This document shows positions 1 to 59,129 of a DNA stretch of 59,129 nt, one piece after another. How positions within the stretch are numbered: position 1 is the first letter of the stretch; each line of letters begins with the position of its first letter. A program made the position numbers and the translations under genes. Location of the stretch: the NCBI GenBank assembly GCA_903831805.1, contig CAIKZD010000016.1:1-59129 (forward strand), read 5' to 3'. This stretch comes from an uncultured bacterium. GTDB lineage: Bacteria; Patescibacteriota; Minisyncoccia; Moranbacterales; UBA2206. A model generated the notes under the pieces. The model did not search any database. It was not told where the DNA came from and worked only from the letters and a program-made list of their open reading frames with translations.

Positions 1-143
1 ATACGACAAATTCATTAGATGGATTTTTTGGAAAAACAAAAACGCTCCTGCGAGTCCACAGAGGACTGACGCAAGAGCGCAGATACAAACTAATTCAAGA
101 AATTTTGGAAAAATAGCCTCCCGATTGTTTAATTAACCCAAAA

Positions 144-172
144 TTGACAAAAATACAAAAACCAGCTAGAGT
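144..172 (+). promoter_or_regulatory. Candidate sigma70-type promoter upstream of pnp
   Basis: TTGACA (144-149), 17-nt spacer, TAGAGT (167-172). This would give a ~140-nt leader before the pnp ATG. Confidence 0.35.
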
Positions 173-317
173 TCAAGCAATAAGCAATGTTAATTAATAA
201 CTAAATAAAGCCTTGCTTGAGCGTTGAGTAAGCTCAAATATTAGAGAATATAAGAATAATTTTATTTTCTAATTTTTGAATTTACTTTTAAGCGCGGAGG
301 CAAGTCTTTACATAAGC

Positions 318-2426
318 ATGCAAGAAAGTAAGAAATGGTCTCTCCAAATTGGAGGACGCATCCTGGAAGTGGAAACGGGCCTTTTGGCTGCGCAGGCTAA
401 CGGCGCTGTCACAGTGCGCTATGGCGATACGGTGGTTTTGGCGACCGCGGTAATGAGCAAAAATGCTTCTCGCATCAGTGGTTATTTCCCTTTGATGGTA
501 GATTTTGAAGAAAGATATTATGCTGCGGGAAAAATCAAAGGTTCTCGTTTTGTTAAGCGGGAAGGGCGCCCGAGCGATGATGCGATTCTTTCCGGCCGAG
601 CCGTGGACCGGACTATCCGTCCGCTTTTCAATCACCGCATGAGAAACGATGTGCAAGTGATTCTGACTGTCCTTTCCTATGACGGGGAGAATGATCCGGA
701 TACCTTGGCCATTATTGCTGCTTCAGCTGCTCTTTCCATTTCCAATATTCCTTGGGGCGGACCGGTGGCAGCGGTGCGCGTGGGCAGATTGAAAGGTGAC
801 TTGATTCTCAATCCGGTCAATGGAGAATTGACTGAGGGCGACCTGGATCTGTTGCTCAGTGGATCGGAAGACAAAATTAACATGGTTGAGTGCGGCTCCA
901 AGGAAGTCTCCGAAGAAGATATGGCTAAAGCTTTTGCCTTTGGACAAGAAGCCATCAAAAAAATCGCTGGTTTCATAGCGGAAATTCAAAAGGAGATTGG
1001 AAAAGAAAAAATGGCACCGGCGCTTGTGCAAGGAAGTAACGAATTTGAAGCTAAGATAAAAGAAATTATGTTGGCGGAAGGTTTGGCGGAAGCGCTGTAT
1101 GACAAAGACAAGAAAGTCATCGAAGAAAAAACGGCCGCGATCTTGGAAAAGGTGAATGAATATATTAAAGAAACTTTTCCGGCAGAAGTTGACAAACTCA
1201 AAGAAGTGGCGGGGATCGTGTTTGAAGAAGTATCTGATGGAATTGTGCACACTAATGTTTTGGAAAAAGAACAACGCCCGGATGGCCGCAAATTGAATGA
1301 AATCCGCCACATTGATTGTCGAGTGGGCATTTTGCCAAGAACGCATGGGACGGGACTATTTACGCGCGGAGAAACTCAAGCCCTGACTGTCACTACACTC
1401 GGCTCACCTGGGGACGAACAAGTCATTGATACTATGGAAGTGGATATGAAAAAAAGATATATCCATCTGTACAATTTTCCGCCTTTTTCCGTGGGCGAAG
1501 TGCGTCCGATGCGAGGTCCGGGCCGCCGCGAAGTGGGTCATGGGGCTCTGGCAGAAAAAGCGCTTATCCCAGTCTTGCCTTCCAAGGAAGAATTTCCTTA
1601 TACGATTCTTTTAGTCAGTGAAGTGTTGGCTTCTAATGGTTCTTCTTCTATGGCTTCCACTTGCGGCTCGACGCTTTCACTTATGGATGCCGGTGTGCCA
1701 ATCAAACGGCCTGTTTCCGGGATTGCTATGGGCATTATCGTGGGAAAAGATGATAAATTTAAAGTGTTGACCGATATCCAGGGATTGGAAGATCATTATG
1801 GCGATATGGACTTCAAGGTAGCCGGCACGGAAAAAGGTATCACAGCCCTGCAAATGGATGTGAAAGTGGACGGCGTGACCGTGGAGATGCTGGCTGCTGT
1901 TTTGGCTCAATCTCATGACAATCGCATGCAAATCTTGAAAAGCATCACTGATGTGATTCCGACCCATCGAGCTGAGATGAGCGAATATGCTCCACGTATC
2001 ATCGTGATGCACATCAATCCAGAAAAAATCAGGAATGTTATCGGTACTGGTGGAAAAATCATCAACGAAATCATTGATGAGACCGGAGTGCAGATTGACA
2101 TTGAAGATGATGGTTCCATTTTCATCACTTCCACTGACAAACAGTCTGCGCAAAAAGCACAAGAGTGGATTGAGAATCTGACCCATGAAGTCAAGGCGGG
2201 CGAAATTTTCAATGCTCGTGTCACGAAAATCATGGCCTTCGGAGCGTTTGCTGAAATTTTGCCGGGACAGGAAGGTTTGATCCATATTTCAGAAATTGCT
2301 GAACGGCGCATTGAAAAAGTCGAAGACGTTTTGAAGGTGGGCGATATTATTCCGGTCAAAGTGAAAGAAATTGACTCGCAAGGCAGGGTCAATTTGTCCG
2401 CCAAAGCGGCTGCTAAGGATGCTTAG
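318..2426 (+). CDS. pnp: Polyribonucleotide nucleotidyltransferase (PNPase)
   Basis: ORF 276..2426 has duplicated RNase PH-like halves plus KH and S1 regions (GEIFNARVTKIMAFGAFAEILPGQEGLIHISE). Start moved from TTG 276 to the first ATG at 318 (MQESKKW). Confidence 0.95.
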   Translation: MQESKKWSLQIGGRILEVETGLLAAQANGAVTVRYGDTVVLATAVMSKNASRISGYFPLMVDFEERYYAAGKIKGSRFVKREGRPSDDAILSGRAVDRTIRPLFNHRMRNDVQVILTVLSYDGENDPDTLAIIAASAALSISNIPWGGPVAAVRVGRLKGDLILNPVNGELTEGDLDLLLSGSEDKINMVECGSKEVSEEDMAKAFAFGQEAIKKIAGFIAEIQKEIGKEKMAPALVQGSNEFEAKIKEIMLAEGLAEALYDKDKKVIEEKTAAILEKVNEYIKETFPAEVDKLKEVAGIVFEEVSDGIVHTNVLEKEQRPDGRKLNEIRHIDCRVGILPRTHGTGLFTRGETQALTVTTLGSPGDEQVIDTMEVDMKKRYIHLYNFPPFSVGEVRPMRGPGRREVGHGALAEKALIPVLPSKEEFPYTILLVSEVLASNGSSSMASTCGSTLSLMDAGVPIKRPVSGIAMGIIVGKDDKFKVLTDIQGLEDHYGDMDFKVAGTEKGITALQMDVKVDGVTVEMLAAVLAQSHDNRMQILKSITDVIPTHRAEMSEYAPRIIVMHINPEKIRNVIGTGGKIINEIIDETGVQIDIEDDGSIFITSTDKQSAQKAQEWIENLTHEVKAGEIFNARVTKIMAFGAFAEILPGQEGLIHISEIAERRIEKVEDVLKVGDIIPVKVKEIDSQGRVNLSAKAAAKDA

Positions 2427-2464
2427 GATTTATCCTATAGCCAAAAATTGAATTTCATTGTAAA

Positions 2465-2500
2465 ATAGAAGTATCAGTCATTGATACTTCTATTTTTTTA
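2465..2500 (+). terminator. Rho-independent terminator after pnp
   Basis: 12-bp perfect stem ATAGAAGTATCA / TGATACTTCTAT with loop GTCAT, followed by a T7 run. Confidence 0.7.
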
Positions 2501-2512
2501 AAGAATAAAAAA

Positions 2513-3592
2513 ATGCTTATAAAACAAAAAGAAAATCCTGAACTGCCAATTGTTTCAGATCCGGCGCAGGCCAAGCTGGCATTGGATAAAACGGGAACAA
2601 ATATAGATATGACTAATTTTCCTGTTCATACTATGCGGGATGACCTTAAGAACCTTGATTTAGGCGGCCAAGAGAAGGTTCCTGCTCCTGCTCCTGTTTT
2701 CATGCCCACGCCCACGCCCACGCCCACGCCCATCTCCACTCCCACTTCGTCGCAAGGCTCATCCTTCCAACAATCTATTGTAATGGAAAAGAAAAAAGAA
2801 AGTTCCGCAGGCGGGAAAGGAGTTTTTATCCTGGCGCTGATACTGGTGCTTGTTATGTTGGCCGGGGGAGGATATTATTTTTGGATGACGCGTTTAAAAA
2901 ACACGTCAGATGATACTGTGGCCATAGAAACTACCAGTCCTGCCGACCAAAATCCTATCAGAACTTCACAAACAGGCGCTGGAGGTGCTGATAACGCTAC
3001 TCTGCCCGCCTTTTCAGAAAGTCAAGCTAACTATTTGAGCATTGATATGCAAAACACAGACGCGCTTGGCTTGCAAGCAACTTTGAAAAAAACTGCCGAC
3101 AGTGTTGTCCAGCTAAACGCGACCGGACCGATAGAATTTATTCTGACGGACAAAAACAATAATCCAATTTCTTTTCAGGACTTTGCGCAAAAAATTAGTT
3201 TGACCCTACCAGAAAATGTTCTGACACAACTAAATCCAACTTTCAGTCTCTATATATACGCCAATAATGCTCAGCCGCGCCTCGGTCTTGCTCTGGCTGA
3301 AAAAAACAATGCCAGTCTTAAGGCGGCCATGACCCAAGAAGAAAAAAAATTGACGCATGATTTCGCCGCGCTTTTTCTAGATCCTGCTTATCAACTAGAC
3401 AATACCACTGTTCTTAAGTCTTCTGTATATAATAGTAATCAGATCCGCTATGTGAACATTCCCGGTGCGACCAATCTTTCTCTTGACTACACTTTTACTA
3501 ACAATCAACAACTCATTATTGGTACTAGCAGAATGACTACCCGAGCTATCTTGGATTATATCGACAAAACCGTCACGCAAAGTGCTAAATAA
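2513..3592 (+). CDS. Hypothetical single-pass membrane protein with (PT)n linker
   Basis: 359-aa ORF with PTPTPTPTP encoded by (CCCACG)x4 at 2705..2728. One hydrophobic span (VFILALILVLVMLAGGGYYFW) precedes a ~230-aa extracytoplasmic region. No family recognised. Confidence 0.65.
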   Translation: MLIKQKENPELPIVSDPAQAKLALDKTGTNIDMTNFPVHTMRDDLKNLDLGGQEKVPAPAPVFMPTPTPTPTPISTPTSSQGSSFQQSIVMEKKKESSAGGKGVFILALILVLVMLAGGGYYFWMTRLKNTSDDTVAIETTSPADQNPIRTSQTGAGGADNATLPAFSESQANYLSIDMQNTDALGLQATLKKTADSVVQLNATGPIEFILTDKNNNPISFQDFAQKISLTLPENVLTQLNPTFSLYIYANNAQPRLGLALAEKNNASLKAAMTQEEKKLTHDFAALFLDPAYQLDNTTVLKSSVYNSNQIRYVNIPGATNLSLDYTFTNNQQLIIGTSRMTTRAILDYIDKTVTQSAK

Positions 3593-3759
3593 TTTTGATA
3601 AACTGTGGATAACTCGGAGAAAAATGGGTTCAAGAGGGCTTTATTGAGAAAGAAAATTACTTTTTGTTTTTCTCTCTAAAAAGTAATTTCAATCTTTTTT
3701 CGTAACTAATGTCAAAAAGAGATTTTTGCTAAGGAATAGTAGCCGGAATAAAACTAAAA

Positions 3760-3788
3760 TTGACTTTTGTCTAATTTCTTGCTATAAT
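3760..3788 (+). promoter_or_regulatory. Consensus-like sigma70 promoter with no downstream ORF
   Basis: TTGACT (3760-3765), exactly 17 nt, TATAAT (3783-3788). The next annotated CDS on this strand starts ~770 nt downstream. Confidence 0.5.
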
Positions 3789-3835
3789 TGAATTACTAAG
3801 AACATTAAAAACTTTTCATACCACGGCAGAATAAT

Positions 3836-3890
3836 TTTCAATCGCAATTTCCCCCTATTTGCGATTGAAAATTATTCTGCTGTCCAAGTA
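3836..3890. repeat. Perfect 22-bp hairpin (inverted repeat)
   Basis: GCAGAATAATTTTCAATCGCAA (3836-3857) and its exact reverse complement (3869-3890), separated by an 11-nt loop TTTCCCCCTAT. Confidence 0.9.
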
Positions 3891-4369
3891 TTATTGCCAA
3901 CGTGCAATAGTCGCCTTCGATTTCTGACCGAAGGACCTCAAAATAAAAACAAAAATGGGATATTCAAAAAATTTGAGTAAACCCAAAAAACTTTTTTAAA
4001 CAAAAACAAAAAATAAAAAAGTAAGTTCTTTAAATTTAAAAGGCTAATATGCCAGAGGATGGTAGAAGAAACGACGCTTAAATAAAGTCAGAATAAGCAT
4101 CAAACACAAAAGTCGTACATAAAATACACTGGATCTATAATTGTTGAAATAGTATATCCGATAGAGAAAATAATCTTGAAACATTGTTTTTTCCATCGGA
4201 TATACATAACCGCCTCTCACCCGGGCTAGGCAATTTCCGACCACAGCGTTAGTATGACAAAACGCCGTGGGCGTTCCGCCTATAATTTTTCTTTATCGGG
4301 CGCTTGAACGCCCATGGTTTCCAACCTGAAATTTATTTTAGAATGGCCATGGAGGCTGTTTTTTGTTAC

Positions 4370-4556
4370 CTTTACGAATTACGAATTTTGTACGAATATA
4401 ATAATGCATATCAAATGAGATAGTGCTAGCAAACATTGGAGACTAAGCCTCCAAAAGGGAGGCTTAGTCTCTTGAAGTCGGAACTAATTTAGTTAATTTA
4501 GTGTGATTATGTTTTCTGGAATTAGTATATTAGTATTTAATTAGTAATTAGTAAAG
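4370..4556. repeat. Imperfect palindromic MITE-like element with inner 14-bp hairpin
   Basis: Arms CTTTACGAATTACGAATT (4370-4387) and AATTAGTAATTAGTAAAG (4539-4556) are 16/18 complementary. Inner perfect hairpin GAGACTAAGCCTCC/GGAGGCTTAGTCTC lies at 4439..4471. The same arm family recurs at 49509..49630. Confidence 0.7.
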
Positions 4557-4561
4557 AATTT

Positions 4562-4939
4562 ATGGTTACACTTAAACGAAACTTTGGCGATCTGGGAGAA
4601 AAATTGGCCGTCAAATATCTTACCAATAAAAGTTATCAGATTCTGGACACGAATTTTCAGAACGCGCTCGGCCGGCGATTGGGAGAAATTGATATTATCG
4701 CGCGCGATAGAGAGGAACTGGTTTTTGTGGAGGTGAAGACGCGCGAGATGAAAAAATATGCCGAAACTTTGCCGGAAGAAAACATCACTCCCATGAAACT
4801 CCGGCGGATGGCCAAAATCGCCGAGGCTTATATACGCCTCAATCACTTGGATCACTTGGATTATCGTTTTGACGCCATCTCGGTCTGGCTTGACTACGAG
4901 TCAAAAAAGGCTAAAATAAAACACATAAAGAGCTTATAA
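4562..4939 (+). CDS. yraN: YraN-family (UPF0102) endonuclease-like protein
   Basis: 125 aa with the characteristic GEIDIIARD...LVFVEVKTR core. Confidence 0.85.
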   Translation: MVTLKRNFGDLGEKLAVKYLTNKSYQILDTNFQNALGRRLGEIDIIARDREELVFVEVKTREMKKYAETLPEENITPMKLRRMAKIAEAYIRLNHLDHLDYRFDAISVWLDYESKKAKIKHIKSL

Positions 4940-5016
4940 ATGGCTGATAGACAATGCACCATTTGTTTGCTAAGATTGTAGTATAAGTTGGAAAATTATT
5001 AAGCTTTGGAAAAAAT

Positions 5017-5370
5017 ATGGCTATCGACAAAAAAATCATGGAAGAGCTGAAAGCCGAGCTGCTTAAGGAAAAGGCGGAATTGGAAAGCAATCTGGGAAAA
5101 ATTGCGCGCCCAATTGATAAGCAAGAAGGCGATTACGAAACTTCCTTTGAAGAGCTTGGCACGGATAAGGATGACAACGCCACGGAAGTGGATCAATACA
5201 CTCAGAATCTATCAGTGGAAAATACACTGGAAAAGAAATTGCAGGTCATTTTGGAAGCGCTCGAAAAAATGGAGAAGGGGACTTATGGATTTTGTGAAAA
5301 TTGTCAGAAGGAAATCCCACTTGATCGCTTGCGCGCCAATCCAAGTGCCAAAACTTGCATCACTTGCTAG
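5017..5370 (+). CDS. DksA/TraR-family C4 zinc-finger protein
   Basis: 117 aa with an N-terminal coiled coil and a C-terminal CxxC-x17-CxxC (CENCQKEIPLDRLRANPSAKTCITC). Confidence 0.85.
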   Translation: MAIDKKIMEELKAELLKEKAELESNLGKIARPIDKQEGDYETSFEELGTDKDDNATEVDQYTQNLSVENTLEKKLQVILEALEKMEKGTYGFCENCQKEIPLDRLRANPSAKTCITC

Positions 5371-5406
5371 GGTCTCTACAAATTACGAATTTATACAAAT
5401 ATACGA

Positions 5407-5823
5407 ATGTACGAATCAAGCTCAAAAAGCAAAAGATTTTATTTCTTCGTGATTGGGACATTGCTTATCTTCCTTGACCAGTTTATAAAATATAAAATCC
5501 GCACCATGGGCGGATTTTATATTTGCAATCATAATATTGCATTTAGTTTAAGTGTTTATCCTTGGTTGTTTTGGATAATTTGGCTTATTATGATCGGTCT
5601 CGTGGTTATTTTTTTGTATAAAAAAGCTCATAACCGATATGCTTTTTGGTTGACACTTATTTTAGCCGGCGCCGTAGCCAATGTTTTGGACAGGATTTTT
5701 TTAGGCTGTGTTATAGATTTCATCGATTTAAAATTCTGGCCGGTCTTCAATTTAGCCGATATTTATATTACAATAGGAGTATCAGTCATTATGGTAAACA
5801 TGTTACGTAGCAATAAGTTATAA
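5407..5823 (+). CDS. lspA: Lipoprotein signal peptidase (signal peptidase II)
   Basis: 138 aa with four hydrophobic spans, the LDQFIK N-terminal motif and the catalytic-region motif FNLADIYITIG. Confidence 0.85.
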   Translation: MYESSSKSKRFYFFVIGTLLIFLDQFIKYKIRTMGGFYICNHNIAFSLSVYPWLFWIIWLIMIGLVVIFLYKKAHNRYAFWLTLILAGAVANVLDRIFLGCVIDFIDLKFWPVFNLADIYITIGVSVIMVNMLRSNKL

Positions 5824-5914
5824 TAATTTTCAATTTTCAAACCTTCAATTTTCAACCAATGATAAATTTTCAATTTTAAAATTATTTAATTGAAAATTTA
5901 TTGAAAATTGATTA
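5824..5914. repeat. AT-rich palindromic intergenic element (TTCAATTTTCAA family)
   Basis: TTCAATTTTCAACCAATGATAAAT (5844-5867) is followed by inverted AATTGAAAATTTAT / TTGAAAATTG segments. A related copy lies at 7466..7581. Confidence 0.7.
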
Positions 5915-7465
5915 TTGATTATTGAAAATTCTACCCCTTTGTCTTCTAAAGTTTTTTCTGCTACTACCTTTGGCCTAAAAAGCGAGTTGGTTGAAGTGGA
6001 AGCGGATACGGTTAGCGCCGGACTGCATCATTTTAATATTGTGGGGTTGCCTGATATGGCGGTTAAGGAATCCAAGGACCGCGTGGGCGCGGCGATTCGT
6101 AATTCCGGCTTCAAACCGCCGCATCGGGCTGGGCGTGTGACGGTGAATTTGGCACCAGCGGATCTCAAAAAAGAAGGTCCGATTTATGACTTACCAATTG
6201 CCTTGGGCTTTCTTTTGACTACTAAGCAAATATCCTTTAATTTCGAAGGTAAGATGTTTTTAGGCGAGTTGTCATTGGACGGCCAAGTAAGAAGTGTGAA
6301 AGGGGTGTTACCGATGGCCATCTTGGCTAAGGAAAAAGGTATTGGCGAACTATATGTGCCAGCAGACAATGTGGCGGAAGCGGCCGTTATTGAGCATATT
6401 CAAGTTTTTCCGGTTAAGACGCTGGCGGAAGTCATTGGACACTTGAGTGGAGACAATCAGATTCCAGCGGCGGAAAAAATCGATTTGGAAAAACTTTTTG
6501 CTTATGATGATTATGTGACCGATATGGCGTATGTCAAAGGACAAGAGCACGCTAAGCGCGCCCTGGAAATTGCAGCCGCTGGCGGACACAATGTTATTTT
6601 GAATGGCCCGCCTGGCAGTGGGAAAACGTTGCTCGCCAAAGCCATGACTTCTATTTTGCCTCGCCTCACGATTGCGGAAGCCTTGGAAGTGACTAAGATT
6701 TTTTCCATTGCCGGACAATTGCCCAGAAATGCTTCGCTCATCACTAAGCGCCAGTTTCGTTCGCCTCATCACAGTGCGTCAGCGGTCTCTTTGGTCGGGG
6801 GCGGAACCTATCCACGTCCCGGGGAAATCAGTTTGTCGCATCGGGGGGTTCTTTTTCTGGATGAATTTCCGGAATTTTCCCGAGCCGTCCTGGAAAATCT
6901 GCGCCAACCCTTGGAAGATGGCGTTATTACCATCTCACGCGCACAAGGCACCTTGGAGTTTCCGGCACGCTTTACCCTGGTAGCTGCGATGAATCCATGT
7001 CCTTGCGGCAATGCCACTGATCCGGAAAGGACTTGCACTTGCTCTCCGGCCGGGATCATAAAATATCAACAAAGAATTTCCGGGCCGATTTTGGACCGCA
7101 TCGATCTGCATGTGGAAGTGCCGCGCATCAAATTTGAAAAACTTTCCCAAGAATCCGCTTCCGAAAAATCGGCGGATATTCGTGAGCGCGTTGAAAAAGC
7201 ACGACACATTCAACGTGAAAGATTTTCCAATACGACCACCATTTCCAACAGCGAAATGGAAAGTGAACAAATCAAAAGTTTTTGTGCGCTTGACCAGGGC
7301 TCTACTGATTTGATGCGCAGCGCTGTTTCCAATTTCCATCTTTCCGGCCGCGCCTATTTCCGCATCATTAAGGTAGCGCGCACCATCGCTGATTTGGCGG
7401 GAGCTACCAATATTACGCCAGCGCATATCGCCGAAGCGGTGCAATATCGTTTTAAAGCGGAGTAA
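5915..7465 (+). CDS. comM: YifB/ComM-family Mg-chelatase-like ATPase
   Basis: 516 aa with a Lon-protease-like N-domain, Walker A GPPGSGKT, Walker B LFLDEF and the conserved C-terminal region. The ORF-track start is TTG, so the exact start is uncertain. Confidence 0.9.
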   Translation: MIIENSTPLSSKVFSATTFGLKSELVEVEADTVSAGLHHFNIVGLPDMAVKESKDRVGAAIRNSGFKPPHRAGRVTVNLAPADLKKEGPIYDLPIALGFLLTTKQISFNFEGKMFLGELSLDGQVRSVKGVLPMAILAKEKGIGELYVPADNVAEAAVIEHIQVFPVKTLAEVIGHLSGDNQIPAAEKIDLEKLFAYDDYVTDMAYVKGQEHAKRALEIAAAGGHNVILNGPPGSGKTLLAKAMTSILPRLTIAEALEVTKIFSIAGQLPRNASLITKRQFRSPHHSASAVSLVGGGTYPRPGEISLSHRGVLFLDEFPEFSRAVLENLRQPLEDGVITISRAQGTLEFPARFTLVAAMNPCPCGNATDPERTCTCSPAGIIKYQQRISGPILDRIDLHVEVPRIKFEKLSQESASEKSADIRERVEKARHIQRERFSNTTTISNSEMESEQIKSFCALDQGSTDLMRSAVSNFHLSGRAYFRIIKVARTIADLAGATNITPAHIAEAVQYRFKAE

Positions 7466-7581
7466 TACAAAAAATTATCAATATTCAATTTTCAATCAAT
7501 GATCAATAACTAAATGTTCAATTGATTATTATAACATTGAAAATTCATTGAATATTGTAAATTGGTTATTGAAAATTTTAA
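7466..7581. repeat. AT-rich palindromic intergenic element (TTCAATTTTCAA family)
   Basis: TTCAATTTTCAATCAATGATCAAT (7484-7507) is 22/24 identical to 5844-5867. Inverted CATTGAAAATTCATTGAATATTG segments lie downstream. Confidence 0.7.
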
Positions 7582-8544
7582 ATGATCCTACTCAAAAAAG
7601 ACAAGCTCTATTATACGCTTTTTATCATAATCGGACTCACTCTCTGTTCTTTTAAGGTTTTGGCTTTTTTTTCCGATCCGGTAAAAAATATAAATTTTGA
7701 AAATGTCGCTAAATCCATTACGCTTAATGATGATGGGTTTAATTTTAGAATTTCTACCACCGCCAACACTGTTTCCGATTTAATCAAAGAACAAAAAATA
7801 AATTTAAACGAGCACGATAGGATCACGCCGGATATGGAGAGTAGAATTTATGCCGGTGCTCACATTGAAATTCAAAGAGCCACCAAAATTAAAATCACAG
7901 CAGACGGTCACACCGGTGAAAGTTATGTTTTGGGAAAAACCGTACGCGACGCCCTGCATGAAAATCAAATCACCCTTTCGCGGCTGGATAAAACCGTTCC
8001 GGCTAGTGATACTCTCGTGCAAAATGATTTGCTTATCACTGTGACCAGGATAAACGTGGAAGAGGTGACCGCCAAAGAGTCGGTGTCCTTCAAGACAACT
8101 GTTAAAAACGATGCTAAGTTGGGCTGGCAAGAGAAAAAAATAGAAACACCCGGGCAGCCGGGTGAAAAAGAGGTTCGCTATAGAATAACTTACAAAAATG
8201 GCCAGGAAATTACCCGGATCACACTAAATTCAGCAATAACTCAAGCGCCGGCGGCTCAAGTAGAAGTGCATGGAACCTACATGCAACTTGGGAAAGCCAA
8301 TGCCGGCCAGGGCACTTGGTATTCCTATCAAGGCGGCCTATTTGCAGCCAGTACTACTATTCCGAAAGGCGCTTACGCTAAAGTGACCAACACCGCCAGT
8401 GGAAAATCAGTGGTGGTTCAGATCAATGATTATGGGCCGCAAGGCAAGGGCCGTGTCATTGATTTGGATAAGGTGGCCTTTACCAAGATTGCTCCTTTGG
8501 GCGCCGGCGTAATCGGCGTCAAAGTGGAGCCGATTCTGAATTAA
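7582..8544 (+). CDS. Secreted cell-wall-binding protein with G5-like region and RlpA-like double-psi beta-barrel
   Basis: 320 aa with an N-terminal hydrophobic anchor and a G5-like segment (PGEKEVRYRITYKNGQEITR). The C-terminus AKVTNTASGKSVVVQINDYGPQGKGRVIDLDKVAF is typical of RlpA/DPBB domains. Confidence 0.75.
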   Translation: MILLKKDKLYYTLFIIIGLTLCSFKVLAFFSDPVKNINFENVAKSITLNDDGFNFRISTTANTVSDLIKEQKINLNEHDRITPDMESRIYAGAHIEIQRATKIKITADGHTGESYVLGKTVRDALHENQITLSRLDKTVPASDTLVQNDLLITVTRINVEEVTAKESVSFKTTVKNDAKLGWQEKKIETPGQPGEKEVRYRITYKNGQEITRITLNSAITQAPAAQVEVHGTYMQLGKANAGQGTWYSYQGGLFAASTTIPKGAYAKVTNTASGKSVVVQINDYGPQGKGRVIDLDKVAFTKIAPLGAGVIGVKVEPILN

Positions 8545-8547
8545 TCT

Positions 8548-8680
8548 AGGACTTACGCGCTTGCCTCAAATTCTTATAAATCGTCTACCCTGAATCGGTT
8601 AGTCGACTGCCGGTCTACGCAGGCCTTATCTTGCTAAATAAGATGACCGTAAATAATTTTTCGGCAAGCGCGTAAGCCCT
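8548..8680. repeat. 133-nt long-hairpin (ERIC/MITE-like) element
   Basis: 18-nt arms AGGACTTACGCGCTTGCC (8548-8565) and GGCAAGCGCGTAAGCCCT (8663-8680) are 17/18 complementary. The central sequence TAGTCGACTGCCGG resembles the apices of the elements at 37790 and 39655. Confidence 0.75.
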
Positions 8681-8716
8681 GATTAGTATAAATTTTTTTA
8701 ACACTAACATAATTTT

Positions 8717-9529
8717 ATGCAACCAAAAAAATCCTTAGGTCAAAATTTTTTGCGAGATGAAAAAGTTTTGGACGAGATAATTGCAGCCGCTGACCTAACT
8801 GTGGACGATTTAGTTTTGGAGATTGGACCAGGGGAAGGAGTTTTAACAAAAGAACTATTGAAACTTGCAGGGAAAATAATTGCGATAGAAAAAGATGATA
8901 ATTTAGTTTTGCGATTGGAGGCACTCTTTCGCGGGAACGAAAAACTTGAAATTATTCATGCTGATATTATGGAAATAAATTTACCGGAGATCCTTCGACT
9001 ACGTCCGGGTACGGACTTCGCTCAGGATGACGAATTTAAATATAAACTTATTGCGAACATTCCGTATTATATCACTTCGCCAATTATTAGGCTTTTTCTG
9101 GAAACGAAATATCCTCCGCGGACAATGATTCTGATGGTACAAAAAGAAGTGGCGGAACGGATTTGTGCGAGCGCGGGGCAAATGAGCATTCTGGCGGTCA
9201 GCGTGCAATACTATGCTACGGCCAAAATATTATTCGAGGTAGATAGAAAATCTTTTTGGCCGGTGCCGGAAGTGGATAGTGCCATCATTAGAATAGTGCC
9301 TACGCGAAAAAATATTTTCAAAGAAGAAAGGAAAAACTTTTTCCGCCTAGTTAAGGCGGGCTTTAGCGCGAAAAGGAAAACCTTGTCCAATAATCTAGCT
9401 ACTAGTTTGCAATTAGACAAAAAAATAGTAGAAGAAAAACTTGCGCAAGCCGGTTTGCTTCCATCAGTAAGAGCGCAAGAATTGAGTGTGGAGAACTGGG
9501 AAAAACTGAGAAAGCTTTTTGAGCTTTAG
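8717..9529 (+). CDS. rsmA: 16S rRNA (adenine1518/1519-N6)-dimethyltransferase
   Basis: 270 aa with the KKSLGQNFL start motif, the SAM motif LEIGPGEG and NIPYYITSPI. Confidence 0.93.
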   Translation: MQPKKSLGQNFLRDEKVLDEIIAAADLTVDDLVLEIGPGEGVLTKELLKLAGKIIAIEKDDNLVLRLEALFRGNEKLEIIHADIMEINLPEILRLRPGTDFAQDDEFKYKLIANIPYYITSPIIRLFLETKYPPRTMILMVQKEVAERICASAGQMSILAVSVQYYATAKILFEVDRKSFWPVPEVDSAIIRIVPTRKNIFKEERKNFFRLVKAGFSAKRKTLSNNLATSLQLDKKIVEEKLAQAGLLPSVRAQELSVENWEKLRKLFEL

Positions 9530-9534
9530 GATTT

Positions 9535-9572
9535 TAGGACTTACACGTTTGTCTCAAATTCTTATAGCTCGT
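9535..9572. repeat. Solo left-arm copy of the 8547 element
   Basis: TAGGACTTACACGTTTGTCTCAAATTCTTATAGCTCGT is 33/38 identical to 8547-8584. No matching right arm follows. Confidence 0.7.
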
Positions 9573-9718
9573 ACATTGAGCGAACGGTCCGCTGATTACA
9601 GCGAACAGTCCGCTTTTTGCAAATAACTCGCGACTAGATTCCTGCTGGAGTTTATCCTCGTGTATACGGGGGCAGGAATGGCAATGATAGCACACTGATC
9701 GAAACAGTCCGCTTTTCT

Positions 9719-9741
9719 GAGACGCAGCAGTGCTGCGTCTC
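9719..9741. repeat. GAGACGCAGCA hairpin (GTAGAGACG family, copy 1)
   Basis: GAGACGCAGCA g TGCTGCGTCTC followed by TACAGTTTAGC, abutting the stop of the 9752..11377 gene. Confidence 0.8.
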
Positions 9742-9751
9742 TACAGTTTAG

Positions 9752-11377
9752 CTATAAGAAAGCTATCCAGACTAGGATAAAAAAGTAAATAGAAACTAAT
9801 CCAAGCACCCGGGCCGGCAAGTCTCGGGGTTTTATTTTTTGATTGTTTATCACGGCGAAAGTGGCCGCGCCGAAAAGCATGGCCCAAAAAAATAGCTTCA
9901 TTTCATTCAAGAAAAAAACAGATAAGGCGTAAGAAATAAATACGCTCGTGGCTACAATCAAGCGGCCTTTTTTCTCGCCGAAGATAACTGGGATGGTCCA
10001 GATACCGTCTTCTTTGTCGCCTGCGATATCCTTAAAATCCTTAATGGGTAAAGAAATTGTGTAAGCAATCAAAAGAAGCAGGATGATCCGCCAAGACAAG
10101 CCGGAGAGCGTTTGATTGTTTGATACCAAGATATAGCCGAGAAAAAGAATGACTAAAGAAGCGACTGCGCTGATGAGCGTGGCCAGGACGGGGAATTTTT
10201 TGATCCGATAGGGTGGGGCGGAATAAAACCAGGCCAAGATTTGATAAACCACGATTAGCATGGCGAAAGACAAACCGATAGTGAGTCCTCCCAAGAAGGC
10301 CAAAAAGAAACAGGCGGCGCCAAATTGAAAATATTCCGGCACTGTAAAAACATTTTGCGTGAGTGGCCGGTCCGGGTTGGAAATCCGGTCAATCTTAAAA
10401 TCATGGATGTCATTTATGACCACGGAAGCCATCCAGGAAAAAATAATACTGAGAAGTAGGATTATGATTGCTAGGAAAGTGAACAGGCTGAGATGAAAAT
10501 TATCCCGATATTGCAAGAAACCCAGACCGAGGCCGATGAAAAACATACCACCGTGGTAGACGATTTGCGGTAGGCGTAAATTTTTGAGGACGGCCATGAA
10601 TTTTTCCCGGCTAATGAACCGGAATAAAACCATCAAGGTAAAAACAAGGACAATAAAATAAATATAGTTCAATTTATACGCCAGCGTGTATTGAAAGCTG
10701 GGAAAAATTACACCAAGAATTTTCTCCGGCGAACCGAAGAAACCGGCGATATCAAAGCCATGTATTTCAGATATTTTTTTCGTGGGGGTGAAAAATGTGT
10801 ACGCGTAGTAGAAGAGCGAAGGAAAAGCTCCCATAAAAAAGAGCACGGAGTAGGTGGCTAGCGCGCCCAAAAGAGTCTTCCAAAAACTTTTGGTCATGAA
10901 CCAGAGGAAAATGGCGGCCAAAAAGACAACAGCCAGGAAAGTTATTTTCGTCCCGAAGTAGACGATACCTGAAGGCAGATGGCCAAAGACCGTCAGATAT
11001 TGTTGCCATAATTCGGGTGGGCTGCTTAAAAGATAGAAACTCCAATAGATTTGGCCATGCGTTTTGACTATATCAATGAGGGGCGGAGTGATGGCCAGAA
11101 AGAGGGAAAAAATCAAAGCATAAGACAATTTTTGCGGTTTGATTTTTAGGATCAGACTAAGGAGTAGCCATAGGAGGAGAATGGTCAAGGAGAAGAAATA
11201 GAAATTATGGATGAATTCCAAAACAGTTTCCAAGAGTGTGATCGATTTCGTCACGGCGATGAATTGTTCGACGAAAGAGCGCAAAAACATCACGCCTAAA
11301 AAAGTCAGCAGCCAGGTCATGGCGCTCACTCTTTTTTCCAGTAAATCACGCAGCATTTTCTCAATTTTTTTCATCAT
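9752..11377 (-). CDS. UbiA-family prenyltransferase fused to a large N-terminal polytopic membrane domain
   Basis: 541 aa, highly hydrophobic. The C-terminal half carries UbiA Asp-rich motifs NDIHDFKIDRISNPDRPL and KDFKDIAGDKEDG. Confidence 0.75.
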   Translation of the reverse strand: MMKKIEKMLRDLLEKRVSAMTWLLTFLGVMFLRSFVEQFIAVTKSITLLETVLEFIHNFYFFSLTILLLWLLLSLILKIKPQKLSYALIFSLFLAITPPLIDIVKTHGQIYWSFYLLSSPPELWQQYLTVFGHLPSGIVYFGTKITFLAVVFLAAIFLWFMTKSFWKTLLGALATYSVLFFMGAFPSLFYYAYTFFTPTKKISEIHGFDIAGFFGSPEKILGVIFPSFQYTLAYKLNYIYFIVLVFTLMVLFRFISREKFMAVLKNLRLPQIVYHGGMFFIGLGLGFLQYRDNFHLSLFTFLAIIILLLSIIFSWMASVVINDIHDFKIDRISNPDRPLTQNVFTVPEYFQFGAACFFLAFLGGLTIGLSFAMLIVVYQILAWFYSAPPYRIKKFPVLATLISAVASLVILFLGYILVSNNQTLSGLSWRIILLLLIAYTISLPIKDFKDIAGDKEDGIWTIPVIFGEKKGRLIVATSVFISYALSVFFLNEMKLFFWAMLFGAATFAVINNQKIKPRDLPARVLGLVSIYFFILVWIAFL

Positions 11378-11388
11378 AATCTGGGGTT

Positions 11389-11417
11389 GTAGAGACGAGG
11401 CATTGCCTCGTCTCTAC
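11389..11417. repeat. GTAGAGACG hairpin (copy 2, compensatory variant)
   Basis: GTAGAGACGAGG cattg CCTCGTCTCTAC followed by AATTTAGC, 12 nt upstream of the 9752..11377 gene start. Confidence 0.8.
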
Positions 11418-11485
11418 AATTTAGCAGGGCTAACCTTTTTAGGCAAATATTATCCACATCCTCCCTGTCGAGATTCGGTTAGTTG

Positions 11486-11494
11486 TGGTATAAT
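11486..11494 (+). promoter_or_regulatory. Candidate extended -10 promoter for the T4SS-like operon
   Basis: TGgTATAAT at 11486-11494, ~50 nt upstream of the ATG at 11543. The -35 match is weak. Confidence 0.35.
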
Positions 11495-11542
11495 TTTGAG
11501 TAGAATAATATGCAAGATATTTTCAGATTTAGAAAAGCTTAA

Positions 11543-12745
11543 ATGAAATTGCGCAATATAAATTTAGCGACCTTGATTCTTCTGGCACTGCTCTTTTCAA
11601 GCTTGGCTTTTTTTGTGAGTGCGCAGGAAAATGCATCCACCACGAACAATGTTTTTTTAGATTCCGATCAAGACGGTCTGACTGACACGGAAGAAAAGTT
11701 GTATGGCACGGATCCGCACAATGCAGACACTGACGGCGATGGCTATTCGGACGGAGCCGAGGTAAAGGCTGGCTATGATCCTTTGAAAAAAGCCCCGAAT
11801 GATCGGCCGGTTGCGCCGGTAAGTAATCCGACAAGTCAATCTGCTACCTCACAAGCCACTGTAGCCAGCACGGACAGCGCGCCAGCGGACACTTCCGGGA
11901 ACCTGACCAAACAGGTAGCGCAAAAAATTTCCAGCCTGACCAGTCAGGTGGACCCGAACAACCCACAAACTTCGATGGATGAAATTCAGAAAATCGTGAC
12001 GGATTCCTTGGGGGTGCAGGATAAGCCCGTTGCGTTACCGGAAATAGACCCGGCCACAATCCACATCAAAAAACAGGACTATAAAGAAAGCCAGAAAAAG
12101 GAATTGATGAAAGAAGATTTTTCCAATTATATCGCCAAGGTTTTTTATATTTTTGCCAGTAATTCACCGACTCCCATCACCTCGGCCTCCGATATGACTT
12201 CCACTATGATGAAAACCGCAGAACAGCTCATTGCGGCCATTTCCACACAAAATCCCGCCGCGATGGAAGGTATTAGTAAAAGTGGTGCGACCATCCTTGG
12301 TCAATTGAAAGAGGTGGAAGTGCCGGCTGACTTGGTCGATTTGCACATTAAGGCTTTGCAATATGCTATGTATGCCCAAGGTTTGAAAGATTTGATCAAA
12401 CCAAACGCAGAAGATCCATTGTCAACCGTGGTGAATTTTTCCCAAATCGGATCTTTCATCCAGAGTCTCTCCAGTTTTTTCAATGATGCGCAAACTAAGA
12501 TGGCGCAGTATGATGTCAGTTATGAAGACATTCAAGCGAAAATGAAAGGCTTTGGCGTGGAATTGCCGGCTTTAACCGACATCAGCGGTGTGGCCAATGC
12601 CATCTCTGCAGTTTCGTCAGACTCATCGACCGCTACGACTTCTGCAACCCCTGCAACCCCTGCAACCATCACAACTCCTGCTACAACCACGGACTCCAGT
12701 CAGGGGAATATAACTGATTTTTCAACGGGAAATGTCACACCATAA
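11543..12745 (+). CDS. Secreted protein with thrombospondin type-3-like Ca-binding repeats
   Basis: 400 aa with a signal peptide (LALLFSSLAFFVSAQEN), the repeat DSDQDGLTDTEEKLYGTDPHNADTDGDGYSDGAEV and a Thr/Pro-rich C-terminus. Confidence 0.7.
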   Translation: MKLRNINLATLILLALLFSSLAFFVSAQENASTTNNVFLDSDQDGLTDTEEKLYGTDPHNADTDGDGYSDGAEVKAGYDPLKKAPNDRPVAPVSNPTSQSATSQATVASTDSAPADTSGNLTKQVAQKISSLTSQVDPNNPQTSMDEIQKIVTDSLGVQDKPVALPEIDPATIHIKKQDYKESQKKELMKEDFSNYIAKVFYIFASNSPTPITSASDMTSTMMKTAEQLIAAISTQNPAAMEGISKSGATILGQLKEVEVPADLVDLHIKALQYAMYAQGLKDLIKPNAEDPLSTVVNFSQIGSFIQSLSSFFNDAQTKMAQYDVSYEDIQAKMKGFGVELPALTDISGVANAISAVSSDSSTATTSATPATPATITTPATTTDSSQGNITDFSTGNVTP

Positions 12746-13691
12746 AAATAATTCAGGCAAAAAAAGCCAGATAATCTGCACCGCTCTTCTGGTGGCGTGT
12801 TTGTTTTTTGCTTACCCCCAAAAATCTGAGGCGGCTCTCTGGCCGGGCATCGATCCTGAAATAACCCGGGTGTTGGATACCGTGTATGACATGATTCAAG
12901 GGATGATTATGGGAGCGCTGAAGCAAGCCGCGGTGAAAATGATCAATAGCCAGGTGGACGGCATGATGAGCGGTCAAGGGATGTCAGGCGGAGCGGCTTT
13001 CATCACGGATTGGAAAGATTATTTAATCGATCAACCCAAAGACGATGCTAAACTCTACATGAACAGCTATTTGTCAAAAATGACTTCCGGCGCGGGTTCA
13101 TCTGTCATGGGTTATGTGGCAGAAGGTTTTTCCCAGGAAGGAGGCAGTTATGCTCACACGCTGACCCAAGCGGTCAAGGATAATCTTGAATTCGGAGATG
13201 CGCCGATAGCTTTTTCATACGAAGGCGATCCTGCCGCAATGTTTGACGGGAAAGATTTCAAGATGCTGGAGCTGTACACTTCCGGAGTGAACAATCCATG
13301 GAGCTTCGAGATGGAGGCGGAATATGCTTATGACAAAAAGTTAGCTGAAGAAGAAGCTGTCACCCAAGCCCGCGCCGTGGCCTATCAAGGCTTCACAGGC
13401 ACAGAAAGCGGAGGGGACGGAACCGTCACTTTTCCCGGTATCTTGACCAAAGAAATTGCGGCTAACGTCGAAGATCTGCCCAACAAGGTCATTGCGGCGG
13501 CCAAAAGCATTCCGGAAGTCATTACTTCCATTGTTTCCCAGATGATCACCAAAAAGATCCAGCAAGGTTTCAGCGGAGTGCAGAAAAAAGCTCAAAGTAA
13601 AAGCAGTACTCAATATAAATTCAGTACCAGCACAAACAAGGCTATGGACACATTGGGTCCTGGCGCGCGGTTCAATCCTCTCGGTCAGTAG
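12732..13691 (+). CDS. Secreted or membrane-anchored hypothetical protein
   Basis: 319 aa with an N-terminal signal/anchor (ICTALLVACLFFAYPQKSEA). It overlaps the upstream stop by 14 nt. No family recognised. Confidence 0.65.
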   Translation: MSHHKNNSGKKSQIICTALLVACLFFAYPQKSEAALWPGIDPEITRVLDTVYDMIQGMIMGALKQAAVKMINSQVDGMMSGQGMSGGAAFITDWKDYLIDQPKDDAKLYMNSYLSKMTSGAGSSVMGYVAEGFSQEGGSYAHTLTQAVKDNLEFGDAPIAFSYEGDPAAMFDGKDFKMLELYTSGVNNPWSFEMEAEYAYDKKLAEEEAVTQARAVAYQGFTGTESGGDGTVTFPGILTKEIAANVEDLPNKVIAAAKSIPEVITSIVSQMITKKIQQGFSGVQKKAQSKSSTQYKFSTSTNKAMDTLGPGARFNPLGQ

Positions 13692-13710
13692 AAAAATTTT
13701 TCCCATTTTC

Positions 13711-15891
13711 ATGACACCTAAAAAAACAAACAAACAAAAATTTTTATTCACTATCCTTTTCTTCCTGCTTATCACAGGCAGTTTTGGGTTGGGGAGAATA
13801 GATAAAGTTCATGCTGCTGGTGAGAACCTAGGTGAAGCAGGAGCGATATCAGCCGATGATATTGAGTTTGTTAAAAAAGCTAACGCAGAAAACGCTAAGA
13901 GTAAAAATGATGATGTTTGTCCTGGAGTTAGTCTGTTTGAACCCAAGACAATATTTAATTGCTTTCTCCTGATTGTGCTGCGCTTTTTGGGGATGATTTT
14001 GGAAGCTGCAGCCGCTCTTTTCAATTGGGTCATAAATCCGGAAAATATGAAGGCGGTCATTGACAATAAAGTCATTTATGAAACTTGGGCCATGGTGCGT
14101 GACACTTTGAACATTGCTTTTATCTTAGTGCTACTTTTCTCGGCGTTTGCCACGGTTTTTCAGGTGGACAAATATAGTTATAAAAGTCTGCTTAAGACGT
14201 TGATAATCATGGCGCTTTTGGTCAATTTCAGCTATCCCATTTCGCGCTTCATTATCGATTTTTCCAATTCATTGATGTACTATTTCATTAATAATCTCGG
14301 AATGGGCGACATAACTTCTTTTTCTTCTAAGATTGCCAAAGATTCCGCCTTAGGACAAATAATTGCTCCAAAAGGTGGCGCGGCATCTGACACATCCTTT
14401 CTTTTGGCCTCAGTCATTTTTGTGTGGATCTTCGCCGTCACCATTCTCATTATCGCCGGGCTTTTTCTGATCAGAATAGTGGCTTTGGCCATTCTCATTA
14501 TTTTTTCTTCTTTGGCTTTCACTGGGTCCATTGTGCCTTTTCTCTCAGGCTGGTCCGGCAAGTGGTGGGACAATCTTTTCAAGTATGCTTTTTTTGGACC
14601 GGTGATGGTGTTTATGCTGAACGTGGCTATGAAGATGATGAGCAGTATCAATGCCTCTAGTTTTGGAAAAATGGCAGAGATTGCCGGCAAGCAATCTTCC
14701 AATCCCAGTGTGATAGCCGCCATGGCTTTTTTCGCAATCCCCATTATCATTTTGTGGGCCGGTATTATGTTCGCGCAAAATATGAGCTTAATAGGAGCCG
14801 ACGCGGTGATTGGGCGAGGGAAGAAATTTATGAAATGGGCGCCGAGTGCGGTTGGCGCAGGCACTTGGGGGGCAACAAAGTGGGGAGCTAAGCAAACTGG
14901 TATTCCGGGAGGCTTGTCCCAAAAATGGGACAATTACAAAAAAACCGGGCCATTTTTTGGAAGTAACAAAAGAGAAGAACGCGAAGCTCGCATGGCAGGC
15001 AAAGGACCCTTTGCTGTTCCGCATGCCACTGATCAAGCGGATGCTAAAAGAATCAAGGAGGCCAAAGAAGCGCATGATATGGAGCATATGCTTACTGGCG
15101 ACCTGCAAAACATGAAAAAAACTGGTAACAAATTTGAACAAGCGGCTGCTATTCAGGAACTAGCTTCTAAGAATCAGGCTAAACGAGAAGATCTGGATCA
15201 AATAAGAGCAGCATTTGGAGATAAGAATGGTAAAGGTGGTGAGAATAGTCAAACCTTTAAGGCGCTGGTAGATAAAGTCAAAACATATGATCCAACCGCG
15301 GCTTTTTCTCACATCACAAATGAGGATGAAAGAAAGGAACATAAGAAAGACTTTATGAACAGCAGCCAGTTTGATGTTAAGAAGCTCAACGCAAATTCCC
15401 TTGGTGATGATGAACTCATGGAAATAATGTTTGCTGAGAATGCTATCTCCACTAAAGATATTATGGATATAAGTAAGGGCAGCCCAGGCAAGAAAACCGC
15501 CATGAATGGAGTGCTAAAAAACCTCGCGGCGAAAAATATTGCAATGACTGAAAATAATAAAAAAATTCACGCAGCTAATTTTGCGCAAACAGGAGAAATT
15601 GCAAATGACGATTTTGCTGAAGATATATTTTCCAATGCAAACGCCGATACGATAGCCAATATAAAAGATGACACTGCTGCCAAGTATGCTTATTTTCTGG
15701 CTCGTTTCGGAAAAAATAACTATAAAAAGACATTGGAAGGCATTAAGAGTGATACGGCAAGAAGAGCTATCAACGAAGCAACTTTGGATATTGACAAGAT
15801 CTTGCCGCATTTATCTCCTGAAGAAGCTGTGCGCGCAAATTCAGCCCAAAAAATGGCACAATCCGATCCTAGGTTGATGAATATGAGATAA
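13711..15891 (+). CDS. VirB6/TrbL-like polytopic membrane protein with ~330-aa hydrophilic C-terminal domain
   Basis: 726 aa with a signal-like N-terminus, then at least six hydrophobic spans (residues ~90-370). The tail is Lys/Glu/Ala-rich. Assignment rests on topology and on operon context with VirB4/PrgI. Confidence 0.55.
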   Translation: MTPKKTNKQKFLFTILFFLLITGSFGLGRIDKVHAAGENLGEAGAISADDIEFVKKANAENAKSKNDDVCPGVSLFEPKTIFNCFLLIVLRFLGMILEAAAALFNWVINPENMKAVIDNKVIYETWAMVRDTLNIAFILVLLFSAFATVFQVDKYSYKSLLKTLIIMALLVNFSYPISRFIIDFSNSLMYYFINNLGMGDITSFSSKIAKDSALGQIIAPKGGAASDTSFLLASVIFVWIFAVTILIIAGLFLIRIVALAILIIFSSLAFTGSIVPFLSGWSGKWWDNLFKYAFFGPVMVFMLNVAMKMMSSINASSFGKMAEIAGKQSSNPSVIAAMAFFAIPIIILWAGIMFAQNMSLIGADAVIGRGKKFMKWAPSAVGAGTWGATKWGAKQTGIPGGLSQKWDNYKKTGPFFGSNKREEREARMAGKGPFAVPHATDQADAKRIKEAKEAHDMEHMLTGDLQNMKKTGNKFEQAAAIQELASKNQAKREDLDQIRAAFGDKNGKGGENSQTFKALVDKVKTYDPTAAFSHITNEDERKEHKKDFMNSSQFDVKKLNANSLGDDELMEIMFAENAISTKDIMDISKGSPGKKTAMNGVLKNLAAKNIAMTENNKKIHAANFAQTGEIANDDFAEDIFSNANADTIANIKDDTAAKYAYFLARFGKNNYKKTLEGIKSDTARRAINEATLDIDKILPHLSPEEAVRANSAQKMAQSDPRLMNMR

Positions 15892-15898
15892 AACAATT

Positions 15899-17410
15899 AT
15901 GGATTTTTTAGCAAAACAACGGTCTCTTCCCGAACCGGTAAATACATTTTTCAGTTCAGATAATCCACGCTTAGAGCTGGAACGGTCTTGTTTTATGTAT
16001 GGAGTGCGAGATGAAAAAATTAAAAACATTTCCGGCCCAGTCGGTTTGATTTTTGTGGATGACGTCAAATTGGAAGATTTGCCAAAAATAATTTCAGAAA
16101 AATTGCAGTTGGACAAAAATATGGCCAATGGTTTAGCTTATGAGATAAACAAAAGAATTTTCAAGCCCTTCTTGGAGCACTTTACTGATGCTCAGAAACT
16201 ACTTGATGAATGGAGCAAGCAAAAAGCAGAGCCGATCATATCTGAAGACGCCGCTTGGCAAAAAGTGTTGGAGATTGAGCCGTGGATTTTGGAAGAACAA
16301 ATGGAAGAAAAAAAAGCGCAAAGACAAGTCGTGCAAAACCTGGATGAAGCTCAAACTAAGCTGGAAAAAATGACTTTAACTGCAGCTCTCCAAAAATATC
16401 CGGAAATCAATGAACAGTTGATCACGAGTAGCCGCATCAACATCAAAAGTTTTTCCGAGCCGGCCCGACCGAATGTCAAAAACTGGTTGTCTGATTACAC
16501 TTTCACCATGGGCTTTGACGCGCATGACAGCGCGGCGCGCGGGATTTATCTTTTTCGTAATGAAAATACTAAAATTCTGAATCAAGTGGATAAAGACAAA
16601 TTGAATTATCTTTTGCGTGCCTATGACACTGCCATGCCGGTGGAAATCAACTTGACCTTGAAACAAATTATTTTCCCGCCGCGCTTCGACTCGCCTCAAT
16701 TCGACAAGACGCCTCGCCAAAGCGAGGCAGGACCGCGCGTGACAAGAGGGAACGCATCCGCCTTCACTAGAGTTACGGCGGACAAGAAAGCTATAGTGAT
16801 CAAGCCCTCCCTCGTTAAAGCTATGGCGGGCGAAGCGGGCGAAGAAGAAAAAAAGGAGGAAGAGCCGGAGGACATTTTTGCCAAACTCCCGACTTTTTTG
16901 CAAAAAACTTTTTGGAAATCTTCCGCCCCAAAAAAAGTTTCCGCGCCGTTGTCTTCTCCGCCGGAAAAAGCGCTGCCTGGAAATTTACCACCTAGTGAAA
17001 AGACTGCTCCAAAATTGAGGATTGGCGGTACATTTACCATTTCTCGCGCGTCGTCATCTCAACCGCTAAAACCTAAGGCAGAAATGGAAAAACCACTTAC
17101 GCACGAGACCATTTTGCCATCCGCGCGGAATATGGCGCCAAAAACCGATAGTCTTAAAATAAATGTGCCGGTTAATCTGCCCACCGTTCCGCCTAAAACT
17201 CCCACTTCCTTAGGAAAAGTGACTGTTCCGGCGGCCGCGCTTGTCTCTAAACCCAAAATTGAATTCACGTCTCCACAAAAACTGCCATTCGAAAAACAAC
17301 TTGCAGCACCTGAAGCAGAAAAAGAAGTAGGGCCGCAGCCAATAAAAATAACTCCGATAAATTTTCACCGAGACTTGCCGTCTAAAAATATCGTTGACCT
17401 CAAAAAATAA
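15899..17410 (+). CDS. Hypothetical protein with Pro/Lys-rich C-terminal half
   Basis: 503 aa with no clear TM segment. The C-terminal ~200 aa are rich in P, K and short PxK-type repeats. It starts 7 nt after the upstream stop. Confidence 0.6.
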   Translation: MDFLAKQRSLPEPVNTFFSSDNPRLELERSCFMYGVRDEKIKNISGPVGLIFVDDVKLEDLPKIISEKLQLDKNMANGLAYEINKRIFKPFLEHFTDAQKLLDEWSKQKAEPIISEDAAWQKVLEIEPWILEEQMEEKKAQRQVVQNLDEAQTKLEKMTLTAALQKYPEINEQLITSSRINIKSFSEPARPNVKNWLSDYTFTMGFDAHDSAARGIYLFRNENTKILNQVDKDKLNYLLRAYDTAMPVEINLTLKQIIFPPRFDSPQFDKTPRQSEAGPRVTRGNASAFTRVTADKKAIVIKPSLVKAMAGEAGEEEKKEEEPEDIFAKLPTFLQKTFWKSSAPKKVSAPLSSPPEKALPGNLPPSEKTAPKLRIGGTFTISRASSSQPLKPKAEMEKPLTHETILPSARNMAPKTDSLKINVPVNLPTVPPKTPTSLGKVTVPAAALVSKPKIEFTSPQKLPFEKQLAAPEAEKEVGPQPIKITPINFHRDLPSKNIVDLKK

Positions 17411-17421
17411 AAAAACATTCC

Positions 17422-17817
17422 ATGATTTCCAATGTCCCACAATTCATCGACACCGAAGACAAAATCGTCGGCCCGCTCACAGCCAAACAACTCGGCTGGC
17501 TGGCTATCGGCGGAGTGCTTTTCCTTATCAGTTGGAATATGCTCGATACTTCCGCGGCTATTGCCGCCGCCATTATCATTGGGGGCATTTTTGGGTCGTT
17601 GGCATTTTACCGTCCCTACAATCAGTCCCTCTTGAAATTTATCATTTCCTCCGTTTCTTTTGTTTTTAATCCCAAGATGTATATTTGGAAAAGAAACTAT
17701 GCTAATATAAAGATAGTGGCTAAAGCGAAAACCAAAGCGCCGGAAGTTACTATCATCCGAAAAACTGTCAGTGAAAAGAAAATCGCCGATATTTCAAAAA
17801 TGTTGGATCAAAAATAG
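17422..17817 (+). CDS. PrgI-family (VirB3-like) small membrane protein
   Basis: 131 aa. The N-terminus VPQFIDTEDKIVGPLTAKQLGWLAIGG followed by two hydrophobic spans matches the PrgI-family signature. Confidence 0.75.
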   Translation: MISNVPQFIDTEDKIVGPLTAKQLGWLAIGGVLFLISWNMLDTSAAIAAAIIIGGIFGSLAFYRPYNQSLLKFIISSVSFVFNPKMYIWKRNYANIKIVAKAKTKAPEVTIIRKTVSEKKIADISKMLDQK

Positions 17818-17828
17818 GATTTAGACCA

Positions 17829-17932
17829 AATTAACTTAATCAAGAGTGCTTTCTCCGCAGAGGCTTCACCTCAACGGAGCTTATGCCTAGTAGAGGTGAA
17901 GCCTCGGCAATGTACAGCACTTTAAGTTAATT
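17829..17932. repeat. Compound hairpin element inside the operon
   Basis: Inner perfect 13-bp stem GAGGCTTCACCTC (17860-17872) / GAGGTGAAGCCTC (17893-17905). Outer arms are AATTAACTTAA...AGTGCT and AGCACTTTAAGTTAATT. Confidence 0.8.
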
Positions 17933-17970
17933 CAATATAAAAAATAAGACAGATTTTTGTAATTTTAATT

Positions 17971-18660
17971 ATGGAAGCTCTCTATTCTAAAAAACTGGAT
18001 AACAAAAAAACCACTGCCCCGACGCAGGATTTTTTAGACGTGGCCGAAATCAAAGAGGATGTCATTGTTTTGAAATCAGGCACGCTGCGCGCCGTGCTGG
18101 CGGTCAACGCTATTAATTTTGACTTGAAATCCAGTGACGAGCAAGAAGCCATTATAACGCAATATCAAAACTTTCTCAATTCCATCGATTTTCCCATCCA
18201 GATTTTGATCAGTTCAAGAAAGTTGAATATGAAAAAGTATATGGATTTCTTGACCGGCAAAGAAAAAGGGCAGTCGAATGAGCTTTTACGCATGCAACTG
18301 GCGGAATATCGCAGCTTCATGGAACAACTCTCAGTCGTCTCCAATGTGATGGAGAAAAAATTCTACATCATTGTCCCATTTTCGCCGATTGAGAATGAAA
18401 ACAAGGGATTTTTCAGTAATTTGACCAGCCTCATGAATCCGCAAAAAAACATTTTAGAGAAAAGAGAGAATTTTGAAACTTACAAAAACCAGCTCTATCA
18501 AAGAGTGGACCATATCATTGTGGCGCTTTCCGGCATTGGCCTACGTCTTGTGCCGCTGAAAACAGAAGAGCTGGTTGAACTTATTTTTGATTCTTACAAC
18601 CCGGAAACATTCAATAATAGCGAACTGAAAGACACTAACCAGTTAGAACTGGCCAAATAA
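17971..18660 (+). CDS. Hypothetical protein resembling the N-terminal domain of Gram-positive-type VirB4
   Basis: 229 aa. TQDFLDVAEIKEDVIVLKSGTLRAVLAVNAINFDLKSSDEQEAIITQYQNFLNSIDFPIQILISS follows the pattern I recall for VirB4/ConE-type N-termini (recall-based). Confidence 0.5.
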   Translation: MEALYSKKLDNKKTTAPTQDFLDVAEIKEDVIVLKSGTLRAVLAVNAINFDLKSSDEQEAIITQYQNFLNSIDFPIQILISSRKLNMKKYMDFLTGKEKGQSNELLRMQLAEYRSFMEQLSVVSNVMEKKFYIIVPFSPIENENKGFFSNLTSLMNPQKNILEKRENFETYKNQLYQRVDHIIVALSGIGLRLVPLKTEELVELIFDSYNPETFNNSELKDTNQLELAK

Positions 18661-18682
18661 AAAACCAAATATTGCTCAACGT

Positions 18683-20509
18683 ATGTTAAATATATTCAAA
18701 AAGAAAGAGGCGGTTGCGTCAGAACCGACGCCATCTAGCGATGTTTTAGAATCGGAAAAATATTATCAAGAAGGCTTGTCCCGCCTCAACGACCTGATCG
18801 CGCCTTCGGCCATTAAGATTGAGCCAAAATATATCCGCGTGGGCGAAACATTGGCGCAAACGATTTTCATCGTGGCTTATCCAAGATTTTTGCATAGCAA
18901 TTGGTTTTCGCCCATCATCAACATTGATATGCCGATTGACATCTCAATGTTCATCCACCCGATTGAAACTTATGATATTTTGAAAAGTCTCAAGAAGAAT
19001 GCCACGCGCATCGAATCGCAGATCCACATGGAACAGGAGAAAGGCATGATCCGCGATCCAGCCTTGGAAACCGCAGTCCAAGACATTGATAGCCTGCGCG
19101 ACAATCTGCAGCAGGGTACGGAAAAGTTTTTTCGCTTCGACCTCTATATCACGGCTTATGGAGAAACAGAAAAAGAGCTTTACGAAATCACTAAGTCCAT
19201 TGAGGCTATCTTGGAAGCGCAACTGGTGTATGTGAAGCCGGCCATTTTCAAAGCGGAACAAGGTTTTAATTCCACTTTGCCGCTCGCCAATGATGAATTG
19301 GACATTGGGACTTCCATGAACAGCGCCCCGTTGTCCACCACTTTTCCTTTTGTTTCTTCCACTCTTTCCAGTGACACTGGCATTCTCTATGGCATCAATC
19401 GACACAATAACAGCCTTATTATTTTTGATCGCTTCGAAATGGAAAACGCCAATATGGTGGTTTTCGCCAAATCAGGTGCGGGCAAAAGTTATACTGTCAA
19501 ATTGGAAGTTTTGCGTATGATGATGCTCGGGACTGATGTCATTATCATTGATCCGGAAAATGAATATAAGCATCTGTGCGAAACGGTGGGCGGCTCATTT
19601 GTAAAAATCTCTTTGAATTCCGGCAACCACATCAATCCGTTCGATTTGCCACGCGTGGGTGATGATGAGGATGCAGAAGACATTCTGCGGAACAACATCG
19701 CTGCGCTGCTCGGGCTTTTGCACATCATGCTGGGATCCATCACGCCGGAAGAGGATTCCATTTTAGACAGAGCGGTCCGTGAAACATATGCTATGCGCGA
19801 CATCACCTCCGAAGTCAATTTTAATGCCCTGCCGAAAGAAGCCTATCCGACCATGTCCGACCTCTACCAGATTTTGAGCAGTATGGAAGGCGGAGAAAAT
19901 CTGGCCATTCGCATGGAGAGATATACGGAAGGAGTTTTCTCCGGTTTTCTCAATAAAACTTCCACTGTCAAAGTTGACAATCAAATGATGGTTTTCAATA
20001 TCCGCGACATGGAAGAAGAACTGCGGCCGGTGGCCATGTATATCGTGATGCAATTCATTTGGAATGAAATGCGGACCAATGTCAAAAGGAGGTTGGTGCT
20101 GGTGGATGAAGCGTGGGTGATGATGAAATATGACGACGCCGCTTCTTTCATTTTTGGCATTGCGAAAAGATGCCGAAAATATTTTACCGGGCTGACCACC
20201 ATCACCCAGGATGTCAACGACTTCCTTAGCTCGCGCTATGGCAAGGCGATTGTGACCAATTCCTCCATCCAGCTTCTCTTGAAGCAATCACCGGCCTCCG
20301 TGGACATCATTTCAGAGACATTCTATCTGACCGAACAAGAAAAATTTCTACTCTTGGAATCGAATGTCGGGGAAGGCATTTTTTTCGCCGGTAACAAACA
20401 TGTGGCCATCAAAGTGGTGGCATCCTACGCTGAAGATCAAGTCATCACCACCGACCCGGCCCAATTGGAAGAAATTGAACAAGCCAAGAAAGAGTTCAGC
20501 GATGAATAA
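18683..20509 (+). CDS. virB4: VirB4/TraC-like type IV secretion ATPase
   Basis: 608 aa with Walker A KSGAGKSY (GAGKS at 19475..19489) and Walker B RLVLVDEAW (DE at 20105..20110). The C-terminal region TTITQDVNDF...SSIQLLLKQ is typical of VirB4/DUF87 ATPases. Confidence 0.85.
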   Translation: MLNIFKKKEAVASEPTPSSDVLESEKYYQEGLSRLNDLIAPSAIKIEPKYIRVGETLAQTIFIVAYPRFLHSNWFSPIINIDMPIDISMFIHPIETYDILKSLKKNATRIESQIHMEQEKGMIRDPALETAVQDIDSLRDNLQQGTEKFFRFDLYITAYGETEKELYEITKSIEAILEAQLVYVKPAIFKAEQGFNSTLPLANDELDIGTSMNSAPLSTTFPFVSSTLSSDTGILYGINRHNNSLIIFDRFEMENANMVVFAKSGAGKSYTVKLEVLRMMMLGTDVIIIDPENEYKHLCETVGGSFVKISLNSGNHINPFDLPRVGDDEDAEDILRNNIAALLGLLHIMLGSITPEEDSILDRAVRETYAMRDITSEVNFNALPKEAYPTMSDLYQILSSMEGGENLAIRMERYTEGVFSGFLNKTSTVKVDNQMMVFNIRDMEEELRPVAMYIVMQFIWNEMRTNVKRRLVLVDEAWVMMKYDDAASFIFGIAKRCRKYFTGLTTITQDVNDFLSSRYGKAIVTNSSIQLLLKQSPASVDIISETFYLTEQEKFLLLESNVGEGIFFAGNKHVAIKVVASYAEDQVITTDPAQLEEIEQAKKEFSDE

Positions 20510-20520
20510 CATTTTTATGT

Positions 20521-21081
20521 ATGGCATACGATCCACAAAAAAAACAAGCGATTTTGGCGGCCAGAAAAAAAGCTAAACAACAAAAAGCCAGAGAAACAAT
20601 CAGAAAAAACAATACCGGAAAAAACAAAGGGCAAGCTGCTAATACCATAAAAAACGCCAGGAACATGATCGAAAGCGCCACGCCGTGGGGATTCCTGGCT
20701 CTTTTGTCCAAGATAAATCTGTCCGATTGGCCGTACGCGCTGGCACTCGTGGCCGCCATTTTCAAAGATATTATGGATTTCATGGAAGCCACCGGGTTCG
20801 GATATGCTATCGTTTTGGTGCTTACTTTTATGTGCTCCATTTGGATTGCTATGATGATGCTCCTGGCCAGTGGTGGAAAAGGCCGACAAGATCAGAAGAT
20901 CATCCGCAGTTGGCTCATCCTTCTGTCCGGCACCACTGCAGAATTGATTTTCGGTATCGATGTCTTGCCTATTGAAACCCTGACCGTGCTCATTATATTC
21001 GCCTTAGCGCTCCTGGCCAAACAGCAAGCTGCCAAAGCAGAAAAAGCCAAAAAAAGCTCGTCACAAGAAGCTTACGCCTAA
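20521..21081 (+). CDS. Small polytopic membrane protein with Lys-rich termini
   Basis: 186 aa with a basic N-terminus (KKQAILAARKKAKQQKARE), three to four hydrophobic spans and a basic C-terminus. Confidence 0.6.
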   Translation: MAYDPQKKQAILAARKKAKQQKARETIRKNNTGKNKGQAANTIKNARNMIESATPWGFLALLSKINLSDWPYALALVAAIFKDIMDFMEATGFGYAIVLVLTFMCSIWIAMMMLLASGGKGRQDQKIIRSWLILLSGTTAELIFGIDVLPIETLTVLIIFALALLAKQQAAKAEKAKKSSSQEAYA

Positions 21082-21096
21082 ATTATTTTTAGTATT

Positions 21097-21756
21097 ATGC
21101 AATTGTCTACCCGTCATTTAGAAAAATTATCCCCGCACAAGGAACTCGTGGTCACGACCAGCGTGGCTATGCTTTGTCTTCTGCTGGCAGCTATTTTTCC
21201 GGCGGACAACGCCTTTCAATCCATCTCGAAAAATATTTTTTTTCTAGTTGCCCTGCCGATCCTCTACATCAAATTGATTTTGAAAAATGATCTCAGTCAG
21301 TGGGGTTGGAATTTGGCAAACAAAAAAACCGGAATGCTTTTGGCTGGTGGCGCATTCCTAGTGGGACTGGTTATCTTCTTTCTCATGATTAATTTTGCCG
21401 GTTTTTCATCCTATTACGTGATAGACCCACTCGTGAAAAACAATTTCGGTTTTTTCCTACTGTATGAGTTGGTTTTTTTCAATCTCTTTTTCTTCGCCCA
21501 AGAATTTTTCTTTCACGGTTTTATCCTTTCGGCCGCCCGTCAATTTTATATGCGAGCCATCTTTATCCAGTCAGCAATTTATTTTCTTACGCTTTTATTC
21601 GCTAAAACACCAATATTGCAATCCGCTCCGCTTATATATCTTTCTCTGGCGGGGGGATGGGTGACTTACAAGACGCGCTCTTTTGTCTACTCGTATATTT
21701 CCGGATTATTGTTTATAATAATATTAGATGCTTATATCATTCATTTAATAAAATAA
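21097..21756 (+). CDS. CPBP/Abi-like polytopic membrane protein (degenerate protease motifs)
   Basis: 219 aa with about six hydrophobic spans. AQEFFFHGF occupies the position of the CPBP EExxxRG motif, but later His motifs are not clear. Confidence 0.35.
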   Translation: MQLSTRHLEKLSPHKELVVTTSVAMLCLLLAAIFPADNAFQSISKNIFFLVALPILYIKLILKNDLSQWGWNLANKKTGMLLAGGAFLVGLVIFFLMINFAGFSSYYVIDPLVKNNFGFFLLYELVFFNLFFFAQEFFFHGFILSAARQFYMRAIFIQSAIYFLTLLFAKTPILQSAPLIYLSLAGGWVTYKTRSFVYSYISGLLFIIILDAYIIHLIK

Positions 21757-21762
21757 GTCGGT

Positions 21763-24441
21763 ATGAAAATAAAAAATATAAAAAAATATCTAGCCTTAAT
21801 TATCCTGCTGCTTCTTATGGCACCGGCTATTCTCGTTGTGCCGGCACAAGCAGCTGATCCTATTCAGGCGATATTGAATAATTCCGGTGGAGCAGCCGTT
21901 GAAGGCATGAATAGTATATTTAGTGACTTGGGGGTGGATAAGGGAGAGGTGAAAAATTCAGTGCAAACCATGAATGCTTCACGCCAGAAACAAACATCCC
22001 CACAGGTATCGCTTGAATTCAGCCCCAGCAATCCCAAATTAGGCGATCAGTTGTCGGCCACCGCCACTCCACTTTATTTCATAAACGATATTAAAAAAAT
22101 ATACTTTACCTGGTTCCTGAAACAAAAAGGTTGCGATCGGACAGATAATCCCGATGCTACTCAAAAAACAAAATGCGATCTCAATAATGATGGCCGCGTT
22201 GACATAGAAGACTATAAGATAAAAGCGATGCGCGTTTTGGCGAATGATGATTTCAGTTGGGAAAGTGCCGACTATTCGCATTCGGACGGAAAAAGCAAAC
22301 ACGATGCCGTTTATGGTGGCACGGATCAGCAGGGGAAAAAAGCGCATTGTTATGTGCAGGATGTTCAGTCCGGCGATGTCCATGAGATTGGTTGCAATTC
22401 GCACCTTTTTCCGGATGCTCCCGGCCAGAAAACCGGAGACAATTCTTTTGGCAAAGATGAAGAAAAATTTTGGCACACTGATCCGACGAGCGCGGATACG
22501 GCTCAATCGGGGAACACTGATGAAGCGAATGTGGCGGGACTCGGCTTGAATAAATTTTCTTGGAACTATACCCCGGGCGACCGATTAGGTGTGGTGGTGG
22601 AAGGCTCTTCCATTGAGCCCTCCCAAACAAGAGATGCCTCTTATCGCACGATGTGGGCCGCTCCGAAAGGGCTATGTTCCAATAGTACGATCCAATTGGG
22701 TAATAATTATCCGAAAGTCGCCACTGTTACGCTTTCAACTAAAGCTGACACGCCAGTGAGCGGGGAAACGACCACAGTGGTTGAAAAAACCACTCAAGAA
22801 CTGCTTAGTCAGCAAGGCGATTCAGGTACTGTCAGAACAACCGTGGTCGACATTACGACCGTCACCAATACTGCCACAGGCGAAGTGCTTTCTGAAAGCA
22901 CTGAAACGATTTCCACCAAAGAAGAAACTGTTGACCTGTCAGCTGAAAACGATCTGGCGCGTAAAGAGGGCGGCAGAACAGTTCAAGAAATTTCCAACGC
23001 TTCCGACCTGAATGACTGTTTGTATAGTAACTTGGTCACTCCCTCGGAAAATAGCCCAGAAAGTAATAAGATAGACGTGTCTCTTACTTATTCTCCCACT
23101 TCTCCGATAAACGACCCGACTGCTTATGGCGACCCGAAGTTGAGTAATGGCGATGATATTGTGGTTCAATCAAGCATTTCTAATGCGACCGACAACAACT
23201 ATTTGCAATACTCCTGGGAAGTTTTTATGTCGGACGATCCCAATCCGGATGATTGGGGCAGTCCTTTGCCTAAAGCATCTTTGCCCGGGGTGACTCAGAT
23301 GGAAGGTTTGGGAATCACTTCGCTTAAATTTAAATTAAACCTAGCTCACCCGAAAAAATATCTCAATGTTAAACTGACAGTCAAGGAGAATGCGGGACAA
23401 AGTTCCAGTGGGGACAATTTTTCGCGAAGAGGCCACACTAGCGTCCTAATCCCGATCACTTCTAGTAATAATAATATTAAAATTTTCAGCACCTTAGTTT
23501 CGGCGGTTGCTCCACCTAACATCTCCACGCCTTACGTCAGCATGAACAAAGAAATTTGCACTACTGGCACGGAAATGGCTATTTGCCCCGTCACTAAGAA
23601 CAGTATCATTGGGCTTAAGGTGAATGCCGCTTCCCTAACTGATTTTCTGTGGACAATCAACGGTGCGCCTGTTACCAATAAAGAATGTTTCTACAGCGAT
23701 TGCAATATCGATAAACAAACGGGGGTGGCTTATTTTCCGGCCCTAGCAGAAGTGGGGAAGAATTATACGGTGGCTTTAACGGCTACCAACCAAGAAACGG
23801 GGGCAAAGGTCAGCTTGTCTAAGACTATTCAAGTGATTGATCCGGCCATTACTATCTCTTCCGCGGATGAAAGTGTTTGTAAACCGGTTCTTTTAGGCAA
23901 CTATATCGATCTAAAAGAAAAATCCTGGCCTGATTATAGCAAGACCAATTTTTTGGGACTGGCGGACAAGCCGATAAAGCTGCAAGCCGATGTTAAAGGT
24001 TTCACGCCCTTGCCGGGAAATTTGACCTGGACAGTTGATGGGCAAGAGGTGACCGCCTCCAACGTCGCTACGCTGGGCTACACATTAGACGATACCGGCG
24101 GTATTATTCTGCCGGCCAAAGCGCTTGGGGAGGATTATGAGGTTTCCGCTACCACCTTTTATGCTCAAGATATTCTCACGAAAAACGCGCTGAATAAATA
24201 TTGGGGTGTTTCCTATGACCAATTTTATGAAAAGAAAGTTTCCAGCAAGATAAGTATAAAATTACAAGCCAGCACCGATATGGTTGCTTCTGCTCAAGCG
24301 AAAAAAATTATGGCTACTATTTATAGCGGTACCCCGGCTTATCTGGCCTTTCTTTTGAGGATTGCACTCACAGCCTTCGTTATCCTTTTTCTGTCGCAAC
24401 TGACGCTGACGTTTTTCCCTAAAATAAACAGTCTCGATTAA
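21763..24441 (+). CDS. Large secreted surface protein with C-terminal TM anchor
   Basis: 892 aa with a signal peptide (LLLLMAPAILVVPAQAA), a dockerin/EF-hand-like loop DLNNDGRVDIEDY, a Thr-rich segment and a C-terminal hydrophobic anchor (LTAFVILFLSQLTLTFF). Confidence 0.7.
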   Translation: MKIKNIKKYLALIILLLLMAPAILVVPAQAADPIQAILNNSGGAAVEGMNSIFSDLGVDKGEVKNSVQTMNASRQKQTSPQVSLEFSPSNPKLGDQLSATATPLYFINDIKKIYFTWFLKQKGCDRTDNPDATQKTKCDLNNDGRVDIEDYKIKAMRVLANDDFSWESADYSHSDGKSKHDAVYGGTDQQGKKAHCYVQDVQSGDVHEIGCNSHLFPDAPGQKTGDNSFGKDEEKFWHTDPTSADTAQSGNTDEANVAGLGLNKFSWNYTPGDRLGVVVEGSSIEPSQTRDASYRTMWAAPKGLCSNSTIQLGNNYPKVATVTLSTKADTPVSGETTTVVEKTTQELLSQQGDSGTVRTTVVDITTVTNTATGEVLSESTETISTKEETVDLSAENDLARKEGGRTVQEISNASDLNDCLYSNLVTPSENSPESNKIDVSLTYSPTSPINDPTAYGDPKLSNGDDIVVQSSISNATDNNYLQYSWEVFMSDDPNPDDWGSPLPKASLPGVTQMEGLGITSLKFKLNLAHPKKYLNVKLTVKENAGQSSSGDNFSRRGHTSVLIPITSSNNNIKIFSTLVSAVAPPNISTPYVSMNKEICTTGTEMAICPVTKNSIIGLKVNAASLTDFLWTINGAPVTNKECFYSDCNIDKQTGVAYFPALAEVGKNYTVALTATNQETGAKVSLSKTIQVIDPAITISSADESVCKPVLLGNYIDLKEKSWPDYSKTNFLGLADKPIKLQADVKGFTPLPGNLTWTVDGQEVTASNVATLGYTLDDTGGIILPAKALGEDYEVSATTFYAQDILTKNALNKYWGVSYDQFYEKKVSSKISIKLQASTDMVASAQAKKIMATIYSGTPAYLAFLLRIALTAFVILFLSQLTLTFFPKINSLD

Positions 24442-24449
24442 ACAAAAAA

Positions 24450-25325
24450 ATGAAAAGAAAAAAAATAATTTTCGCCATTATTGCGGCTTGCAATTTTTTT
24501 CCAGCTTTGGTTTTGGCTGCTTTTTCCTATACTCCGATGGAAGCTATTCCAGGTTTTGGCAAGCCAGCTGATTTTCCTACCTACATCATGGCGGTTTACA
24601 AATTTGGGCTTTGGACTATTGGCATTTCGGCCATGCTTATGATCGTTTTGGGCGGCTATATGTATCTGGTTTCGGCCGGCAATGCTTCCCAAACCGGTAA
24701 AGCCAAAGGTGTGATAGCTGACGCCATCGTTGGCCTGATTCTGGCCTTGGTTTCTTGGCTTTTGCTCTACACGATCAATCCTGACCTGGTGCAATTTAAT
24801 ATTGGCCAAACAACTTCTACTCCTGCTCCTAATCCTACTCCTCCTAATCCTAATCCTACTCCTCCTAATCCTACGCCTCCTAATCCTAAGCCCAATCCTA
24901 ATCCTCTGGCTAATTGTAGCAATCTTAACCCAGCATTGAACTCTGAATTACAAAATGCTTCTTCTCAAAGTGGAGTGCCGACATCAGTACTAGCGGCCTT
25001 TATGCAAAGAGAATGTACTCCGGCAATGTCTAATCCTAATGCTTGTTCATCGAACAATTCTTATGGCGCCGGTGGATCGATGCAGTTTACAGATCCCACT
25101 TGGAATACCTACAAGTGTTCCGGAAGCAAATTTAATCGGCAAGATGCGCTAAATTGCGCGGCAAAAAAAATCGCCAAAGACAGCGGAGGAGACTATAGTG
25201 ACGCAGGTCTGGCCAAAGCGGCGAAAAGATATTGCGGATCATGTACCGATCCCAAAGCCTGCGGAGGAGATTACTGCGATGGAATAATCAGAAATAATAA
25301 TGCCTACAAGAGTTGCGCAACTTAA
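24450..25325 (+). CDS. T4SS pilin-like (VirB2/TrbC-type) domain fused to an SLT-like, Cys-rich domain
   Basis: 291 aa with a signal peptide and two TM spans around GGYMYLVSAGNASQTGKAKG. A PNP-repeat linker precedes a C-terminal domain containing ...RECTP...GAGGSMQFTDPTWNTY (lytic-transglycosylase-like) and 10 Cys. Confidence 0.7.
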   Translation: MKRKKIIFAIIAACNFFPALVLAAFSYTPMEAIPGFGKPADFPTYIMAVYKFGLWTIGISAMLMIVLGGYMYLVSAGNASQTGKAKGVIADAIVGLILALVSWLLLYTINPDLVQFNIGQTTSTPAPNPTPPNPNPTPPNPTPPNPKPNPNPLANCSNLNPALNSELQNASSQSGVPTSVLAAFMQRECTPAMSNPNACSSNNSYGAGGSMQFTDPTWNTYKCSGSKFNRQDALNCAAKKIAKDSGGDYSDAGLAKAAKRYCGSCTDPKACGGDYCDGIIRNNNAYKSCAT

Positions 25326-25344
25326 TAAATATATTTATAAAAAT

Positions 25345-26589
25345 ATGACTCTGTTCCAAAAAACTTTGCGTGTTACAATTTTTATCACGATCTTCTTTAT
25401 ATCCTCAGTATTCACTAAACCCGCCTCGGCCCAGCTTGCTACATGCAATACCTTTGACTTTCCGTCTGTCCAAAATAATATTTTGCGTTTTTTCAATTGT
25501 GATTCGGGAGAAGTTCAAGAATTTAACGGGCAGAACGCGCTTGTTTCAATTTCCGGCCAAGAAAATTTAGGGGGAGGTGTGCATAGTTTTGTTTGGTCGC
25601 CGGATGGGAAAAAGGCCTTTGTGCTTTCAGAAAACGTTTTAGCAGCCGTACAGACGCTCAAATTTTATTCTTCCAATCGGGAGTTGAACTCGCTGAATTG
25701 GTGGTCTTATGATTTGGACACCGACCAGGCAACGCTACTGGATAAGGATATTCTTTCGCTGGGCTGGGCTTCCAATAATGCTGTCATATATAATCTGAAT
25801 AATAAGGCGTTGTATGTTTCCAATGCAGACCTGAGTAATCCGGTCAAACTAATGGATATTAAAGGCGACTCATCCGATATAAATGACATCTTGGCGTCTG
25901 TAAGCTTGGGCGGTGTAACTATTTTTCCAATGGAAAAAGGATTCTATTCGGTCGAGACAAGCAGTCATATAGCCACCTATTTCCCATTATCCGGTGGAAT
26001 TCAAAAAATCATTACCGACCCTTTCAAAGAAGATTATTTCATCATCAAATCAGGCAGTGCCTTGTATAAATTTACTGTGGCCGACAAGAAATTGGTGAGT
26101 ATCAATGATAGTTTCTCCGCCGATGATATGTCATTTTTAAACAATAGCAATTTAATTATCGTCGGAAAAGATGGTAAAGCTTACTCATATGACATTAGCT
26201 CAAAGGCAGAATTACCGATTCCGCTCAAGGCTGCCGGCAATATTTTCAAAGTATTTTTTTTAGGAAATCCAGACGAATTCGTGTTCACCATTGGAAAAAA
26301 GATATACAAGGGTAAAACGGATGGATCAATCACTTTACTTTCAGTGGATGGAATAGCTTCTAGCAGTTCCGAAATTCCCAATAATAACTCTTTGTCACAA
26401 AAGCAACCACTATCCACCCCGGCAAATACAGCAACAGTAAATACCACAACGGCAAATCAATCCAGTGCGGATAACAGTTTGAGTCCGACAGCCCTAATAA
26501 CTATCCTCGTTATCGTTCTGGTTATTATAGGTGTCGTGCTTATTTACAAAAGAGTATCTTCCAAAAAAAATCCTAGCGATAAATCATAA
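25345..26589 (+). CDS. Secreted beta-propeller-like protein with C-terminal TM anchor
   Basis: ORF 25300..26589 trimmed to the ATG at 25345 (MTLFQKTL..., signal-like). It has a PD40-like motif FVWSPDGKKAFVLS and a C-terminal anchor LITILVIVLVIIGVVLIY. Confidence 0.6.
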   Translation: MTLFQKTLRVTIFITIFFISSVFTKPASAQLATCNTFDFPSVQNNILRFFNCDSGEVQEFNGQNALVSISGQENLGGGVHSFVWSPDGKKAFVLSENVLAAVQTLKFYSSNRELNSLNWWSYDLDTDQATLLDKDILSLGWASNNAVIYNLNNKALYVSNADLSNPVKLMDIKGDSSDINDILASVSLGGVTIFPMEKGFYSVETSSHIATYFPLSGGIQKIITDPFKEDYFIIKSGSALYKFTVADKKLVSINDSFSADDMSFLNNSNLIIVGKDGKAYSYDISSKAELPIPLKAAGNIFKVFFLGNPDEFVFTIGKKIYKGKTDGSITLLSVDGIASSSSEIPNNNSLSQKQPLSTPANTATVNTTTANQSSADNSLSPTALITILVIVLVIIGVVLIYKRVSSKKNPSDKS

Positions 26590-26637
26590 GAATTGTCGAG
26601 AGGAATTTTAAATTTATATATCCTTAATTTTTAGATT

Positions 26638-27600
26638 ATGCACAAAAAATTGTTGTTAGCTGCTTGTTTAGTTTTTTTAACCAGCACTTCTCCTTTGTTT
26701 TTCTTGACTCCATATCCGACTAAGCCAAATACAGCGCTCGCGGCTAGTTGTACCGGGGAAAATGGAGAAGCAGGCACCTGTACGGCTTCGGCCACTGATA
26801 TTGCTTGTCCTACTGGGACAACCCAAGCTATATCTAAGGAGCCTTGCCCAAATGGCGGTCATTATTGTGTCAGTAAGACAGAAGGTACGGGCGCTAAGTG
26901 CCAAGCTGATAAGGGTACTTGCGTGTCTAATTCAATTGGCGGCAGTAGCAATTGTCCAAGTGGAACCAGTCCAGTTTCGGTCGCAAATGATTGTCCGTCG
27001 TTCAAGAGTTGCTGTGTAACAACTGATACTCCACCTACTCCTACTACTCCTGCTCCACCCCGTACACCGCTAGAAGAATGTAAGGTAAAATGCTACGCAT
27101 CTGGCACAGTCACTACGGGTAACTCCGACCTGGATGCATGCGTTAAAAAGTGCAATGAATCATATCCCATTAACCCCACTCCTACTGATCCTACTCCTAC
27201 TCCTCAAACCGGCAAAGGCCTTATCCCTTGCGGACATGGAGACAATCCGGCGGATGCTTGCACACTGTGTGATTTTATCATTGGCTTTAGGAAATTGATC
27301 GATCTGGCTTCAGAGTTGCTCATTACAGTGGCGGTCACGGGGATTTTCATTTCGGGTGTTATGTATATAGTCTCAGCCGGAAGCCAGCTCACAGAACAAG
27401 CCAAAAAATTCCTCTCCGCCAGCTTAATCGGTTTTGCCATCGTCTTGTCCGCTTGGCTTTTGGTCAACGTAGTGATGTGGGCGCTTTCCTTCAATCCGGA
27501 GATGAGTATCGGAAAAAAGGATTGGCACACTTTCGAGTGCACCAGTCAAAGCGCTTCCTCCTCCACTACTCCGACTGGATCCACCATCGCCGCCAAATAG
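26638..27600 (+). CDS. Cys-rich ectodomain fused to a C-terminal T4SS pilin-like domain
   Basis: 320 aa with a signal peptide and 18 Cys in ~190 aa, with PT-rich linkers. The pilin module follows: ...FISGVMYIVSAGSQLTEQAKKFLSASLIGFAIVLSAWLLVN. Confidence 0.7.
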   Translation: MHKKLLLAACLVFLTSTSPLFFLTPYPTKPNTALAASCTGENGEAGTCTASATDIACPTGTTQAISKEPCPNGGHYCVSKTEGTGAKCQADKGTCVSNSIGGSSNCPSGTSPVSVANDCPSFKSCCVTTDTPPTPTTPAPPRTPLEECKVKCYASGTVTTGNSDLDACVKKCNESYPINPTPTDPTPTPQTGKGLIPCGHGDNPADACTLCDFIIGFRKLIDLASELLITVAVTGIFISGVMYIVSAGSQLTEQAKKFLSASLIGFAIVLSAWLLVNVVMWALSFNPEMSIGKKDWHTFECTSQSASSSTTPTGSTIAAK

Positions 27601-27620
27601 GTTTTCGTTAAAATAAAATT

Positions 27621-28754
27621 ATGTCTATACTTAAAAAAATATTTTTTCTTTCGGTTTTTGTCTTTGTTTTGTCGCTGCTTTTTTGGGGCATCTATAAACT
27701 TTCTTTTAAAGATAATTCCGCCACTGTCGCGGATAAAACTTCGACTAAGCCCGCGACACCAGTCGCCGCCGCGAATAAGATCGAGCCGGTTTCTGGAGAA
27801 GCAGTCATTGCGCCGACTTTGGCGGCGGATGGGAATAGTCTGAACTATTTTTTGGAAAAATCAGGACAACTTTTGCAAGTGGATTTTTACGGCAAGGTGC
27901 AACAGACCCTCTCGGCTAAAAATATTTCCAATTTGTCGGATGCGTATTGGTCGATAGATAAATTGAAACTGGTCATTAAGACTAAGGCGTCCGATAATGG
28001 TGCAACCTTTTCTTTTTTGGATCTTGCTTCCGGAGAAACTAAACCCTTGAAAGACAATTTGGACGAGGTGGCGTGGCAGACCAATGCCAACCGGATCCTG
28101 TATAAATATTACAGTCCTGAGACGAAAGAGCGCACGCTGAATGTGGCCGATCCGGATGGGAGCAATTGGACTAAGATCGCGGATTTGAACTATAAAAGTC
28201 TATCTGTGGCGCAAATTCCCAAGACCGGGTTGATTTCTTTCTGGAATACCGGTGATGCCTACGTCCAAACAAATTTTCAAGCCATCCCACTGCTTGGCGG
28301 GACGGCGAAAACTATTCTCGCGACTGGTTTTGGCGCGGATTATCTGTGGAACTTTTCAGGCGATTGGGCCTTGATCAGTCACAGCGATTCTCAAGGCGGG
28401 GCCAAGATGGAATTGGGGATGGTGAATGTGAATGGTGGGGAGTATAAAAATCTAGGCATCCCGACTTTCATCGACAAGTGTGTTTGGGCGGAAAATGGCC
28501 AAGCCATCTACTATGCCTTGCCCGGAGGGATTCCTGACAATTCCGTCTTGCCCAATGATTATAAAGCCGGGAAGTTCAAAACTGCAGATACTTTCTGGAA
28601 AGTCAATATTAAGACCGGAGAAAAAACTCGTTTGATTGAGACGGCGGATATCCCCGGGCAATATGATGCCAGTCAACTATTTTTGAATAAAAGTGAAAGC
28701 CTGCTTTTTTTCGTGAATAAAATTGATGGCAAGTTGTATCGATTGACGCTTTAA
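27621..28754 (+). CDS. Membrane-anchored beta-propeller-like (TolB/PD40-like) protein
   Basis: 377 aa with an N-terminal anchor (FFLSVFVFVLSLLFWGIY) and repetitive beta-rich segments. Last gene of the co-directional block. Confidence 0.55.
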   Translation: MSILKKIFFLSVFVFVLSLLFWGIYKLSFKDNSATVADKTSTKPATPVAAANKIEPVSGEAVIAPTLAADGNSLNYFLEKSGQLLQVDFYGKVQQTLSAKNISNLSDAYWSIDKLKLVIKTKASDNGATFSFLDLASGETKPLKDNLDEVAWQTNANRILYKYYSPETKERTLNVADPDGSNWTKIADLNYKSLSVAQIPKTGLISFWNTGDAYVQTNFQAIPLLGGTAKTILATGFGADYLWNFSGDWALISHSDSQGGAKMELGMVNVNGGEYKNLGIPTFIDKCVWAENGQAIYYALPGGIPDNSVLPNDYKAGKFKTADTFWKVNIKTGEKTRLIETADIPGQYDASQLFLNKSESLLFFVNKIDGKLYRLTL

Positions 28755-28770
28755 AAATAGAATTGGTTTT

Positions 28771-29976
28771 TTATTTTAGCGCCAAGAAGTTGAGCCAGAA
28801 GACGACTGCTAAATCATTTTTGAAATAAGTGGTGTCAAAAAATCCATGCGCTAAGATATAGACCATGATACCTAAGGCCAAAATACTAATCGTGTTTTGG
28901 TTTTTGTTTTTCAATAGATCTCTGGTCAGCAAGAATGCCAGTCCTAGAAAACCGATGAGGCCCAATAGTCCGCCTGAGAGCCAAAGATCCAAATATAAAT
29001 TCTGCGGATGCGGGACGGCCCATTCCAGATAGGGCGGATAAAATTTTTGGTATTCCAAATATGCCTTTTGAAAATTAGCCGGACCAATGCCACGTACTGG
29101 GTTGTCTAAAATCATCTGTCCGGCTGAGCGCCAAATCGTCAATCGCGAGACTAAGGATGATCGCGGGCGAAGCTCTGTTAAGTTTTTGAATTTTTCACTA
29201 TTGATTTGAAAAGATAGAAAACTAAAAACCATTATGGTTAACGCGGTGAATACGATGAGTAGCCTCTTGGCTTTTCGTGAGACTGCCCGAGTCCAGAGAA
29301 CCACCCCGCTACCTAAGAGCATTGCCCCAAAAGTGGCGTAGGAAAGTGTGAAGAACAATGCTCCAGCGATAATGAACAGCGAGAAAATCTGCCAGCTATG
29401 GGCCCGTTGTTCTATTACTTGAGTCCCATCTTTTTTTTGGTTGTCATAACACAATCGCCAAAAACCAATAATGATGCCCGGCGCCAGATACATCGCCAAG
29501 TAATTAGGCGAGTTGAAAAAAGCTTCCAATCTTTCGTCATAAGTCAGTCGTCCGAGGAGCAAATACCCCCATGCAATTAGGGCCACAAAAAAAGCCGACT
29601 GGCCATAGACAAAAAAGATCTGCCTAATTTTTTCTTTGGCAATAACATCCGCTCCAATCAGCATGACTGCCAAGGGCAGGAGAAACCAGCTTTTTATGAT
29701 ACTGAGTGATTGCCAAGTCTGCCCATGGGAAAAAGTTGACCAAAAAAGTCCACCGAGCATCATGGCGCTACAAAAAATATATGGCCGATAAGCAGAATAA
29801 AAGGTTCTTATTTTTTCCGCTCGATAAAAAACCATCAGCCACCATAAACTAGCGCCGATTATCAAAATTTCCAGCACGTTCGTCCGCAATAGCCAAAGCT
29901 GCACCTTAATCAGATAAACCGGTAGGAAAAAAACGATGCCATAGATTAAATTTTCTAAGCTAAAGTATTGGCGCAT
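28771..29976 (-). CDS. O-antigen ligase-like (Wzy_C domain) membrane protein
   Basis: 401 aa with at least ten hydrophobic spans. An extracytoplasmic loop followed by HPQNLYLDLWLSGGLLGLIGF is typical of the Wzy_C family. Confidence 0.7.
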   Translation of the reverse strand: MRQYFSLENLIYGIVFFLPVYLIKVQLWLLRTNVLEILIIGASLWWLMVFYRAEKIRTFYSAYRPYIFCSAMMLGGLFWSTFSHGQTWQSLSIIKSWFLLPLAVMLIGADVIAKEKIRQIFFVYGQSAFFVALIAWGYLLLGRLTYDERLEAFFNSPNYLAMYLAPGIIIGFWRLCYDNQKKDGTQVIEQRAHSWQIFSLFIIAGALFFTLSYATFGAMLLGSGVVLWTRAVSRKAKRLLIVFTALTIMVFSFLSFQINSEKFKNLTELRPRSSLVSRLTIWRSAGQMILDNPVRGIGPANFQKAYLEYQKFYPPYLEWAVPHPQNLYLDLWLSGGLLGLIGFLGLAFLLTRDLLKNKNQNTISILALGIMVYILAHGFFDTTYFKNDLAVVFWLNFLALK

Positions 29977-31231
29977 AGTTTTCTGGGATATTGGAAAAAG
30001 CGATAATCATCAAAACGAGCGTCAAAACGACGGGCGAATAGAGGCCTGTTTCCACCACAGAATGCACGGCAAAGATAATGAGGCTCATCGCGGCACCAAG
30101 ATAGAGCTTGTCTTCAGGTGCTTTTTTCATAAAACTCCGGACAGCAAAAAATAAAACACCACTCCAAGCTATAGCTGTCAGTAGGCCCGCTTCTGCCGCC
30201 ACATCCAAGTAGGTGTTATGGGCATAAATCGGTTCTCGATAAGTGGCGAGGGGTGAAACCGTCAAAGGAAAATTGCCAATACCTACGCCGTGTGTAGGAT
30301 GTTCCAAAATAGTTTCGGCGGCTTTTTGCCACATAAAGAGTCGCCCAACATTAGAGCCTTCCGTCGCGTCAAAACTGGAAAAAAACCGCGAAGAAATCGG
30401 GCCGGGAATAATCATGGCAAGTGCTAGAAAAAGCATACCTAAAAGAAATGCAATTTTATATTTTCGCACCAGATGGCGTTGAAACACCAAGCCCAAGGCC
30501 AGTGTTCCGCCCAGCAAGCCCAAATAGCCGCCCCGAGAAAAAGTGAGCAAGTCCGCCAGAAAAATGGTGCCGGCACAAACTAACCATAACTTTTTTTTCT
30601 GTTCGAAAAACAACGCCAAGGCTAAAGGTAGCAGCAGGCCGAGGAACAGCGCGAACATGTGCGGATCAGGGAAAATGGCAATGGCCCGGAAATAGGTGTG
30701 CCCGGAAACATTCACTAGCCAGGAGGGATGAGCGAAAACCGCTTGGGAAAAAGTTTCGCCTAAAAAAATAACGGCTACATATTTTGCCCACAGAAGATAT
30801 AGTCGGTCGATGCCTAGCCAAAATTGGGCACTAAATTGCAAAATGCCTAGCATGGCCACTGCCATTCCGGAAACTACTAGCCAGGCAGCTACTTTTTTGA
30901 AAGCGGACTTATTTGTAACCACGCTGGCCACGACGAAATAAATTGGAAAAATTGAGAACAGGAAAGCCAACTTTCTTAGGCTCCAATCGACGTTTCTGGC
31001 AAAAAACAAGGAAAAGAAATTTAAAAAAAGAAAAAGCACGAGGAAGCCGGTCTGAAAACTATGGGCCAGCTTTATTTTTCTATCTCGCAAGCCTTTGGCT
31101 AGCCATAATAAAAAGACACCCAGAATAAGTACGCGGATAGACGCTAGGTCAACGCCAGGAGCTGGATTAAGCGCCACCTGGAAAGGCAGGTACGCCGCTA
31201 AAAGTAGCACGAGAGAAAACAACATATCCAT
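29960..31231 (-). CDS. O-antigen ligase-like (Wzy_C domain) membrane protein, paralog
   Basis: 423 aa, polytopic, with FSRGGYLGLLGG and HNTYLDVAAEAGLL motifs. Its stop overlaps the downstream paralog start by 17 nt. Confidence 0.7.
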   Translation of the reverse strand: MDMLFSLVLLLAAYLPFQVALNPAPGVDLASIRVLILGVFLLWLAKGLRDRKIKLAHSFQTGFLVLFLFLNFFSLFFARNVDWSLRKLAFLFSIFPIYFVVASVVTNKSAFKKVAAWLVVSGMAVAMLGILQFSAQFWLGIDRLYLLWAKYVAVIFLGETFSQAVFAHPSWLVNVSGHTYFRAIAIFPDPHMFALFLGLLLPLALALFFEQKKKLWLVCAGTIFLADLLTFSRGGYLGLLGGTLALGLVFQRHLVRKYKIAFLLGMLFLALAMIIPGPISSRFFSSFDATEGSNVGRLFMWQKAAETILEHPTHGVGIGNFPLTVSPLATYREPIYAHNTYLDVAAEAGLLTAIAWSGVLFFAVRSFMKKAPEDKLYLGAAMSLIIFAVHSVVETGLYSPVVLTLVLMIIAFSNIPENYAPIL

Positions 31232-32139
31232 TAGAAGAGGGGCTTAGTGCAACAAATAGCATAGTAAGCCCGTTGCGTCATACTGGCCATCTCTTTTTTA
31301 AAAATTTTTAGTTCTATCCAATTTACTAGCCAAGCAGTTCCAAAGAAAATGGCTGCCCAAGGGAGGAGATAGGTCGGCGTATTATTTTTGAAAAATAATA
31401 GCGTCGCTAAGATAGATGTATATTGTGCTTCTCTGGTCGTATCGACGCTTTTTCCTAAGTAAGTCACTTGGAGCATAGGGCAGAGTAATAATTTGTAGCC
31501 GGCCACCTTTGCTTGAAAACCCAACTGCGTCTCTCCACCGGAAAGGAGATACGCTTCATTCAAAAGCCCGGTTTTCCGAAAAACTTCGGCGCGGATAAGC
31601 GTAGTGCCACTTGGCAAATAGTCCAAGCGGAAGTCGTTTTCTTTGTGGACATCTAGCGCAGGCTCAAGTCTCATCTTGAGCCAGCTTATTTTTCCACCCG
31701 CCAAAACTAACTTGCGATTATTTTCAAAGACCAGTGGACTGTCAAGGCCAATCTGTGGGTCTTTTTCCATTTCGCTAATTAGTGCGGGCAGGATATTTTT
31801 TAGTCCGCGAATACCTTGTCTTAAGAGTAGGACGTACTGCGCCCCGCGTTCCAGCGCATATTTGATGCCTACATTCATGGCGCCGGCCACTCCGATGTCT
31901 GCACTATTTTTAATCACAATCACCTTGGAAAAGCTGCCTCGAACCTCCTCCAATGAACCGTCATTGGAATTGTTATCCACCAGAACAACTTCAAAGTTAG
32001 TATAGTCAAGACGAAAAATTTCAGTCATGGTTGCAAAAATGAAAGCATGACCATTACAATTTGGGATGATGATAAAAACCTTCGGAGCCTTCTCTCCTTC
32101 CGAAATAATTTTTTCTGTATTTTTCATAATATTCTCCAA
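31231..32139 (-). CDS. Family 2 glycosyltransferase
   Basis: 302 aa with VFIIIPNCNG and VVLVDNNSNDGS motifs. Its stop overlaps the downstream start by 1 nt (TAATG). Confidence 0.85.
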   Translation of the reverse strand: MENIMKNTEKIISEGEKAPKVFIIIPNCNGHAFIFATMTEIFRLDYTNFEVVLVDNNSNDGSLEEVRGSFSKVIVIKNSADIGVAGAMNVGIKYALERGAQYVLLLRQGIRGLKNILPALISEMEKDPQIGLDSPLVFENNRKLVLAGGKISWLKMRLEPALDVHKENDFRLDYLPSGTTLIRAEVFRKTGLLNEAYLLSGGETQLGFQAKVAGYKLLLCPMLQVTYLGKSVDTTREAQYTSILATLLFFKNNTPTYLLPWAAIFFGTAWLVNWIELKIFKKEMASMTQRAYYAICCTKPLF

Positions 32140-32172
32140 CCTTTTATATTGTGTCAGCCTACCCCTCGCCTT

Positions 32173-33612
32173 TTAAAGAGGATTGTATTCCTGAACGCCC
32201 TTCTTACTGATGATACTTTTGATATCATCCGCCTTAATCACCCCAAACAGCCAAAGAGCAATGACATAGACGGCTGTTCCGGAAATAGCCAAGAGAAAAA
32301 AATTGATTCTCTGGAAAAAGAAAAAGTATGTCGCCATAACTACGCCGGAACTCAGGATTCCATAGAAATTTTCGGCGGTCGGCAAATATTTAAGGTCTTT
32401 TATGATGACATAGAACGTAGCCCCCGTCACAAACAGCTCCGTCAGGACTGAAATCCAGGCCGCCGCCATATAAGAATATCTCGGAATGAAAATCAAATTA
32501 GCCACCACGTTGAAAACAGCCGCTAAGAACATTATCACCATTAATTTTTTTTGCTTATTGCCGACAATCAAGATGGAGTTTGAAAAATTACTGAAAAAGA
32601 TGGCCGCCAAAGCAAAAATTAAGATTTTCAAAACCACAGCTGCCTTTTCAAAGCCGCTGCCTCCGATGAGATGGACTATCCCGCCGGAAAGAAACATGGT
32701 GCCCACTACTAATGCCACCACAAAAATCCAAAAAATCTTATATATCTTGTCAGAGATATCCTTAAAGCGCGCTTTGTCGGAAAAAATAGTTTGAGACATG
32801 ATAGGGAAAACGAGTCCAGCCATCATAGTGGGAAAAAATGTGATATTTTCAATAACTTTATACGCCGCATTGTAAATGCCGACCTCGGCGCTGGTTTTCA
32901 TGACTGAAAGAAGGATAGTATCAATCTTAAAATAAATAAATCCAATAAAAGCAGCAATGCCCAGGGGATAGGACTCTTTCACAAAAACTTTCCAATATTC
33001 AAAATCGAACCTCAACCGAAAAGATATATATTTTTTTGATAAGAGATATACTGCGGTGAAGCTAAACACCATATTGAAAAGCAGTGAAGAAATGATCCAT
33101 AAAAATCCCAGATCAAGCTTTATCACCAAAAAAATCATCGATACTTGGATGATTTTTCCGATCAGCTCCACAAAAGCCACCTTATCCATGGCTAAATTTT
33201 TCTGGAAGACACCATTCAACACTTGATAGGAAGAGGAAAAAATGAAGGAGATGGCAATCAGAAAAATAGCTTCTTTCAGCTCGATAGGGTAGGGTAGGAA
33301 CCAAAAAATGGCCGGCGAAAGCAAGAGTACAATGACCGAAGTGATGATTCTTAGAGAAAAAATGTTGCCGATTATTTTGGCTTCGTCCGCTCCAGGCCTG
33401 GAAATTTCTCGCGTAGCAGTAGAATAAAGACCAAGGTCAGCAATCGCTGAAAAGAGCGCTAAAAAAGCCAACAAAGTAGCATACTCACCAAAACCAAAAG
33501 CGCCTAAATAGCGAGTGATCAGCCCGATGGAAAGTAGTGCTAAAACAGTCGAAATAATCTTGGAAGCACTGCTCACAATCACATTGTAAGCAATTTTACG
33601 AGCGATTACCAT
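32173..33612 (-). CDS. Wzx-like polysaccharide/oligosaccharide flippase (MOP superfamily)
   Basis: 479 aa with about 12-14 hydrophobic spans. The N-terminus and overall architecture are typical of polysaccharide biosynthesis (Wzx) proteins. Confidence 0.75.
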   Translation of the reverse strand: MVIARKIAYNVIVSSASKIISTVLALLSIGLITRYLGAFGFGEYATLLAFLALFSAIADLGLYSTATREISRPGADEAKIIGNIFSLRIITSVIVLLLSPAIFWFLPYPIELKEAIFLIAISFIFSSSYQVLNGVFQKNLAMDKVAFVELIGKIIQVSMIFLVIKLDLGFLWIISSLLFNMVFSFTAVYLLSKKYISFRLRFDFEYWKVFVKESYPLGIAAFIGFIYFKIDTILLSVMKTSAEVGIYNAAYKVIENITFFPTMMAGLVFPIMSQTIFSDKARFKDISDKIYKIFWIFVVALVVGTMFLSGGIVHLIGGSGFEKAAVVLKILIFALAAIFFSNFSNSILIVGNKQKKLMVIMFLAAVFNVVANLIFIPRYSYMAAAWISVLTELFVTGATFYVIIKDLKYLPTAENFYGILSSGVVMATYFFFFQRINFFLLAISGTAVYVIALWLFGVIKADDIKSIISKKGVQEYNPL

Positions 33613-33652
33613 AATCCAGTGGGTGAATAAATTTTTAACTCCGGAAGAGCAT

Positions 33653-34129
33653 CTAGACAGGTTTAATGATGACTTGCCTTTCCTCTCCTTCTCCGATACT
33701 CTCTGTTTTTATTTGATCATTGCTAGAGAGTTCCATATGGACCAAGCGTCTTTCATAGGGAGACATTGGCCGCAAGACAATCGCTTTTTGTTCGGCAATG
33801 ACTCTCTCCGCCATGCTTTTAGCGAGGACAGAAATGGACTCGTTTTTTTCTTGGCGATAGAAGTTGACATCCAGGATGAAGTCAGCCTTCTCCTCAGTTT
33901 TTTTTCGGACAATCACTCGCGCCAGATGCTGCAAGGCTTGTAAATTTACCCCATATTGACCGATTAGATAACTTGATTCTTCCGTTTTAACATTGCAGAC
34001 CAAATTTTCTTTCTCACCTTGAAAAACCTCTTTCATTTCAACCTCACTCTCGATGTTCATTTTTTTCGTTAGATCTAAAACCACCTGCTGAATTGTTTTT
34101 TTGATGTCAATCGGATCTTGCTCTTCCAT
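33653..34129 (-). CDS. khpB: Jag/KhpB-like RNA-binding protein (KH + R3H)
   Basis: 158 aa with the R3H motif region ERRLVHMELS. It sits in conserved synteny downstream of yidC. Confidence 0.8.
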   Translation of the reverse strand: MEEQDPIDIKKTIQQVVLDLTKKMNIESEVEMKEVFQGEKENLVCNVKTEESSYLIGQYGVNLQALQHLARVIVRKKTEEKADFILDVNFYRQEKNESISVLAKSMAERVIAEQKAIVLRPMSPYERRLVHMELSSNDQIKTESIGEGEERQVIIKPV

Positions 34130-34149
34130 ATATTTTAAATTAGGTTAAA

Positions 34150-34920
34150 TTACTTGATTTGTGTTCCCGGGCGGAGGGCTGGATTCTTTATCAATTTCTT
34201 CTGTTGCATTATAGCAAAAACAGTCGAAACGAGCCAATAGAGTGCCAGTCCAGTTGGAAACTTTACCCCGATAAAAAGGGTTAAGAGTGGTCCGAGGTAC
34301 ATCATTTGGGTGGACATCGTGCTGGCCAAATCAGGTGTAGCGGAGGCCGTTTTCGGCTTAGCCGGCATAATCATCTTGATTTGAAAATACTGAGCCACTG
34401 CCGCTGCTACAATTAGCATGATTTGAAAAAAAGATCCCACGCTCAGATGCCCGAAATTGATGGTTTTGGAAAGATCCACTAGCCCGAGGAAATATTGATT
34501 TATCTGCCCGGGATTGGGGATGAATAAATACAATTCTTTTGGATCTACGAGCAATCCCATTTTAGAAATATTGAATAAAACCCTGTAAATGGCGATTAAA
34601 AAGACTAATTGAAAAATGGTGGGCAAGCAGCCGGAAAAGGGGTTGGTTTTATTAGTCTTATAAAATTCCATTAAAGCTTTGCTTTGTTTTTCCTTATCTT
34701 TTTTGTATTTTTCCTGAATTTCCTTGATTTTTGGCTGCAATTCTTGCATTTTCTTTTGCGATTCGATTTGTTTTTTGGACAAAGGCAAAAGAGCTAGCTT
34801 GATAAGGATGGTAACGATGATAATGGCGAGGCCAAAATCATGAAAAGACAAGGTGTTATAGACAAAAATCAAAAGATTATAAAGCGGGCGGTATACAATC
34901 TCATTAAACAAAAACCCCAT
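34150..34920 (-). CDS. yidC: Membrane protein insertase YidC (short form)
   Basis: 256 aa with a YidC/Oxa1 core (NPFSGCLPTIFQLVFLIAIY, PTGLALYWLVS). It follows rnpA. Confidence 0.9.
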   Translation of the reverse strand: MGFLFNEIVYRPLYNLLIFVYNTLSFHDFGLAIIIVTILIKLALLPLSKKQIESQKKMQELQPKIKEIQEKYKKDKEKQSKALMEFYKTNKTNPFSGCLPTIFQLVFLIAIYRVLFNISKMGLLVDPKELYLFIPNPGQINQYFLGLVDLSKTINFGHLSVGSFFQIMLIVAAAVAQYFQIKMIMPAKPKTASATPDLASTMSTQMMYLGPLLTLFIGVKFPTGLALYWLVSTVFAIMQQKKLIKNPALRPGTQIK

Positions 34921-34934
34921 GTTTTTTATTTTAT

Positions 34935-35279
34935 TTATTTAATCAGCAAGTTTCCTCGTTGCAAGGCATTTTTCAAGCTTTGCTCAAGTTTTTGATAGGT
35001 TGGCTCAGTCGCTTCCTTTTTCAGCATAATCACGATGTCGCATCCGCTTTTCATCTCCTCCAGGTGTTTTCTGACGATGTCACGCAACCATCTTTTGGCT
35101 TGATTGCGCGCCACGGCCGTAGAAGAGAATTTAATGCCGATAGAAAAGCCGATTCTGATCGTGTTAAGTTTATTACTCGCCACCTTTAAAGAAACATTTT
35201 CAGAAGAAAAAAATCGGCCATTTTTGTACACTAAGTCGAAATCTTTGCCTAAAGTAAGCCTATTTTCGCGAGAAAGCAT
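34935..35279 (-). CDS. rnpA: Ribonuclease P protein component
   Basis: 114 aa, basic, with the RNR-type motif region VARNQAKRWLRD. It lies immediately downstream of rpmH. Confidence 0.9.
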   Translation of the reverse strand: MLSRENRLTLGKDFDLVYKNGRFFSSENVSLKVASNKLNTIRIGFSIGIKFSSTAVARNQAKRWLRDIVRKHLEEMKSGCDIVIMLKKEATEPTYQKLEQSLKNALQRGNLLIK

Positions 35280-35283
35280 CTTT

Positions 35284-35421
35284 TTAAACGGTGGTTAGTT
35301 TTTTCCTGCCCTTCTGGCGTCTGCGCTTGATGACATTTTGTCCGGAGCTGGTTTCTTGGCGCTTGAGAAAGCCGTGGCTGTTCCTTCTTTTGGTAGTTTT
35401 CGGTTTGTAGGTAACGCTCAT
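35284..35421 (-). CDS. rpmH: 50S ribosomal protein L34
   Basis: Not in the ORF track (45 aa). My translation is [45 protein letters not shown], with ATG at 35421 and TAA at 35284-35286. Confidence 0.9.
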
Positions 35422-35457
35422 ATATTTCCTTATAAGTTAAAAGTTTAAGTACTTAGA

Positions 35458-35486
35458 AGTGTACCAGTTACAGATGCAAAAGTCAA
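35458..35486 (-). promoter_or_regulatory. Candidate promoter of rpmH-rnpA-yidC-khpB
   Basis: On the minus strand: TTGACT (35486-35481), 17-nt spacer, TACACT (35463-35458), ~35 nt upstream of the rpmH ATG. Confidence 0.45.
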
Positions 35487-35548
35487 TTAAGCTGGATGAT
35501 TAGACGCCATAATTTGATTTTACATCCTCGGCGTGGTAGTTTAAGAAT

Positions 35549-37063
35549 ATGGAAACAGAGGAAATCCCAAAATATATAATAGAAGTCATACAAAAACTGG
35601 AGGCAGCGGGCCAGGAGGCTTTTTTGGTGGGCGGCTGCGTGCGGGATATGCTACTCGGGAAAGTGCCCAAAGATTGGGATGTGGCGACGACGGCACACCC
35701 GGAAGAGGTTACGAAAATTTTTCCGGACGCCAAATATGAGAACGGCTTTGGGACGGTGATGCTACCAATCAAATATCTCCTGGGAGAAACAGCGGAGAAA
35801 AGCGAAGATAATCTGGGCGTGGTGGAAGTGACGACCTACCGTATCGAATCGAAATATAGCGATAAGCGGCATCCGGACAGTGTGAAGTTTGCTGAGACGC
35901 TGGAGGAAGATTTGAGCCGGCGGGATTTTACGGTGAATGCCATGGCAGCCCAACCCCTCCCCAGCCCTCCCCTGAATACAGGAGAGGGGGCTGAGTACGA
36001 GTTGATTGATTTGTTTGGCGGACAAAATGATTTGGAGAATAAAATTATTCGGGCAGTGGGGGAGGCGAGTGAAAGATTTGATGAGGATGCATTGCGTATG
36101 ATGCGGGCGATCCGTTTTGCGGTGCAACTTAATTTTACGATCGAGGAAAATACTTTTGCAGCTATCAAAAAGAATGCTGGTAATTTAAAATTTATTTCGC
36201 AGGAAAGGATCCATGATGAATTTGAGAAAATAATTTTATCGCCGTTGCCGGCGGCTGGGATGGAGATGCTGCATGAGGCTGGTTTATTGCAATATATAAT
36301 TCCGGAAATTGAAATCGGTTATGACGTGACCCAAAGTCATCATCACTATTATGGGCCGTATAATACAGTCTATAAGCATCTATTGGCCAGTCTTGAAAAA
36401 TGTCCGTCCGAGAAATTGGAAGTCAGATTGGCAGCGCTTCTGCATGACGTGGGAAAACCAAATGTAAAACGGGGACAAGGAGAAAATGCGACTTTCTATA
36501 ATCATGAATATGTGGGAGCCAGATTGGCCGAACAGATTTTAAAGAGACTGCGCTTCTCGACCAAAGTGATTGAAAAAGTAGTACTGCTTGTCAAAAATCA
36601 CATGTTCTATTATAACGTCGATGAAGTGGGCGAGGCGGGCGTGCGTCGCGTGGTGCGGAAAGTCGGCTTGGAAAACATCAATGATTTGATCGATGTGCGC
36701 ATTGCCGATCGTTTGGGGAGCGGCGTGCCGAAAGCGGTGCCATACAAGCTGCGCCATTTCAAATTCATGGTGGAGAAAGTTTCGCACGACGCGGTGTCGG
36801 TGAAACAACTGAAAGTCAATGGCCATGATCTGATGAGCGAACTGAAAATGACACCCGGGCCGAAAATCGGGACAATTCTGGATGTGCTTTTGGCGGAAGT
36901 GATTGAGGACGCAACGCTGAATGATAAAAATAAATTACTTATGCGCGCCAAGGAATTGGACAAAGAAGATGTGGCGGCTCTGCGGAGAACAGCGAAGGAT
37001 AAAATTAAAGAAGAACAAAAAGAAGAAGAAAAATTGATAAAAAATAAATATCATGTGGGATAA
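35549..37063 (+). CDS. cca: CCA-adding enzyme / poly(A) polymerase-family nucleotidyltransferase with HD domain
   Basis: 504 aa with the head motif LVGGCVRDMLLGKVPKDWDVATT, RDFTVNAMA, and an HD region LLHDVGKP. Confidence 0.85.
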   Translation: METEEIPKYIIEVIQKLEAAGQEAFLVGGCVRDMLLGKVPKDWDVATTAHPEEVTKIFPDAKYENGFGTVMLPIKYLLGETAEKSEDNLGVVEVTTYRIESKYSDKRHPDSVKFAETLEEDLSRRDFTVNAMAAQPLPSPPLNTGEGAEYELIDLFGGQNDLENKIIRAVGEASERFDEDALRMMRAIRFAVQLNFTIEENTFAAIKKNAGNLKFISQERIHDEFEKIILSPLPAAGMEMLHEAGLLQYIIPEIEIGYDVTQSHHHYYGPYNTVYKHLLASLEKCPSEKLEVRLAALLHDVGKPNVKRGQGENATFYNHEYVGARLAEQILKRLRFSTKVIEKVVLLVKNHMFYYNVDEVGEAGVRRVVRKVGLENINDLIDVRIADRLGSGVPKAVPYKLRHFKFMVEKVSHDAVSVKQLKVNGHDLMSELKMTPGPKIGTILDVLLAEVIEDATLNDKNKLLMRAKELDKEDVAALRRTAKDKIKEEQKEEEKLIKNKYHVG

Positions 37064-37096
37064 AACTGCCTCAAATAAGGGCAGTTTTATTTTTCT
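37063..37096 (+). terminator. Rho-independent terminator after cca
   Basis: Stem AAACTGCC (37063-37070) / GGCAGTTT (37080-37087) followed by TTATTTTT. Confidence 0.55.
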
Positions 37097-37149
37097 CTTG
37101 GATGCCTTATAATGGTAAGTGAGCATACATTTTCAAAGTAGTAATTTTT

Positions 37150-37782
37150 ATGGCTTCACAAATATCGCATATTATTTACGCGAAAAAATATTTCGATCAG
37201 TTGGAGGCTGGGCAGGTTGAAAGTGCGATTAGAATAGACAAGGAAGAATTTTTGCTGGGCTGTGTGTTCCCGGATATCCGGCGGATCGATCCAAAAATAA
37301 AAAGACGGGATACTCACCTATGTTTTTCCCCGCTGGATCTGAATTTTTCCGGGCTGTCATCTTTCCAAGCCGGCTGGAAATTCCATCTATATTGCGATAT
37401 GCGGCGGGAAGAAATTTTGAATAAATATAAATTTTACGAATTGCCTCACACCACGGATGTGTATAATCAGCCGGCGAAAGATTTGGAAGATGAATTGGTG
37501 TATGGCGAATATAATAATTGGGAAAAATTAGTCAATTATTTCAATAATCCTCCCGCGGTGGAAACCGGATTGGATTTTGATCCAGCTAGTTTTTTTCTGT
37601 GGTATGCCATGATTGCCAGATATATTGAAAAGAAACCGGATGACAAAAGTATGCGATCTTTTCTGGTGAAACAACCGGGGTTGCTGAAAGATTTAGATGG
37701 CATCATGGAGAGTGTCAGAGAATTGCGCAAGAATGAAAAAGCCAAGGGGATTTTAGGGAAGGTGTGGCAGGAGGTGGTGTGA
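37150..37782 (+). CDS. Hypothetical protein
   Basis: 210-aa ORF with ordinary composition. No motif I can assign with confidence. Confidence 0.55.
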   Translation: MASQISHIIYAKKYFDQLEAGQVESAIRIDKEEFLLGCVFPDIRRIDPKIKRRDTHLCFSPLDLNFSGLSSFQAGWKFHLYCDMRREEILNKYKFYELPHTTDVYNQPAKDLEDELVYGEYNNWEKLVNYFNNPPAVETGLDFDPASFFLWYAMIARYIEKKPDDKSMRSFLVKQPGLLKDLDGIMESVRELRKNEKAKGILGKVWQEVV

Positions 37783-37789
37783 ACGCGTG

Positions 37790-37929
37790 TTTTATAGTAA
37801 TATCGTTTTTTATTTAACTCGAACGTGCATTTTTTTGCTAAAATTTTCCTAAGTCGACGGCTGGTACGGAAAATTTTAGAAAAAATCCGCATTCTCAGAC
37901 AGGAAATAAAAAACAATATTACTATAAAA
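37790..37929. repeat. 140-nt double-stem structured element, copy A (upstream of fhs)
   Basis: Outer 22-nt arms at 37790-37811 / 37908-37929 are 21/22 complementary. The inner 12-bp stem is CTAAAATTTTCC (37838-37849) / GGAAAATTTTAG (37868-37879). Conserved unpaired blocks are TTAACTCGAACG, CGACGGCTG and TTCTCAGACAGGAA. Confidence 0.8.
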
Positions 37930-37979
37930 TACTTAGAGAGATAGAAAAGAGGAATGGAATATAATCTAATAATAATTTT

Positions 37980-39650
37980 ATGAAAAGCGATATTGAAATT
38001 GCACAGGCGGCGGAGATGAAAAATATTAAAGAGATTGCTAGTATTTCCGGAATAGATGAAAAAGAGTTGGAACTCTATGGAGATTATAAAGCCAAATTAA
38101 AGCCGGAGCTGTGGGAGCGGATTAAAAAGAACAAAGATGGGAAATTGATTTTGGTCACGGCCATTAATCCGACGCCGGCCGGCGAGGGTAAAACCACTAC
38201 GTCCATTGGTCTCGCAATGGCGATGCGGCGTTTGGGAAAAAAGGCTATGTTGGCAATTCGTGAACCGTCACTGGGGCCGTGTATGGGCATGAAAGGCGGC
38301 GCGGCGGGTGGCGGGTATGCGCAAGTGATGCCGATGGAGGATATCAATTTACATTTCACGGGCGACCTGCACGCCATCACCACAGCGAATAATTTGCTGG
38401 CAGCTATGATTGATAATCATATTTTTCATGGTAATACTCTCGGAATTGACCCGCAAAGGATTCTCTGGAAGCGCGCGCTGGACCTGAATGATCGAGCGCT
38501 CCGAGAAGTGGTGGTGGGCCTGGGCGGAAAAACGCAAGGGGTGCCGCGAGAAGATGGGTTTAATATTACCGTGGCTTCGGAGATTATGGCCATCCTATGT
38601 CTGGCGGAGAACATGACCGATATCAAAAGAAAGTTAGAAAAAATAATTGTGGCTTATAATTATACTAACCAACCGGTTTTCGCACGCGAACTGAAAGTGG
38701 TGGGGGCGTTGGCGACACTTTTGAAAGATGCAATCAAACCGAATTTGGTCCAGACGCTGGAACATACGCCTGTGCTCATTCATGGCGGGCCGTTTGCCAA
38801 TATTGCCCATGGGTGCAATAGTGTTCTCGCCACGCGCTATGGTCTGAAATTAGGCGATTATCTTATTACGGAAGCGGGGTTCGGGGCGGATCTGGGGGCG
38901 GAAAAATTTTTCAATATCAAATGTCGCGTGGCTAAACTGAAGCCGGCCGCGGTAGTGCTGGTCGCCACCGTACGAGCCTTGAAATATAATGGCGGAATGG
39001 ACAAAGAAGCCCTGCCTTTGCCGAGTACGGTTTTTTTGAAACGAGGCCTGCCGAATTTGGAAAAACATATTGAAAATTTGAAACGTTTTGGAGTGCCGGT
39101 GGTAGTGGCTATCAATGTTTTCCCGACTGATACGCACGCAGAATTGAAAATGCTGGAAGATGCCGTGAAAAATTTAGGTGCGGCCTATGCGGTGTCAAGA
39201 GTGTGGGAAAAAGGCGGGGCGGGCGGGGAAGAATTGGCTCGGGCAGTGTTGGAAACATTGGAAAAAAAGCGAACTAATTTTAAATTTACTTACAGCGAAA
39301 CGCAGCATATCAAAAATAAGATCGAAGCTATCGCGCAGCATATTTATGGGGCGGATAAAGTTTCGTTCAGTGTCAAAGCGCAAAAGCAAATGGAAAAATT
39401 GCGACAAGATAAGTTGGACAAGCTGCCGATCTGCATCGCCAAAACCCAATATTCCTTGTCGGATAATCCCAAATTGCTCGGTCGGCCGAAAGGTTTTACA
39501 CTGGCAATTTCAGAACTCCACATTTCCAATGGCGCGGGATTTATTGTGGCGATGGCCGGGGACATCATGACGATGCCGGGATTGCCGCGCGTTCCGGCGG
39601 CGGAAAAGATTGATGTGAACGAGGAGGGAAAAATTTCCGGCTTGTTTTGA
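37980..39650 (+). CDS. fhs: Formate--tetrahydrofolate ligase
   Basis: 556 aa with the P-loop [13 protein letters not shown] and end-to-end FTHFS-type sequence. Confidence 0.95.
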
Positions 39651-39654
39651 GTTA

Positions 39655-39800
39655 TATTGCCAGTGATTATTTTGAACAAATTAACTCGAAAGCTTATTTT
39701 CTAACCAAAATTATTTTGACGACCGACGGCTGAACAAAATAATTTTGGAGAAAATAAACTTTCTCAGACAGGAATTTTTTCAAAATAATCACTGGCAATA
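39655..39800. repeat. 146-nt double-stem structured element, copy B (between fhs and folD)
   Basis: Outer perfect 22-bp stem at 39655-39676 / 39779-39800. The inner perfect 13-bp stem is CCAAAATTATTTT (39705-39717) / AAAATAATTTTGG (39736-39748). It has the same conserved unpaired blocks as copy A. Confidence 0.8.
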
Positions 39801-39816
39801 AATTAATAATAAGTAT

Positions 39817-40662
39817 ATGGCAAAAATTTTGGATGGAAAAAAAATAGCAGAGGAAATTAAAGACGAACTGCGGCTGGAGATTTTGGCGTTGCAAAAAAAA
39901 GACGTTGTGCCCGGATTAGCGGTAGTTTTAGTGGGAGATGATGCGGCATCGAAAGTGTATGTGGGCGGCAAGGAAAAAGTTTGTCAGGAGCTAGGAATTT
40001 TTTCCGTGGTGCATAAATTGCCAGCGAACGTGAGCGAAAGCAATATTCTAAACTTAATTGAAGAGCTAAATGCGGATAAAAAAATTCATGGAATTTTAGT
40101 CCAGTTGCCGCTACCGGGAAATATCAATCCGCAAAAAATCATCGGCGCCATTTCTCCTAAAAAAGACGTAGATTGTTTCCATCCGGAAAATGTCGGGAAG
40201 ATGTTTTTGGGAGAGGTGATTTTTCTGCCGTGCACCCCGGATGGCATCATAGAAATTTTGCAAAGATATGGCATTGAAATTTCCGGCCAGAATGTGACTA
40301 TTGTCGGGCGAAGCAATATTGTGGGGAAACCTCTGTCCATGCTGCTACTCCAAAAAAACGCGACGGTCACAATAGCGCATTCAAAAACCAAAAATTTGTC
40401 AGCCGAAACATTGCGGGCGGATATTTTGGTTTCGGCGACGGGACGCGCTGGACTAATCACGGCGGATATGGTAAAACAAGGAGCAGTTGTCATTGACGTG
40501 GGAATGAATCGTGATGAGGCTGGAAAGTTGGTGGGCGACGTGGATTTTGCAGGAGTTTCTGCGGTGGCCGGGGCGATTACACCGGTGCCTGGTGGAGTGG
40601 GGCCGATGACCATTGCCATGCTTATGAAAAATACAGTGGCAGCCGCTAAAAATGCCGAATAA
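39817..40662 (+). CDS. folD: Bifunctional methylene-THF dehydrogenase / methenyl-THF cyclohydrolase
   Basis: 281 aa with GILVQLPLP, GRSNIVGKP and PVPGGVGPMT motifs. Confidence 0.95.
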   Translation: MAKILDGKKIAEEIKDELRLEILALQKKDVVPGLAVVLVGDDAASKVYVGGKEKVCQELGIFSVVHKLPANVSESNILNLIEELNADKKIHGILVQLPLPGNINPQKIIGAISPKKDVDCFHPENVGKMFLGEVIFLPCTPDGIIEILQRYGIEISGQNVTIVGRSNIVGKPLSMLLLQKNATVTIAHSKTKNLSAETLRADILVSATGRAGLITADMVKQGAVVIDVGMNRDEAGKLVGDVDFAGVSAVAGAITPVPGGVGPMTIAMLMKNTVAAAKNAE

Positions 40663-40666
40663 AATT

Positions 40667-40960
40667 ATGCAACTCGAGATAAAAAACATGAAAGAAAATC
40701 CGGTCAACGCTCTGCGGCGGTTGGGCTATTCTTTTCAAAGGCAGGAAGGCGCCGAAATGAGTTTTGTGCGGCCTTTCGGCGCGTCGGGCTATCCTAGATT
40801 TCACATGTATGTTAAAATGACAGGCGCGACCATGGCGATTAATATTCATCTGGACGCCAAGAAAGAAACTTATGGAGACGACACTCGTCATCATGGCGAA
40901 TATGAAAATAGTGGAGCGCTAGCAGAGGAAGTGCGTAGACTAAAAATAATTTTAGAATAG
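40667..40960 (+). CDS. Small hypothetical protein
   Basis: ORF 40652..40960. The ATG at 40667 avoids overlap with the folD stop. No family recognised. Confidence 0.5.
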   Translation: MQLEIKNMKENPVNALRRLGYSFQRQEGAEMSFVRPFGASGYPRFHMYVKMTGATMAINIHLDAKKETYGDDTRHHGEYENSGALAEEVRRLKIILE

Positions 40961-40974
40961 GATAAAAATGTTTT

Positions 40975-41058
<84 letters not shown>

Positions 41059-41083
41059 AGGATGAACGATAAAAATTAAATAT

Positions 41084-41170
41084 GCCTTGGTGGCGGAATT
41101 GGTATACGCGCATGCTTCAGGAGCATGTTCTCGCAAGGGATTGGGAGTTCGAGTCTCCCCCAAGGCACCA
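41084..41170 (+). tRNA. tRNA-Leu (anticodon CAG), CCA encoded
   Basis: Acceptor GCCTTGG/CCAAGGC, anticodon arm CATGC-TTCAGGA-GCATG, long variable arm, T-loop TTCGAGT, 3' ACCA at 41167-41170. Confidence 0.92.
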
Positions 41171-42123
41171 TGAAAGAAACAGTCATCTTCAAAAAAAATG
41201 CGAAACAACGAATTGATAAATTCCTGAAAGAGGAAATTTTTTTGAATATGGAGATGACGCGCGGGGAAATTATTCGGCAGATAAAAAACGGTAGTGTTTT
41301 GGTGAACAAGATGCCAGTAAAACCGAGCTATTTGCTGAAAAAAAACGATGAGGTTGAAATGGACATTACGGAAGGTGCTGTGGTACTTTCACCGAACAAA
41401 AATGTTAAATTTGGAATAATTTTTCAAGATGAAAATATGATTGTGGTGGATAAACCGGCCGGCCTGCAAGTCCATCCCAGCACGAAAAATGAAAGCAACA
41501 CTTTAGTGCATGGTTTGCTCTATAAATTTCCGGAAATCGGCAATGTTGGAGATGCTCCAGAGACGCGCCCCGGCATTGTGCATCGCTTGGACCGCGGGAC
41601 GAGTGGGGTGTTGATCGTAGCGAGAAATCAAAAAACATTTCTGTCGCTCAAACAAAAGTTTAAGAATAGGGAAATGAAAAAAAAGTATTGGGCGGTGACG
41701 TACGGCGCACCGGAAAAGAGCGGAATCATTGATGCGCCGCTGGCCCGGGCAGCCAATTATAAAAAACAAATCGTAGCTTCGGGTAAAACCAAGACCAAAA
41801 TTCGCGCCGCGGTGACAGAATTTATCACTTTAGAGAAATCTGAAAAATATGCTCTCTTGGAAGTTTCTCCTCGGACCGGCCGGACGCATCAGATCCGGGT
41901 GCACCTCACTTCCATCGGTCATCCGATTGTGGGAGATGAAAAATACGCACAAAAGAAATTTTCGAATGAAGAAACTGCGCCTAGACTTTTCTTGCACGCC
42001 TTAACTTTGGAGTTTGAACATGATGGCCAAAAATATAAATTCGCTTCTCCAGCGCCCGCTGATTTTCAGGATTTTTTGGAAAAAAATGGACTTTGGCCCA
42101 AGGGGTTGACGAAAAGGGGATAA
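41170..42123 (+). CDS. rluD: RluA-family 23S rRNA pseudouridine synthase (RluD-like, with S4 domain)
   Basis: ORF 41125..42123 trimmed to the ATG at 41170 (MKETVIF), because the upstream part lies inside tRNA-Leu. It has the catalytic motif HRLDRGTSG and THQIRVH. Confidence 0.88.
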   Translation: MKETVIFKKNAKQRIDKFLKEEIFLNMEMTRGEIIRQIKNGSVLVNKMPVKPSYLLKKNDEVEMDITEGAVVLSPNKNVKFGIIFQDENMIVVDKPAGLQVHPSTKNESNTLVHGLLYKFPEIGNVGDAPETRPGIVHRLDRGTSGVLIVARNQKTFLSLKQKFKNREMKKKYWAVTYGAPEKSGIIDAPLARAANYKKQIVASGKTKTKIRAAVTEFITLEKSEKYALLEVSPRTGRTHQIRVHLTSIGHPIVGDEKYAQKKFSNEETAPRLFLHALTLEFEHDGQKYKFASPAPADFQDFLEKNGLWPKGLTKRG

Positions 42124-42228
42124 AAGGATAGTATAGAAAAGCTAAAAACCGAGTTGAGACTCATAAAAAATGCTCAAAGTCAGTCTTCGAGACTTTTTTA
42201 TTTAGATAATTATTGTTATAATAAAACT

Positions 42229-42738
42229 ATGAAACAGGAGATCATTGAATTCAATAAAGTGCTTAGAGGAGAAAACCCAGCTAACTTCCACGCGGGTGAT
42301 ATTGTGAAGGTCCACTTGAAAATTAAAGAAGGCGCCAAAGAAAGAGTGCAGATTTTTGAGGGCTTGGTGATTGCCGTCAAGGGCCGCCAAAGCTCTTCCA
42401 TGACCATTACTGTGCGCAAAGTTACCCACAGTGTAGGCGTGGAAATGATTGTGCCGATTTTGTCGAAAAACGTGCAAAAAATCGAGCTTATCAAGAAAGC
42501 CAAAGTGAGAAGATCCAAACTATACTACATCAGAAGTCTTACTCCGAAACAGAGTCGCATGAAATATAAGGATATAAAAGACTTTGCCAAAGTGGAAAAA
42601 CCGGAAGCCGTGGTGGATGAAAAATTAAGTGAAGAAGAAATCAAAGCTGCGGAGAAGGAAATGGGCCAGGAGGAAGTGAAGGAAATAGCGGCTGCTCCAA
42701 AAACTGAAAAAACTGAAAAACCCCAAGAGACGGTGTAG
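42229..42738 (+). CDS. rplS: 50S ribosomal protein L19 with ~55-aa acidic/Lys-rich C-terminal extension
   Basis: ORF 42154..42738 trimmed to the ATG at 42229 (MKQEIIEFNK). The L19 core is FHAGDIVKVHLKIKEGAKERVQIFEGLVIA...RKV..GVGVE. The tail is EKPEAVVDEKLSEEEIKAAEKEMGQEE... Confidence 0.9.
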   Translation: MKQEIIEFNKVLRGENPANFHAGDIVKVHLKIKEGAKERVQIFEGLVIAVKGRQSSSMTITVRKVTHSVGVEMIVPILSKNVQKIELIKKAKVRRSKLYYIRSLTPKQSRMKYKDIKDFAKVEKPEAVVDEKLSEEEIKAAEKEMGQEEVKEIAAAPKTEKTEKPQETV

Positions 42739-42753
42739 GTTAAATAGTCGGTG

Positions 42754-42836
42754 GCCTTCGTGGTGGAATTGGTATACACACATGCTTGAGGTGCATGGGT
42801 CGCAAGGCCATGCGGGTTCGAGTCCCGCCGAAGGCA
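42754..42836 (+). tRNA. tRNA-Leu (anticodon GAG)
   Basis: Acceptor GCCTTCG/CGAAGGC, anticodon arm CATGC-TTGAGGT-GCATG, long variable arm, T-arm GCGGG-TTCGAGT-CCCGC. Confidence 0.92.
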
Positions 42837-42845
42837 CCTAGAGGG

Positions 42846-42919
42846 GGATCCTTAGCTCAGTTGGCTAGAGCGCCTCGTTTACACCGAGGATGTCATAGGT
42901 TCGAGTCCTATAGGGTCCA
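42846..42919 (+). tRNA. tRNA-Val (anticodon TAC)
   Basis: Acceptor GGATCCT/AGGGTCC, D-arm GCTC-AGTTGGCTA-GAGC, anticodon arm CCTCG-TTTACAC-CGAGG, T-arm ATAGG-TTCGAGT-CCTAT. Confidence 0.92.
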
Positions 42920-42924
42920 CATCG

Positions 42925-42999
<75 letters not shown>

Positions 43000-43076
43000 A
43001 AAAAGTAGAAAATAGTTAGAGGTCTCCTTCGCGACTAGCGGGCTTCGCCCACCGAAAGTCGCTTTGGCGACTAAAA

Positions 43077-43148
43077 GCGGGTATCGTATAGTGGCTATTA
43101 CACTAGGTTGCCAATCTAGTGACACGGGTTCGATTCCCGTTACCCGCT
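43077..43148 (+). tRNA. tRNA-Gly (anticodon GCC)
   Basis: Acceptor GCGGGTA/TACCCGC, anticodon arm CTAGG-TTGCCAA-TCTAG, T-arm ACGGG-TTCGATT-CCCGT. Confidence 0.9.
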
Positions 43149-43161
43149 CAGAACAGCAGAG

Positions 43162-43190
43162 ACAGCCTCAAATTGGGCTGTTTTTGTTTT
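43162..43190 (+). terminator. Possible terminator after the tRNA cluster
   Basis: Short stem ACAGCC / GGCTGT followed by TTTTGTTTTG. Confidence 0.4.
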
Positions 43191-43306
43191 GTTTAAGGCA
43201 AAATCAGTCAGTTCTAATGCGGGATTTTATTTCGAGCTTAGAGTGCTGCTTATCAAAATATGCTATAATTTAAAAACCAGAAAAATAATAAAAAAAACCT
43301 ATTTGC

Positions 43307-43765
43307 ATGGGTATAAAATTCAAAAAAACCTTTGATCTTAAGAAACAGAATAAGCAAAAAATGTTTATTGTGCTAGTTTCTTTCCTACTTTCTTTTTTTG
43401 TCGTGCATTTCTATTCAACTCATTTCAGTCGGTACGTTTTTGTCAAAGGTTATCATATCCATCATTTCTATTTCGGGACTGTGGCTCTTTTTCTGGGTGG
43501 CATTTTGGGAGTTCTGAGTGTGGGTGAGCGAAAAAAGAAAATTGCGGCGGCACTGATCGGAATTGGCACGGGACTTTTCGCCGATGAGATTGGGATGCTT
43601 TTGAATTGCACGACGGTGGACCGGCAATGCGCCTACTTTTTCCCTGATACGCCGGACATAATCATGATCATTACCGTACTTATTGTTTTCCTAATTGCCA
43701 TGGCGGATTCTGATCCGGCCGCTTTTCGTGACCGGCTTCTCGCGAGAAAAACCAAGCCGGAATAA
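43307..43765 (+). CDS. Hypothetical membrane protein
   Basis: 152 aa with about four hydrophobic spans. No family recognised. Confidence 0.6.
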   Translation: MGIKFKKTFDLKKQNKQKMFIVLVSFLLSFFVVHFYSTHFSRYVFVKGYHIHHFYFGTVALFLGGILGVLSVGERKKKIAAALIGIGTGLFADEIGMLLNCTTVDRQCAYFFPDTPDIIMIITVLIVFLIAMADSDPAAFRDRLLARKTKPE

Positions 43766-43852
43766 TTTTGGGAAAATAGAATAACTCTCGGGAATTTTTA
43801 GGCGGTTGGATTGTGATAGATAGGCGGATATCAATTTAGACCGGATTATCTT

Positions 43853-45004
43853 ATGAAAAGAACAATTATTTTTTCTGTAGCGCTTTTTTCGATTGGCTTA
43901 ATGGCAGTTTCTTTTTTTGTTTATCGTGCCCACCAGAGACCGGTGGTCAAAGAAGTGGTGCCAGGTCCGGTGCGGGTGGATAATGAGAATGTTTTTTTTG
44001 CACCGCCCTATCATTACAACCCGCCGCCACTGTCGATGAAGACGATGAAAATCAAGGGTTGTGTGACGGATGGGCTTTTGAGCGGCTACGGCGATGATAC
44101 GGACGCTGAGGCGGCCATGATTAACCGTTCGGAGTGTGTTTATCTGCATCGAGCGTTGGAAACTTGGGCGGCTCCGCCGGATTTTGCTAAAGCCTTGGAT
44201 GTGATGCAAAAGATTACCAAACCAAACGTTATTTATGGCATGTTTTTGGCGGAAGATATCAAACGCGGGACGAAATATTTCTATCCGGACGAAAATCGGT
44301 ATTTTGATTTTTCGGAGATGTGTCGCAGTGGTTCGGATAATGCTTGGGGGGAACACACCTGTAAGCCGAATATTAATAGCAAGGAATATCGCGCGTATTT
44401 GAGTTTTGTCACTCATCGAGCCATGGACATTGGCATCCAGAGCTTTCTTTTCGGGCAGATATATTATCAAGATAACCCGGATCTTGGCCAATCTAAAATT
44501 CAAGAAGTCTTGGATGATATGCGTGCTTATGCCAAGAAGAAAGACATCCAGATTGCTATTGGGGCACAAACCGGGACAAATACTGATGAAAATTATCTGA
44601 GAAAATTTGATTATATTGAAGGCGGCGTGGGAATCGGAGACGCCGGCACGATTGAAAATGGCCCCTGCTGGAGCCAGCTGCAAAGCTGTTGGGCGCTGCT
44701 CTGGAACGATCAATATGCCTCGCGCGCCAATAATGTTATCGTAGCCCTGGATTGGAGCGGCCTGAAATTTGATGATATGAGTGCTTTCGCTCGGATGAAT
44801 CCTGCCAAACGGAAAGCCACTCTTAATCAGCTATATAATTATTTCACGGCTAAGCGCATCGGTTTTCTTATGCCAATGATGGCCACACTCAATGAAGACA
44901 ATGGCGGCTGTCGCGGGCCCAAGAAGCGTTTCTACAGCGCCAGTAACGCCTATACTTGCCAAGATGAGAGCGTGATAAACAGTCTTCTTAAGGCGGGGAA
45001 GTAG
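43853..45004 (+). CDS. Hypothetical membrane-anchored/secreted protein
   Basis: 383 aa with an N-terminal anchor (IIFSVALFSIGLMAVSFFVY) and globular-like composition. Preferred over the 271-aa antisense ORF 43898..44713. Confidence 0.65.
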   Translation: MKRTIIFSVALFSIGLMAVSFFVYRAHQRPVVKEVVPGPVRVDNENVFFAPPYHYNPPPLSMKTMKIKGCVTDGLLSGYGDDTDAEAAMINRSECVYLHRALETWAAPPDFAKALDVMQKITKPNVIYGMFLAEDIKRGTKYFYPDENRYFDFSEMCRSGSDNAWGEHTCKPNINSKEYRAYLSFVTHRAMDIGIQSFLFGQIYYQDNPDLGQSKIQEVLDDMRAYAKKKDIQIAIGAQTGTNTDENYLRKFDYIEGGVGIGDAGTIENGPCWSQLQSCWALLWNDQYASRANNVIVALDWSGLKFDDMSAFARMNPAKRKATLNQLYNYFTAKRIGFLMPMMATLNEDNGGCRGPKKRFYSASNAYTCQDESVINSLLKAGK

Positions 45005-45034
45005 GAAACAGATAAAATTACAAGGGAAGTAATC

Positions 45035-45062
45035 AAAGCCTAATTTTTGGGCTTTTTCTTTT
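45035..45062 (+). terminator. Possible terminator
   Basis: Stem AAAGCC / GGCTTT followed by TTCTTTT. Confidence 0.4.
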
Positions 45063-45131
45063 ACGCGAGTGAATAGAAAGGGGAAATATTGGAAAAAAAT
45101 GGCTTAAATAAGGTACATTATCCAAAACGGC

Positions 45132-45160
45132 TTGACTTTAAGATGATAATTTGCTATAAT
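45132..45160 (+). promoter_or_regulatory. Consensus-like sigma70 promoter embedded in an inverted repeat
   Basis: TTGACT (45132-45137), 17 nt, TATAAT (45155-45160). TTGACTTTAAG (45132-45142) and CTTAAGTCAA (45161-45170) form a near-perfect inverted repeat. Confidence 0.55.
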
Positions 45161-45257
45161 CTTAAGTCAATTGAATATGGATAAAAGAATGATTCGATTG
45201 TCCGTCTTTCTTGGGAACCTAGACAAGTAAAGATGTTTAACAATTAAAAAATGTTTA

Positions 45258-45833
45258 ATGCGTATCATTAGTGCTTACATAGCCATCTTGATCGCTATTC
45301 TTTTGGTCAGCCCAAAAGTAGCGTTCGCCGATGAGCTTCCAGCGTCTAATGAAACAAAAATAAATTTTAAAATACAAGATAGTGGGATGATAAGTAGCGG
45401 CGTGACATTGGTGGACAATAGCCATGTGCTGCTCGCCTATAATCCGAACAACTTTAAGAGCACGGTGGCCGTATCAGAAGAGGACACTAAAAGAGATATG
45501 GCCCTAGCGCGCTTCAAATCAGACTCGCGAACGCGTAATCTGCCTGATGGAAAGTTCACTATCAATGCTTCCGCCTATACGGCGGCGGCCGATGAATGCG
45601 GGAAATCCGATGGGGTGACTGCTTCCGGCCTCAAGGTCAAGGAAAATGAAACGCTCGCTTGCCCCGCTCAATTTCCTTTTGGCACAAAAATCCAAATCGA
45701 AGGCATGGGCACCTATATCTGCGAAGATCGTGGGGGTGCGATCAAAGTCAATCATATAGACATCTATATGCAAACTAAAGCGCAAGCTTTCAGTTTTGGC
45801 CGACAAAACTTGGTGGCCGAGGTGGTCATCTAA
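45258..45833 (+). CDS. Secreted 3D-domain (MltA/Rpf-associated) cell-wall protein
   Basis: 191 aa with a signal peptide (AILIAILLVSPKVAFA). The C-terminus ASAYTAAADECGKSDGVTASG...GTKIQIEGMGTYICEDRGGAI..NHIDIYM is typical of 3D domains. Confidence 0.8.
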   Translation: MRIISAYIAILIAILLVSPKVAFADELPASNETKINFKIQDSGMISSGVTLVDNSHVLLAYNPNNFKSTVAVSEEDTKRDMALARFKSDSRTRNLPDGKFTINASAYTAAADECGKSDGVTASGLKVKENETLACPAQFPFGTKIQIEGMGTYICEDRGGAIKVNHIDIYMQTKAQAFSFGRQNLVAEVVI

Positions 45834-45849
45834 GAAGAAGTCAAAACAA

Positions 45850-45885
45850 AAATCCTTCCTGGTAATGGGAAGGATTTTTTGTTTT
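45850..45885 (+). terminator. Rho-independent terminator
   Basis: 10-bp stem AAATCCTTCC (45850-45859) / GGAAGGATTT (45868-45877) followed by TTTGTTTT. Confidence 0.65.
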
Positions 45886-45936
45886 ATTGACTATAAAGAG
45901 TGGGTTTGGTAAGATTAGTTATAGTTTTGGATGATA

Positions 45937-46007
45937 GGTCGTGTGGCCGAGTGGTTAGGCAAGGGTCTGCAAAACCCTGTACCCCGGTTCAAATCCGGGC
46001 GCGACCT
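45937..46007 (+). tRNA. tRNA-Cys (anticodon GCA)
   Basis: Acceptor GGTCGTG/CGCGACC, anticodon arm AGGGT-CTGCAAA-ACCCT, T-arm CCGGT? region CCCGG-TTCAAAT-CCGGG. Confidence 0.88.
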
Positions 46008-46020
46008 CAAATGAAATTAT

Positions 46021-46103
46021 GGGAGAGTGGTGAAATGGTATACACTCGACACTTAAAATGTCGCGGAGCTTGCTCCATGAGGGTTCGAGTCCCTCCTCTC
46101 CCA
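46021..46103 (+). tRNA. tRNA-Leu (anticodon TAA)
   Basis: Acceptor GGGAGAG/CTCTCCC, anticodon arm CGACA-CTTAAAA-TGTCG, long variable arm, T-arm GAGGG-TTCGAGT-CCCTC. Confidence 0.92.
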
Positions 46104-46179
46104 CCTAGATAGTATTTAGATTAAGCATTTTTCGTAAAAACAAAAAAAATGTACTTTTTTAAAGGAGGCTAGGAAAAAT

Positions 46180-46404
46180 ATGGATTTACCCAGAGGATGT
46201 ACTGGTAGAAGTGACTGTCGTTGTGGGCAACCCAAGTGTTTAGCCCGGGAGTATGCAGCTTGCTCAATAGAGGCTAAAATTTCTTATAAAATACATGGAA
46301 AATGCCTTCGCACAGAATTATATTTAGAACACGCTGAATCAGCTAAACGTATGTTTAGAGATTCAGACGAAGCTGGCTTTAAAAGGCGTATTGAAGAATT
46401 ATAA
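46180..46404 (+). CDS. Small Cys-containing hypothetical protein
   Basis: 74 aa. AAAGGAGG at 46161-46168 and AGGA at 46171-46174 lie upstream of the ATG. Five Cys occur in the first 28 residues. It stands alone after two tRNAs. Confidence 0.45.
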   Translation: MDLPRGCTGRSDCRCGQPKCLAREYAACSIEAKISYKIHGKCLRTELYLEHAESAKRMFRDSDEAGFKRRIEEL

Positions 46405-46421
46405 GATTGTGCGCTGAGGCT

Positions 46422-47033
46422 TTAATCTTGCGACAACTCATTTTTACATGAGTTGTCGCTTTTTATTTCTTTTAATATTTTAGGAATACGCTTAAAATCT
46501 TTAATGAGGGTTTCACGCATTGAGCCGTTGTAGAGTGCGGCAGCTGGATGATAGAGTGTGTAGAAAATTTGTGGTCCGATGCCTTCGATTTCGCGGCGCA
46601 TGACGTGACCATGCATTTCGGAAATTTTTTGGCCGGGGAGAAATCTTTCCATGGAATGGCGGCCGAGAGTGACGATCAGTTTTGGTTTTATGATTTTAAT
46701 TTGTGCCAGAAGCCATGGCCAGCACAGTTTTATTTCTTCGGGGCTTGGGTCGCGATTGGCTGGCGGACGGCATTTGCACACATTAGCGATATACACTTCT
46801 TCGCGCTTAAGCTTGATGGTGCTGAGCATTTCGTCTAGGAACTTACCAGCCGCGCCCACGAATGGTACGCCGGTTTCATCTTCTTTTTTGCCTGGGGCTT
46901 CGCCGATGAACATGATTTCCGCCTCGGCTGAGCCCGCTCCCGGCACAACGCGCATGCACCCAGGACGCAGAGCGCAGAGGGAACAGGCGGACATCTTGGC
47001 GTTCAGTTGGTTGAGTTGGGATTGTTTGGACAT
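46422..47033 (-). CDS. Family 4 uracil-DNA glycosylase
   Basis: 203 aa with an N-terminal Cys cluster (CSLCALRPGC), GEAPGKKEDETGVPFVGAAG and the HPAA region. Confidence 0.88.
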   Translation of the reverse strand: MSKQSQLNQLNAKMSACSLCALRPGCMRVVPGAGSAEAEIMFIGEAPGKKEDETGVPFVGAAGKFLDEMLSTIKLKREEVYIANVCKCRPPANRDPSPEEIKLCWPWLLAQIKIIKPKLIVTLGRHSMERFLPGQKISEMHGHVMRREIEGIGPQIFYTLYHPAAALYNGSMRETLIKDFKRIPKILKEIKSDNSCKNELSQD

Positions 47034-47037
47034 AGTT

Positions 47038-47562
47038 TTATTTCAAGTCGTGCACTCTTATCAGTTCAAACTTCCCCGTTTCTGTTTCCCAGGTCGCGAA
47101 AGTCGGTGGATAGATTTCGCCGGCGGTCGTGCCGGGATTAAGTAGAGTGCAAATACGCGCTGGATTGTCCTGGGCTGGCGCGGAGACGATCCAAGGCTTG
47201 TGGGTGTGGCCGTAGAAAACGAAATCATATTTGCCGGTGCGGGCCAAACTTTTGGCCTTGTCCGGATAGTGGACGAAAGCCACATTCTTTTTTTCGATGA
47301 CCGCTTCGCCGAAATTTTTGAACAAATAGGTGTTGCGGTATTTTTTTTCTTCGGCCAAATCGCGCAGGTCATCAAAATCCATATTGCCAAAAGTGTATAG
47401 AATGTTACCGGAAAAATTGTCATTCAAAAAATCTAAAGTTTCTTTCGACGCCAAATCGCCGCAACAGATCATGGTTTGAATTTCATGTTCTCGGCAATAG
47501 TTCAAAACTTTGGCAAGGTTTTCTTCATTATTGTGAATGTCGGAAGTGATGGCGACGAGCAT
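47038..47562 (-). CDS. YfcE/MJ0936-family metallophosphoesterase
   Basis: 174 aa with SDIHNN, CCGDL and GHTHKP motifs. Confidence 0.85.
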   Translation of the reverse strand: MLVAITSDIHNNEENLAKVLNYCREHEIQTMICCGDLASKETLDFLNDNFSGNILYTFGNMDFDDLRDLAEEKKYRNTYLFKNFGEAVIEKKNVAFVHYPDKAKSLARTGKYDFVFYGHTHKPWIVSAPAQDNPARICTLLNPGTTAGEIYPPTFATWETETGKFELIRVHDLK

Positions 47563-47566
47563 AGGA

Positions 47567-48409
47567 TTATTTTCTAAATTTTTTCAACAGTTCAATATCT
47601 TCCATGACTTTATCATGCTCTGTTTCCAAAATCATATCAATATTATTTTTTTCGGCCAAGGCGACGATATTTTTGAAAGCTTCTGATCCGATTAATCCTT
47701 CTCCGATGTGAGTGTGGCGATCTTTTTTGGAGCCGCATTCGGTGAGGGAGTCGTTGGCGTGGATGAGCTTTATTTTTTCGAGACCAATCTCGCTATCGAT
47801 CTGTTGAAGGAGGGACATGTCGCGACCTGTCCGTACGTCAAATTTTCGCCAATCGTAACCGGAAGCGAAGGAGTGCTGGGTGTCCAGGCAGATGCCGTTG
47901 AGCTTTGGATGATTGACGAGCTGAATAATTTTTGCAATTTGGGAAAAAGTGGCGCCAATTATTTTTCCAGCACCGGCGGCGTTTTCAATTAATAATTCTG
48001 TTGAACCAGTATAGCCGTCTAAGGTTTTCGCAATCATTTCGGCGGTTTTGGTGGTGGCTTCTTTTTCGTCCAAGTCACCGGCACTGCCGAGGTGAGTCAT
48101 GACAAATTTGGCGCCGAGAAGACTGGCGCGTTCCAGTTCATCGCGCACGACAGAAACTGAACCGTAGCGGATGCGGTTGTTGGCGGACACGAAATTGATA
48201 TAATATGGCGTATGGACGACAAAATTTTCCAGCTTATGTTTTTTCATCTCGGTCGAAAATTTTGCCAAAACTTCTTCAGTCAATTCAGGTGCTTTGCCGC
48301 CTTGCGGGGAACGGGTGAAAACCTGAAAACATTCCGCTCCCAAATCATCCGCTCTTTGCGGAGCATTGAAAATTCCTTGGGCAATGGAAACGTGACAACC
48401 TATTTTCAT
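47567..48409 (-). CDS. nfo: Endonuclease IV (AP endonuclease)
   Basis: 280 aa TIM-barrel type with MKIGCHVS, VVHTPYYINF, LIENAAG, CLDTQH and HANDS motifs. Confidence 0.92.
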   Translation of the reverse strand: MKIGCHVSIAQGIFNAPQRADDLGAECFQVFTRSPQGGKAPELTEEVLAKFSTEMKKHKLENFVVHTPYYINFVSANNRIRYGSVSVVRDELERASLLGAKFVMTHLGSAGDLDEKEATTKTAEMIAKTLDGYTGSTELLIENAAGAGKIIGATFSQIAKIIQLVNHPKLNGICLDTQHSFASGYDWRKFDVRTGRDMSLLQQIDSEIGLEKIKLIHANDSLTECGSKKDRHTHIGEGLIGSEAFKNIVALAEKNNIDMILETEHDKVMEDIELLKKFRK

Positions 48410-48521
48410 AGTATTTAGTATAAATTATCTTGTATCTAGTATAAGATACAAACAAGTAATAGCCAAATTGCAAAAAAACAGCCGTCAGACTGGTTTTGTA
48501 TGAAAAATATGAAATTTCCAT

Positions 48522-49481
48522 TTAAACTATTTCCCACCCATCTTCCGTTTCTCGGATGGTGCCTTTGATTTCAAAGCCGGAAGCGAGTTTGTGGCCGCCG
48601 CCGCCGAATTGGGCGGCTATGGCTGAGACGTCGACGCCTTTGTATTCTTCAGAGCGCAGACTGCCTTTGATCGTGCCGTCGCCGCGTTCACTTAAAATCA
48701 GGGCGAATTTGGTGCCAGGGACGGTGTTCAGGATTTCAGAAACCCGGGCGATGTCTTCGGTGCTGGCGCCACATTCTTCCAAATCATGTCGCGTGAGGAC
48801 GGAGGCAATCATGCCATTTTTCGGATTGATGCGGGCTTTTTCAAAAGCTTTGCCCCAGAGGCGAAGAGTAGCGATATTTCGATTGGCAAAGGAAGTTTGC
48901 ACGATTTTGGCCATAGGAGCGCCAGCTTTCATAAGGGCGGAGGCGATAGTCATGACGCGCGGGGTAGTGTTGGAATGTTGGAACATGCCGGTGTCGCTGA
49001 GGATGCCAAGCAAGAGGCAAGTAGCCATTTCGCGAGTGATTTTAATCTGCATAGCCTCAAAAAAGTCATAGATAATTTCGCAGACGGAAGAATATTGCGC
49101 CTCGATGATGTTGATGTCGGCGCGGATAGTGATGTCCGGATGATGGTCGATGAGGGCAATCACTTGATTTTCAGAAAAATCATTTTTTATCTTTTCAAAA
49201 CCACGCTCGACGCTGTCAGCCGCGATAACGAGGTTATATTTTTTCAGGTCCAGCTGGTCGGGGTGAATGAAATCGACGTGGGCGACATTTTTGAGATAAT
49301 CCGGGAAAACATCGAAACAAGCGATGTCGACATTTTTCCCCAGGCCCAGGGCATACGCGCGCAAAGCTAAAACCGAGCCGACCGTATCGCCGTCCGGTCT
49401 GGAATGCGCAAAAAGCAGAATATGTTCAGATTCTTTAATGGCAAAATTAAGAGTGTTGAATTCTTGAGCGAAGGTTGACAT
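48522..49481 (-). CDS. nrnA: DHH/DHHA1 phosphoesterase (NrnA-like)
   Basis: 319 aa with HSRPDGDTVGS, DHH (IDHHPD) and a C-terminal GGGHKLASG motif. Confidence 0.85.
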   Translation of the reverse strand: MSTFAQEFNTLNFAIKESEHILLFAHSRPDGDTVGSVLALRAYALGLGKNVDIACFDVFPDYLKNVAHVDFIHPDQLDLKKYNLVIAADSVERGFEKIKNDFSENQVIALIDHHPDITIRADINIIEAQYSSVCEIIYDFFEAMQIKITREMATCLLLGILSDTGMFQHSNTTPRVMTIASALMKAGAPMAKIVQTSFANRNIATLRLWGKAFEKARINPKNGMIASVLTRHDLEECGASTEDIARVSEILNTVPGTKFALILSERGDGTIKGSLRSEEYKGVDVSAIAAQFGGGGHKLASGFEIKGTIRETEDGWEIV

Positions 49482-49508
49482 GATTGTCGTGTATTAAAAA
49501 GATGCTTT

Positions 49509-49630
49509 CTTTACTAATTACTAATCATGTGCGAATATACTAATTTTTATAAAGCAGGCTATGCTTAAAAATAAACCAAGTCCGTTTTTAAGGGATTGGT
49601 ATATTAGTATTTAATTTGTAATTCGTAAAG
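49509..49630. repeat. Imperfect palindromic MITE-like element (same arm family as 4370..4556)
   Basis: Arms CTTTACTAATTACTAAT (49509-49525) and ATTTGTAATTCGTAAAG (49614-49630) are 15/17 complementary. The 33-mer at 49599-49631 is 31/33 identical to 4525-4557. Confidence 0.7.
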
Positions 49631-49646
49631 ATTATTCTCACGAAGA

Positions 49647-49979
49647 TTAACGGATCTCTTTAAGAATCTTCTCGATTTCGTCAGCTTTTGATTCGGTGAA
49701 ATCGACGCGGAATTCGACTTTGGGCAGCGGCTTCATATGCAGTTTTTTGTTGAGACTGCCTTGAATGCGGTACGCTTCTTTTTGCAAAGTTTTAATGGCG
49801 TAATTGATTTCAGATTCCGGGAAAATACTGACGAATATACGAGTATAGCGGAGATCAGGAGAAGTGTCAACCTTAGCGATCGTTATGAAAACACCCTCTT
49901 TGAGGGAGAGCTCTTTTAATAGAATTTCATCCACGGTTTGGCGGACGAGATCGTTAATCTTAATAATACGATTCGACAT
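49647..49979 (-). CDS. rbfA: Ribosome-binding factor A
   Basis: 110 aa with ITIAKVDTSPDLRYTRIFVS and LHMKPLPKVEF motifs, downstream of infB. Confidence 0.9.
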   Translation of the reverse strand: MSNRIIKINDLVRQTVDEILLKELSLKEGVFITIAKVDTSPDLRYTRIFVSIFPESEINYAIKTLQKEAYRIQGSLNKKLHMKPLPKVEFRVDFTESKADEIEKILKEIR

Positions 49980-50007
49980 AAACTTAATTTAAAAATTTCA
50001 AAATCCA

Positions 50008-50079
50008 AATTTCAAATGACAAATAAAATCTAAAATCAAAATATCAAAAAATTATTTATTAATTTTGTCATTTGAAATT
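50008..50079. repeat. 16-bp perfect inverted repeat between infB and rbfA
   Basis: AATTTCAAATGACAAA (50008-50023) / TTTGTCATTTGAAATT (50064-50079). The loop contains the 17-mer AAAATCTAAAATCAAAA (50025-50041), also present at 52498-52514. Confidence 0.8.
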
Positions 50080-50112
50080 GATTTGAAATTTGTAATTTGA
50101 TATTTGAAATTT

Positions 50113-51891
50113 CTACAAGGTTCTTTTTTTGATTTCTTCGCGATAACACAAGAGGGTGTCGTCGACTTTGATTTTAGTTTCGCCAAGGAAAGTGACGCCG
50201 CATTCTTTTTGTTTAGTGACTTCATCGACGTCCACTTTGTTTTCTTGCAGATTCTTAAGGGTGCCTTTGCCGATGACATTCTCGCCACGCATCACTTCCA
50301 GGAGGGTGCCGTTGACCATTTTGCCGGTAAGAATTTTTCCACCGACAATCATATCGCCGCGACCGGTTTTGAAAATAGCCAGCACTTGCATCTTGCCAAA
50401 ATCCGTGCGTTCCACAATTGGCGGCAGCATGGCGACCAATTTGCTCTTGATATCATCCACCAATTCATAAATGACGCGAAAGTTTTTGATTTCCACTTTG
50501 GCGTTTTCGGCCATGCGTTTGGCCACGGTGGTGGCTTCGACATTGAAACCATAAACAATCGCATGGGTGTTGCCAGCCAAACGGACATCGGATTCGGTGA
50601 TGTTGCTGACACCCATTTCGATGTAATCAATAGCCACTTCGTCGGATTTGATCTCGCCTAAAATTTGCAAAATAGCTTCCAGTGATCCTTGCACATCAGA
50701 CTTAAGGATGATGTTCAAGCGTTTCACTTTTTCATCCACAATGGTTTTCATCACAGTGCGAGTATTTTGGGCTTCTTGGTTGCCGGTTTGGTTGAATTTT
50801 CCGATAAGCGCACGATTTCTGGCGTTGGCCTTGTCAGTGGCGACTTGTAGGATATCATTAGAATTGGGGGCGCTGTTGAGGCCGATCAAACTAATAGGAG
50901 ACGATGGGCCGGCTTCGGTAACGCGTTGACCTTTGAAATTTTCAATGCGGCGGACTCGGCCATAGGTCGTGCCAGCCACTATATCCTGACCTTCTTTAAG
51001 CACCCCGGTTTTCACTAGGATAGTGGCCACCGGACCTTTTTGCGGATCAAGATGGGATTCCAAAACGACGCCCAAGGGATCGCGGGCATAATCGGCTTGA
51101 AAGTCTTCCACCTCAGCCACTAATAGAATATTATCGAGCAAATCGTCGATGCCAATGTTCTTCTTAGCGCTGATTTTGGATGACAACACTTGGCCGCCCC
51201 ATTCTTCCAAGACAATGCCATGGTCGGCCAATTCTTGTTTCACTCGTTGGATGTTGGCTTCCGGTTTGTCGATCTTGTTGATAGCCACCACGGTGGGGAT
51301 TTTTTTGGCTAACAGATATTCGATTACTTCCTTGGTTTGCGGACGCACTCCGTCATCTGCGGCGACGACGAGGACGGCAATGTCAGCCAAGCTTACGCCA
51401 CGTTCGCGCATAGCACTGAAAGCTTCATGTCCCGGGGTGTCCACGAAAGTGATGATTTGACCTTTCTTTTTAACTTGATAAGCCGTGATATGCTGAGTGA
51501 TGCCACCTGATTCGCCAGCTGCGACACTGGTTTTTCTGATGGTGTCGAGTAAGGTGGTCTTGCCATGATCAACATGCCCCAAGATAGTGACAATGGGCGG
51601 ACGACCTTTCAGATTTTCCCCCGCAGCCTTTTCTTTTCGCAGTAAGTCATTCAATTTTTCCAAAGTCATCGTGTCGCTGGCCTCCACCACTTCTTCGGAA
51701 ACTTCAAAACCTAAATCTTGTGCAATAATAGAAGCTGTTTCAAAATCTATCTTTTCGTTGATAGTGGCCAGAATGCCATTTTTCATGAGTTCAGTGATAA
51801 TGACGCTGATAGACAAATTCAAAACTTCACCGAATTTTTTAACGGTGATAATTGGAGGCAAAGCTATTTTTTTCGGAGTTGTATCGGACAT
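50113..51891 (-). CDS. infB: Translation initiation factor IF-2
   Basis: GTPase motifs GHVDHGKTT, DTPGH and NKID, plus IF-2 C-terminal domains. Start set to the ATG at 51891 (MSDTTPKK) rather than the TTG at 51912, which overlaps the upstream gene. Confidence 0.93.
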   Translation of the reverse strand: MSDTTPKKIALPPIITVKKFGEVLNLSISVIITELMKNGILATINEKIDFETASIIAQDLGFEVSEEVVEASDTMTLEKLNDLLRKEKAAGENLKGRPPIVTILGHVDHGKTTLLDTIRKTSVAAGESGGITQHITAYQVKKKGQIITFVDTPGHEAFSAMRERGVSLADIAVLVVAADDGVRPQTKEVIEYLLAKKIPTVVAINKIDKPEANIQRVKQELADHGIVLEEWGGQVLSSKISAKKNIGIDDLLDNILLVAEVEDFQADYARDPLGVVLESHLDPQKGPVATILVKTGVLKEGQDIVAGTTYGRVRRIENFKGQRVTEAGPSSPISLIGLNSAPNSNDILQVATDKANARNRALIGKFNQTGNQEAQNTRTVMKTIVDEKVKRLNIILKSDVQGSLEAILQILGEIKSDEVAIDYIEMGVSNITESDVRLAGNTHAIVYGFNVEATTVAKRMAENAKVEIKNFRVIYELVDDIKSKLVAMLPPIVERTDFGKMQVLAIFKTGRGDMIVGGKILTGKMVNGTLLEVMRGENVIGKGTLKNLQENKVDVDEVTKQKECGVTFLGETKIKVDDTLLCYREEIKKRTL

Positions 51892-51898
51892 AAAGTGA

Positions 51899-52426
51899 TT
51901 ATTTTTTTTCAATTAATTTTTTAGGACTGCTGGATATGGCGATTTGAATGGCTTCTTTTTCTTCTTCTGTGAGGGGGTGTTTTTCGGAAACTCCGGCCAG
52001 AATAGTTTTGGTGTAGACACGGGAACCTTCGCGGGTGAACAGGGAAGAGATAGTCAGACCATCATTTTTGCCATTGAGCAGGGCCACCGAAAAACTTTGA
52101 TCGCCGCCGACATCCTTAAAAGGATTGAAACGGACGACGCCGAGCTTATGGAAACCGCGGAAGGACAAAGCATTGATCTGGTTGGAAATAGCATAGAGTT
52201 CCTGGATGTCTTTGTCGAGCAGTTTCAATGATTTGGCCTGAGAAAGCAACAGTTCTTCCAGATTGTTTATCTTATTACCGCCGAAAAATTCAAAACTTCT
52301 CTTTTTTAGGCGGTTAATCTGAATTTGGAGCAGAATGTTCCAAATCAAAAAAACCAAGAAAACAAGCAGAAAACTGAGGAGAAAGTAGGGAGAATAGTTT
52401 TGTATGATGTTGGCCAGTTCGGACAT
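51899..52426 (-). CDS. DUF4446-like membrane-anchored protein
   Basis: 175 aa with an N-terminal TM (FLLSFLLVFLVFLIWNILL), a coiled segment and LGVVRFNPFKDVGGDQSFSVALLN. This pattern is my recall of the DUF4446 family. Confidence 0.6.
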   Translation of the reverse strand: MSELANIIQNYSPYFLLSFLLVFLVFLIWNILLQIQINRLKKRSFEFFGGNKINNLEELLLSQAKSLKLLDKDIQELYAISNQINALSFRGFHKLGVVRFNPFKDVGGDQSFSVALLNGKNDGLTISSLFTREGSRVYTKTILAGVSEKHPLTEEEKEAIQIAISSSPKKLIEKK

Positions 52427-52520
52427 AAGTTTTTCTTGTTACTTATTCTAGGCTAGCATTAAAGCGGGGGAATGTAAAGTTTCTTGTAGGAAATTTTAAA
52501 ATCTAAAATCAAAAACTATT

Positions 52521-52651
52521 TGTCATTGCGAGGGAGTGTAGCGGACGAAGCAATCTCGCAATTTGTATCACCAAGCTAAACATTAAGACTGGTGAATTAA
52601 AGCATGAGATTGCCGCGGTCGTCTCGAGTACGAAACTCCCTCGCAATGACA
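52521..52651. repeat. 131-nt long-hairpin element (TGTCATTGCGAGGGAG arms)
   Basis: Perfect 16-bp arms at 52521-52536 / 52636-52651, with an inner pair GCAATCTC (52550-52557) / GAGATTGC (52606-52613). Confidence 0.8.
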
Positions 52652-52726
52652 GGTAATGGAAAATAAAAACGGCCCAGACGAGAGATCTGGACCGGCGATG
52701 CAAAAGCTTGTAAAGTAGATGATGTT

Positions 52727-53374
52727 TTATTCGTGGTCTACGTTCACCCTTAAGCTGCTTGTGGTAGCTTTTTTATAGAAACTAACAGCCAACTCATCCA
52801 TGTTTCCTCTTAATAAATCGAGGGAATCATAGACGGCTGCCGCTGCCCAAGCGGAAATGATTGTTGTTACAATCAAAACTTTTTCGCTTAGCAGGACATG
52901 CGGAGAAACAATGATTGCGATAACAATTGTCATCCAGGCATTCGTAAAAGCATTAAGCATGAGGAAAGTCAGGACTGTTGCTGAATCCAGAAATAACTTT
53001 TTGACGGAGGCAAATGTTATCACAAACCAAGCCACTGTCAGTCCAGATGCGATACTTTCGAGCATTTTATTGGCAAGGGCCGCATCAGCTCCAGCTTGAT
53101 AAACGTACCAAGAGCTTAGCATAATAGATACGAATAATACCCAGCCCTGCTTGTTGGTGTTCCCGATGAGATCGGAAATCATGCCCGTAAAATCGTTTTT
53201 TAACTTGGAAATTTGCTCATCATTTAATTTATTTCCAGTTTCAGGATCATTTCCTCCATCTACTTTTTCGAGTGCTGACTCCAATGCCGTTAAATTCCTC
53301 CTGGCAATAGTGTTTTTTAAAAGCCAGCCGAGCGGAGAAGGTGCCAAGATAATCTTCAAGATATTAAAGTCCAT
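52727..53374 (-). CDS. Hypothetical membrane protein
   Basis: 215 aa with a hydrophilic N-terminal ~75 aa followed by four hydrophobic spans. No family recognised. Confidence 0.55.
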   Translation of the reverse strand: MDFNILKIILAPSPLGWLLKNTIARRNLTALESALEKVDGGNDPETGNKLNDEQISKLKNDFTGMISDLIGNTNKQGWVLFVSIMLSSWYVYQAGADAALANKMLESIASGLTVAWFVITFASVKKLFLDSATVLTFLMLNAFTNAWMTIVIAIIVSPHVLLSEKVLIVTTIISAWAAAAVYDSLDLLRGNMDELAVSFYKKATTSSLRVNVDHE

Positions 53375-53482
53375 TGTTCTCTCCCTTTGCGATTTTATCG
53401 CTATTTTATTGGTAATGGTACTAAATTTCTACTACGGTAGTTACAATACACATTAGTATACTGTTAATTTTTTGTCAAAATA

Positions 53483-53512
53483 TACAAAAAGAGCCACCTC
53501 TCGACAGCTCTT
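53483..53512 (-). terminator. Possible terminator after groEL
   Basis: On the minus strand: AAGAGC...GCTCTT stem (53512-53507 / 53494-53489) followed by TTTTGTATATTTT. Confidence 0.4.
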
Positions 53513-53538
53513 TTCAAAAACTAAACTAAAAACATTTT

Positions 53539-55194
<1,656 letters not shown>

Positions 55195-55223
55195 TTAAGT
55201 TGTTAGATTAAGAAATTGTTTTT

Positions 55224-55499
55224 TTATTCTACCACTGCCAAAATATCTTCGTTCTTGACGAGGATGTATTTTTTGCCGTTGACTTTAATATCTGTCCCGC
55301 TGTATTGGCGAAAGATGACGAGCTGGCCATATTTCACTTTGATTTCTTTGGATTCACCGATGGCCATGACGCGCCCTTCCTTAGGTGTTTCTTTTTCATT
55401 AGATTCCGGCAAATAGAGGCCGGTCGCGGTCTTGGTTTTGACTTCTTGGGTTTCGACGAGGACGTTTTCCCCAAGCGGTTTTACATTGGTTTTTTCCAT
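55224..55499 (-). CDS. groS: Co-chaperonin GroES
   Basis: ORF 55224..55523 trimmed to the ATG at 55499 (MEKTNVKPLGENVLV). It lies immediately upstream of groEL. Confidence 0.93.
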   Translation of the reverse strand: MEKTNVKPLGENVLVETQEVKTKTATGLYLPESNEKETPKEGRVMAIGESKEIKVKYGQLVIFRQYSGTDIKVNGKKYILVKNEDILAVVE

Positions 55500-55516
55500 A
55501 ATGATATTTTTAATGA

Positions 55517-55543
55517 TTAGCACTCACAGTCGGAGACTGCTAA
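55517..55543. promoter_or_regulatory. CIRCE operator (HrcA-binding inverted repeat)
   Basis: TTAGCACTC-acagtcgga-GACTGCTAA matches TTAGCACTC-N9-GAGTGCTAA at 17/18 positions, 18 nt upstream of the groES start. Confidence 0.85.
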
Positions 55544-55550
55544 TTGATAT

Positions 55551-55578
55551 TTTATAGGAAAGATTTTTCTTGTCAAGA
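55551..55578 (-). promoter_or_regulatory. Candidate groES-groEL promoter
   Basis: On the minus strand: TTGACA (55578-55573), 16-nt spacer, TAAAAT (55556-55551), directly upstream of CIRCE. Confidence 0.55.
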
Positions 55579-55601
55579 ATGATGAAAGCCGCCCTATTGC
55601 C

Positions 55602-55630
55602 GTAGAGACGCAGCAATGCTGCGTCTCTAC
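55602..55630. repeat. GTAGAGACG hairpin (copy 3)
   Basis: GTAGAGACGCAGCA a TGCTGCGTCTCTAC followed by AATTTTA, between tRNA-Ser and the groES promoter. Confidence 0.8.
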
Positions 55631-55646
55631 AATTTTAATATGATTT

Positions 55647-55736
55647 TGGCGGAAGAGGAGGGATTTGAACCCCCGGTACCGTTTCCGGTACACCGCATTT
55701 CGAGTGCGGCCCATTCGACCACTCTGGCACTCTTCC
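55647..55736 (-). tRNA. tRNA-Ser (anticodon CGA), CCA encoded
   Basis: The reverse complement folds as a class II tRNA: acceptor GGAAGAG/CTCTTCC, anticodon arm CCGCA-CTCGAAA-TGCGG, long variable arm, T-loop TTCAAAT, 3' GCCA. Confidence 0.9.
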
Positions 55737-55906
55737 TTATGTACTCTAATAATCTACAAGAATATCGCAAACTTATCAAATCGGGTTGGGCATCTCGGAA
55801 AAAATAGTTGTTCATTTTGAAAAATTATTGTAAAATACAAGTAGTGTAAAGATAAATGGTCAAGGAATAAAATTAAAGATTTAATCCCCGGACTAACTTT
55901 TAAAAA

Positions 55907-56497
55907 ATGCCAGTTGAAAAAAAAATAAAATTAGAGCACATTACGTCACCATCGGCCTACGGCACTAAGTTTTTAGATCCGCAACAGGTCATTTCCCAGC
56001 TGGAAATTTTTCCGGGGATGAAGGTGGCGCACTTCGGTTCCGGCACCGGGTATTTTACTTTTCCGATTGCGGCGAAAGTTGGGGACACCGGCACGGTCTG
56101 GGCCTTGGATGTGTTGGAGCATAAAATTGATATGATCCGCAGTAGTGCTAAAACGCTTAGCTTGAGGAATGTGATCACCAAGAGAGTCGACCTGGAGAAA
56201 GCGAACGGTTCCGGCTTGGAAGAAAATAGTGTGGATTGGGTGGTTATGGTTAATATGCTCTATCAAAATGATAAACGGAGCCGGATTATCGGAGAAGCTA
56301 AACGAATTTTGAAAGAAGCCGGGCGGATTCTTTTGATCGATTGGAAAGCTTCGAACGGTTCTCTCGGTCCGGCCATGAGTAGCCGCATAACCAGGGAAGA
56401 GTTGCTCAAAAGTATCAGAAAAAATGACTTAGGCATTGCGCAGGAATTGGATATTAGTGAATTACATTTCGGACTGATCTTGATCAAAGGAAAATAA
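55907..56497 (+). CDS. Class I SAM-dependent methyltransferase
   Basis: 196 aa with the SAM-binding motif VAHFGSGTGYFT and the later acidic loop ALDV. Confidence 0.75.
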   Translation: MPVEKKIKLEHITSPSAYGTKFLDPQQVISQLEIFPGMKVAHFGSGTGYFTFPIAAKVGDTGTVWALDVLEHKIDMIRSSAKTLSLRNVITKRVDLEKANGSGLEENSVDWVVMVNMLYQNDKRSRIIGEAKRILKEAGRILLIDWKASNGSLGPAMSSRITREELLKSIRKNDLGIAQELDISELHFGLILIKGK

Positions 56498-56513
56498 TAA
56501 TTTTGCAACTAGC

Positions 56514-57929
56514 ATGAAACATAAAACAAAAATAATAGCAGCTTGCTTTTTTATCGCCGGACTGGTAACCGTGGCCGGTTGTGGTTGTCGACAAACTAAT
56601 CCGCATCAATACAATTTAAACTTGGAAATTTGGGGATCGCTAGATGAGAGTGATGCGCTCAATGAAATTTTTGATAATTATAAAAAGCTTAATCCGAATA
56701 TTGCTAATATCAAATATAAGAAAATTGCGACGAACACTTACGAAAAAGAATTGATAGACGCCTTGGCGAGTGGCCAAGGACCGGATATTTTTCTTATGAA
56801 TAATACTTGGCTGCCATCCTTTAAGGACAAAATAGTGGAAGCGCCGGTGGCGCAGGGCGTGCTCAATGAGCAGAAATTCCGCAGCAATTTTGTGGATGTG
56901 GCGGCCTCTGACTTCATCGACAGCGGAAAAATTTATGCTGTGCCCTTATCAGTCAACAGCCTCGGGCTCTATTATAATAAGGATCTTTTGAATGCAGCGG
57001 GAATCACTTCTCCGCCGACCGATTGGAATCAATTCATAGATGATGTCAGGAAACTGACCCGGATTAATAATACTGGAGATATTGTGACGAGTGGGGCGGC
57101 TATTGGAACGGCTTACAATATCAATCGTTCGACCGATGTCTTAAGTCTCATTATGCTGCAAAACGGAACGAGTATGATAGATGATCAAGGGCGAGTGAAA
57201 TTCAACAGCGCGACGACCTTGGACAACAAAACTGTTTTCCCCGGTGAGGATGCCCTTAATTTTTATACTCAATTTGCCACTGCCAGTTCGCCGAATTATA
57301 CTTGGAACCCTGCCGAGCACTATTCAGTCGATGCTTTTGCCGAAGGCAAGACTGCCATGATGTTCAATTATTCTTGGCACACAGCCACGGTGGCCAGTAA
57401 AGCGCCGAAATTGAATTTTGCCGTGGCCAGCGTGCCGCAATTTTCCAACACTCCCAAGGTGAACTTTGCCAATTATTGGGCATTTGGAGTGGCGAAAAAT
57501 AAAATGCCGAGTAGCGGACAATATGGCGGTTCTAGTGCTAGTGCGCCGACTATAAGCAATGTCACGCGCGTGGCCGAGGCTTGGCGTTTTCTGACTTATC
57601 TGACCACTAAGCCGGATGGAACTTTTGTTGCGACAACGTCCGGCACGGGGCTGGGGAAAACTTTCAGCGCCGATTTTGATCCGGCCAAGAACTATTTAGG
57701 GCATACCGGCGAACCGGCGGCGCGCCGAGACATTATCGAAACACAAAAAAGCGATCCGCAAATCGGTGTGTTCGCAGCTGATAACTTGATTGACAAGAGT
57801 TGGAAAGAATCGAACCCGGGCGCGATCGAATCAATTTTTGCGGAGATGATCGATCAAGTGAACAAAGGGCAAGCCTCTGTGGCAGACGCGCTAAAGACGG
57901 CGGCGAATAGAGTGGAAGAGCTTAAATGA
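56514..57929 (+). CDS. ABC-transporter extracellular solute-binding lipoprotein (sugar-binding type)
   Basis: 471 aa with a lipobox-like LVTVAGCG. The overall pattern is that of family-1 solute-binding proteins (GQGPDIFLMNNTWL, AMMFNYSW). No permease or ATPase genes are adjacent. Confidence 0.75.
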   Translation: MKHKTKIIAACFFIAGLVTVAGCGCRQTNPHQYNLNLEIWGSLDESDALNEIFDNYKKLNPNIANIKYKKIATNTYEKELIDALASGQGPDIFLMNNTWLPSFKDKIVEAPVAQGVLNEQKFRSNFVDVAASDFIDSGKIYAVPLSVNSLGLYYNKDLLNAAGITSPPTDWNQFIDDVRKLTRINNTGDIVTSGAAIGTAYNINRSTDVLSLIMLQNGTSMIDDQGRVKFNSATTLDNKTVFPGEDALNFYTQFATASSPNYTWNPAEHYSVDAFAEGKTAMMFNYSWHTATVASKAPKLNFAVASVPQFSNTPKVNFANYWAFGVAKNKMPSSGQYGGSSASAPTISNVTRVAEAWRFLTYLTTKPDGTFVATTSGTGLGKTFSADFDPAKNYLGHTGEPAARRDIIETQKSDPQIGVFAADNLIDKSWKESNPGAIESIFAEMIDQVNKGQASVADALKTAANRVEELK

Positions 57930-57962
57930 TAAAATAAATATTTTTAAAATAGTTTAACCAAA

Positions 57963-58595
57963 ATGAAAAAAACAAAACAAGCATTATTTTTATTTTCGAT
58001 AATTTTTTTAGGCGCGCTCATCGGCGGACCGCTTCCGGGATGTGCTGCGGCATCCGGAGCAGTGGATTTTCCCAATCCACTGGGGTCGGTGACAACGGTT
58101 TCGGCTCTTTTGAGTTCTATTATGACTAACTTAATGGGAGTAATGGCCATTATTTCTCTCATTTTCATTATCCTGGGCGGCATTATGTATATGCTCAGCG
58201 CCGGCAATGAAACAATGGTGACGCGAGCCAAGAAAACTTGGACCGGAGCGGTCATCGGACTAGCCATCGCTATGGCAGCCCCGACATTTCTCAAAGAGAT
58301 CCAGCACATCTTGGGCGGCAATGGGACTCCGGGCACCAATGCTGACAATTGGGTGAGCGACGCCCTAACCATTCAAGACATTGCTGTCAACATTTTGAAT
58401 TTGCTGTTGTCAATTGTGGGAATTATTGCTATGATTGCAATGGTTGTCGGTGGTCTCATGTATCTCACGTCAGCCGGTGATCCAAAAAGAACTGACAAGG
58501 GAAAAGATATTTTCAAATATGCCATTATCGGGATTGTAGTAGCGCTCTCCGCGTTGGTAGTCATCCGCGAGGTCAACGTTCTCCTGGGAGGATAA
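57963..58595 (+). CDS. Tandem double T4SS pilin-like (VirB2/TrbC-type) protein
   Basis: 210 aa with a signal peptide and two pilin modules: ...GGIMYMLSAGNETMVTRAKK...HILGG and ...GGLMYLTSAGDPKRTDKGKD...NVLLGG-stop. Confidence 0.75.
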   Translation: MKKTKQALFLFSIIFLGALIGGPLPGCAAASGAVDFPNPLGSVTTVSALLSSIMTNLMGVMAIISLIFIILGGIMYMLSAGNETMVTRAKKTWTGAVIGLAIAMAAPTFLKEIQHILGGNGTPGTNADNWVSDALTIQDIAVNILNLLLSIVGIIAMIAMVVGGLMYLTSAGDPKRTDKGKDIFKYAIIGIVVALSALVVIREVNVLLGG

Positions 58596-58652
58596 AAATA
58601 AAAACAAGATAATCAAAAAGATAAAAATACAAAAATAGATGGGAGGTGTGAT

Positions 58653-59012
58653 ATGAGAAATAAAATTAAATCAATCGGTTATGGCTTGGTTTCCACGGCC
58701 ATATTGGCGGTCCCGGCTTTGGCTGGCGCTCAATTTGTTGCTCCAAACTCAACGAACTTGCCTACTAATAGCGTATTCACGATTATTACCAACATCATGA
58801 ATTGGATGTTAGCGCTGGTGGGCATCATCGGTGTAATCGGGTTTGCTTTGGCGGGACTGCTTTATCTGACAGCGGCCGGAGACGAAACTAGAATCACGAA
58901 AGCCAAGGGAGCGATGATCGCTTCCATTATTGGTGTGATTGTGGCTTTGGCCGGTTTGGTAGCGCTAAACTTTGCGAAGGGTTTGCTTGGCGGCGCTAAT
59001 ACTAATTTCTAG
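58653..59012 (+). CDS. T4SS pilin-like (VirB2/TrbC-type) protein
   Basis: 119 aa with a signal peptide (AILAVPALAGA) and two hydrophobic spans flanking AGLLYLTAAGDETRITKAKG. The C-terminus is GLLGGANTNF. Confidence 0.75.
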   Translation: MRNKIKSIGYGLVSTAILAVPALAGAQFVAPNSTNLPTNSVFTIITNIMNWMLALVGIIGVIGFALAGLLYLTAAGDETRITKAKGAMIASIIGVIVALAGLVALNFAKGLLGGANTNF

Positions 59013-59050
59013 TTTTGAAAAGAATTTTCTTTTGAAATTTCAAAAACAAA

Positions 59051-59086
59051 AAGCGGTCGGGGAAATCCCGCCGCTTTTTGATTTTT
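59051..59086 (+). terminator. Rho-independent terminator after the pilin pair
   Basis: Stem AAGCGG(t)CGGG / CCCGCCGCTT with loop GAAAT, followed by TTTTGATTTTT. Confidence 0.6.
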
Positions 59087-59129
59087 ATTGAAAAAGTAGT
59101 ATAATATAATTATAAAAATAAAAATATAA

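Follow-up and report, generated by a model that had tools for sequence, protein, structure and literature searches.

The window, a 59 kb stretch of DNA, carries a cluster of 14 co-directional genes (o01 to o14, all on the + strand) at positions 11543-28754. The ORF listing gives this number, as do public gene calls made independently on identical contigs, and it replaces the 15 genes counted in the initial annotation. The intergenic gaps, in cluster order, are -14, 19, 7, 11, 153, 22, 11, 15, 6, 8, -26, 48 and 20 nt, and these measurements bear out the tight packing described earlier (-14 to 48 nt with a single 153-nt exception); the -26 nt gap between o11 and o12 becomes +19 with the ATG (25345) favoured by the gene callers. 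The G+C content of the cluster, 0.42-0.46, lies inside the 0.36-0.46 range of the remaining window.

Gene o07 (18683-20509) encodes a VirB4 ATPase of the monoderm CD1110/MPF-FATA type. It matches the NCBIfam conju_CD1110 profile with 383 bits (2.4e-114; cutoff 325) over profile positions 180-734 of 752, as well as Pfam P-loop_TraG (1e-30), AAA_10 and DUF87 and, in the PDB, the Thermoanaerobacter VirB4 4AG5 (1e-51, compared with 5e-5 for TrwK). Its Walker A (GAGKS) and Walker B (DE) motifs are at 19475-19489 and 20105-20110, exactly where they had originally been placed. Wherever their source is named, the 120 closest VirB4 proteins (78-92% identity) belong to Candidatus Moranbacteria/Parcubacteria, and the best plasmid-borne relatives (28-36% identity) are all from monoderms; clade membership is judged here from these nearest neighbours. 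Immediately upstream, o06 (17971-18660, 229 aa) encodes a TrsD-type protein that matches N-terminal positions of four NCBIfam VirB4-type profiles, namely VirB4_plasma at positions 92-284 (5.8e-12), TrsD (1.3e-7), CD1110 VirB4 at positions 2-120 (8e-7) and VirB4_CagE at positions 6-164, and PF26593 (TraC-like) is on record for it. By homology, then, o06 is the detached N-terminal domain of VirB4, the domain that o07 does not have, and VirB4 is a split ATPase made up of a TrsD-type N-domain and an ATPase body. The initial annotation had recognised only five T4SS-like functions and overlooked this sixth part.

The PrgI/VirB3-like small membrane protein o05 (17422-17817) matches PrgI above the Pfam gathering score (1.1e-8, 35.9 bits, cutoff 27) and TcpE at 7e-4. 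The 726-aa polytopic membrane protein o03 (13711-15891), which has at least five TM-like segments and a hydrophilic C-terminal extension of about 300 aa, is VirB6/TrbL-like as first proposed. The window copy is below significance on its own, with no TrbL/VirB6 match in the family scan and no sequence match in a profile search against the PDB; a weak TrbL_3 match is on record for it, and three of its 16 orthologues match TrbL (best 1e-9).

Two genes encode proteins with VirB2-like pilin domains, again in agreement with the first description. In the 291-aa fusion protein encoded by o11 (24450-25325), a Pro-rich linker joins an N-terminal pilin domain to an SLT-type lytic transglycosylase domain at the C-terminus. 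Its T4SS_pilin match (2e-5, 25.0 bits) falls slightly under the cutoff of 26.6, and all 17 orthologues match the pilin family. The window copy itself matches SLT at no better than E = 0.026; 12/17 orthologues match SLT (best 3e-26), and alignment with them shows that the catalytic Glu and the G-x-MQ motif are kept in the window copy, so the proposed SLT-like (VirB1-type) domain is upheld and probably has a VirB1-like function. In o13 (26638-27600, 320 aa) the order is a Cys-rich ectodomain, a Pro/Thr linker and a C-terminal pilin domain; it matches T4SS_pilin at 5.3e-6 (26.8 bits, cutoff 26.6), as do 8/8 orthologues, and weakly matches the Mbov_0395 pilin-like family. A dedicated VirB2-like pilin array (57963-59012), missed in the initial annotation, sits 29 kb from the cluster. 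It begins with a 210-aa tandem double pilin (57963-58595, +) that matches T4SS_pilin in two stretches (2.1e-22), TrbC/VirB2 (2.5e-9) and the Mbov_0395 pilin-like family (2.6e-10), followed by a 119-aa pilin (58653-59012, +; T4SS_pilin 1.3e-10); the contig extension places a third pilin (125 aa) just past the window end, and then NusA.

The remaining genes encode accessory proteins. The first, o01 (11543-12745), is a secreted protein of 400 aa with a hydrophobic N-terminal segment and bacterial TSP3 (Ca-binding) repeats, recognised previously and matched here by TSP3_bac at 4.2e-13, followed by a helical region; its syntenic orthologues are 31-60% identical. The secreted 319-aa o02 (12732-13691) belongs to a narrow, Moranbacteria-restricted family with only 33 homologues at E <= 1e-5 and no match in Pfam or NCBIfam, and its AF2 model (pLDDT 62.6) is all-helical with no fold match found. 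It was the sole candidate tested for a VirB8-like (NTF2-fold) component, which was not found; the model, a mediocre one, shows no NTF2/VirB8-like fold. The 503-aa o04 (15899-17410) is cytoplasmic and has no TM segment. In an alignment of 23 orthologues, a core of about 110 aa (aa 150-262), the motif FSSPQKLPFEK and a C-terminal NIVNLKE-type tail are conserved, and a disordered Pro-rich region is variable. A search with the core recovers 791 representatives of 50%-identity clusters at E <= 1e-3, and no Pfam domain occurs in the window protein, ten syntenic orthologues or ten family representatives.

Downstream of virB4, o08 (20521-21081, 186 aa) is a small polytopic membrane protein with TM-like segments, a basic N-terminus and no family match in Pfam or NCBIfam; its orthologues occur in closer relatives. 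The polytopic membrane protein o09 (21097-21756) is CPBP/Rce1-like by matches in 10/15 orthologues (best 1.7e-7) and is probably non-catalytic, judging from a motif 1 reduced to xEFFF(R/H)G and from the lack of a conserved His at the expected places of motifs 2 and 3. The 892-aa surface protein o10 (21763-24441) has no Pfam match; it carries a signal peptide and a C-terminal TM anchor, and its model (AF2 mean pLDDT 84.7) is a chain of Ig-like beta-sandwich domains for which Foldseek returns multi-Ig adhesion and S-layer proteins (NCAM Ig1-3 at 3.5e-8, a Nitrosopumilus S-layer protein, Hoc and GhpA). Two beta-propeller-like proteins had been proposed. The N-terminally anchored, extracytoplasmic o14 (27621-28754, 377 aa), conserved over its full length in 34 loci (29-64% identity), is probably a TolB-like beta-propeller, with weak support from orthologues that match PD40 and NUP159-propeller families and from a family-profile match to TolB 7MX5 (0.013). 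The secreted, C-terminally TM-anchored o12 (25300-26589; 429 aa from 25300, 414 aa from the ATG at 25345) is possibly a propeller by its weak similarity to o14 (E = 0.008). It is lineage-specific, with no orthologue in the loci of any other species, and is frameshift-split in one same-species contig.

This gene set is incomplete by conjugative standards. As first observed, there is no DNA-transfer module: Pfam searches of window ORFs >=110 aa find no relaxase, T4CP, VirB11 or integrase, and gene calls over the 10 kb past the right window end add none of these, so that 59 kb + 10 kb of the genome was covered. With no T4CP, relaxase or recognisable VirB8, and with o12 lineage-specific and frameshifted in one contig, the cluster might be taken for what is left of an integrated conjugative element or plasmid, decaying and without function after the loss of its transfer genes. 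Synteny contradicts this and makes it extremely improbable. About 25 species-level Moranbacteria MAGs share the gene order KsgA-UbiA-[cluster]-Wzy-Wzy at 25-86% identity, the housekeeping flanks keeping the same order. In these species 13 of the 14 cluster genes remain intact and collinear at identities down to 25-35%, which requires long-term purifying selection, and there is no integrase, flanking tRNA, repeat boundary or compositional break. The cluster is therefore a vertically inherited chromosomal system rather than an ICE remnant, as the initial annotation's chromosomal reading had it. Its position, with rpmH-rnpA-yidC-jag 5 kb downstream, is the context reported for the Patescibacteria T4SS.

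Systems of this kind were described in 2023 and 2025 and are carried by nearly all ultra-small Patescibacteria (CPR) (PMC10633639, PMC12102498; reviewed in PMC12857230). Patescibacteria VirB4 forms a monophyletic clade nested in MPF-FATA, with TrsD, PrgI, VirB6 and PF18895 pilins near virB4 and KsgA, RnpA and RpmH nearby (PMC12102498). Like the published systems, the cluster described here is MPF-FATA-derived, pilin-bearing, relaxase-less and near rnpA/ksgA. We conclude that it is very likely the chromosomally encoded, vertically inherited T4SS characteristic of Patescibacteria. The genome is that of a Candidatus Moranbacteria member (Parcubacteria, a group reported under the GTDB class Paceibacteria), and homology shows that the cytoplasmic-membrane core of the system stems from monoderm (MPF-FATA, CD1110-type) conjugation machinery. 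The VirB4, PrgI and pilin assignments all held in HMM searches, and the earlier reading of a T4SS-derived, non-conjugative, perhaps host-directed apparatus in a small-genome bacterium is supported, but already published for the phylum (PMC10633639; PMC12102498; PMC12857230). The cluster is thus a well-resolved member of a known system and not a new one; its local traits are the Moranbacteria-specific accessory proteins and a pilin-SLT fusion.

Since the cluster comes with neither a relaxase nor a coupling protein, its role is most likely not conjugation but a contact-dependent interaction with a host cell, in which the cell would attach to its host and/or pass on proteins or other molecules. 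In line with this, Southlakia epibionticum needs a homologous, pilin-bearing cluster without coupling protein or relaxase (SEML1_0006-0019) for epibiotic growth (PMC10633639). The core is nevertheless homologous to monoderm conjugative T4SSs, and the system could be functional in conjugation or DNA export if its relaxase, oriT and coupling protein were encoded outside the region covered or had diverged past recognition. Most Patescibacteria genomes have VirD4 homologues, usually at a great distance from virB4 (PMC12102498), so that a coupling protein could be encoded elsewhere and transfer of DNA or T4CP-dependent protein is conceivable. Even so, relaxases are found in only 103/3,035 Patescibacteria genomes, in Southlakia the T4SS genes are essential but the distant T4CP homologue is not (PMC12102498 citing PMC10633639), and the cluster is chromosomally fixed beside housekeeping genes across the order; we consider conjugation or DNA export unlikely. 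DNA uptake, as carried out by the T4SS-derived ComB system of Helicobacter or by the Ced system of archaea, would suit Patescibacteria, which rely on scavenged nucleotides, and VirB4 is weakly similar to CedB (8.7e-11) and CedD. The CedB score (41 bits) is far under that of CD1110, however, and Southlakia, which needs ComEC for competence, survives comEC mutation but cannot do without the T4SS (PMC10633639; PMC12857230), which leaves uptake very unlikely.

For the Moranbacteria cluster we infer transcription, assembly and substrate alike. In a host-interaction apparatus, VirB4, tethered to VirB6 via VirB3, would supply the energy to extract pilins from the membrane, and the extracted pilins would assemble into a pilus or conduit through a wall gap cut by the SLT domain. 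The TSP3 protein, helical o02, the Ig-chain protein o10 and the propeller-like o12 and o14 would provide the extracellular scaffold and contact surface.

The 153-nt prgI-trsD spacer, noted earlier as holding a structured element, contains a long hairpin (17829-17932, +; MFE -49 kcal/mol, z = -6.5) whose stability is equalled by 0/200 shuffles. It has no Rfam match and its sequence is not conserved; spacer length varies from 3 to 461 nt among relatives, several of which have unrelated long hairpins in the same place, and many of the window's other intergenic regions contain comparable hairpins. Its function is probably generic, as a terminator, an attenuator or an RNA-processing hairpin, and its position after prgI suggests that the "operon" could be two transcription units.

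The cluster comprises 14 long ORFs (o01 to o14 in gene order) on the plus strand from 11543 to 28754, where the initial annotation had counted 15 genes. Public gene calls made on identical contigs agree on the 14 products. A candidate for the fifteenth gene, a 111-aa ORF at 11211-11546, was rejected; it has no family match, is uncalled on the identical contig and overlaps ubiA, which lies on the opposite strand. The gaps between successive genes are -14, 19, 7, 11, 153, 22, 11, 15, 6, 8, -26, 48 and 20 nt, and the -26 becomes +19 if o12 starts at the ATG at 25345, the start used by the gene callers.

The VirB4 ATPase (o07, 18683-20509, +) matches P-loop_TraG (1e-30) as well as AAA_10 and DUF87, and its Walker A (GAGKS, 19475-19489) and Walker B (DE, 20105-20110) motifs lie exactly where they had initially been placed. 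It scores 383 bits against the NCBIfam model 'VirB4-like conjugal transfer ATPase, CD1110 family' (conju_CD1110, curated cutoff 325), spanning only positions 180-734 of the 752 in that profile. The gene directly upstream, o06 (17971-18660, +), encodes a 229-aa protein that had been left unassigned and is of the TrsD type (TrsD 1.3e-7, with PF26593 on record). It matches N-terminal positions of the NCBIfam VirB4 profiles, namely 2-120 of CD1110, 92-284 of Mbov_0397 VirB4 (5.8e-12) and 6-164 of VirB4_CagE. Because o06 covers the N-terminal profile positions that are absent from o07, the VirB4 ATPase is split, with the TrsD-type protein supplying its N-terminus; a split ATPase with TrsD has been described already (Quinonero-Coronel et al. 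2025, PMC12102498). An hhalign comparison of the TrsD family with the VirB4 N-terminal domain is weak (E = 0.034, probability 1.5%) and a PDB search with the TrsD family profile gave no match, so that it is the NCBIfam profiles that settle the question.

The best solved relative of o07 is the Thermoanaerobacter VirB4 domain (PDB 4AG5, 1e-51), and R388 TrwK reaches only 5e-5. With the CD1110 score above its cutoff, the 4AG5 match and best plasmid-borne matches that are all from monoderms, the ATPase has the affinity of the MPF-FATA (monoderm) class. Its 120 nearest proteins are 78-92% identical and come from Moranbacteria or Parcubacteria wherever a source is named, and the nearest relative found outside the CPR is 36.5% identical. 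Judged from these nearest neighbours, without a tree, the sequence strongly suggests that o07 belongs to the monophyletic Patescibacteria VirB4 clade.

Among the other core components, the PrgI/VirB3 protein (o05, 17422-17817, +) passes the Pfam threshold for PF12666 (1.1e-8, 35.9 bits, cutoff 27). The 726-aa product of o03 is polytopic, with at least five TM-like segments, and its topology and position fit VirB6/TrbL; the match on record for the window copy is a weak one to TrbL_3, three of 16 orthologues match TrbL at up to 1e-9, and the o03 family profile found no sequence match in the PDB. In the window copy of o11 (291 aa) a pilin domain is accompanied by a weak SLT match. The pilin domain is present in all 17 orthologues and the SLT domain in 12 of the 17 (best 3e-26), and by alignment the window copy retains the catalytic Glu (MQRECT) and the G-x-MQ motif; by these sequence features o11 is a predicted pilin-SLT fusion. 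A single-sequence PDB search with o11 returned nothing useful. In o13 (320 aa), a C-terminal pilin domain that is narrowly over the Pfam cutoff follows a Cys-rich ectodomain.

Dedicated pilin genes lie at the far end of the window, where a 210-aa tandem double VirB2-like pilin (57963-58595; T4SS_pilin 2e-22, TrbC 2.5e-9) is followed by a 119-aa VirB2-like pilin (58653-59012; T4SS_pilin 1e-10). A longer contig of the same organism carries a third, of 125 aa, beyond the window end (L060:10483-10860), followed by NusA, trigger factor, ClpP and other core genes. This extension lies to the right of the window; the left end coincides with contig ends on record. VirB2-like pilins (PF18895/PF04956), which are often arrayed, are thus represented by the genes at 57963-59012, by the third pilin and by o11 and o13, and the window pilins also match the NCBIfam Mycoplasma-ICE 'Mbov_0395 pilin-like' family. 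The array is flanked by nusA and by a gene for an ABC substrate-binding protein and lies 29 kb from virB4; the two pilin-domain proteins of the cluster give far weaker pilin matches than it does.

The initial annotation had found no DNA-transfer module, and this is borne out by Pfam searches of the window ORFs of at least 110 aa, in which relaxase, coupling protein, VirB11 and integrase are all absent; outside the cluster, these searches identified housekeeping genes only, plus the pilins at the far end. Neither a relaxase (MOB) nor a VirD4/TcpA-type coupling protein is found among the genes called in the 10 kb to the right of the window, and no cluster protein has a Pfam or NCBIfam match to VirB11 or to the VirB7/VirB9/VirB10 outer-membrane core. 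Signs of a mobile element were also sought; no integrase was found, the nearest tRNA is 12 kb from the cluster and the G+C content is uniform. Upstream of the cluster lie KsgA (8717) and UbiA, and downstream are two Wzy-type genes, a glycosyltransferase and a flippase, then jag-yidC-rnpA-rpmH (RnpA at 34935, RpmH at 35284). Relatives were scanned with one genome per species, giving 56 loci, almost all labelled Moranbacteria or Parcubacteria. In tblastn searches with the window proteins, the order KsgA-UbiA-o01...o11-o13-o14-Wzy-Wzy is collinear in about 25 of them, and identity ranges from 65-92% for VirB4 down to 25-35% for the accessory proteins. The collinear order, this spread of identity and the uniform G+C show that the cluster is a long-standing chromosomal system under purifying selection and not an ICE remnant.

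These features agree with what is known of Patescibacteria T4SSs. VirB4 occurs in 2,417 of 3,035 Patescibacteria genomes, nearly all of it in one clade nested in MPF-FATA; TrsD, PrgI, VirB6 and PF18895 pilins are encoded near virB4, relaxases occur in only 103 of the genomes, and KsgA, RnpA and RpmH are often encoded nearby (Quinonero-Coronel et al. 2025, PMC12102498). In Southlakia epibionticum, SEML1_0006-0019 is essential for epibiotic growth; it resembles Gram-positive conjugative T4SSs and has pilins, without coupling and relaxase proteins (Wang et al. 2023, PMC10633639). The window shares with the Patescibacteria-clade systems a chromosomal location with no relaxase or T4CP nearby, the ksgA, rnpA and rpmH neighbourhood, a VirB4 of the MPF-FATA type with TrsD and PrgI ahead of it, a putative VirB6-like protein that carries a large hydrophilic extension, VirB2-like pilins of PF18895, some of them in an array, and a peptidoglycan hydrolase downstream of VirB4. 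The core order VirB6 - x - PrgI - TrsD - VirB4 - large protein - hydrolase is common to the window and the Southlakia locus. Since the window fits these published features, the initial reading of the cluster as a non-conjugative T4SS-derived apparatus is correct and is already in the literature (PMC10633639, PMC12102498). By sequence, the locus is real and well conserved and belongs to a known system, the mechanism of which we infer by homology.

There are also differences. Here the hydrolase consists of an SLT domain joined to a pilin domain, whereas Southlakia has a multi-lysozyme protein that stands alone; the dedicated pilin array lies 29 kb from virB4 instead of inside the cluster; no NTF2/VirB8-like protein was detected here; and the window has an order-specific accessory set (the TSP3 protein, helical o02, the o04 family, and CPBP-like, Ig-chain and propeller-like proteins). 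Three features are particular to this locus, namely its Moranbacteria accessory proteins, the fusion of pilin and SLT domains and the pilin array detached from the core.

Comparison with the monoderm conjugative MPF-FATA systems (CTn2/CD1110 type, pCF10 Prg/Pcf and pGO1 Trs) shows a common CD1110-family VirB4, TrsD, PrgI/VirB3, putative VirB6-like protein and cell-wall hydrolase, and no outer-membrane core. In contrast to those systems, no relaxase, coupling protein or VirB8-like PrgL/TraM was found in the window, and its cluster lies off mobile elements and bears VirB2-like pilins. The diderm effector T4SSs Bordetella Ptl and Brucella VirB export proteins, not DNA, without a VirD4-type coupling protein, and this likeness is a functional precedent only; unlike the window cluster, they are of the MPF-T class, with a VirB7/9/10 outer-membrane core, VirB11 and diderm hosts.

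Within the plasmid collection, the VirB4 nearest to o07 (36.5% identical) is that of Pontibacillus sp. ALD_SL1, on the non-mobilizable 898-kb replicon NZ_CP062975.1 (locus L064, 344328-370088). Its module has, in the same order, two PF18895 pilins, a TrbL-like protein of 779 aa, a PrgI/TraL-like protein, a TrsD-like protein (31% identical to o06), VirB4 and a large hydrolase, with no annotated relaxase or T4CP within 12 kb. It differs from the window cluster in its Firmicute host, in a hydrolase that is M23 plus NlpC/P60 instead of SLT, in having none of the Moranbacteria accessory proteins and in its flagellar and chemotaxis neighbours. The cluster points to the existence of MPF-FATA systems with pilins and without a relaxase beyond Patescibacteria, and with the Mbov_0395 match it indicates that pilin-bearing monoderm T4SSs are not unique to that group. 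It bears on the origin of the Patescibacteria T4SS pilins, and as a look-alike in a cultivable Firmicute it could serve as a tractable model.

Among the accessory proteins, o01 has TSP3 repeats (4e-13), and o09 matches a CPBP/Rce1-like family in 10 of 15 orthologues (1.7e-7), retaining motif 1 in part only and no conserved histidine at the expected places of the two His motifs. The membrane-anchored o14 product shows beta-propeller signals (PD40 and a NUP159 propeller in orthologues), with TolB as the only PDB profile match (0.013); o12 has faint similarity to o14 and no orthologue beyond its own species. The AlphaFold model of o10 (892 aa) is confident (pLDDT 84.7) and predicts a chain of Ig-like beta-sandwiches with a terminal TM anchor, which Foldseek matches to multi-Ig adhesion and S-layer proteins; a single-sequence PDB search with o10 gave nothing useful. 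The 319-aa o02 product was considered as a VirB8/TcpC-like component. Its AF2 model is mediocre and all-helical (pLDDT 62.6), Foldseek gives no match below E = 0.9 and the family profile has no PDB match; on this model, it does not look like the absent VirB8. No cluster protein has a sequence match to a VirB8-like NTF2-fold protein (PrgL/TraM/TcpC), and o02 was the one candidate modelled. The o04 protein (15899-17410, 503 aa) is cytoplasmic, with a conserved core of about 110 aa (aa 150-262), a variable, disordered Pro-rich region and a conserved C-terminal tail. When 23 orthologues from Moranbacteria are aligned, the core is followed by a long disordered stretch, and most of the proteins terminate in the conserved tail N-[IV]-V-[ND]-L. 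Clustered at 50% identity, the unannotated family defined by the core amounts to roughly 800 clusters, mostly proteins of 300-600 aa and some with two domain copies; Pfam scans of the window protein, ten syntenic orthologues and ten family representatives found no domain.

Patescibacteria account for a large part of the bacterial diversity that is uncultivated; they live attached to other cells, and their T4SS is among the few machines shown to be essential for the attached lifestyle. Our locus leaves the picture of this T4SS unchanged; as a Moranbacteria example it is cleanly resolved, and it combines a split VirB4 and a pilin-SLT fusion with a pilin array apart from the core and with conserved unannotated partners, of which the o04 domain family, the Ig-chain o10, the helical o02 and the CPBP-like protein are concrete candidates for structural and genetic work. 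It is conceivable, and in our judgment quite improbable, that o11 (VirB2-like plus SLT) and o13 (Cys-rich ectodomain plus VirB2-like) are minor pilins, built into the T4SS filament and displaying their extra domains on it. Were this so, a filament containing both would be a wall-cutting, host-binding pilus, with which ultra-small epibionts could penetrate the host envelope and form a conduit through which macromolecules are taken up or delivered. A related and similarly improbable idea, suggested by the Pontibacillus cluster, is that the Patescibacteria pilins came along with the monoderm machinery and were not acquired from diderm systems.

We also note several features of the surrounding sequence. 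The origin-type gene cluster rpmH-rnpA-yidC-jag (33653-35421, -) lies 5 kb downstream of the T4SS cluster; dnaA does not adjoin it, its divergent neighbour being the gene for the CCA-adding enzyme, and the GC skew follows gene orientation and is therefore unusable for placing oriC. Eight tRNA genes form two groups, at 40975-43149 (Leu x3, Val, Phe, Gly) and 45937-46105 (Cys, Leu), interleaved with rluD-like and rplS genes, and none adjoins the T4SS cluster. Three more proteins (2513-3592, 43853-45004 and 52727-53374) have no Pfam or NCBIfam family, and the first of them has a disordered N-terminus rich in Pro and Thr, a single TM segment and an extracytoplasmic domain.

The 153-nt spacer between prgI (o05) and trsD (o06) holds a long hairpin at 17829-17932 (MFE -49 kcal/mol, z = -6.5; 0 of 200 shuffles fold as well). 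The idea that it is a conserved RNA element was rejected; Rfam gives no match, and the prgI-trsD spacer varies from 3 to 461 nt in relatives. The hairpin core sequence occurs once in the window and, among the fetched loci, only in this species and in L056. Several relatives have unrelated long hairpins in this spacer, the two closest have none, and comparable long hairpins occur in many other intergenic regions of the window. The simplest reading is that of a generic terminator or processing hairpin, and there may be two transcription units in the cluster. Long, often near-perfect intergenic inverted repeats are found at 2462-2496, 3823-3883, 4152-4205, 5845-5918, 7473-7570, 11387-11419, 37832-37885, 45843-45884 and 50008-50079. 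The roughly 1 kb at 3593-4561 is devoid of ORFs of 70 aa or longer and has two strong hairpins, with no Rfam match at gathering thresholds. The perfect 16-bp palindrome at 11387-11419, in the divergent ubiA/T4SS spacer upstream of the cluster, was considered as an operator and is not conserved in relatives. At the same place L056 has the palindrome GGAGGCTCAACCTCC, which resembles the core of the spacer hairpin of the window (GAGGCTTCACCTC).

Follow-up and report, generated by a model that had tools for sequence, protein, structure and literature searches.

[quoted passage not shown] At a probability of roughly 0.55, we interpret ORF 24450 as a pilin-anchored, VirB1-like wall hydrolase and ORF 26638 as a surface-display subunit of a Patescibacteria monoderm-type (MPF-FATA-like) T4SS. 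According to PMC12102498 and PMC10633639, Patescibacteria T4SS clusters carry essential VirB2-like pilins, whereas most genomes reportedly lack VirB1. Pilin-hydrolase fusions suggest how these ultrasmall Patescibacteria open cell walls.

Pilin modules of the window

A module HMM built here was searched against the window's ORF fragments in all six frames, 660 in total. It recovered exactly five VirB2-like pilin modules in four ORFs and matched nothing else (full-sequence E-values of 3e-20 to 4e-43). This is the number given in the original prediction, whose quoted peptide strings and ORFs were all found where it had placed them. Besides the two fusions, the module-bearing ORFs are:

57963..58595 (+), tandem stand-alone pilin, two modules in one 210-aa ORF (PF18895, PF04956, Mbov_0395 pilin-like)
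58653..59012 (+), stand-alone pilin, single module, 119 aa (PF18895)

Comparison of the two-helix modules with T4SS pilin profiles, proposed earlier as a check, gave a match to Pfam T4SS_pilin (PF18895) for all four ORFs: E 2e-22 for 57963, 1.3e-10 for 58653, 5e-6 for 26638 (26.8 bits, slightly over the 26.6-bit cut-off) and 2e-5 for 24450 (25.0 bits, slightly under it). ORF 57963 also matched Pfam TrbC/VirB2 (PF04956; E 2.5e-9). The stand-alone pilins reached E 2.6e-10 with the Mbov_0395 pilin-like model (NCBIfam NF045849; 39.9 bits, cut-off 40), and neither fusion protein matched that model at E ≤ 0.01. In profile-profile alignments (hhalign), the fused hairpins matched the window's stand-alone pilins, which themselves also pass PF04956, with a probability of 98.7% (E 1.8e-16) for 24450 and 96.9% (E 1.6e-10) for 26638, and the 26638 module matched the 24450-type module at 98.5%. 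No solved pilin structure was matched by the sequence profile of the hairpins. By sequence, the two-helix modules of both fusions are thus members of the VirB2-like T4SS_pilin family. The motif that the five modules had been said to share is real and had zero matches in 100 shuffles of the window; as written, the regular expression fits only two of the five strings, its last positions being mis-specified.

The hairpins are predicted to run out-in-out. This implies that the fused domains of both ORFs are extracytoplasmic, because a signal peptide is followed by a hairpin with both ends outward, and the topology check thus places these domains outside and not in the cytoplasm. Further pointers are the N-terminal signal sequence, the 10 and 18 Cys of the fused domains, the invariant Cys on either side of the 26638 hairpin, and a relative (P0229) with domains fused to both ends of the hairpin.

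Architecture of the two fusion proteins

24450..25325 (+), 291-aa ORF: signal peptide, VirB2-like pilin hairpin, Pro-rich linker, GH23/SLT-like domain
24450..24527 (+), predicted signal/leader peptide, aa 1-26: MKRKK and hydrophobic core, VLA|A (hydropathy; N-terminal helix in AF2 model; putative cleavage)
24528..24803 (+), pilin module, aa 27-118: YTPMExIPGF motif, helix 42-74, loop SAGNASQTGKAK, helix 79-109, INPDLV (PF18895, hhalign, AF2)
24804..24908 (+), PNP (Pro/Asn/Thr-rich) linker, aa 119-153 (sequence)
24909..25322 (+), 10-Cys GH23 (SLT / goose-type lysozyme-like) domain, aa 154-291 (AF2, Foldseek, hhalign, conservation)
26638..27600 (+), 320-aa ORF: signal peptide, two Cys-rich beta modules, CX3C helical hairpin, VirB2-like pilin hairpin, short tail
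26749..27018 (+), two ~40-aa Cys-rich modules, aa 38-78 (5 Cys) and 88-127 (6 Cys), pattern C..C..C..C..CC, predicted beta-rich
27079..27153 (+), CX3C-x15-CX3C helical hairpin, aa 148-172, Pro/Thr linkers on either side (helices 144-154 and 163-175 predicted)
27214..27546 (+), 'PCG...ACTLC' subtype pilin module, aa 193-303: helices 208-246 and 252-285, loop SAGSQLTEQAKK (PF18895, hhalign, invariant columns)

ORF 24450 had been described as an N-terminal pilin module joined by a PNP linker to a 10-Cys, lytic-transglycosylase-like domain, and this description holds. A GH23/SLT lysozyme-like fold with a conserved catalytic Glu is supported for the C-terminal domain by the AlphaFold model and by sequence conservation. 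In the model, pLDDT is 77-90 for the pilin module, below 50 for residues 116-149 (the linker region) and mostly above 90 for the C-terminal domain. All 50 listed Foldseek matches of this domain are GH23 or lysozyme-type folds (probability 0.97-1.0, best E 2.3e-3); the listed PDB matches include g-type lysozymes, MltF, Slt70, MltE, MltC and a family-23 chitinase. The predicted catalytic Glu188 lies at nt 25011-25013, a G-S-M-Q-F motif at aa 209-213 and the string GAGGSMQFTDPTWNTY at residues 206-221. E188 and Q212 are invariant in 21 aligned sequences and M211 of the M-Q motif is conserved too; the third SLT motif (A-Y-N-x-G) is not kept in this subfamily. ORF 24450 itself scored E 0.026 with Pfam SLT (14.5 bits, cut-off 21.3), six of its 21 aligned homologues passed (best E 1e-12), and the domain aligned with the canonical SLT subgroup at E 2.9e-5 (hhalign). 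Its sequence profile matched no solved SLT structure. Besides the 10 Cys of this domain, the ORF has a single further one, in the signal peptide (11 in all).

ORF 26638 had been assigned a single ~190-aa domain with 18 Cys. Of its 20 Cys, 18 do lie at residues 38-211; this region consists of three mini-modules split by Pro/Thr linkers, and its last three Cys (C198, C208 and C211) are already part of the pilin module. Together with C301 they form four invariant Cys that bracket the pilin hairpin on both sides and lock it. Only three real examples of the Cys-rich beta modules (the protein's own entry and two others) were found among 1.84 billion representative proteins; among 79 related fusions, 13 show the same Cys pattern on the N-terminal side of the hairpin, where 0.66 would be expected. 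The structure model of this ORF is poor (pLDDT 55), and a weak Foldseek likeness of the CX3C hairpin to alpha-hairpinin / vicilin-buried peptides is not significant (E about 1). The CX3C...CX3C motif is duplicated in the linker of one relative (L001/P0003).

Gene context, cargo exchange and competing explanations

Both fusion genes lie in a tightly packed, co-directional 17-kb array with VirB6-like, PrgI/VirB3, split VirB4 and surface-protein genes, where intergenic gaps are -14 to 48 nt with one exception of 153 nt, and the VirB4 gene is 4-6 kb upstream of the fusions. The other members are:

13711..15891 (+), polytopic membrane protein, candidate VirB6 analogue (multi-TM; very weak TrbL/VirB6 hint, E 0.92; syntenic in 17/80 loci)
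17422..17817 (+), PrgI / VirB3-like protein (PF12666, E 1.1e-8)
17971..20509 (+), split VirB4: N-terminal part 17971-18660 (TrsD/TraD-like), ATPase part 18683-20509
21763..24441 (+), 892-aa secreted surface protein with C-terminal TM helix, 8-nt gap upstream of the pilin-SLT gene (syntenic in 28/80 loci)
27621..28754 (+), 377-aa N-terminally anchored TolB/PD40-like beta-propeller candidate (DUF5050 and PD40 hints, both weak)

The split VirB4 matched NCBIfam conju_CD1110 (E 2.4e-114) and TrsD (E 1.3e-7) and the Pfam TraG P-loop (E 1e-30). No second peptidoglycan hydrolase was recognisable in the array. We propose a VirB1-type role for 24450, the sole such enzyme there.

In the reading that we prefer, the hairpin would serve in both ORFs as a conserved chassis for extracytoplasmic cargo. 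After Sec-dependent insertion, the conserved S-A-G-x...A-K loop would face the cytoplasm, with both ends of the out-in-out hairpin outside. In 24450, a flexible linker of ~35 residues would keep the disulfide-rich GH23 domain, with its catalytic Glu188, attached to the membrane on the outside, where it may act as VirB1, PrgK or TraG does, cutting peptidoglycan locally where the T4SS and pilus assemble and possibly also where they contact a host. In 26638, the same chassis would display the two small Cys-rich beta modules and the CX3C hairpin, which are most likely binding or spacer modules. We infer signal-peptide cleavage, enzyme activity and a functional tie to the T4SS; the hairpin may either stay in the membrane or enter a pilus. 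The 'effector' label given earlier to the fused domains fits less well, as the SLT-like domain of 24450 more closely resembles the VirB1-type wall hydrolase that a monoderm T4SS would otherwise lack here; none of the results points to the adhesin role put forward at the same time.

For comparison, 80 related loci were picked by similarity to the fusion, a biased sample; they include 79 complete orthologous ORFs from a set with one genome per GTDB species, and the labels of most of these ORFs name different species. Extensions are carried by 92 of 100 module-bearing ORFs in this fusion-biased set, so that fusions, which had been called unusual, are the rule and not the exception at this locus in this lineage, and the pilin-fusion design is widespread in related genomes. 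The invariant columns across 80 orthologues of 24450 all fall within the pilin hairpin. By sequence, the hairpin is the constant part and the fused domains vary: hairpins 83-89% identical bear SLT, SLT_3 or zinc-peptidase-like cargo. Our own Pfam scans confirmed SLT and SLT_3 as fusion partners; for Peptidase_C39 and VanY/M15 the source is precomputed Pfam labels. The same hairpin subtype is also found unfused, at 70-79% identity, in genes of 115-190 aa, and short versions occupy the fusion-gene position in two loci (L012 and L020).

Such cassette-like swaps on near-identical hairpins recall polymorphic effector systems and, with the unfused forms, would also suit an armed pilus, a possible but doubtful alternative. 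Here VirB4 would extract the fusions from the membrane for polymerisation as minor subunits, with stand-alone pilins 57963 and 58653, into a VirB2-type filament whose surface or tip shows the hydrolase and Cys-rich modules to a host cell wall. The parallel would be the 'specialised' effectors of the T6SS, which are fusions to VgrG, PAAR or Hcp. The fused hairpins keep the invariant residues of the stand-alone pilins, more conservation than a plain anchor needs, and the Pro-rich linkers are long and flexible. Both termini point outward, and in solved conjugative pili the subunit termini lie at the pilus surface. However, a domain of 15-20 kDa per subunit may clash with tight pilus packing, and no immunity-like gene co-varies with the cargo, neighbour 27621 being the same for every cargo class. 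It also counts against this reading that a Patescibacteria T4SS pilus is so far unobserved in the literature searched. In its favour, PMC10633639 and PMC11665869 state that Saccharibacteria epibiotic growth needs the T4SS and pilins, in a role unknown.

The original prediction had also asked how often such fusions occur next to VirB4 in relatives. The order VirB6-like, PrgI, split VirB4 ... fusion is repeated in 22 of 80 loci, most labelled Moranbacteria, but most related genomes have no VirB4 adjoining (absent within 10 kb of the fusion gene in about 58/80). Loci without a nearby VirB4 retain the fusion gene together with its TolB-like neighbour, set among housekeeping or envelope genes, and in general the envelope genes downstream are retained too. 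A 27621 homologue follows the fusion gene in 65/80 loci, and this pair, in most of these loci along with downstream genes (two Wzy_C, GT2, others), is syntenic in roughly 60/80, counted by eye. This distribution, with the T4SS cluster upstream in so few loci, counts against the reading that we prefer and favours a housekeeping envelope enzyme, a reading that we consider improbable overall: the PF18895-type hairpin would be a lineage-specific two-helix membrane anchor, VirB4 adjacency incidental and the T4SS unrelated, and the fusion gene with its TolB-like partner a wall-remodelling module for growth, division or envelope-glycan assembly. In one locus (L060) ribonucleotide reductase and peroxiredoxin genes lie upstream, in two others (L021 and L058) the block directly follows LspA, and every cargo type is a peptidoglycan-active enzyme, like autolysins. 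Against this, the hairpin belongs to a family defined by T4SS clusters and often found there, and it shares with stand-alone pilins the conservation of loop and helix residues. Pilin genes lie near virB4 in 1135 of 1948 assemblies, according to PMC12102498. Patescibacteria T4SS genes are often dispersed, which makes distance from VirB4 weak evidence, and a glycosidase/peptidase class swap among close relatives is unusual for a housekeeping enzyme. Assembly errors, frameshifts or mis-called ORFs that merged a hydrolase gene with a small pilin gene beside it would fit the stand-alone and short versions, but this origin is refuted for practical purposes by the identical 291-aa protein on at least 18 independent contigs (the search gave 95 further proteins), by the 79 orthologous ORFs with the frame intact through hairpin, linker and cargo, and by combined PF18895 + PF01464 architectures already listed in public annotations.

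Comparison with known systems

Like VirB2, TrbC and TraA pilins (PF04956, PF18895), the window's modules have a leader peptide, two hydrophobic helices, a short polar Lys-containing loop and termini outside, and are encoded together with VirB3/VirB4/VirB6-type genes. Canonical pilins are about 70-130 aa when mature and unfused, whereas the fusions have 291 and 320 aa, with folded extracellular domains C- or N-terminal of the hairpin.

Monoderm VirB1-type hydrolases (PrgK of pCF10, TraG of pIP501, TcpG, CD419, TrsG) are likewise membrane-anchored extracytoplasmic peptidoglycan hydrolases in T4SS clusters, modular, with SLT and/or peptidase domains and a variable catalytic set. Their anchor is a plain N-terminal TM helix, whereas that of 24450 is a signal peptide plus VirB2-like hairpin, and its SLT domain is a divergent 10-Cys subfamily. 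In T6SS 'specialised' effectors (evolved VgrG, PAAR, Hcp-ET), a structural subunit is the chassis for interchangeable wall-degrading cargo. The swapping of such cargo between close relatives on a conserved chassis would be analogous here, although the machine is unrelated, with no homology, and no cognate immunity gene is evident for the window fusions.

Patescibacteria T4SS pilin arrays (Southlakia epibionticum ML1, Nanosynbacter TM7x; PMC10633639, PMC12102498, PMC12857230) share with the window the phylum-level group and the Pfam family. In both, a chromosomal MPF-FATA-like VirB4 cluster lies close to KsgA or similar housekeeping genes, neither a relaxase nor a coupling protein is seen in the cluster, and each genome has several divergent pilin paralogues. 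Unlike the window fusions, the pilins published there are small and in arrays; targeted term searches of these three papers found no mention of pilin-hydrolase or pilin-Cys-rich fusions, and PMC12102498 concludes that VirB1 is absent for the most part and dispensable for the pilus. The Mbov_0395 protein of Mycoplasma ICEs is also a VirB2-like two-helix protein of a wall-less/monoderm lineage, next to a VirB4_plasma-type ATPase; unlike the window fusions, proteins of its family are small and unfused.

Architecture of the two fusion proteins

Two genes, both on the forward strand, were confirmed as real at 24450-25325 (ORF 24450, 291 aa) and 26638-27600 (ORF 26638, 320 aa), and all peptide strings quoted in the original prediction were found in the window sequence. 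An assembly artefact was excluded as the source of the fusions. The best-supported reading of both is that a VirB2-family hairpin, a two-helix membrane unit (PF18895, the pilin module), tethers extracytoplasmic cargo. [quoted passage not shown]

Features of ORF 24450 (24450-25325, + strand)
aa 1-26: signal-type leader
aa 27-118: pilin module, with a conserved YTPMExIPGF, helix 42-74, loop SAGNASQTGKAK, helix 79-109 and INPDLV
aa 119-153: disordered PNP linker
aa 154-291: 10-Cys domain

Judged from its sequence and model, the 10-Cys domain is a divergent GH23/SLT-like domain with predicted peptidoglycan-cleaving activity. AlphaFold modeled residues 150-290 with pLDDT mostly >90 from an alignment of 21 sequences, and all 50 of the listed Foldseek matches in the PDB were GH23 enzymes of lysozyme-like alpha-helical fold, among them goose-type lysozymes, MltF, Slt70, MltE, MltC and a family-23 chitinase (probability 0.97-1.0; best E 2.3e-3; TM ~0.5 on the target). 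Glu188 and Gln212 are the same in all of the 21 aligned sequences, Met211 and G209 in nearly all. E188 and M211-Q212 coincide in the alignment with E-S and M-Q of the canonical SLT subgroup, and ORF 24450 has both a catalytic Glu at a helix end and the downstream G-x-M-Q motif. The window-type SLT subfamily aligned with the canonical subgroup at 74% (E 2.9e-5; hhalign), and PF01464 (SLT) was matched at E <= 0.01 by 6 of the 21 aligned homologues (best 1.1e-12). The domain is labeled divergent because the score of ORF 24450 itself is sub-threshold (Pfam PF01464, E 0.026, 14.5 bits, cut-off 21.3), and because, in place of the third SLT motif, A-Y-N-x-G, which the canonical subgroup keeps as AGYNSG or AGYNGG, the window subfamily has RYCGSC. 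A PDB profile search gave no match.

Two other readings of the fusions were rejected. The lipobox-like strings IAAC (aa 11-14) and LAAC (aa 7-10) have a Cys that lies too far N-terminal for a lipoprotein signal and is not conserved in homologues; a phage holin-endolysin cassette is at odds with the signal peptide and with a conserved chromosomal place among housekeeping genes, without phage genes.

ORF 26638 is built in the order leader, two Cys-rich modules, Pro/Thr linker, CX3C hairpin, second Pro/Thr linker and pilin module.

Features of ORF 26638 (26638-27600, + strand)
aa 38-78: Cys-rich module 1, ~40 aa, five Cys, predicted beta-rich
aa 88-127: Cys-rich module 2, ~40 aa, six Cys in the full C..C..C..C..CC pattern, predicted beta-rich
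aa 148-172 (window 27079-27153): CX3C-x15-CX3C helical hairpin, CKVKC...CVKKC
aa 193-303: pilin module of a distinct 'PCG...ACTLC' subtype; C198, C208, C211 and C301 invariant

The Foldseek comparison that had been proposed for the Cys-rich modules returned nothing significant from the low-confidence AlphaFold model of ORF 26638 (pLDDT 55), and the CX3C hairpin drew weak, non-significant alpha-hairpinin-like matches from plants (E ~1). The double module is lineage-restricted: in an exhaustive HMMER search of 1.84 billion representatives, its real relatives numbered three, one of them the query itself. Another of the three, P0229, combines three Cys modules with the hairpin and, at the C-terminus, a domain of HxH type, so cargo can occupy both hairpin ends. 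Matching Cys spacing N-terminal of the hairpin was present in 13 of 79 related fusions (0.66 expected). The C..C..C..C..CC spacing resembles beta-defensin-type patterns, a likeness that we treat as coincidence. The CX3C...CX3C module recurs as a spacer; in the closest orthologue, P0003, it is found twice (CEKWC...CKTGC) in the linker (locus L001, ~10350-10650), where the duplicated module stands between hairpin and SLT domain.

Pilin family membership and topology

The motif reported for five pilin modules is real according to our module HMM and Pfam, but the regular expression as written strictly fits just 2 of the 5 strings because its last positions were mis-specified. Searching the HMM against 660 six-frame ORF fragments of the window recovered the five modules in four ORFs and nothing else; the motif had no match in shuffled window sequence. 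Pfam assigned the T4SS pilin family PF18895 to all four ORFs, in line with the original prediction: the stand-alone pilins 57963-58595 (E 2e-22) and 58653-59012 (E 1e-10), ORF 26638 (E 5e-6, 26.8 bits; cut-off 26.6) and ORF 24450 (E 2e-5, 25.0 bits, slightly under that cut-off). PF18895 was matched at E <= 0.01 by every one of the 21 sequences aligned for ORF 24450. The tandem stand-alone pilin 57963-58595 also passes TrbC/VirB2 (PF04956, E 2.5e-9) and narrowly misses the NCBIfam Mycoplasma-ICE pilin-like model. In hhalign comparisons the fused hairpins matched the window's stand-alone pilins at 98.7% (E 1.8e-16) and 96.9% (E 1.6e-10), and matched each other, profile to profile, at 98.5%. Hydropathy and AF2 gave a leader, two hydrophobic helices and a short polar loop in both fusions, with the AF2 helices at 42-74 and 79-109 in ORF 24450 and at 208-246 and 252-285 in ORF 26638. 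When the pilin modules (A4, A8) and the alignment of the whole fusion (A1) were searched against PDB sequence profiles, no meaningful match emerged, and hence no direct sequence link to VirB2/TraA or SLT proteins of solved structure. In the Foldseek runs on whole models, the lysozyme domain dominated the matches of ORF 24450, and the model of ORF 26638 was of low confidence.

The two fusions, 291 and 320 aa long and equipped with extra folded domains, are not small single-domain pilins, and the other two pilin ORFs of the window (a 210-aa tandem and 119 aa) are without added non-pilin domains. These unfused pilins, the only ones in the window, are 37 kb away from VirB4 and stand immediately 3' of genes for a solute-binding protein (56514-57929) and a methyltransferase; the first, 57963-58595, carries two pilin modules in tandem. 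If a pilus exists, they are likely its major subunits.

The fused domains of both ORFs are predicted to lie outside the cell, on the strength of the leader, an out-in-out hairpin with a Lys-containing loop, the disulfide-rich cargo and a peptidoglycan-directed enzyme. In ORF 26638 the four invariant Cys (C198, C208, C211 and C301) are placed before helix 1 and after helix 2, an arrangement that makes no sense unless both hairpin ends are on the oxidising outer side. This placement holds with or without cleavage of the predicted leader, and the extracytoplasmic location first proposed is thus retained.

Gene context and exchange of cargo

The fusions belong to a single co-directional array spanning 11543-28754, with intergenic gaps of -14 to 48 nt and one of 153 nt.

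Genes of the array in order (+ strand)
11543-12745: TSP3-repeat secreted protein, first array gene; TSP3_bac calcium-binding repeats (E 4e-13), Thr/Ser-rich tail
after the TSP3 gene: two unknown proteins
before PrgI/VirB3: polytopic VirB6-like candidate
before VirB4: PrgI/VirB3 (E 1e-8)
17971-18660: split VirB4, TrsD/TraD-like N-terminal part, matching residues 92-284 of the VirB4_plasma model
18683-20509: split VirB4, ATPase part (conju_CD1110, E 2e-114)
after VirB4: a pair of small membrane proteins, of which one (21097-21756, 219 aa, polytopic) has a weak, sub-threshold Rce1-like/CPBP intramembrane protease hint (E 0.019, QEFFFHG motif)
21763-24441: 892-aa secreted surface protein; C-terminal TM helix, weak dockerin-like hint
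24450-25325: pilin-SLT fusion
25345-26589: membrane protein of 414-429 aa, its start (25345) taken from gene calls; C-terminal TM helix
26638-27600: Cys-rich pilin
27621-28754: N-terminally anchored TolB/PD40-like protein; weak DUF5050/PD40 beta-propeller hints

The fusions are thus encoded on the same strand as PrgI/VirB3, the split VirB4 and the VirB6-like candidate; the two VirB4 halves are separated by 22 nt and are both syntenic in 22 related loci. The 892-aa protein, whose gene ends 8 nt 5' of the pilin-SLT gene and is syntenic in 28/80 loci, may be an adhesin or surface component. The 21097-21756 gene stands just 5' of the large surface protein and pilin fusion in 24/80 loci, some of them without the T4SS cluster (L021, and L058 at a looser threshold only); to call its product a candidate processing enzyme is pure speculation. 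The 25345-26589 product is weakly similar to the TolB-like protein (BLASTP E 0.008). The gene for the latter lies directly 3' of the fusion gene in 65/80 loci, whatever the cargo class, and its product is a possible partner for the hairpin, the part that stays constant. No homologue of the TSP3 protein was detected in the flanks of related loci, no other hydrolase was recognisable in the array, and a promoter/terminator scan of 11000-29500 was uninformative, being near shuffled background.

The array is flanked by housekeeping genes (PNPase, LspA, ComM-like, KsgA, UbiA). Among those upstream, 10 kb 5' of VirB4 and outside the T4SS array, is a second wall-active protein (7582-8544), an RpfB/YabE-like DUF348-G5-DPBB_1 protein whose DPBB domain is of lytic-transglycosylase type. 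At the other end, the array is met by a convergent block (28771-31231, - strand) of two neighbouring Wzy_C genes, O-antigen-ligase-like, and then a gene for a GT2 glycosyltransferase.

A search with ORF 24450 found 95 other proteins, many with precomputed PF18895 plus PF01464 (SLT) or PF18896 (SLT_3) labels and others with PF18895 paired with Peptidase_C39 or VanY/M15; the closest homologues come from Moranbacteria/Parcubacteria MAGs. The Moranbacteria-type locus (pilin fusion, TolB-like gene and Wzy_C genes) also occurs in many MAGs titled 'uncultured Bdellovibrionales' or 'uncultured Gammaproteobacteria' (L018, L020-L023, L034, L036-L037 and others; TPA_asm), titles that are probably taxonomic mislabels of Patescibacteria bins.

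A genome scan provided 80 related loci, in which the suggested proximity of such fusions to VirB4 was borne out in part: 22/80 preserve the full order (VirB6-like, p15899, PrgI, VirB4N, VirB4C, ..., large surface protein, pilin fusion, second pilin, TolB-like), which is missing within 10 kb in the others, but the T4SS cluster is often not within 10 kb. The latter pattern is what would be expected of a housekeeping autolysin, a fusion that serves the cell wall with a merely positional link to the T4SS. Such an enzyme would agree with the downstream block (two Wzy_C, GT2 and others) being kept in roughly 60/80 loci, as counted by eye from the table, and with locus L060, where ribonucleotide reductase and peroxiredoxin lie upstream of the fusion block; in L021 and L058 the block comes after LspA. 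We consider this explanation unlikely, and prefer the VirB1-like hydrolase for the T4SS.

N- and/or C-terminal extensions were found on 92/100 module-bearing ORFs of the related loci, a figure biased by the choice of loci for similarity to the fusion.

C-terminal cargo of the related loci, in several unrelated classes
Canonical SLT: 12 loci
SLT_3-like: 6 loci
Window-type SLT: 3 loci
HxxxD/HxH class A: 30 loci
HxxxD/HxH class B: 14 loci
Others: several loci

From their motifs, the two HxxxD/HxH classes may be LAS/M15-like zinc peptidases; they belong to orthologous fusions and not to the window genes. Throughout a set of 18 sequences H224, D232, H282 and H284 do not vary; strings of the type SxHYxGxAIDI...HIHL are visible, and P0093, one of the related proteins, bears precomputed VanY/M15 labels. 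Pfam gave no match to this cargo save a weak VanY hit in L075 (E 0.087), and a PDB profile search gave none.

The columns invariant across the 80 orthologues all fall within the hairpin, and hairpins 83-89% identical bear different cargo classes. The window hairpin itself is 82-84% identical to SLT_3- or canonical-SLT-fused hairpins vs 71% to its same-cargo relative, and the hairpin subtype of the fusions is found unfused too. We therefore regard the hairpin as a conserved chassis on which cargo is swapped in cassette-like fashion.

Pilus or membrane tether, and known systems

A bolder view of the same architecture is that pilins bearing hydrolases and Cys-rich binding modules are drawn from the membrane and polymerised into the T4SS filament, which we think improbable. 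It is similarly doubtful that the filament itself carries enzymes breaching the cell wall of host or producer, or that the exchangeable SLT, SLT_3 and zinc-peptidase-like hydrolases arm a pilus in this way. An armed pilus, if real, would assign a concrete role to the essential Patescibacteria T4SS and would be the first known instance of a T4SS pilin with effector domains attached. Should the enzymes be tethered to the membrane and nothing more, the addition is a modest one, a new type of anchor for VirB1-like enzymes. The preferred design of hairpin chassis and swappable cargo bears on how ultrasmall epibionts pass a secretion machine through the wall, perhaps into the host.

Epibiotic growth requires the Patescibacteria T4SS, whose role the literature calls completely unknown (PMC10633639, PMC11665869). 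No other monoderm T4SS has VirB2-like pilins (PMC12857230); these pilins and pilin arrays are known from Patescibacteria T4SS clusters and are essential in Southlakia epibionticum (PMC10633639, PMC12102498, PMC12857230, PMC11665869). Fusions of a pilin with a hydrolase or with Cys-rich modules did not come up in targeted term searches of the T4SS papers that were checked; public databases already contain the fusion proteins and their combined Pfam labels. A survey that used PF18895 found VirB1 homologues to be rare, with most genomes lacking one, and suggested that the pilus does not need it (PMC12102498). Our results point to pilin-family proteins with a built-in wall-cutting function, at least among Moranbacteria, so that profile searches demanding >50% coverage could miss it. 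The T4SS described in that survey is chromosomal and KsgA-adjacent, the same setting as in the window.

Follow-up and report, generated by a model that had tools for sequence, protein, structure and literature searches.

Two hairpins flanking fhs belong to a previously undescribed, dispersed palindromic repeat family of Parcubacteria/Moranbacteria-like CPR bacteria

Background

The genomes of CPR bacteria (Patescibacteria) are tiny and tightly packed, and this is the setting in which two long hairpins were noticed on either side of fhs, the gene for formate-tetrahydrofolate ligase, in a stretch of DNA of 59,129 nt, the whole of which is referred to here as the window. The locus raises the question of what these hairpins are: a control element of the one-carbon genes that follow them, or copies of a repeat with a wider distribution, and in the latter case what has kept them. 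We show here that both copies, designated A and B, are members of a previously undescribed dispersed family of ~145-nt palindromic repeats in Parcubacteria/Moranbacteria-like CPR bacteria, and that they belong to two old subfamilies of this family.

Results

Two nested hairpins bracket the fhs gene

The pair of look-alike hairpins that an earlier note on this DNA had described around fhs was recovered, and folding of the two copies compared with shuffled sequences gave z = −8.1 for A and z = −12.8 for B. The genes and elements of the locus are as follows.

37150..37782, + strand: upstream gene of 210 aa with a weak Zn_dep_PLPC match below the Pfam cut-off, its stop codon abutted by copy A
37787..37932, + strand: copy A (A-type subfamily), complete palindromic element of ~146 nt, 115 bits with the covariance model
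37787..37815, + strand: outer 5′ arm of A, 29 nt, partner 37904-37932, with 27 Watson-Crick pairs, one G·T and one A·C
37816..37820, + strand: 5′ side of the internal loop of A, AACTC, conserved block
37821..37823, + strand: GAA of A directly after AACTC, paired with TTC at 37892-37894
37855..37861, + strand: apical-loop motif of A, CGACGGC, conserved block
37895..37903, + strand: 3′ side of the internal loop of A, TCAGACAGG, conserved block
37904..37932, + strand: outer 3′ arm of A, complementary to the 5′ arm
37980..39650, + strand: fhs, formate-tetrahydrofolate ligase, between A and B
39655..39800, + strand: copy B (B-type subfamily), complete element of ~146 nt, 121 bits with the covariance model
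39655..39682, + strand: outer 5′ arm of B, 28 nt, partner 39773-39800, 96% complementary
39683..39687, + strand: 5′ side of the internal loop of B, AACTC, conserved block
39724..39730, + strand: apical-loop motif of B, CGACGGC, conserved block
39764..39772, + strand: 3′ side of the internal loop of B, TCAGACAGG, conserved block
39773..39800, + strand: outer 3′ arm of B, complementary to the 5′ arm
39817..40662, + strand: folD, 3′ of copy B

The identities of fhs and folD had been assigned correctly. Copy A starts 4 nt past the stop codon of the 210-aa gene and ends ~48 nt before fhs, and copy B starts 4 nt past the fhs stop codon and ends 16 nt before the start of folD. Each element consists of a 28–29-bp outer stem, an asymmetric internal loop, a middle helix, an inner helix of 12–14 bp and an apical loop, so that the outer stem is longer than the 22 bp first given for it. 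The asymmetric internal loop is real (AACTC opposite TCAGACAGG), but the region originally assigned to it also holds the middle helix, which is 13–15 bp long, had been missed, and includes pairing between GAA in the 5′ block and TTC in the 3′ block. Among the conserved parts, only the 5′ AACTC, the 3′ TCAGACAGG and the apical loop are truly unpaired in A and B.

Conservation of the blocks themselves was confirmed: TTAACTCGAA and TTCTCAGACAGGAA match exactly between A and B, as does CGACGGCTG, which lies in the context TCGACGGCTG in A and CCGACGGCTG in B, and the shared blocks have identical order and spacing. The 14-mer block has no further site with <3 mismatches within the 59-kb window, and copy number is low, with two known copies there. 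Between A and B, the outer arms are only 27–28% identical, yet the arms of each copy are nearly perfectly self-complementary; this part of the proposal that the stems are fully swapped between the copies thus stands, whereas the cores are 68% identical, with invariant A/T tracts common to the middle and inner helices of both. Three further features were considered and rejected. Copy B contains TTCTCA followed, after a 17-nt spacer, by an AATAAT-like hexamer, but the −10-like hexamer of such an outward promoter is not conserved in other copies. By inspection, a twister-type loop-loop pseudoknot would be limited to a 3-bp UCG/CGA pairing, which is the only one always possible, and the G·A pairs needed for a K-turn in the internal loop are not conserved, since the R position is mostly A.

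The hairpins belong to a family on CPR contigs

The first family search was a scan of metagenomes with a pattern of three blocks, which gave 72 hits including 18 distinct, AT-rich true copies. With a covariance model (R1) built for the family, the metagenome scan and the orthologous loci together brought the total to 22 distinct copies scoring 76–122 bits, all located on CPR-type contigs (Parcubacteria/Moranbacteria-like). At the level of the family, the unpaired consensus is AACUC on the 5′ side and UCARACAGG on the 3′ side of the internal loop, with YCGACGGC at the apex. A third hairpin in the window (8548-8680) had been put forward as a relative, but it gave no R1 match at E ≤ 10 with the filters switched off, leaving a weak resemblance in the three blocks.

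Searches elsewhere placed no further copies. In the GTDB species representatives, the first three-block pattern gave one chance match, inside a Christensenella coding sequence, and the family is thus either absent there or missed by that pattern. Two scans of viral contigs gave 0 hits and 23 chance hits, respectively, with none of the latter matching the covariance model, and BLAST of copy B against phage and plasmid records found nothing. In a search of the window against Rfam 15 at gathering thresholds only tRNAs passed, and the element matched no family, including ZTP, THF, ribozymes and HEARO. Under permissive settings, region 37700-39900 gave plant miRNA-precursor models at 17.5–39.1 bits only, compared with gathering thresholds of 80–245 bits, and two further models below threshold, one for a bacterial sRNA on the element and one for a snoRNA within fhs; such sub-threshold matches are attributable to generic long AT-rich hairpins. 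Literature searches for CPR bacteria found neither a description of this family nor a comparable repeat family.

The folded structure is under selection

The earlier note had argued for selection on a folded structure from A and B, and the 22 distinct copies bear this out. Compensatory double changes were found at 22/34 pairs, and 93.6% of cells were paired in the copies, versus 75.7% in shuffles and 43–63% in slid controls. Compensated substitutions were also found among orthologues, such as the change of GAA/TTC to GAG/CTC in L005A. Arm length is 25–31 bp in 12/13 copies (with the L044, L052 and L045/L065 groups left out), and the outer stem measures 27–29 bp in 9/22 copies. The folded hairpin structure is thus kept by selection. 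Nearly all stem pairs are Watson-Crick: the outer arms contain 623 such pairs against 8 G·T and 17 A·C, and the counts for the core are about 26 G·U and about 24 A·C. The stems thus show no G·U excess relative to A·C, which speaks mildly against a classical structured RNA.

Copies are also far better conserved than neutral sites. Between genomes A and B are 71–89% identical, compared with 46–58% identity at fhs third codon positions, and the copy at the recJ locus is 96.6–98.6% identical in three genomes of which the recJ genes are 78–88% identical. Conservation as high as that of the recJ-locus copy suggests a benefit to the host, rather than a parasite that is merely tolerated. Vertical persistence at orthologous sites is long, as A and B occur in genomes with 81–90% Fhs identity, and the recJ-locus copy persists in genomes with about 80% RecJ identity.

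Copies are dispersed, turn over and abut stop codons

Mobility had been played down in the earlier note, yet four copies (L045a, L045b, L062 and L072) are 92–96% identical over ~180 nt in flanks that are only 17–44% identical, and orthologous sites may be filled, empty or occupied by a remnant. At the orthologous fhs sites, L005 and L086 carry both copies, and in L007 only site A is filled, by a B-like core inside arms that are homologous to those of the A site. In L084 a B-like copy with different arms is located directly past the upstream stop codon, and part of the old right arm survives as a remnant. In L085 the copy at site A is truncated, and L009 retains a remnant hairpin. Site A of L083 is empty, and its site B holds a remnant with an internal deletion. 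A clean pair of filled and empty sites was not found among the orthologous sites compared. At the recJ locus the element-free relative L087 differs in both the downstream gene and the recJ C-terminus, and therefore this comparison gives no insertion boundaries.

In an early comparison the loop of L009 resembled the right arm of L007, and the empty site B of L007 resembled the left arm of B. An origin of the arms as inverted copies of flanking host sequence is less likely and was dropped, since further orthologues revealed arms of old date that are homologous from genome to genome; for L009 and L084, remnants left by deletion are the better reading. Insertion into the loop of a pre-existing terminator hairpin found no support at the fhs sites. 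The composite copies of L045 and L065 are nested in another palindrome, which forms a shell around them, and for these copies insertion into an existing hairpin is possible.

The genes next to other copies include recJ/HAD, fpg/DUF3048, ABC transporter/proS, PMT_2, GT2 glycosyltransferases, ftsX and ydjC. In 12/13 checked copies the element starts between 6 nt inside and 8 nt beyond the point where the upstream stop codon ends, the exception being L044 (core about 55 nt past the stop codon), and in L017 the stop codon of recJ lies inside the element arm. Elements are co-oriented with the genes at 9/10 loci between tandem genes, and one intact copy is antisense to both neighbouring genes and is 92–94% identical to its siblings.

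A transposase or recombinase was neither linked to any copy nor found in the window, which also lacks a Y1 gene. The related Moranbacteria contig L090 does encode a RAYT-like Y1 transposase (37.8 bits on Pfam Y1_Tnp, above the cut-off), and of the NCBIfam models the one for REP-associated tyrosine transposases fits it best, at 69 bits and thus below the cut-off of 80. This gene sits in another genome and is associated with a different palindrome of the GTAG type, and the 21.7 kb of L090 that were searched contain no strong copy of the element (best covariance-model match 15.8 bits, E 0.45).

Discussion

A proposed mobile hairpin with a probable strand-specific recognition site

The reading that we favour, with a probability of about 0.5, is that the family consists of REP/MITE-like non-autonomous mobile hairpin DNA, of which the unpaired blocks would be a strand-specific protein recognition site. 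Such an element, mobile now or formerly, would land directly past the stop codon of a gene, usually in the same direction as the gene, and selection would retain the long hairpin with its ~28-bp outer stem, asymmetric internal loop, two further helices and YCGACGGC apical loop. As the unpaired blocks are not palindromic, the two strands can be distinguished, and the blocks are most likely read strand-specifically by a protein supplied in trans that acts on the folded single strand; recognition of this kind would leave the stems free to drift through compensated changes. Membership of the family, its dispersal, covariation and conservation, and the orientation and position of its copies are shown by the data; the protein partner and its action on DNA rather than RNA are inferred. 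Co-transcription with the neighbouring genes would in addition equip the upstream cistron with a very stable 3′-end RNA hairpin, which could account for the orientation bias and the long retention.

The orientation bias and the proximity to stop codons suit a role at the RNA level equally well. It is possible, although we consider it the less probable course, that the element is a host-beneficial cis-acting RNA at cistron 3′ ends, serving as a processing site, for instance one cut by RNase III within the ~28-bp stem, a 3′-end stabiliser or a terminator without a U-tract, with loops that bind a putative CPR-specific RNA-binding protein, and that it is occasionally duplicated and then kept by selection. 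Strong covariation, retention at orthologous sites and conservation above that of neutral sites are all consistent with this, and an outer stem near 28 bp in most copies would suit an enzyme that measures double strands. However, almost pure Watson-Crick stems are unusual for a selected RNA, there is no U-tract 3′ of the hairpin and no Rfam family was matched, and both the intact antisense copy and the loss of copies from close relatives that keep synteny argue against it.

We consider it doubtful, but worth stating, that the element is a long-lived, vertically inherited CPR hairpin of which AACUC/UCARACAGG and CGACGGC form a new recognition module for a putative CPR protein, this being either an HUH enzyme or recombinase distinct from REP-RAYT, or part of an RNA 3′-end processing or insulation function needed by the host. 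The latter option would account for 97–99% conservation beside a gene that is 78–88% identical.

Other explanations

A conventional MITE mobilised by a DDE transposase, with the ~28-bp arms as subfamily-specific terminal inverted repeats, is improbable. It would explain why the whole ~180-nt unit is repeated, arms included, in L045, L062 and L072, and the arms of different loci do have a T-run/A-run segment next to the core in common. Against it, the best flanking direct repeats average 2.5 nt, versus 2.6 nt at random positions, and the arms are shared only within the L045 subfamily and unrelated between subfamilies, the conserved part being the asymmetric internal blocks; with target-site duplications at chance level and arms that vary across the family, this is not a textbook TIR/TSD MITE, as the earlier note had held. 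Moreover, a parent insertion sequence with the same ends was found neither in the window nor at the compared loci, and MITEs in decay would be expected to show much weaker conservation between genomes than these copies do.

A folded single-strand recombination site like the attC site of integrons, with fhs and other genes as cassettes, is largely refuted and has very little left to recommend it. The likeness is in the conservation of structure over sequence, strand identity set by unpaired bases, fixed orientation directly 3′ of an ORF and a size of up to ~140 nt, and in L045, as in the window, one gene lies between two copies. The CPR element nevertheless lacks R and L boxes: on inspection of the arm ends, GTGTTTTATA...TATAAAATAC in A and TATTGCCAGT...ACTGGCAATA in B, no R″/R′ core sites (RYYYAAC ... 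GTTRRRY) were present. Cassette behaviour is not seen either, as the bracketed genes are syntenic housekeeping genes, the order of the PLPC-like gene, fhs, folD and a gene of 97 aa is the same with or without the elements, and no integrase was found in the ±10 kb annotation.

Finally, a riboswitch or regulator specific to one-carbon/folate genes, as the location of both window copies immediately 5′ of fhs and folD had suggested, is refuted by the distribution of the copies, since fourteen loci besides that of the window carry unrelated neighbouring genes, and in addition relatives keep fhs-folD synteny without one or both copies, ZTP and THF models do not match, and a perfect 28-bp outer stem is not riboswitch-like.

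Significance

The family is unusual in that it survives genus-level divergence, combines near-perfect subfamily-specific stems with invariant unpaired blocks, and is in contact with stop codons. If a protein partner exists, it could offer a handle on a new system of hairpin-directed mobilisation, or on the definition of mRNA 3′ ends in CPR bacteria. The covariance model and block pattern can be used to flag these elements during annotation of MAGs, in which long palindromes may give rise to artefacts of assembly and gene calling, for instance via stop codons located inside arms.

Comparison with known systems

Rickettsia palindromic elements (RPE) resemble the CPR element as palindromic repeats of ~100–150 nt in a reduced genome that may overlap the ends of coding sequences (compare recJ in L017), but there is no sequence relationship, and the CPR element was not seen inside ORFs beyond the last two codons. 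The ERIC/IRU and Correia (NEMIS) elements are co-transcribed as long RNA hairpins, which can be cut by RNase III or alter mRNA stability depending on orientation. They are similar to the CPR element as imperfect palindromes of 100–150 nt in transcribed intergenic regions, and differ in that their terminal inverted repeats are conserved and accompanied by a TA duplication, whereas the CPR element has variable termini, no duplication seen and conserved unpaired internal blocks.

The ends of IS200/IS605 and of their derivatives without genes, the PATEs, share with the CPR element a hairpin with short conserved single-stranded motifs, asymmetric ends and strand-specific behaviour, without a requirement for inverted terminal repeats and without target-site duplication. 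However, those elements carry a pair of subterminal hairpins, separate from one another, and use a fixed tetra- or pentanucleotide as target, whereas the CPR element is one nested hairpin and its left flanks have no common motif.

In REP/REPIN systems, a single-stranded hairpin with its unpaired bases is read by a single-copy domesticated transposase, the gene of which typically has the repeats on its flanks, and REP elements affect mRNA 3′ ends. The CPR elements are likewise short, intergenic, non-autonomous palindromic repeats without target-site duplication, with a RAYT-like gene present on a related Moranbacteria contig. They differ in that the GTAG tetranucleotide is absent from their ends, arms vary by locus, no RAYT is linked and the observed copy density is low; in addition, the blocks AACTCGAA and TTCTCARACAGGAA are not mutual reverse complements, and form internal and apical loops rather than two inverted REP units. 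Long vertical persistence at orthologous sites, which the CPR element shares, is described for REP/REPIN sequences (PMC3116915 and PMC8049555, among others). For recognition, the best analogy is either REP/REPIN with RAYT (Y1/HUH) or the ends of IS200/IS605, in both of which the enzyme reads a DNA hairpin together with its flanking unpaired bases.

Two hairpin elements of a common architecture flank fhs

Two hairpins, copies A and B, lie on either side of the fhs gene, each starting 4 nt after the stop codon of the upstream gene:

37150-37782, + strand, 210-aa gene upstream of copy A
37787-37932, + strand, copy A, hairpin of ~146 nt
37980-39650, + strand, fhs
39655-39800, + strand, copy B, hairpin of ~146 nt
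39817-40662, + strand, folD

Both copies fold far better than dinucleotide shuffles (z = -8.1 for copy A and -12.8 for copy B), and share the exact blocks TTAACTCGAA, CGACGGCTG and TTCTCAGACAGGAA in the same order and at the same spacing, which bears out an earlier note describing same-architecture hairpins with conserved blocks bracketing fhs. An unfiltered covariance-model search of the 59-kb window scored copies A and B at 115 and 121 bits; after these came the reverse strands of the two copies (36-37 bits). Neither this search (all else E > 1) nor a pattern search found further copies in the window. The hairpin at 8548-8680, previously proposed as a relative, was not recovered.

The outer stem is 28-29 bp long, so the stem described in the earlier note exists but exceeds the 22 bp given there. 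Inside it lies an asymmetric internal loop (5′ AACUC, 3′ UCAGACAGG), followed inward by a middle helix of 13-15 bp that begins by pairing GAA with UUC, a small bulge, the 12-14-bp inner helix and an apical loop of 16-18 nt containing CGACGGC. The conserved blocks, first taken to be unpaired, are therefore partly paired: AACUC, UCAGACAGG and the apical motif are unpaired, whereas the GAA and UUC parts are not. Similarly, the stems were thought to be unrelated between the copies, which holds for the outer arms (27-28% identity), but not for the core helices, as the cores are 68% identical and have invariant A/T tracts in common inside the helices.

Family members and covariation

The element is hosted by a CPR bacterium, with its nearest Fhs proteins in Parcubacteria, Moranbacteria and Pacebacteria MAGs. 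Scanning the GTDB species representatives with a first three-block pattern gave one chance match only, while a slightly looser pattern returned 72 metagenome loci, 18 with distinct AT-rich true copies and the remainder GC-rich chance matches. No member turned up among viral contigs or in phage or plasmid records. The consensus fold, obtained from an alignment (A3) of the cores with 14 nt on either side, has 34 pairs, 22 of which show compensatory double changes. A covariance model of the family (R1) recovered copies missed by the pattern, namely a second copy in metagenome locus L045 (apex CGGCGGC), copies in L084 and two copies in L086. Across 22 distinct copies, standard pairs filled 93.6% of cells versus 75.7% in column shuffles (0/500 shuffles reached the observed value), and 43-63% when partners were slid by 1-3 columns; the covariation score was 0.477 versus 0.156. 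These figures support the selection on structure that had been suggested from copies A and B.

In the metagenome set, ACTCGA, CGACGGC and CTCARACAGG are invariant partly because the scan demanded all three. Outside the pattern, full or near invariance extends to the AA preceding CTCG, the TT preceding CTCA, the A following CAGG and the A/T tracts. Copies found by covariance model or synteny show that the blocks are able to change: L086A carries TTTTCAAATAGG, L086B has lost the CGACGGC apex, and a mini-variant in L087 (14940-15090, 31.6 bits with R1), sitting within a longer imperfect palindrome, combines AACTCG, a short 7-bp GC hairpin, CTCAAACAG and 10-bp arms. This mini-variant points to a wider superfamily with the internal-loop motif as its core signature.

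Constraint, dispersal and turnover

The element is under strong constraint. A copy at the recJ locus is 96.6-98.6% identical in three genomes with recJ genes of 78-88% nucleotide identity, and two of the three pairwise comparisons give about 50% identity for the downstream flanks. At the fhs locus, copy A is 77-87% and copy B 71-89% identical between genomes in which the third codon positions of fhs are 46-58% and the adjacent spacer 52-76% identical. The arms of orthologous copies are several substitutions apart, every one compensated, as in L005A (GTAAAATTTA/TAAATTTTAC) and L086A (TTAACTTTTA/TAAAAGTTAA), each with 27/27 Watson-Crick pairs. Arm length is alike despite unrelated arm sequences across subfamilies: when the L044, L052 and L045/L065 groups are excluded, 12 of 13 copies have arms of 25-31 bp, and nine of 27-29 bp. 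L052 has no arms, L044 shows loose extended pairing, and the arms of L065 and the L045-type copies are nested and longer, at 38-58 nt.

The family behaves as a dispersed repeat with turnover. Four copies from one sample (L045a, L045b, L062 and L072) are 92-96% identical over ~180 nt including the arms, in unrelated flanks (17-44% identity), and the orthologous positions of copies A and B differ in occupancy between related genomes.

Occupancy of sites A and B at related fhs loci (locus; Fhs identity to the window; site A; site B)
L005; 90%; present; present
L086; 81%; present; present
L007; 88%; B-like core enclosed by homologues of the A-site arms; empty
L084; 85%; B-like copy, arms new, old right arm surviving as a remnant; empty
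L085; 83%; truncated A copy disrupted by a different palindrome; perfect hairpin, unrelated
L009; 85%; short remnant hairpin; empty
L083; 90%; empty (35-nt spacer); simple hairpin with AAACTCGAACGCGCATTTTTT retained in its loop

Flanking direct repeats averaged 2.5 nt versus 2.6 nt at random positions, giving no excess indicative of target-site duplication and agreeing with the earlier view that these are not classic MITEs.

Position and orientation relative to genes

In 12 of 13 checked copies the palindrome has its 5′ end close to the upstream stop codon, within a range from 6 nt inside to 8 nt past the codon's end, the exception being L044, with its core about 55 nt past. The final two recJ codons (GAT TAA) fall within the element arm in L017; in L087, with a 94% identical RecJ, the element is absent and the recJ C-terminus is different. 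The proposed link to folate and one-carbon genes did not survive, as other copies lie beside recJ/HAD, fpg/DUF3048, ABC transporter/proS, PMT_2 and GT2 glycosyltransferase genes, ftsX, ydjC and a YgjP-like gene. Two copies also bracket a single gene in L045, there a PMT_2 glycosyltransferase, and bracketing is thus a by-product of element placement after stop codons in gene-dense DNA. Copies between same-strand genes were co-oriented with them at 9/10 loci (one-sided binomial probability about 0.011 against 50:50); the sole exception, L062, is an intact copy lying antisense to both a genuine GT2 gene and an upstream 349-aa ORF with no Pfam match.

DNA hairpin or RNA element

Pairing in the stems is nearly all Watson-Crick: the outer arms contain 623 such pairs against 8 G·T and 17 A·C, and in the core G·U (roughly 26) and A·C (roughly 24) cells are about equal. 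In a selected RNA helix, G·U is normally much better tolerated than A·C. The symmetry is as expected where both DNA strands pair equivalently, be it in a single-stranded DNA hairpin, a cruciform or through arm-to-arm correction; we lean towards this reading without taking it as proven, since the counts are small and the copies related. The asymmetric conserved loops imply that one particular strand must be read, and the orientation bias is equally compatible with the transcription and the replication strand, most genes here being co-oriented. The main rival, which the compensated helices and the bias would suit and the mismatch symmetry would not, is an RNA element of the host acting in processing, stability or termination; we consider it rather unlikely. 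The remaining alternatives are unlikely or refuted: a plain DDE MITE by the lack of excess flanking repeats, an attC-like site by the missing attC features and a folate regulator by the unrelated neighbouring genes.

As the best explanation we propose a non-autonomous hairpin element whose unpaired blocks would form a strand-specific recognition site for a trans-acting protein, by analogy with REP/REPIN-RAYT and IS200/IS605 ends; a co-transcribed RNA hairpin at the cistron 3′ end would be one likely cause of orientation-dependent retention. A RAYT-like Y1 gene with an HVH motif is present in a related Moranbacteria contig (L090:13444-13992), its product matching Pfam Y1_Tnp at 37.8 bits (above the 23-bit cut-off) and, as best NCBIfam match, REP_Tyr_transpos at 69 bits, short of that model's 80-bit cut-off. 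No Y1/RAYT-like gene was linked to any family copy or found in the window, and we therefore only infer a protein partner. The L090 gene is wedged between RND-MFP and ABC genes of an operon unbroken in L087, and contains two inverted GTAG-type palindromes (GTAGGGAACGCATATATGCGTTCC and GGAACGCGTATACGCGTTCCCTAC) that look like a REPIN-like insertion in coding sequence.

Other hairpins and features of the window

The 8548-8680 hairpin and a site at 9536-9570 have a common left end of ~35 nt, TAGGACTTAC(G/A)CG(C/T)TTG(C/T)CTCAAATTCTTATA; each starts a few nt past a stop codon, and together they bracket a ksgA/rsmA-type rRNA dimethylase gene (8717-9529). Their AGGAsTTACrCrYTT shell is the outermost stem of composite copies L045, L065 and L072, and they look like a second palindromic family within which A/B-type cores can nest. 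The hairpin at 52521-52651 has perfect arms of 17 nt (TGTCATTGCGAGGGAGT ... ACTCCCTCGCAATGACA) around an interior of the CGAAGCAATC type. A repeat of this kind also lies in L087 (5911-5995) downstream of recJ, where L017 has an A/B-type element, making this a further repeat family of these genomes. Perfect long intergenic hairpins or repeats of TTACGAA/TTTCGTA units occur in related genomes (L085 3171-3256, L087 15270-15320), in L085 filling the fhs-folD spacer where the window has copy B. With additional long AT-rich intergenic inverted repeats at 49990-50115, 5822-5920, 3823-3883 and 4152-4205, intergenic hairpins seem a general feature of this genome.

At 34900-35600, rnpA, yidC and a KH/R3H (jag-like) gene point leftward; from the CCA-adding enzyme gene onward, every gene points rightward. 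Over 32-38 kb the GC skew jumps from about -0.06 to +0.25. The region is a possible replication-origin-proximal switch, which would place copies A and B 2-4 kb to its right in leading-strand orientation. Nine tRNA genes form small clusters (40975-41167, 42754-43148, 45937-46103 and 55650-55736). Because of an overlap with the tRNA at 41084-41167, the rluD-like mechanical ORF at 41125-42123 probably has its true start further downstream; calls differ on same-strain contigs (332 aa in L002, 317 aa in L003).

Comparison with known repeats

No Rfam family matched the element and no description of such an element was found in the literature searched. It lacks the defining features of REP/REPIN, classic TIR-MITEs, integron attC sites and IS200/IS605-derived PATEs. 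In kind the family is a bacterial intergenic palindromic repeat, unusual in its variable arms, invariant asymmetric loops, placement at stop codons and conservation over genus-level divergence in CPR genomes.
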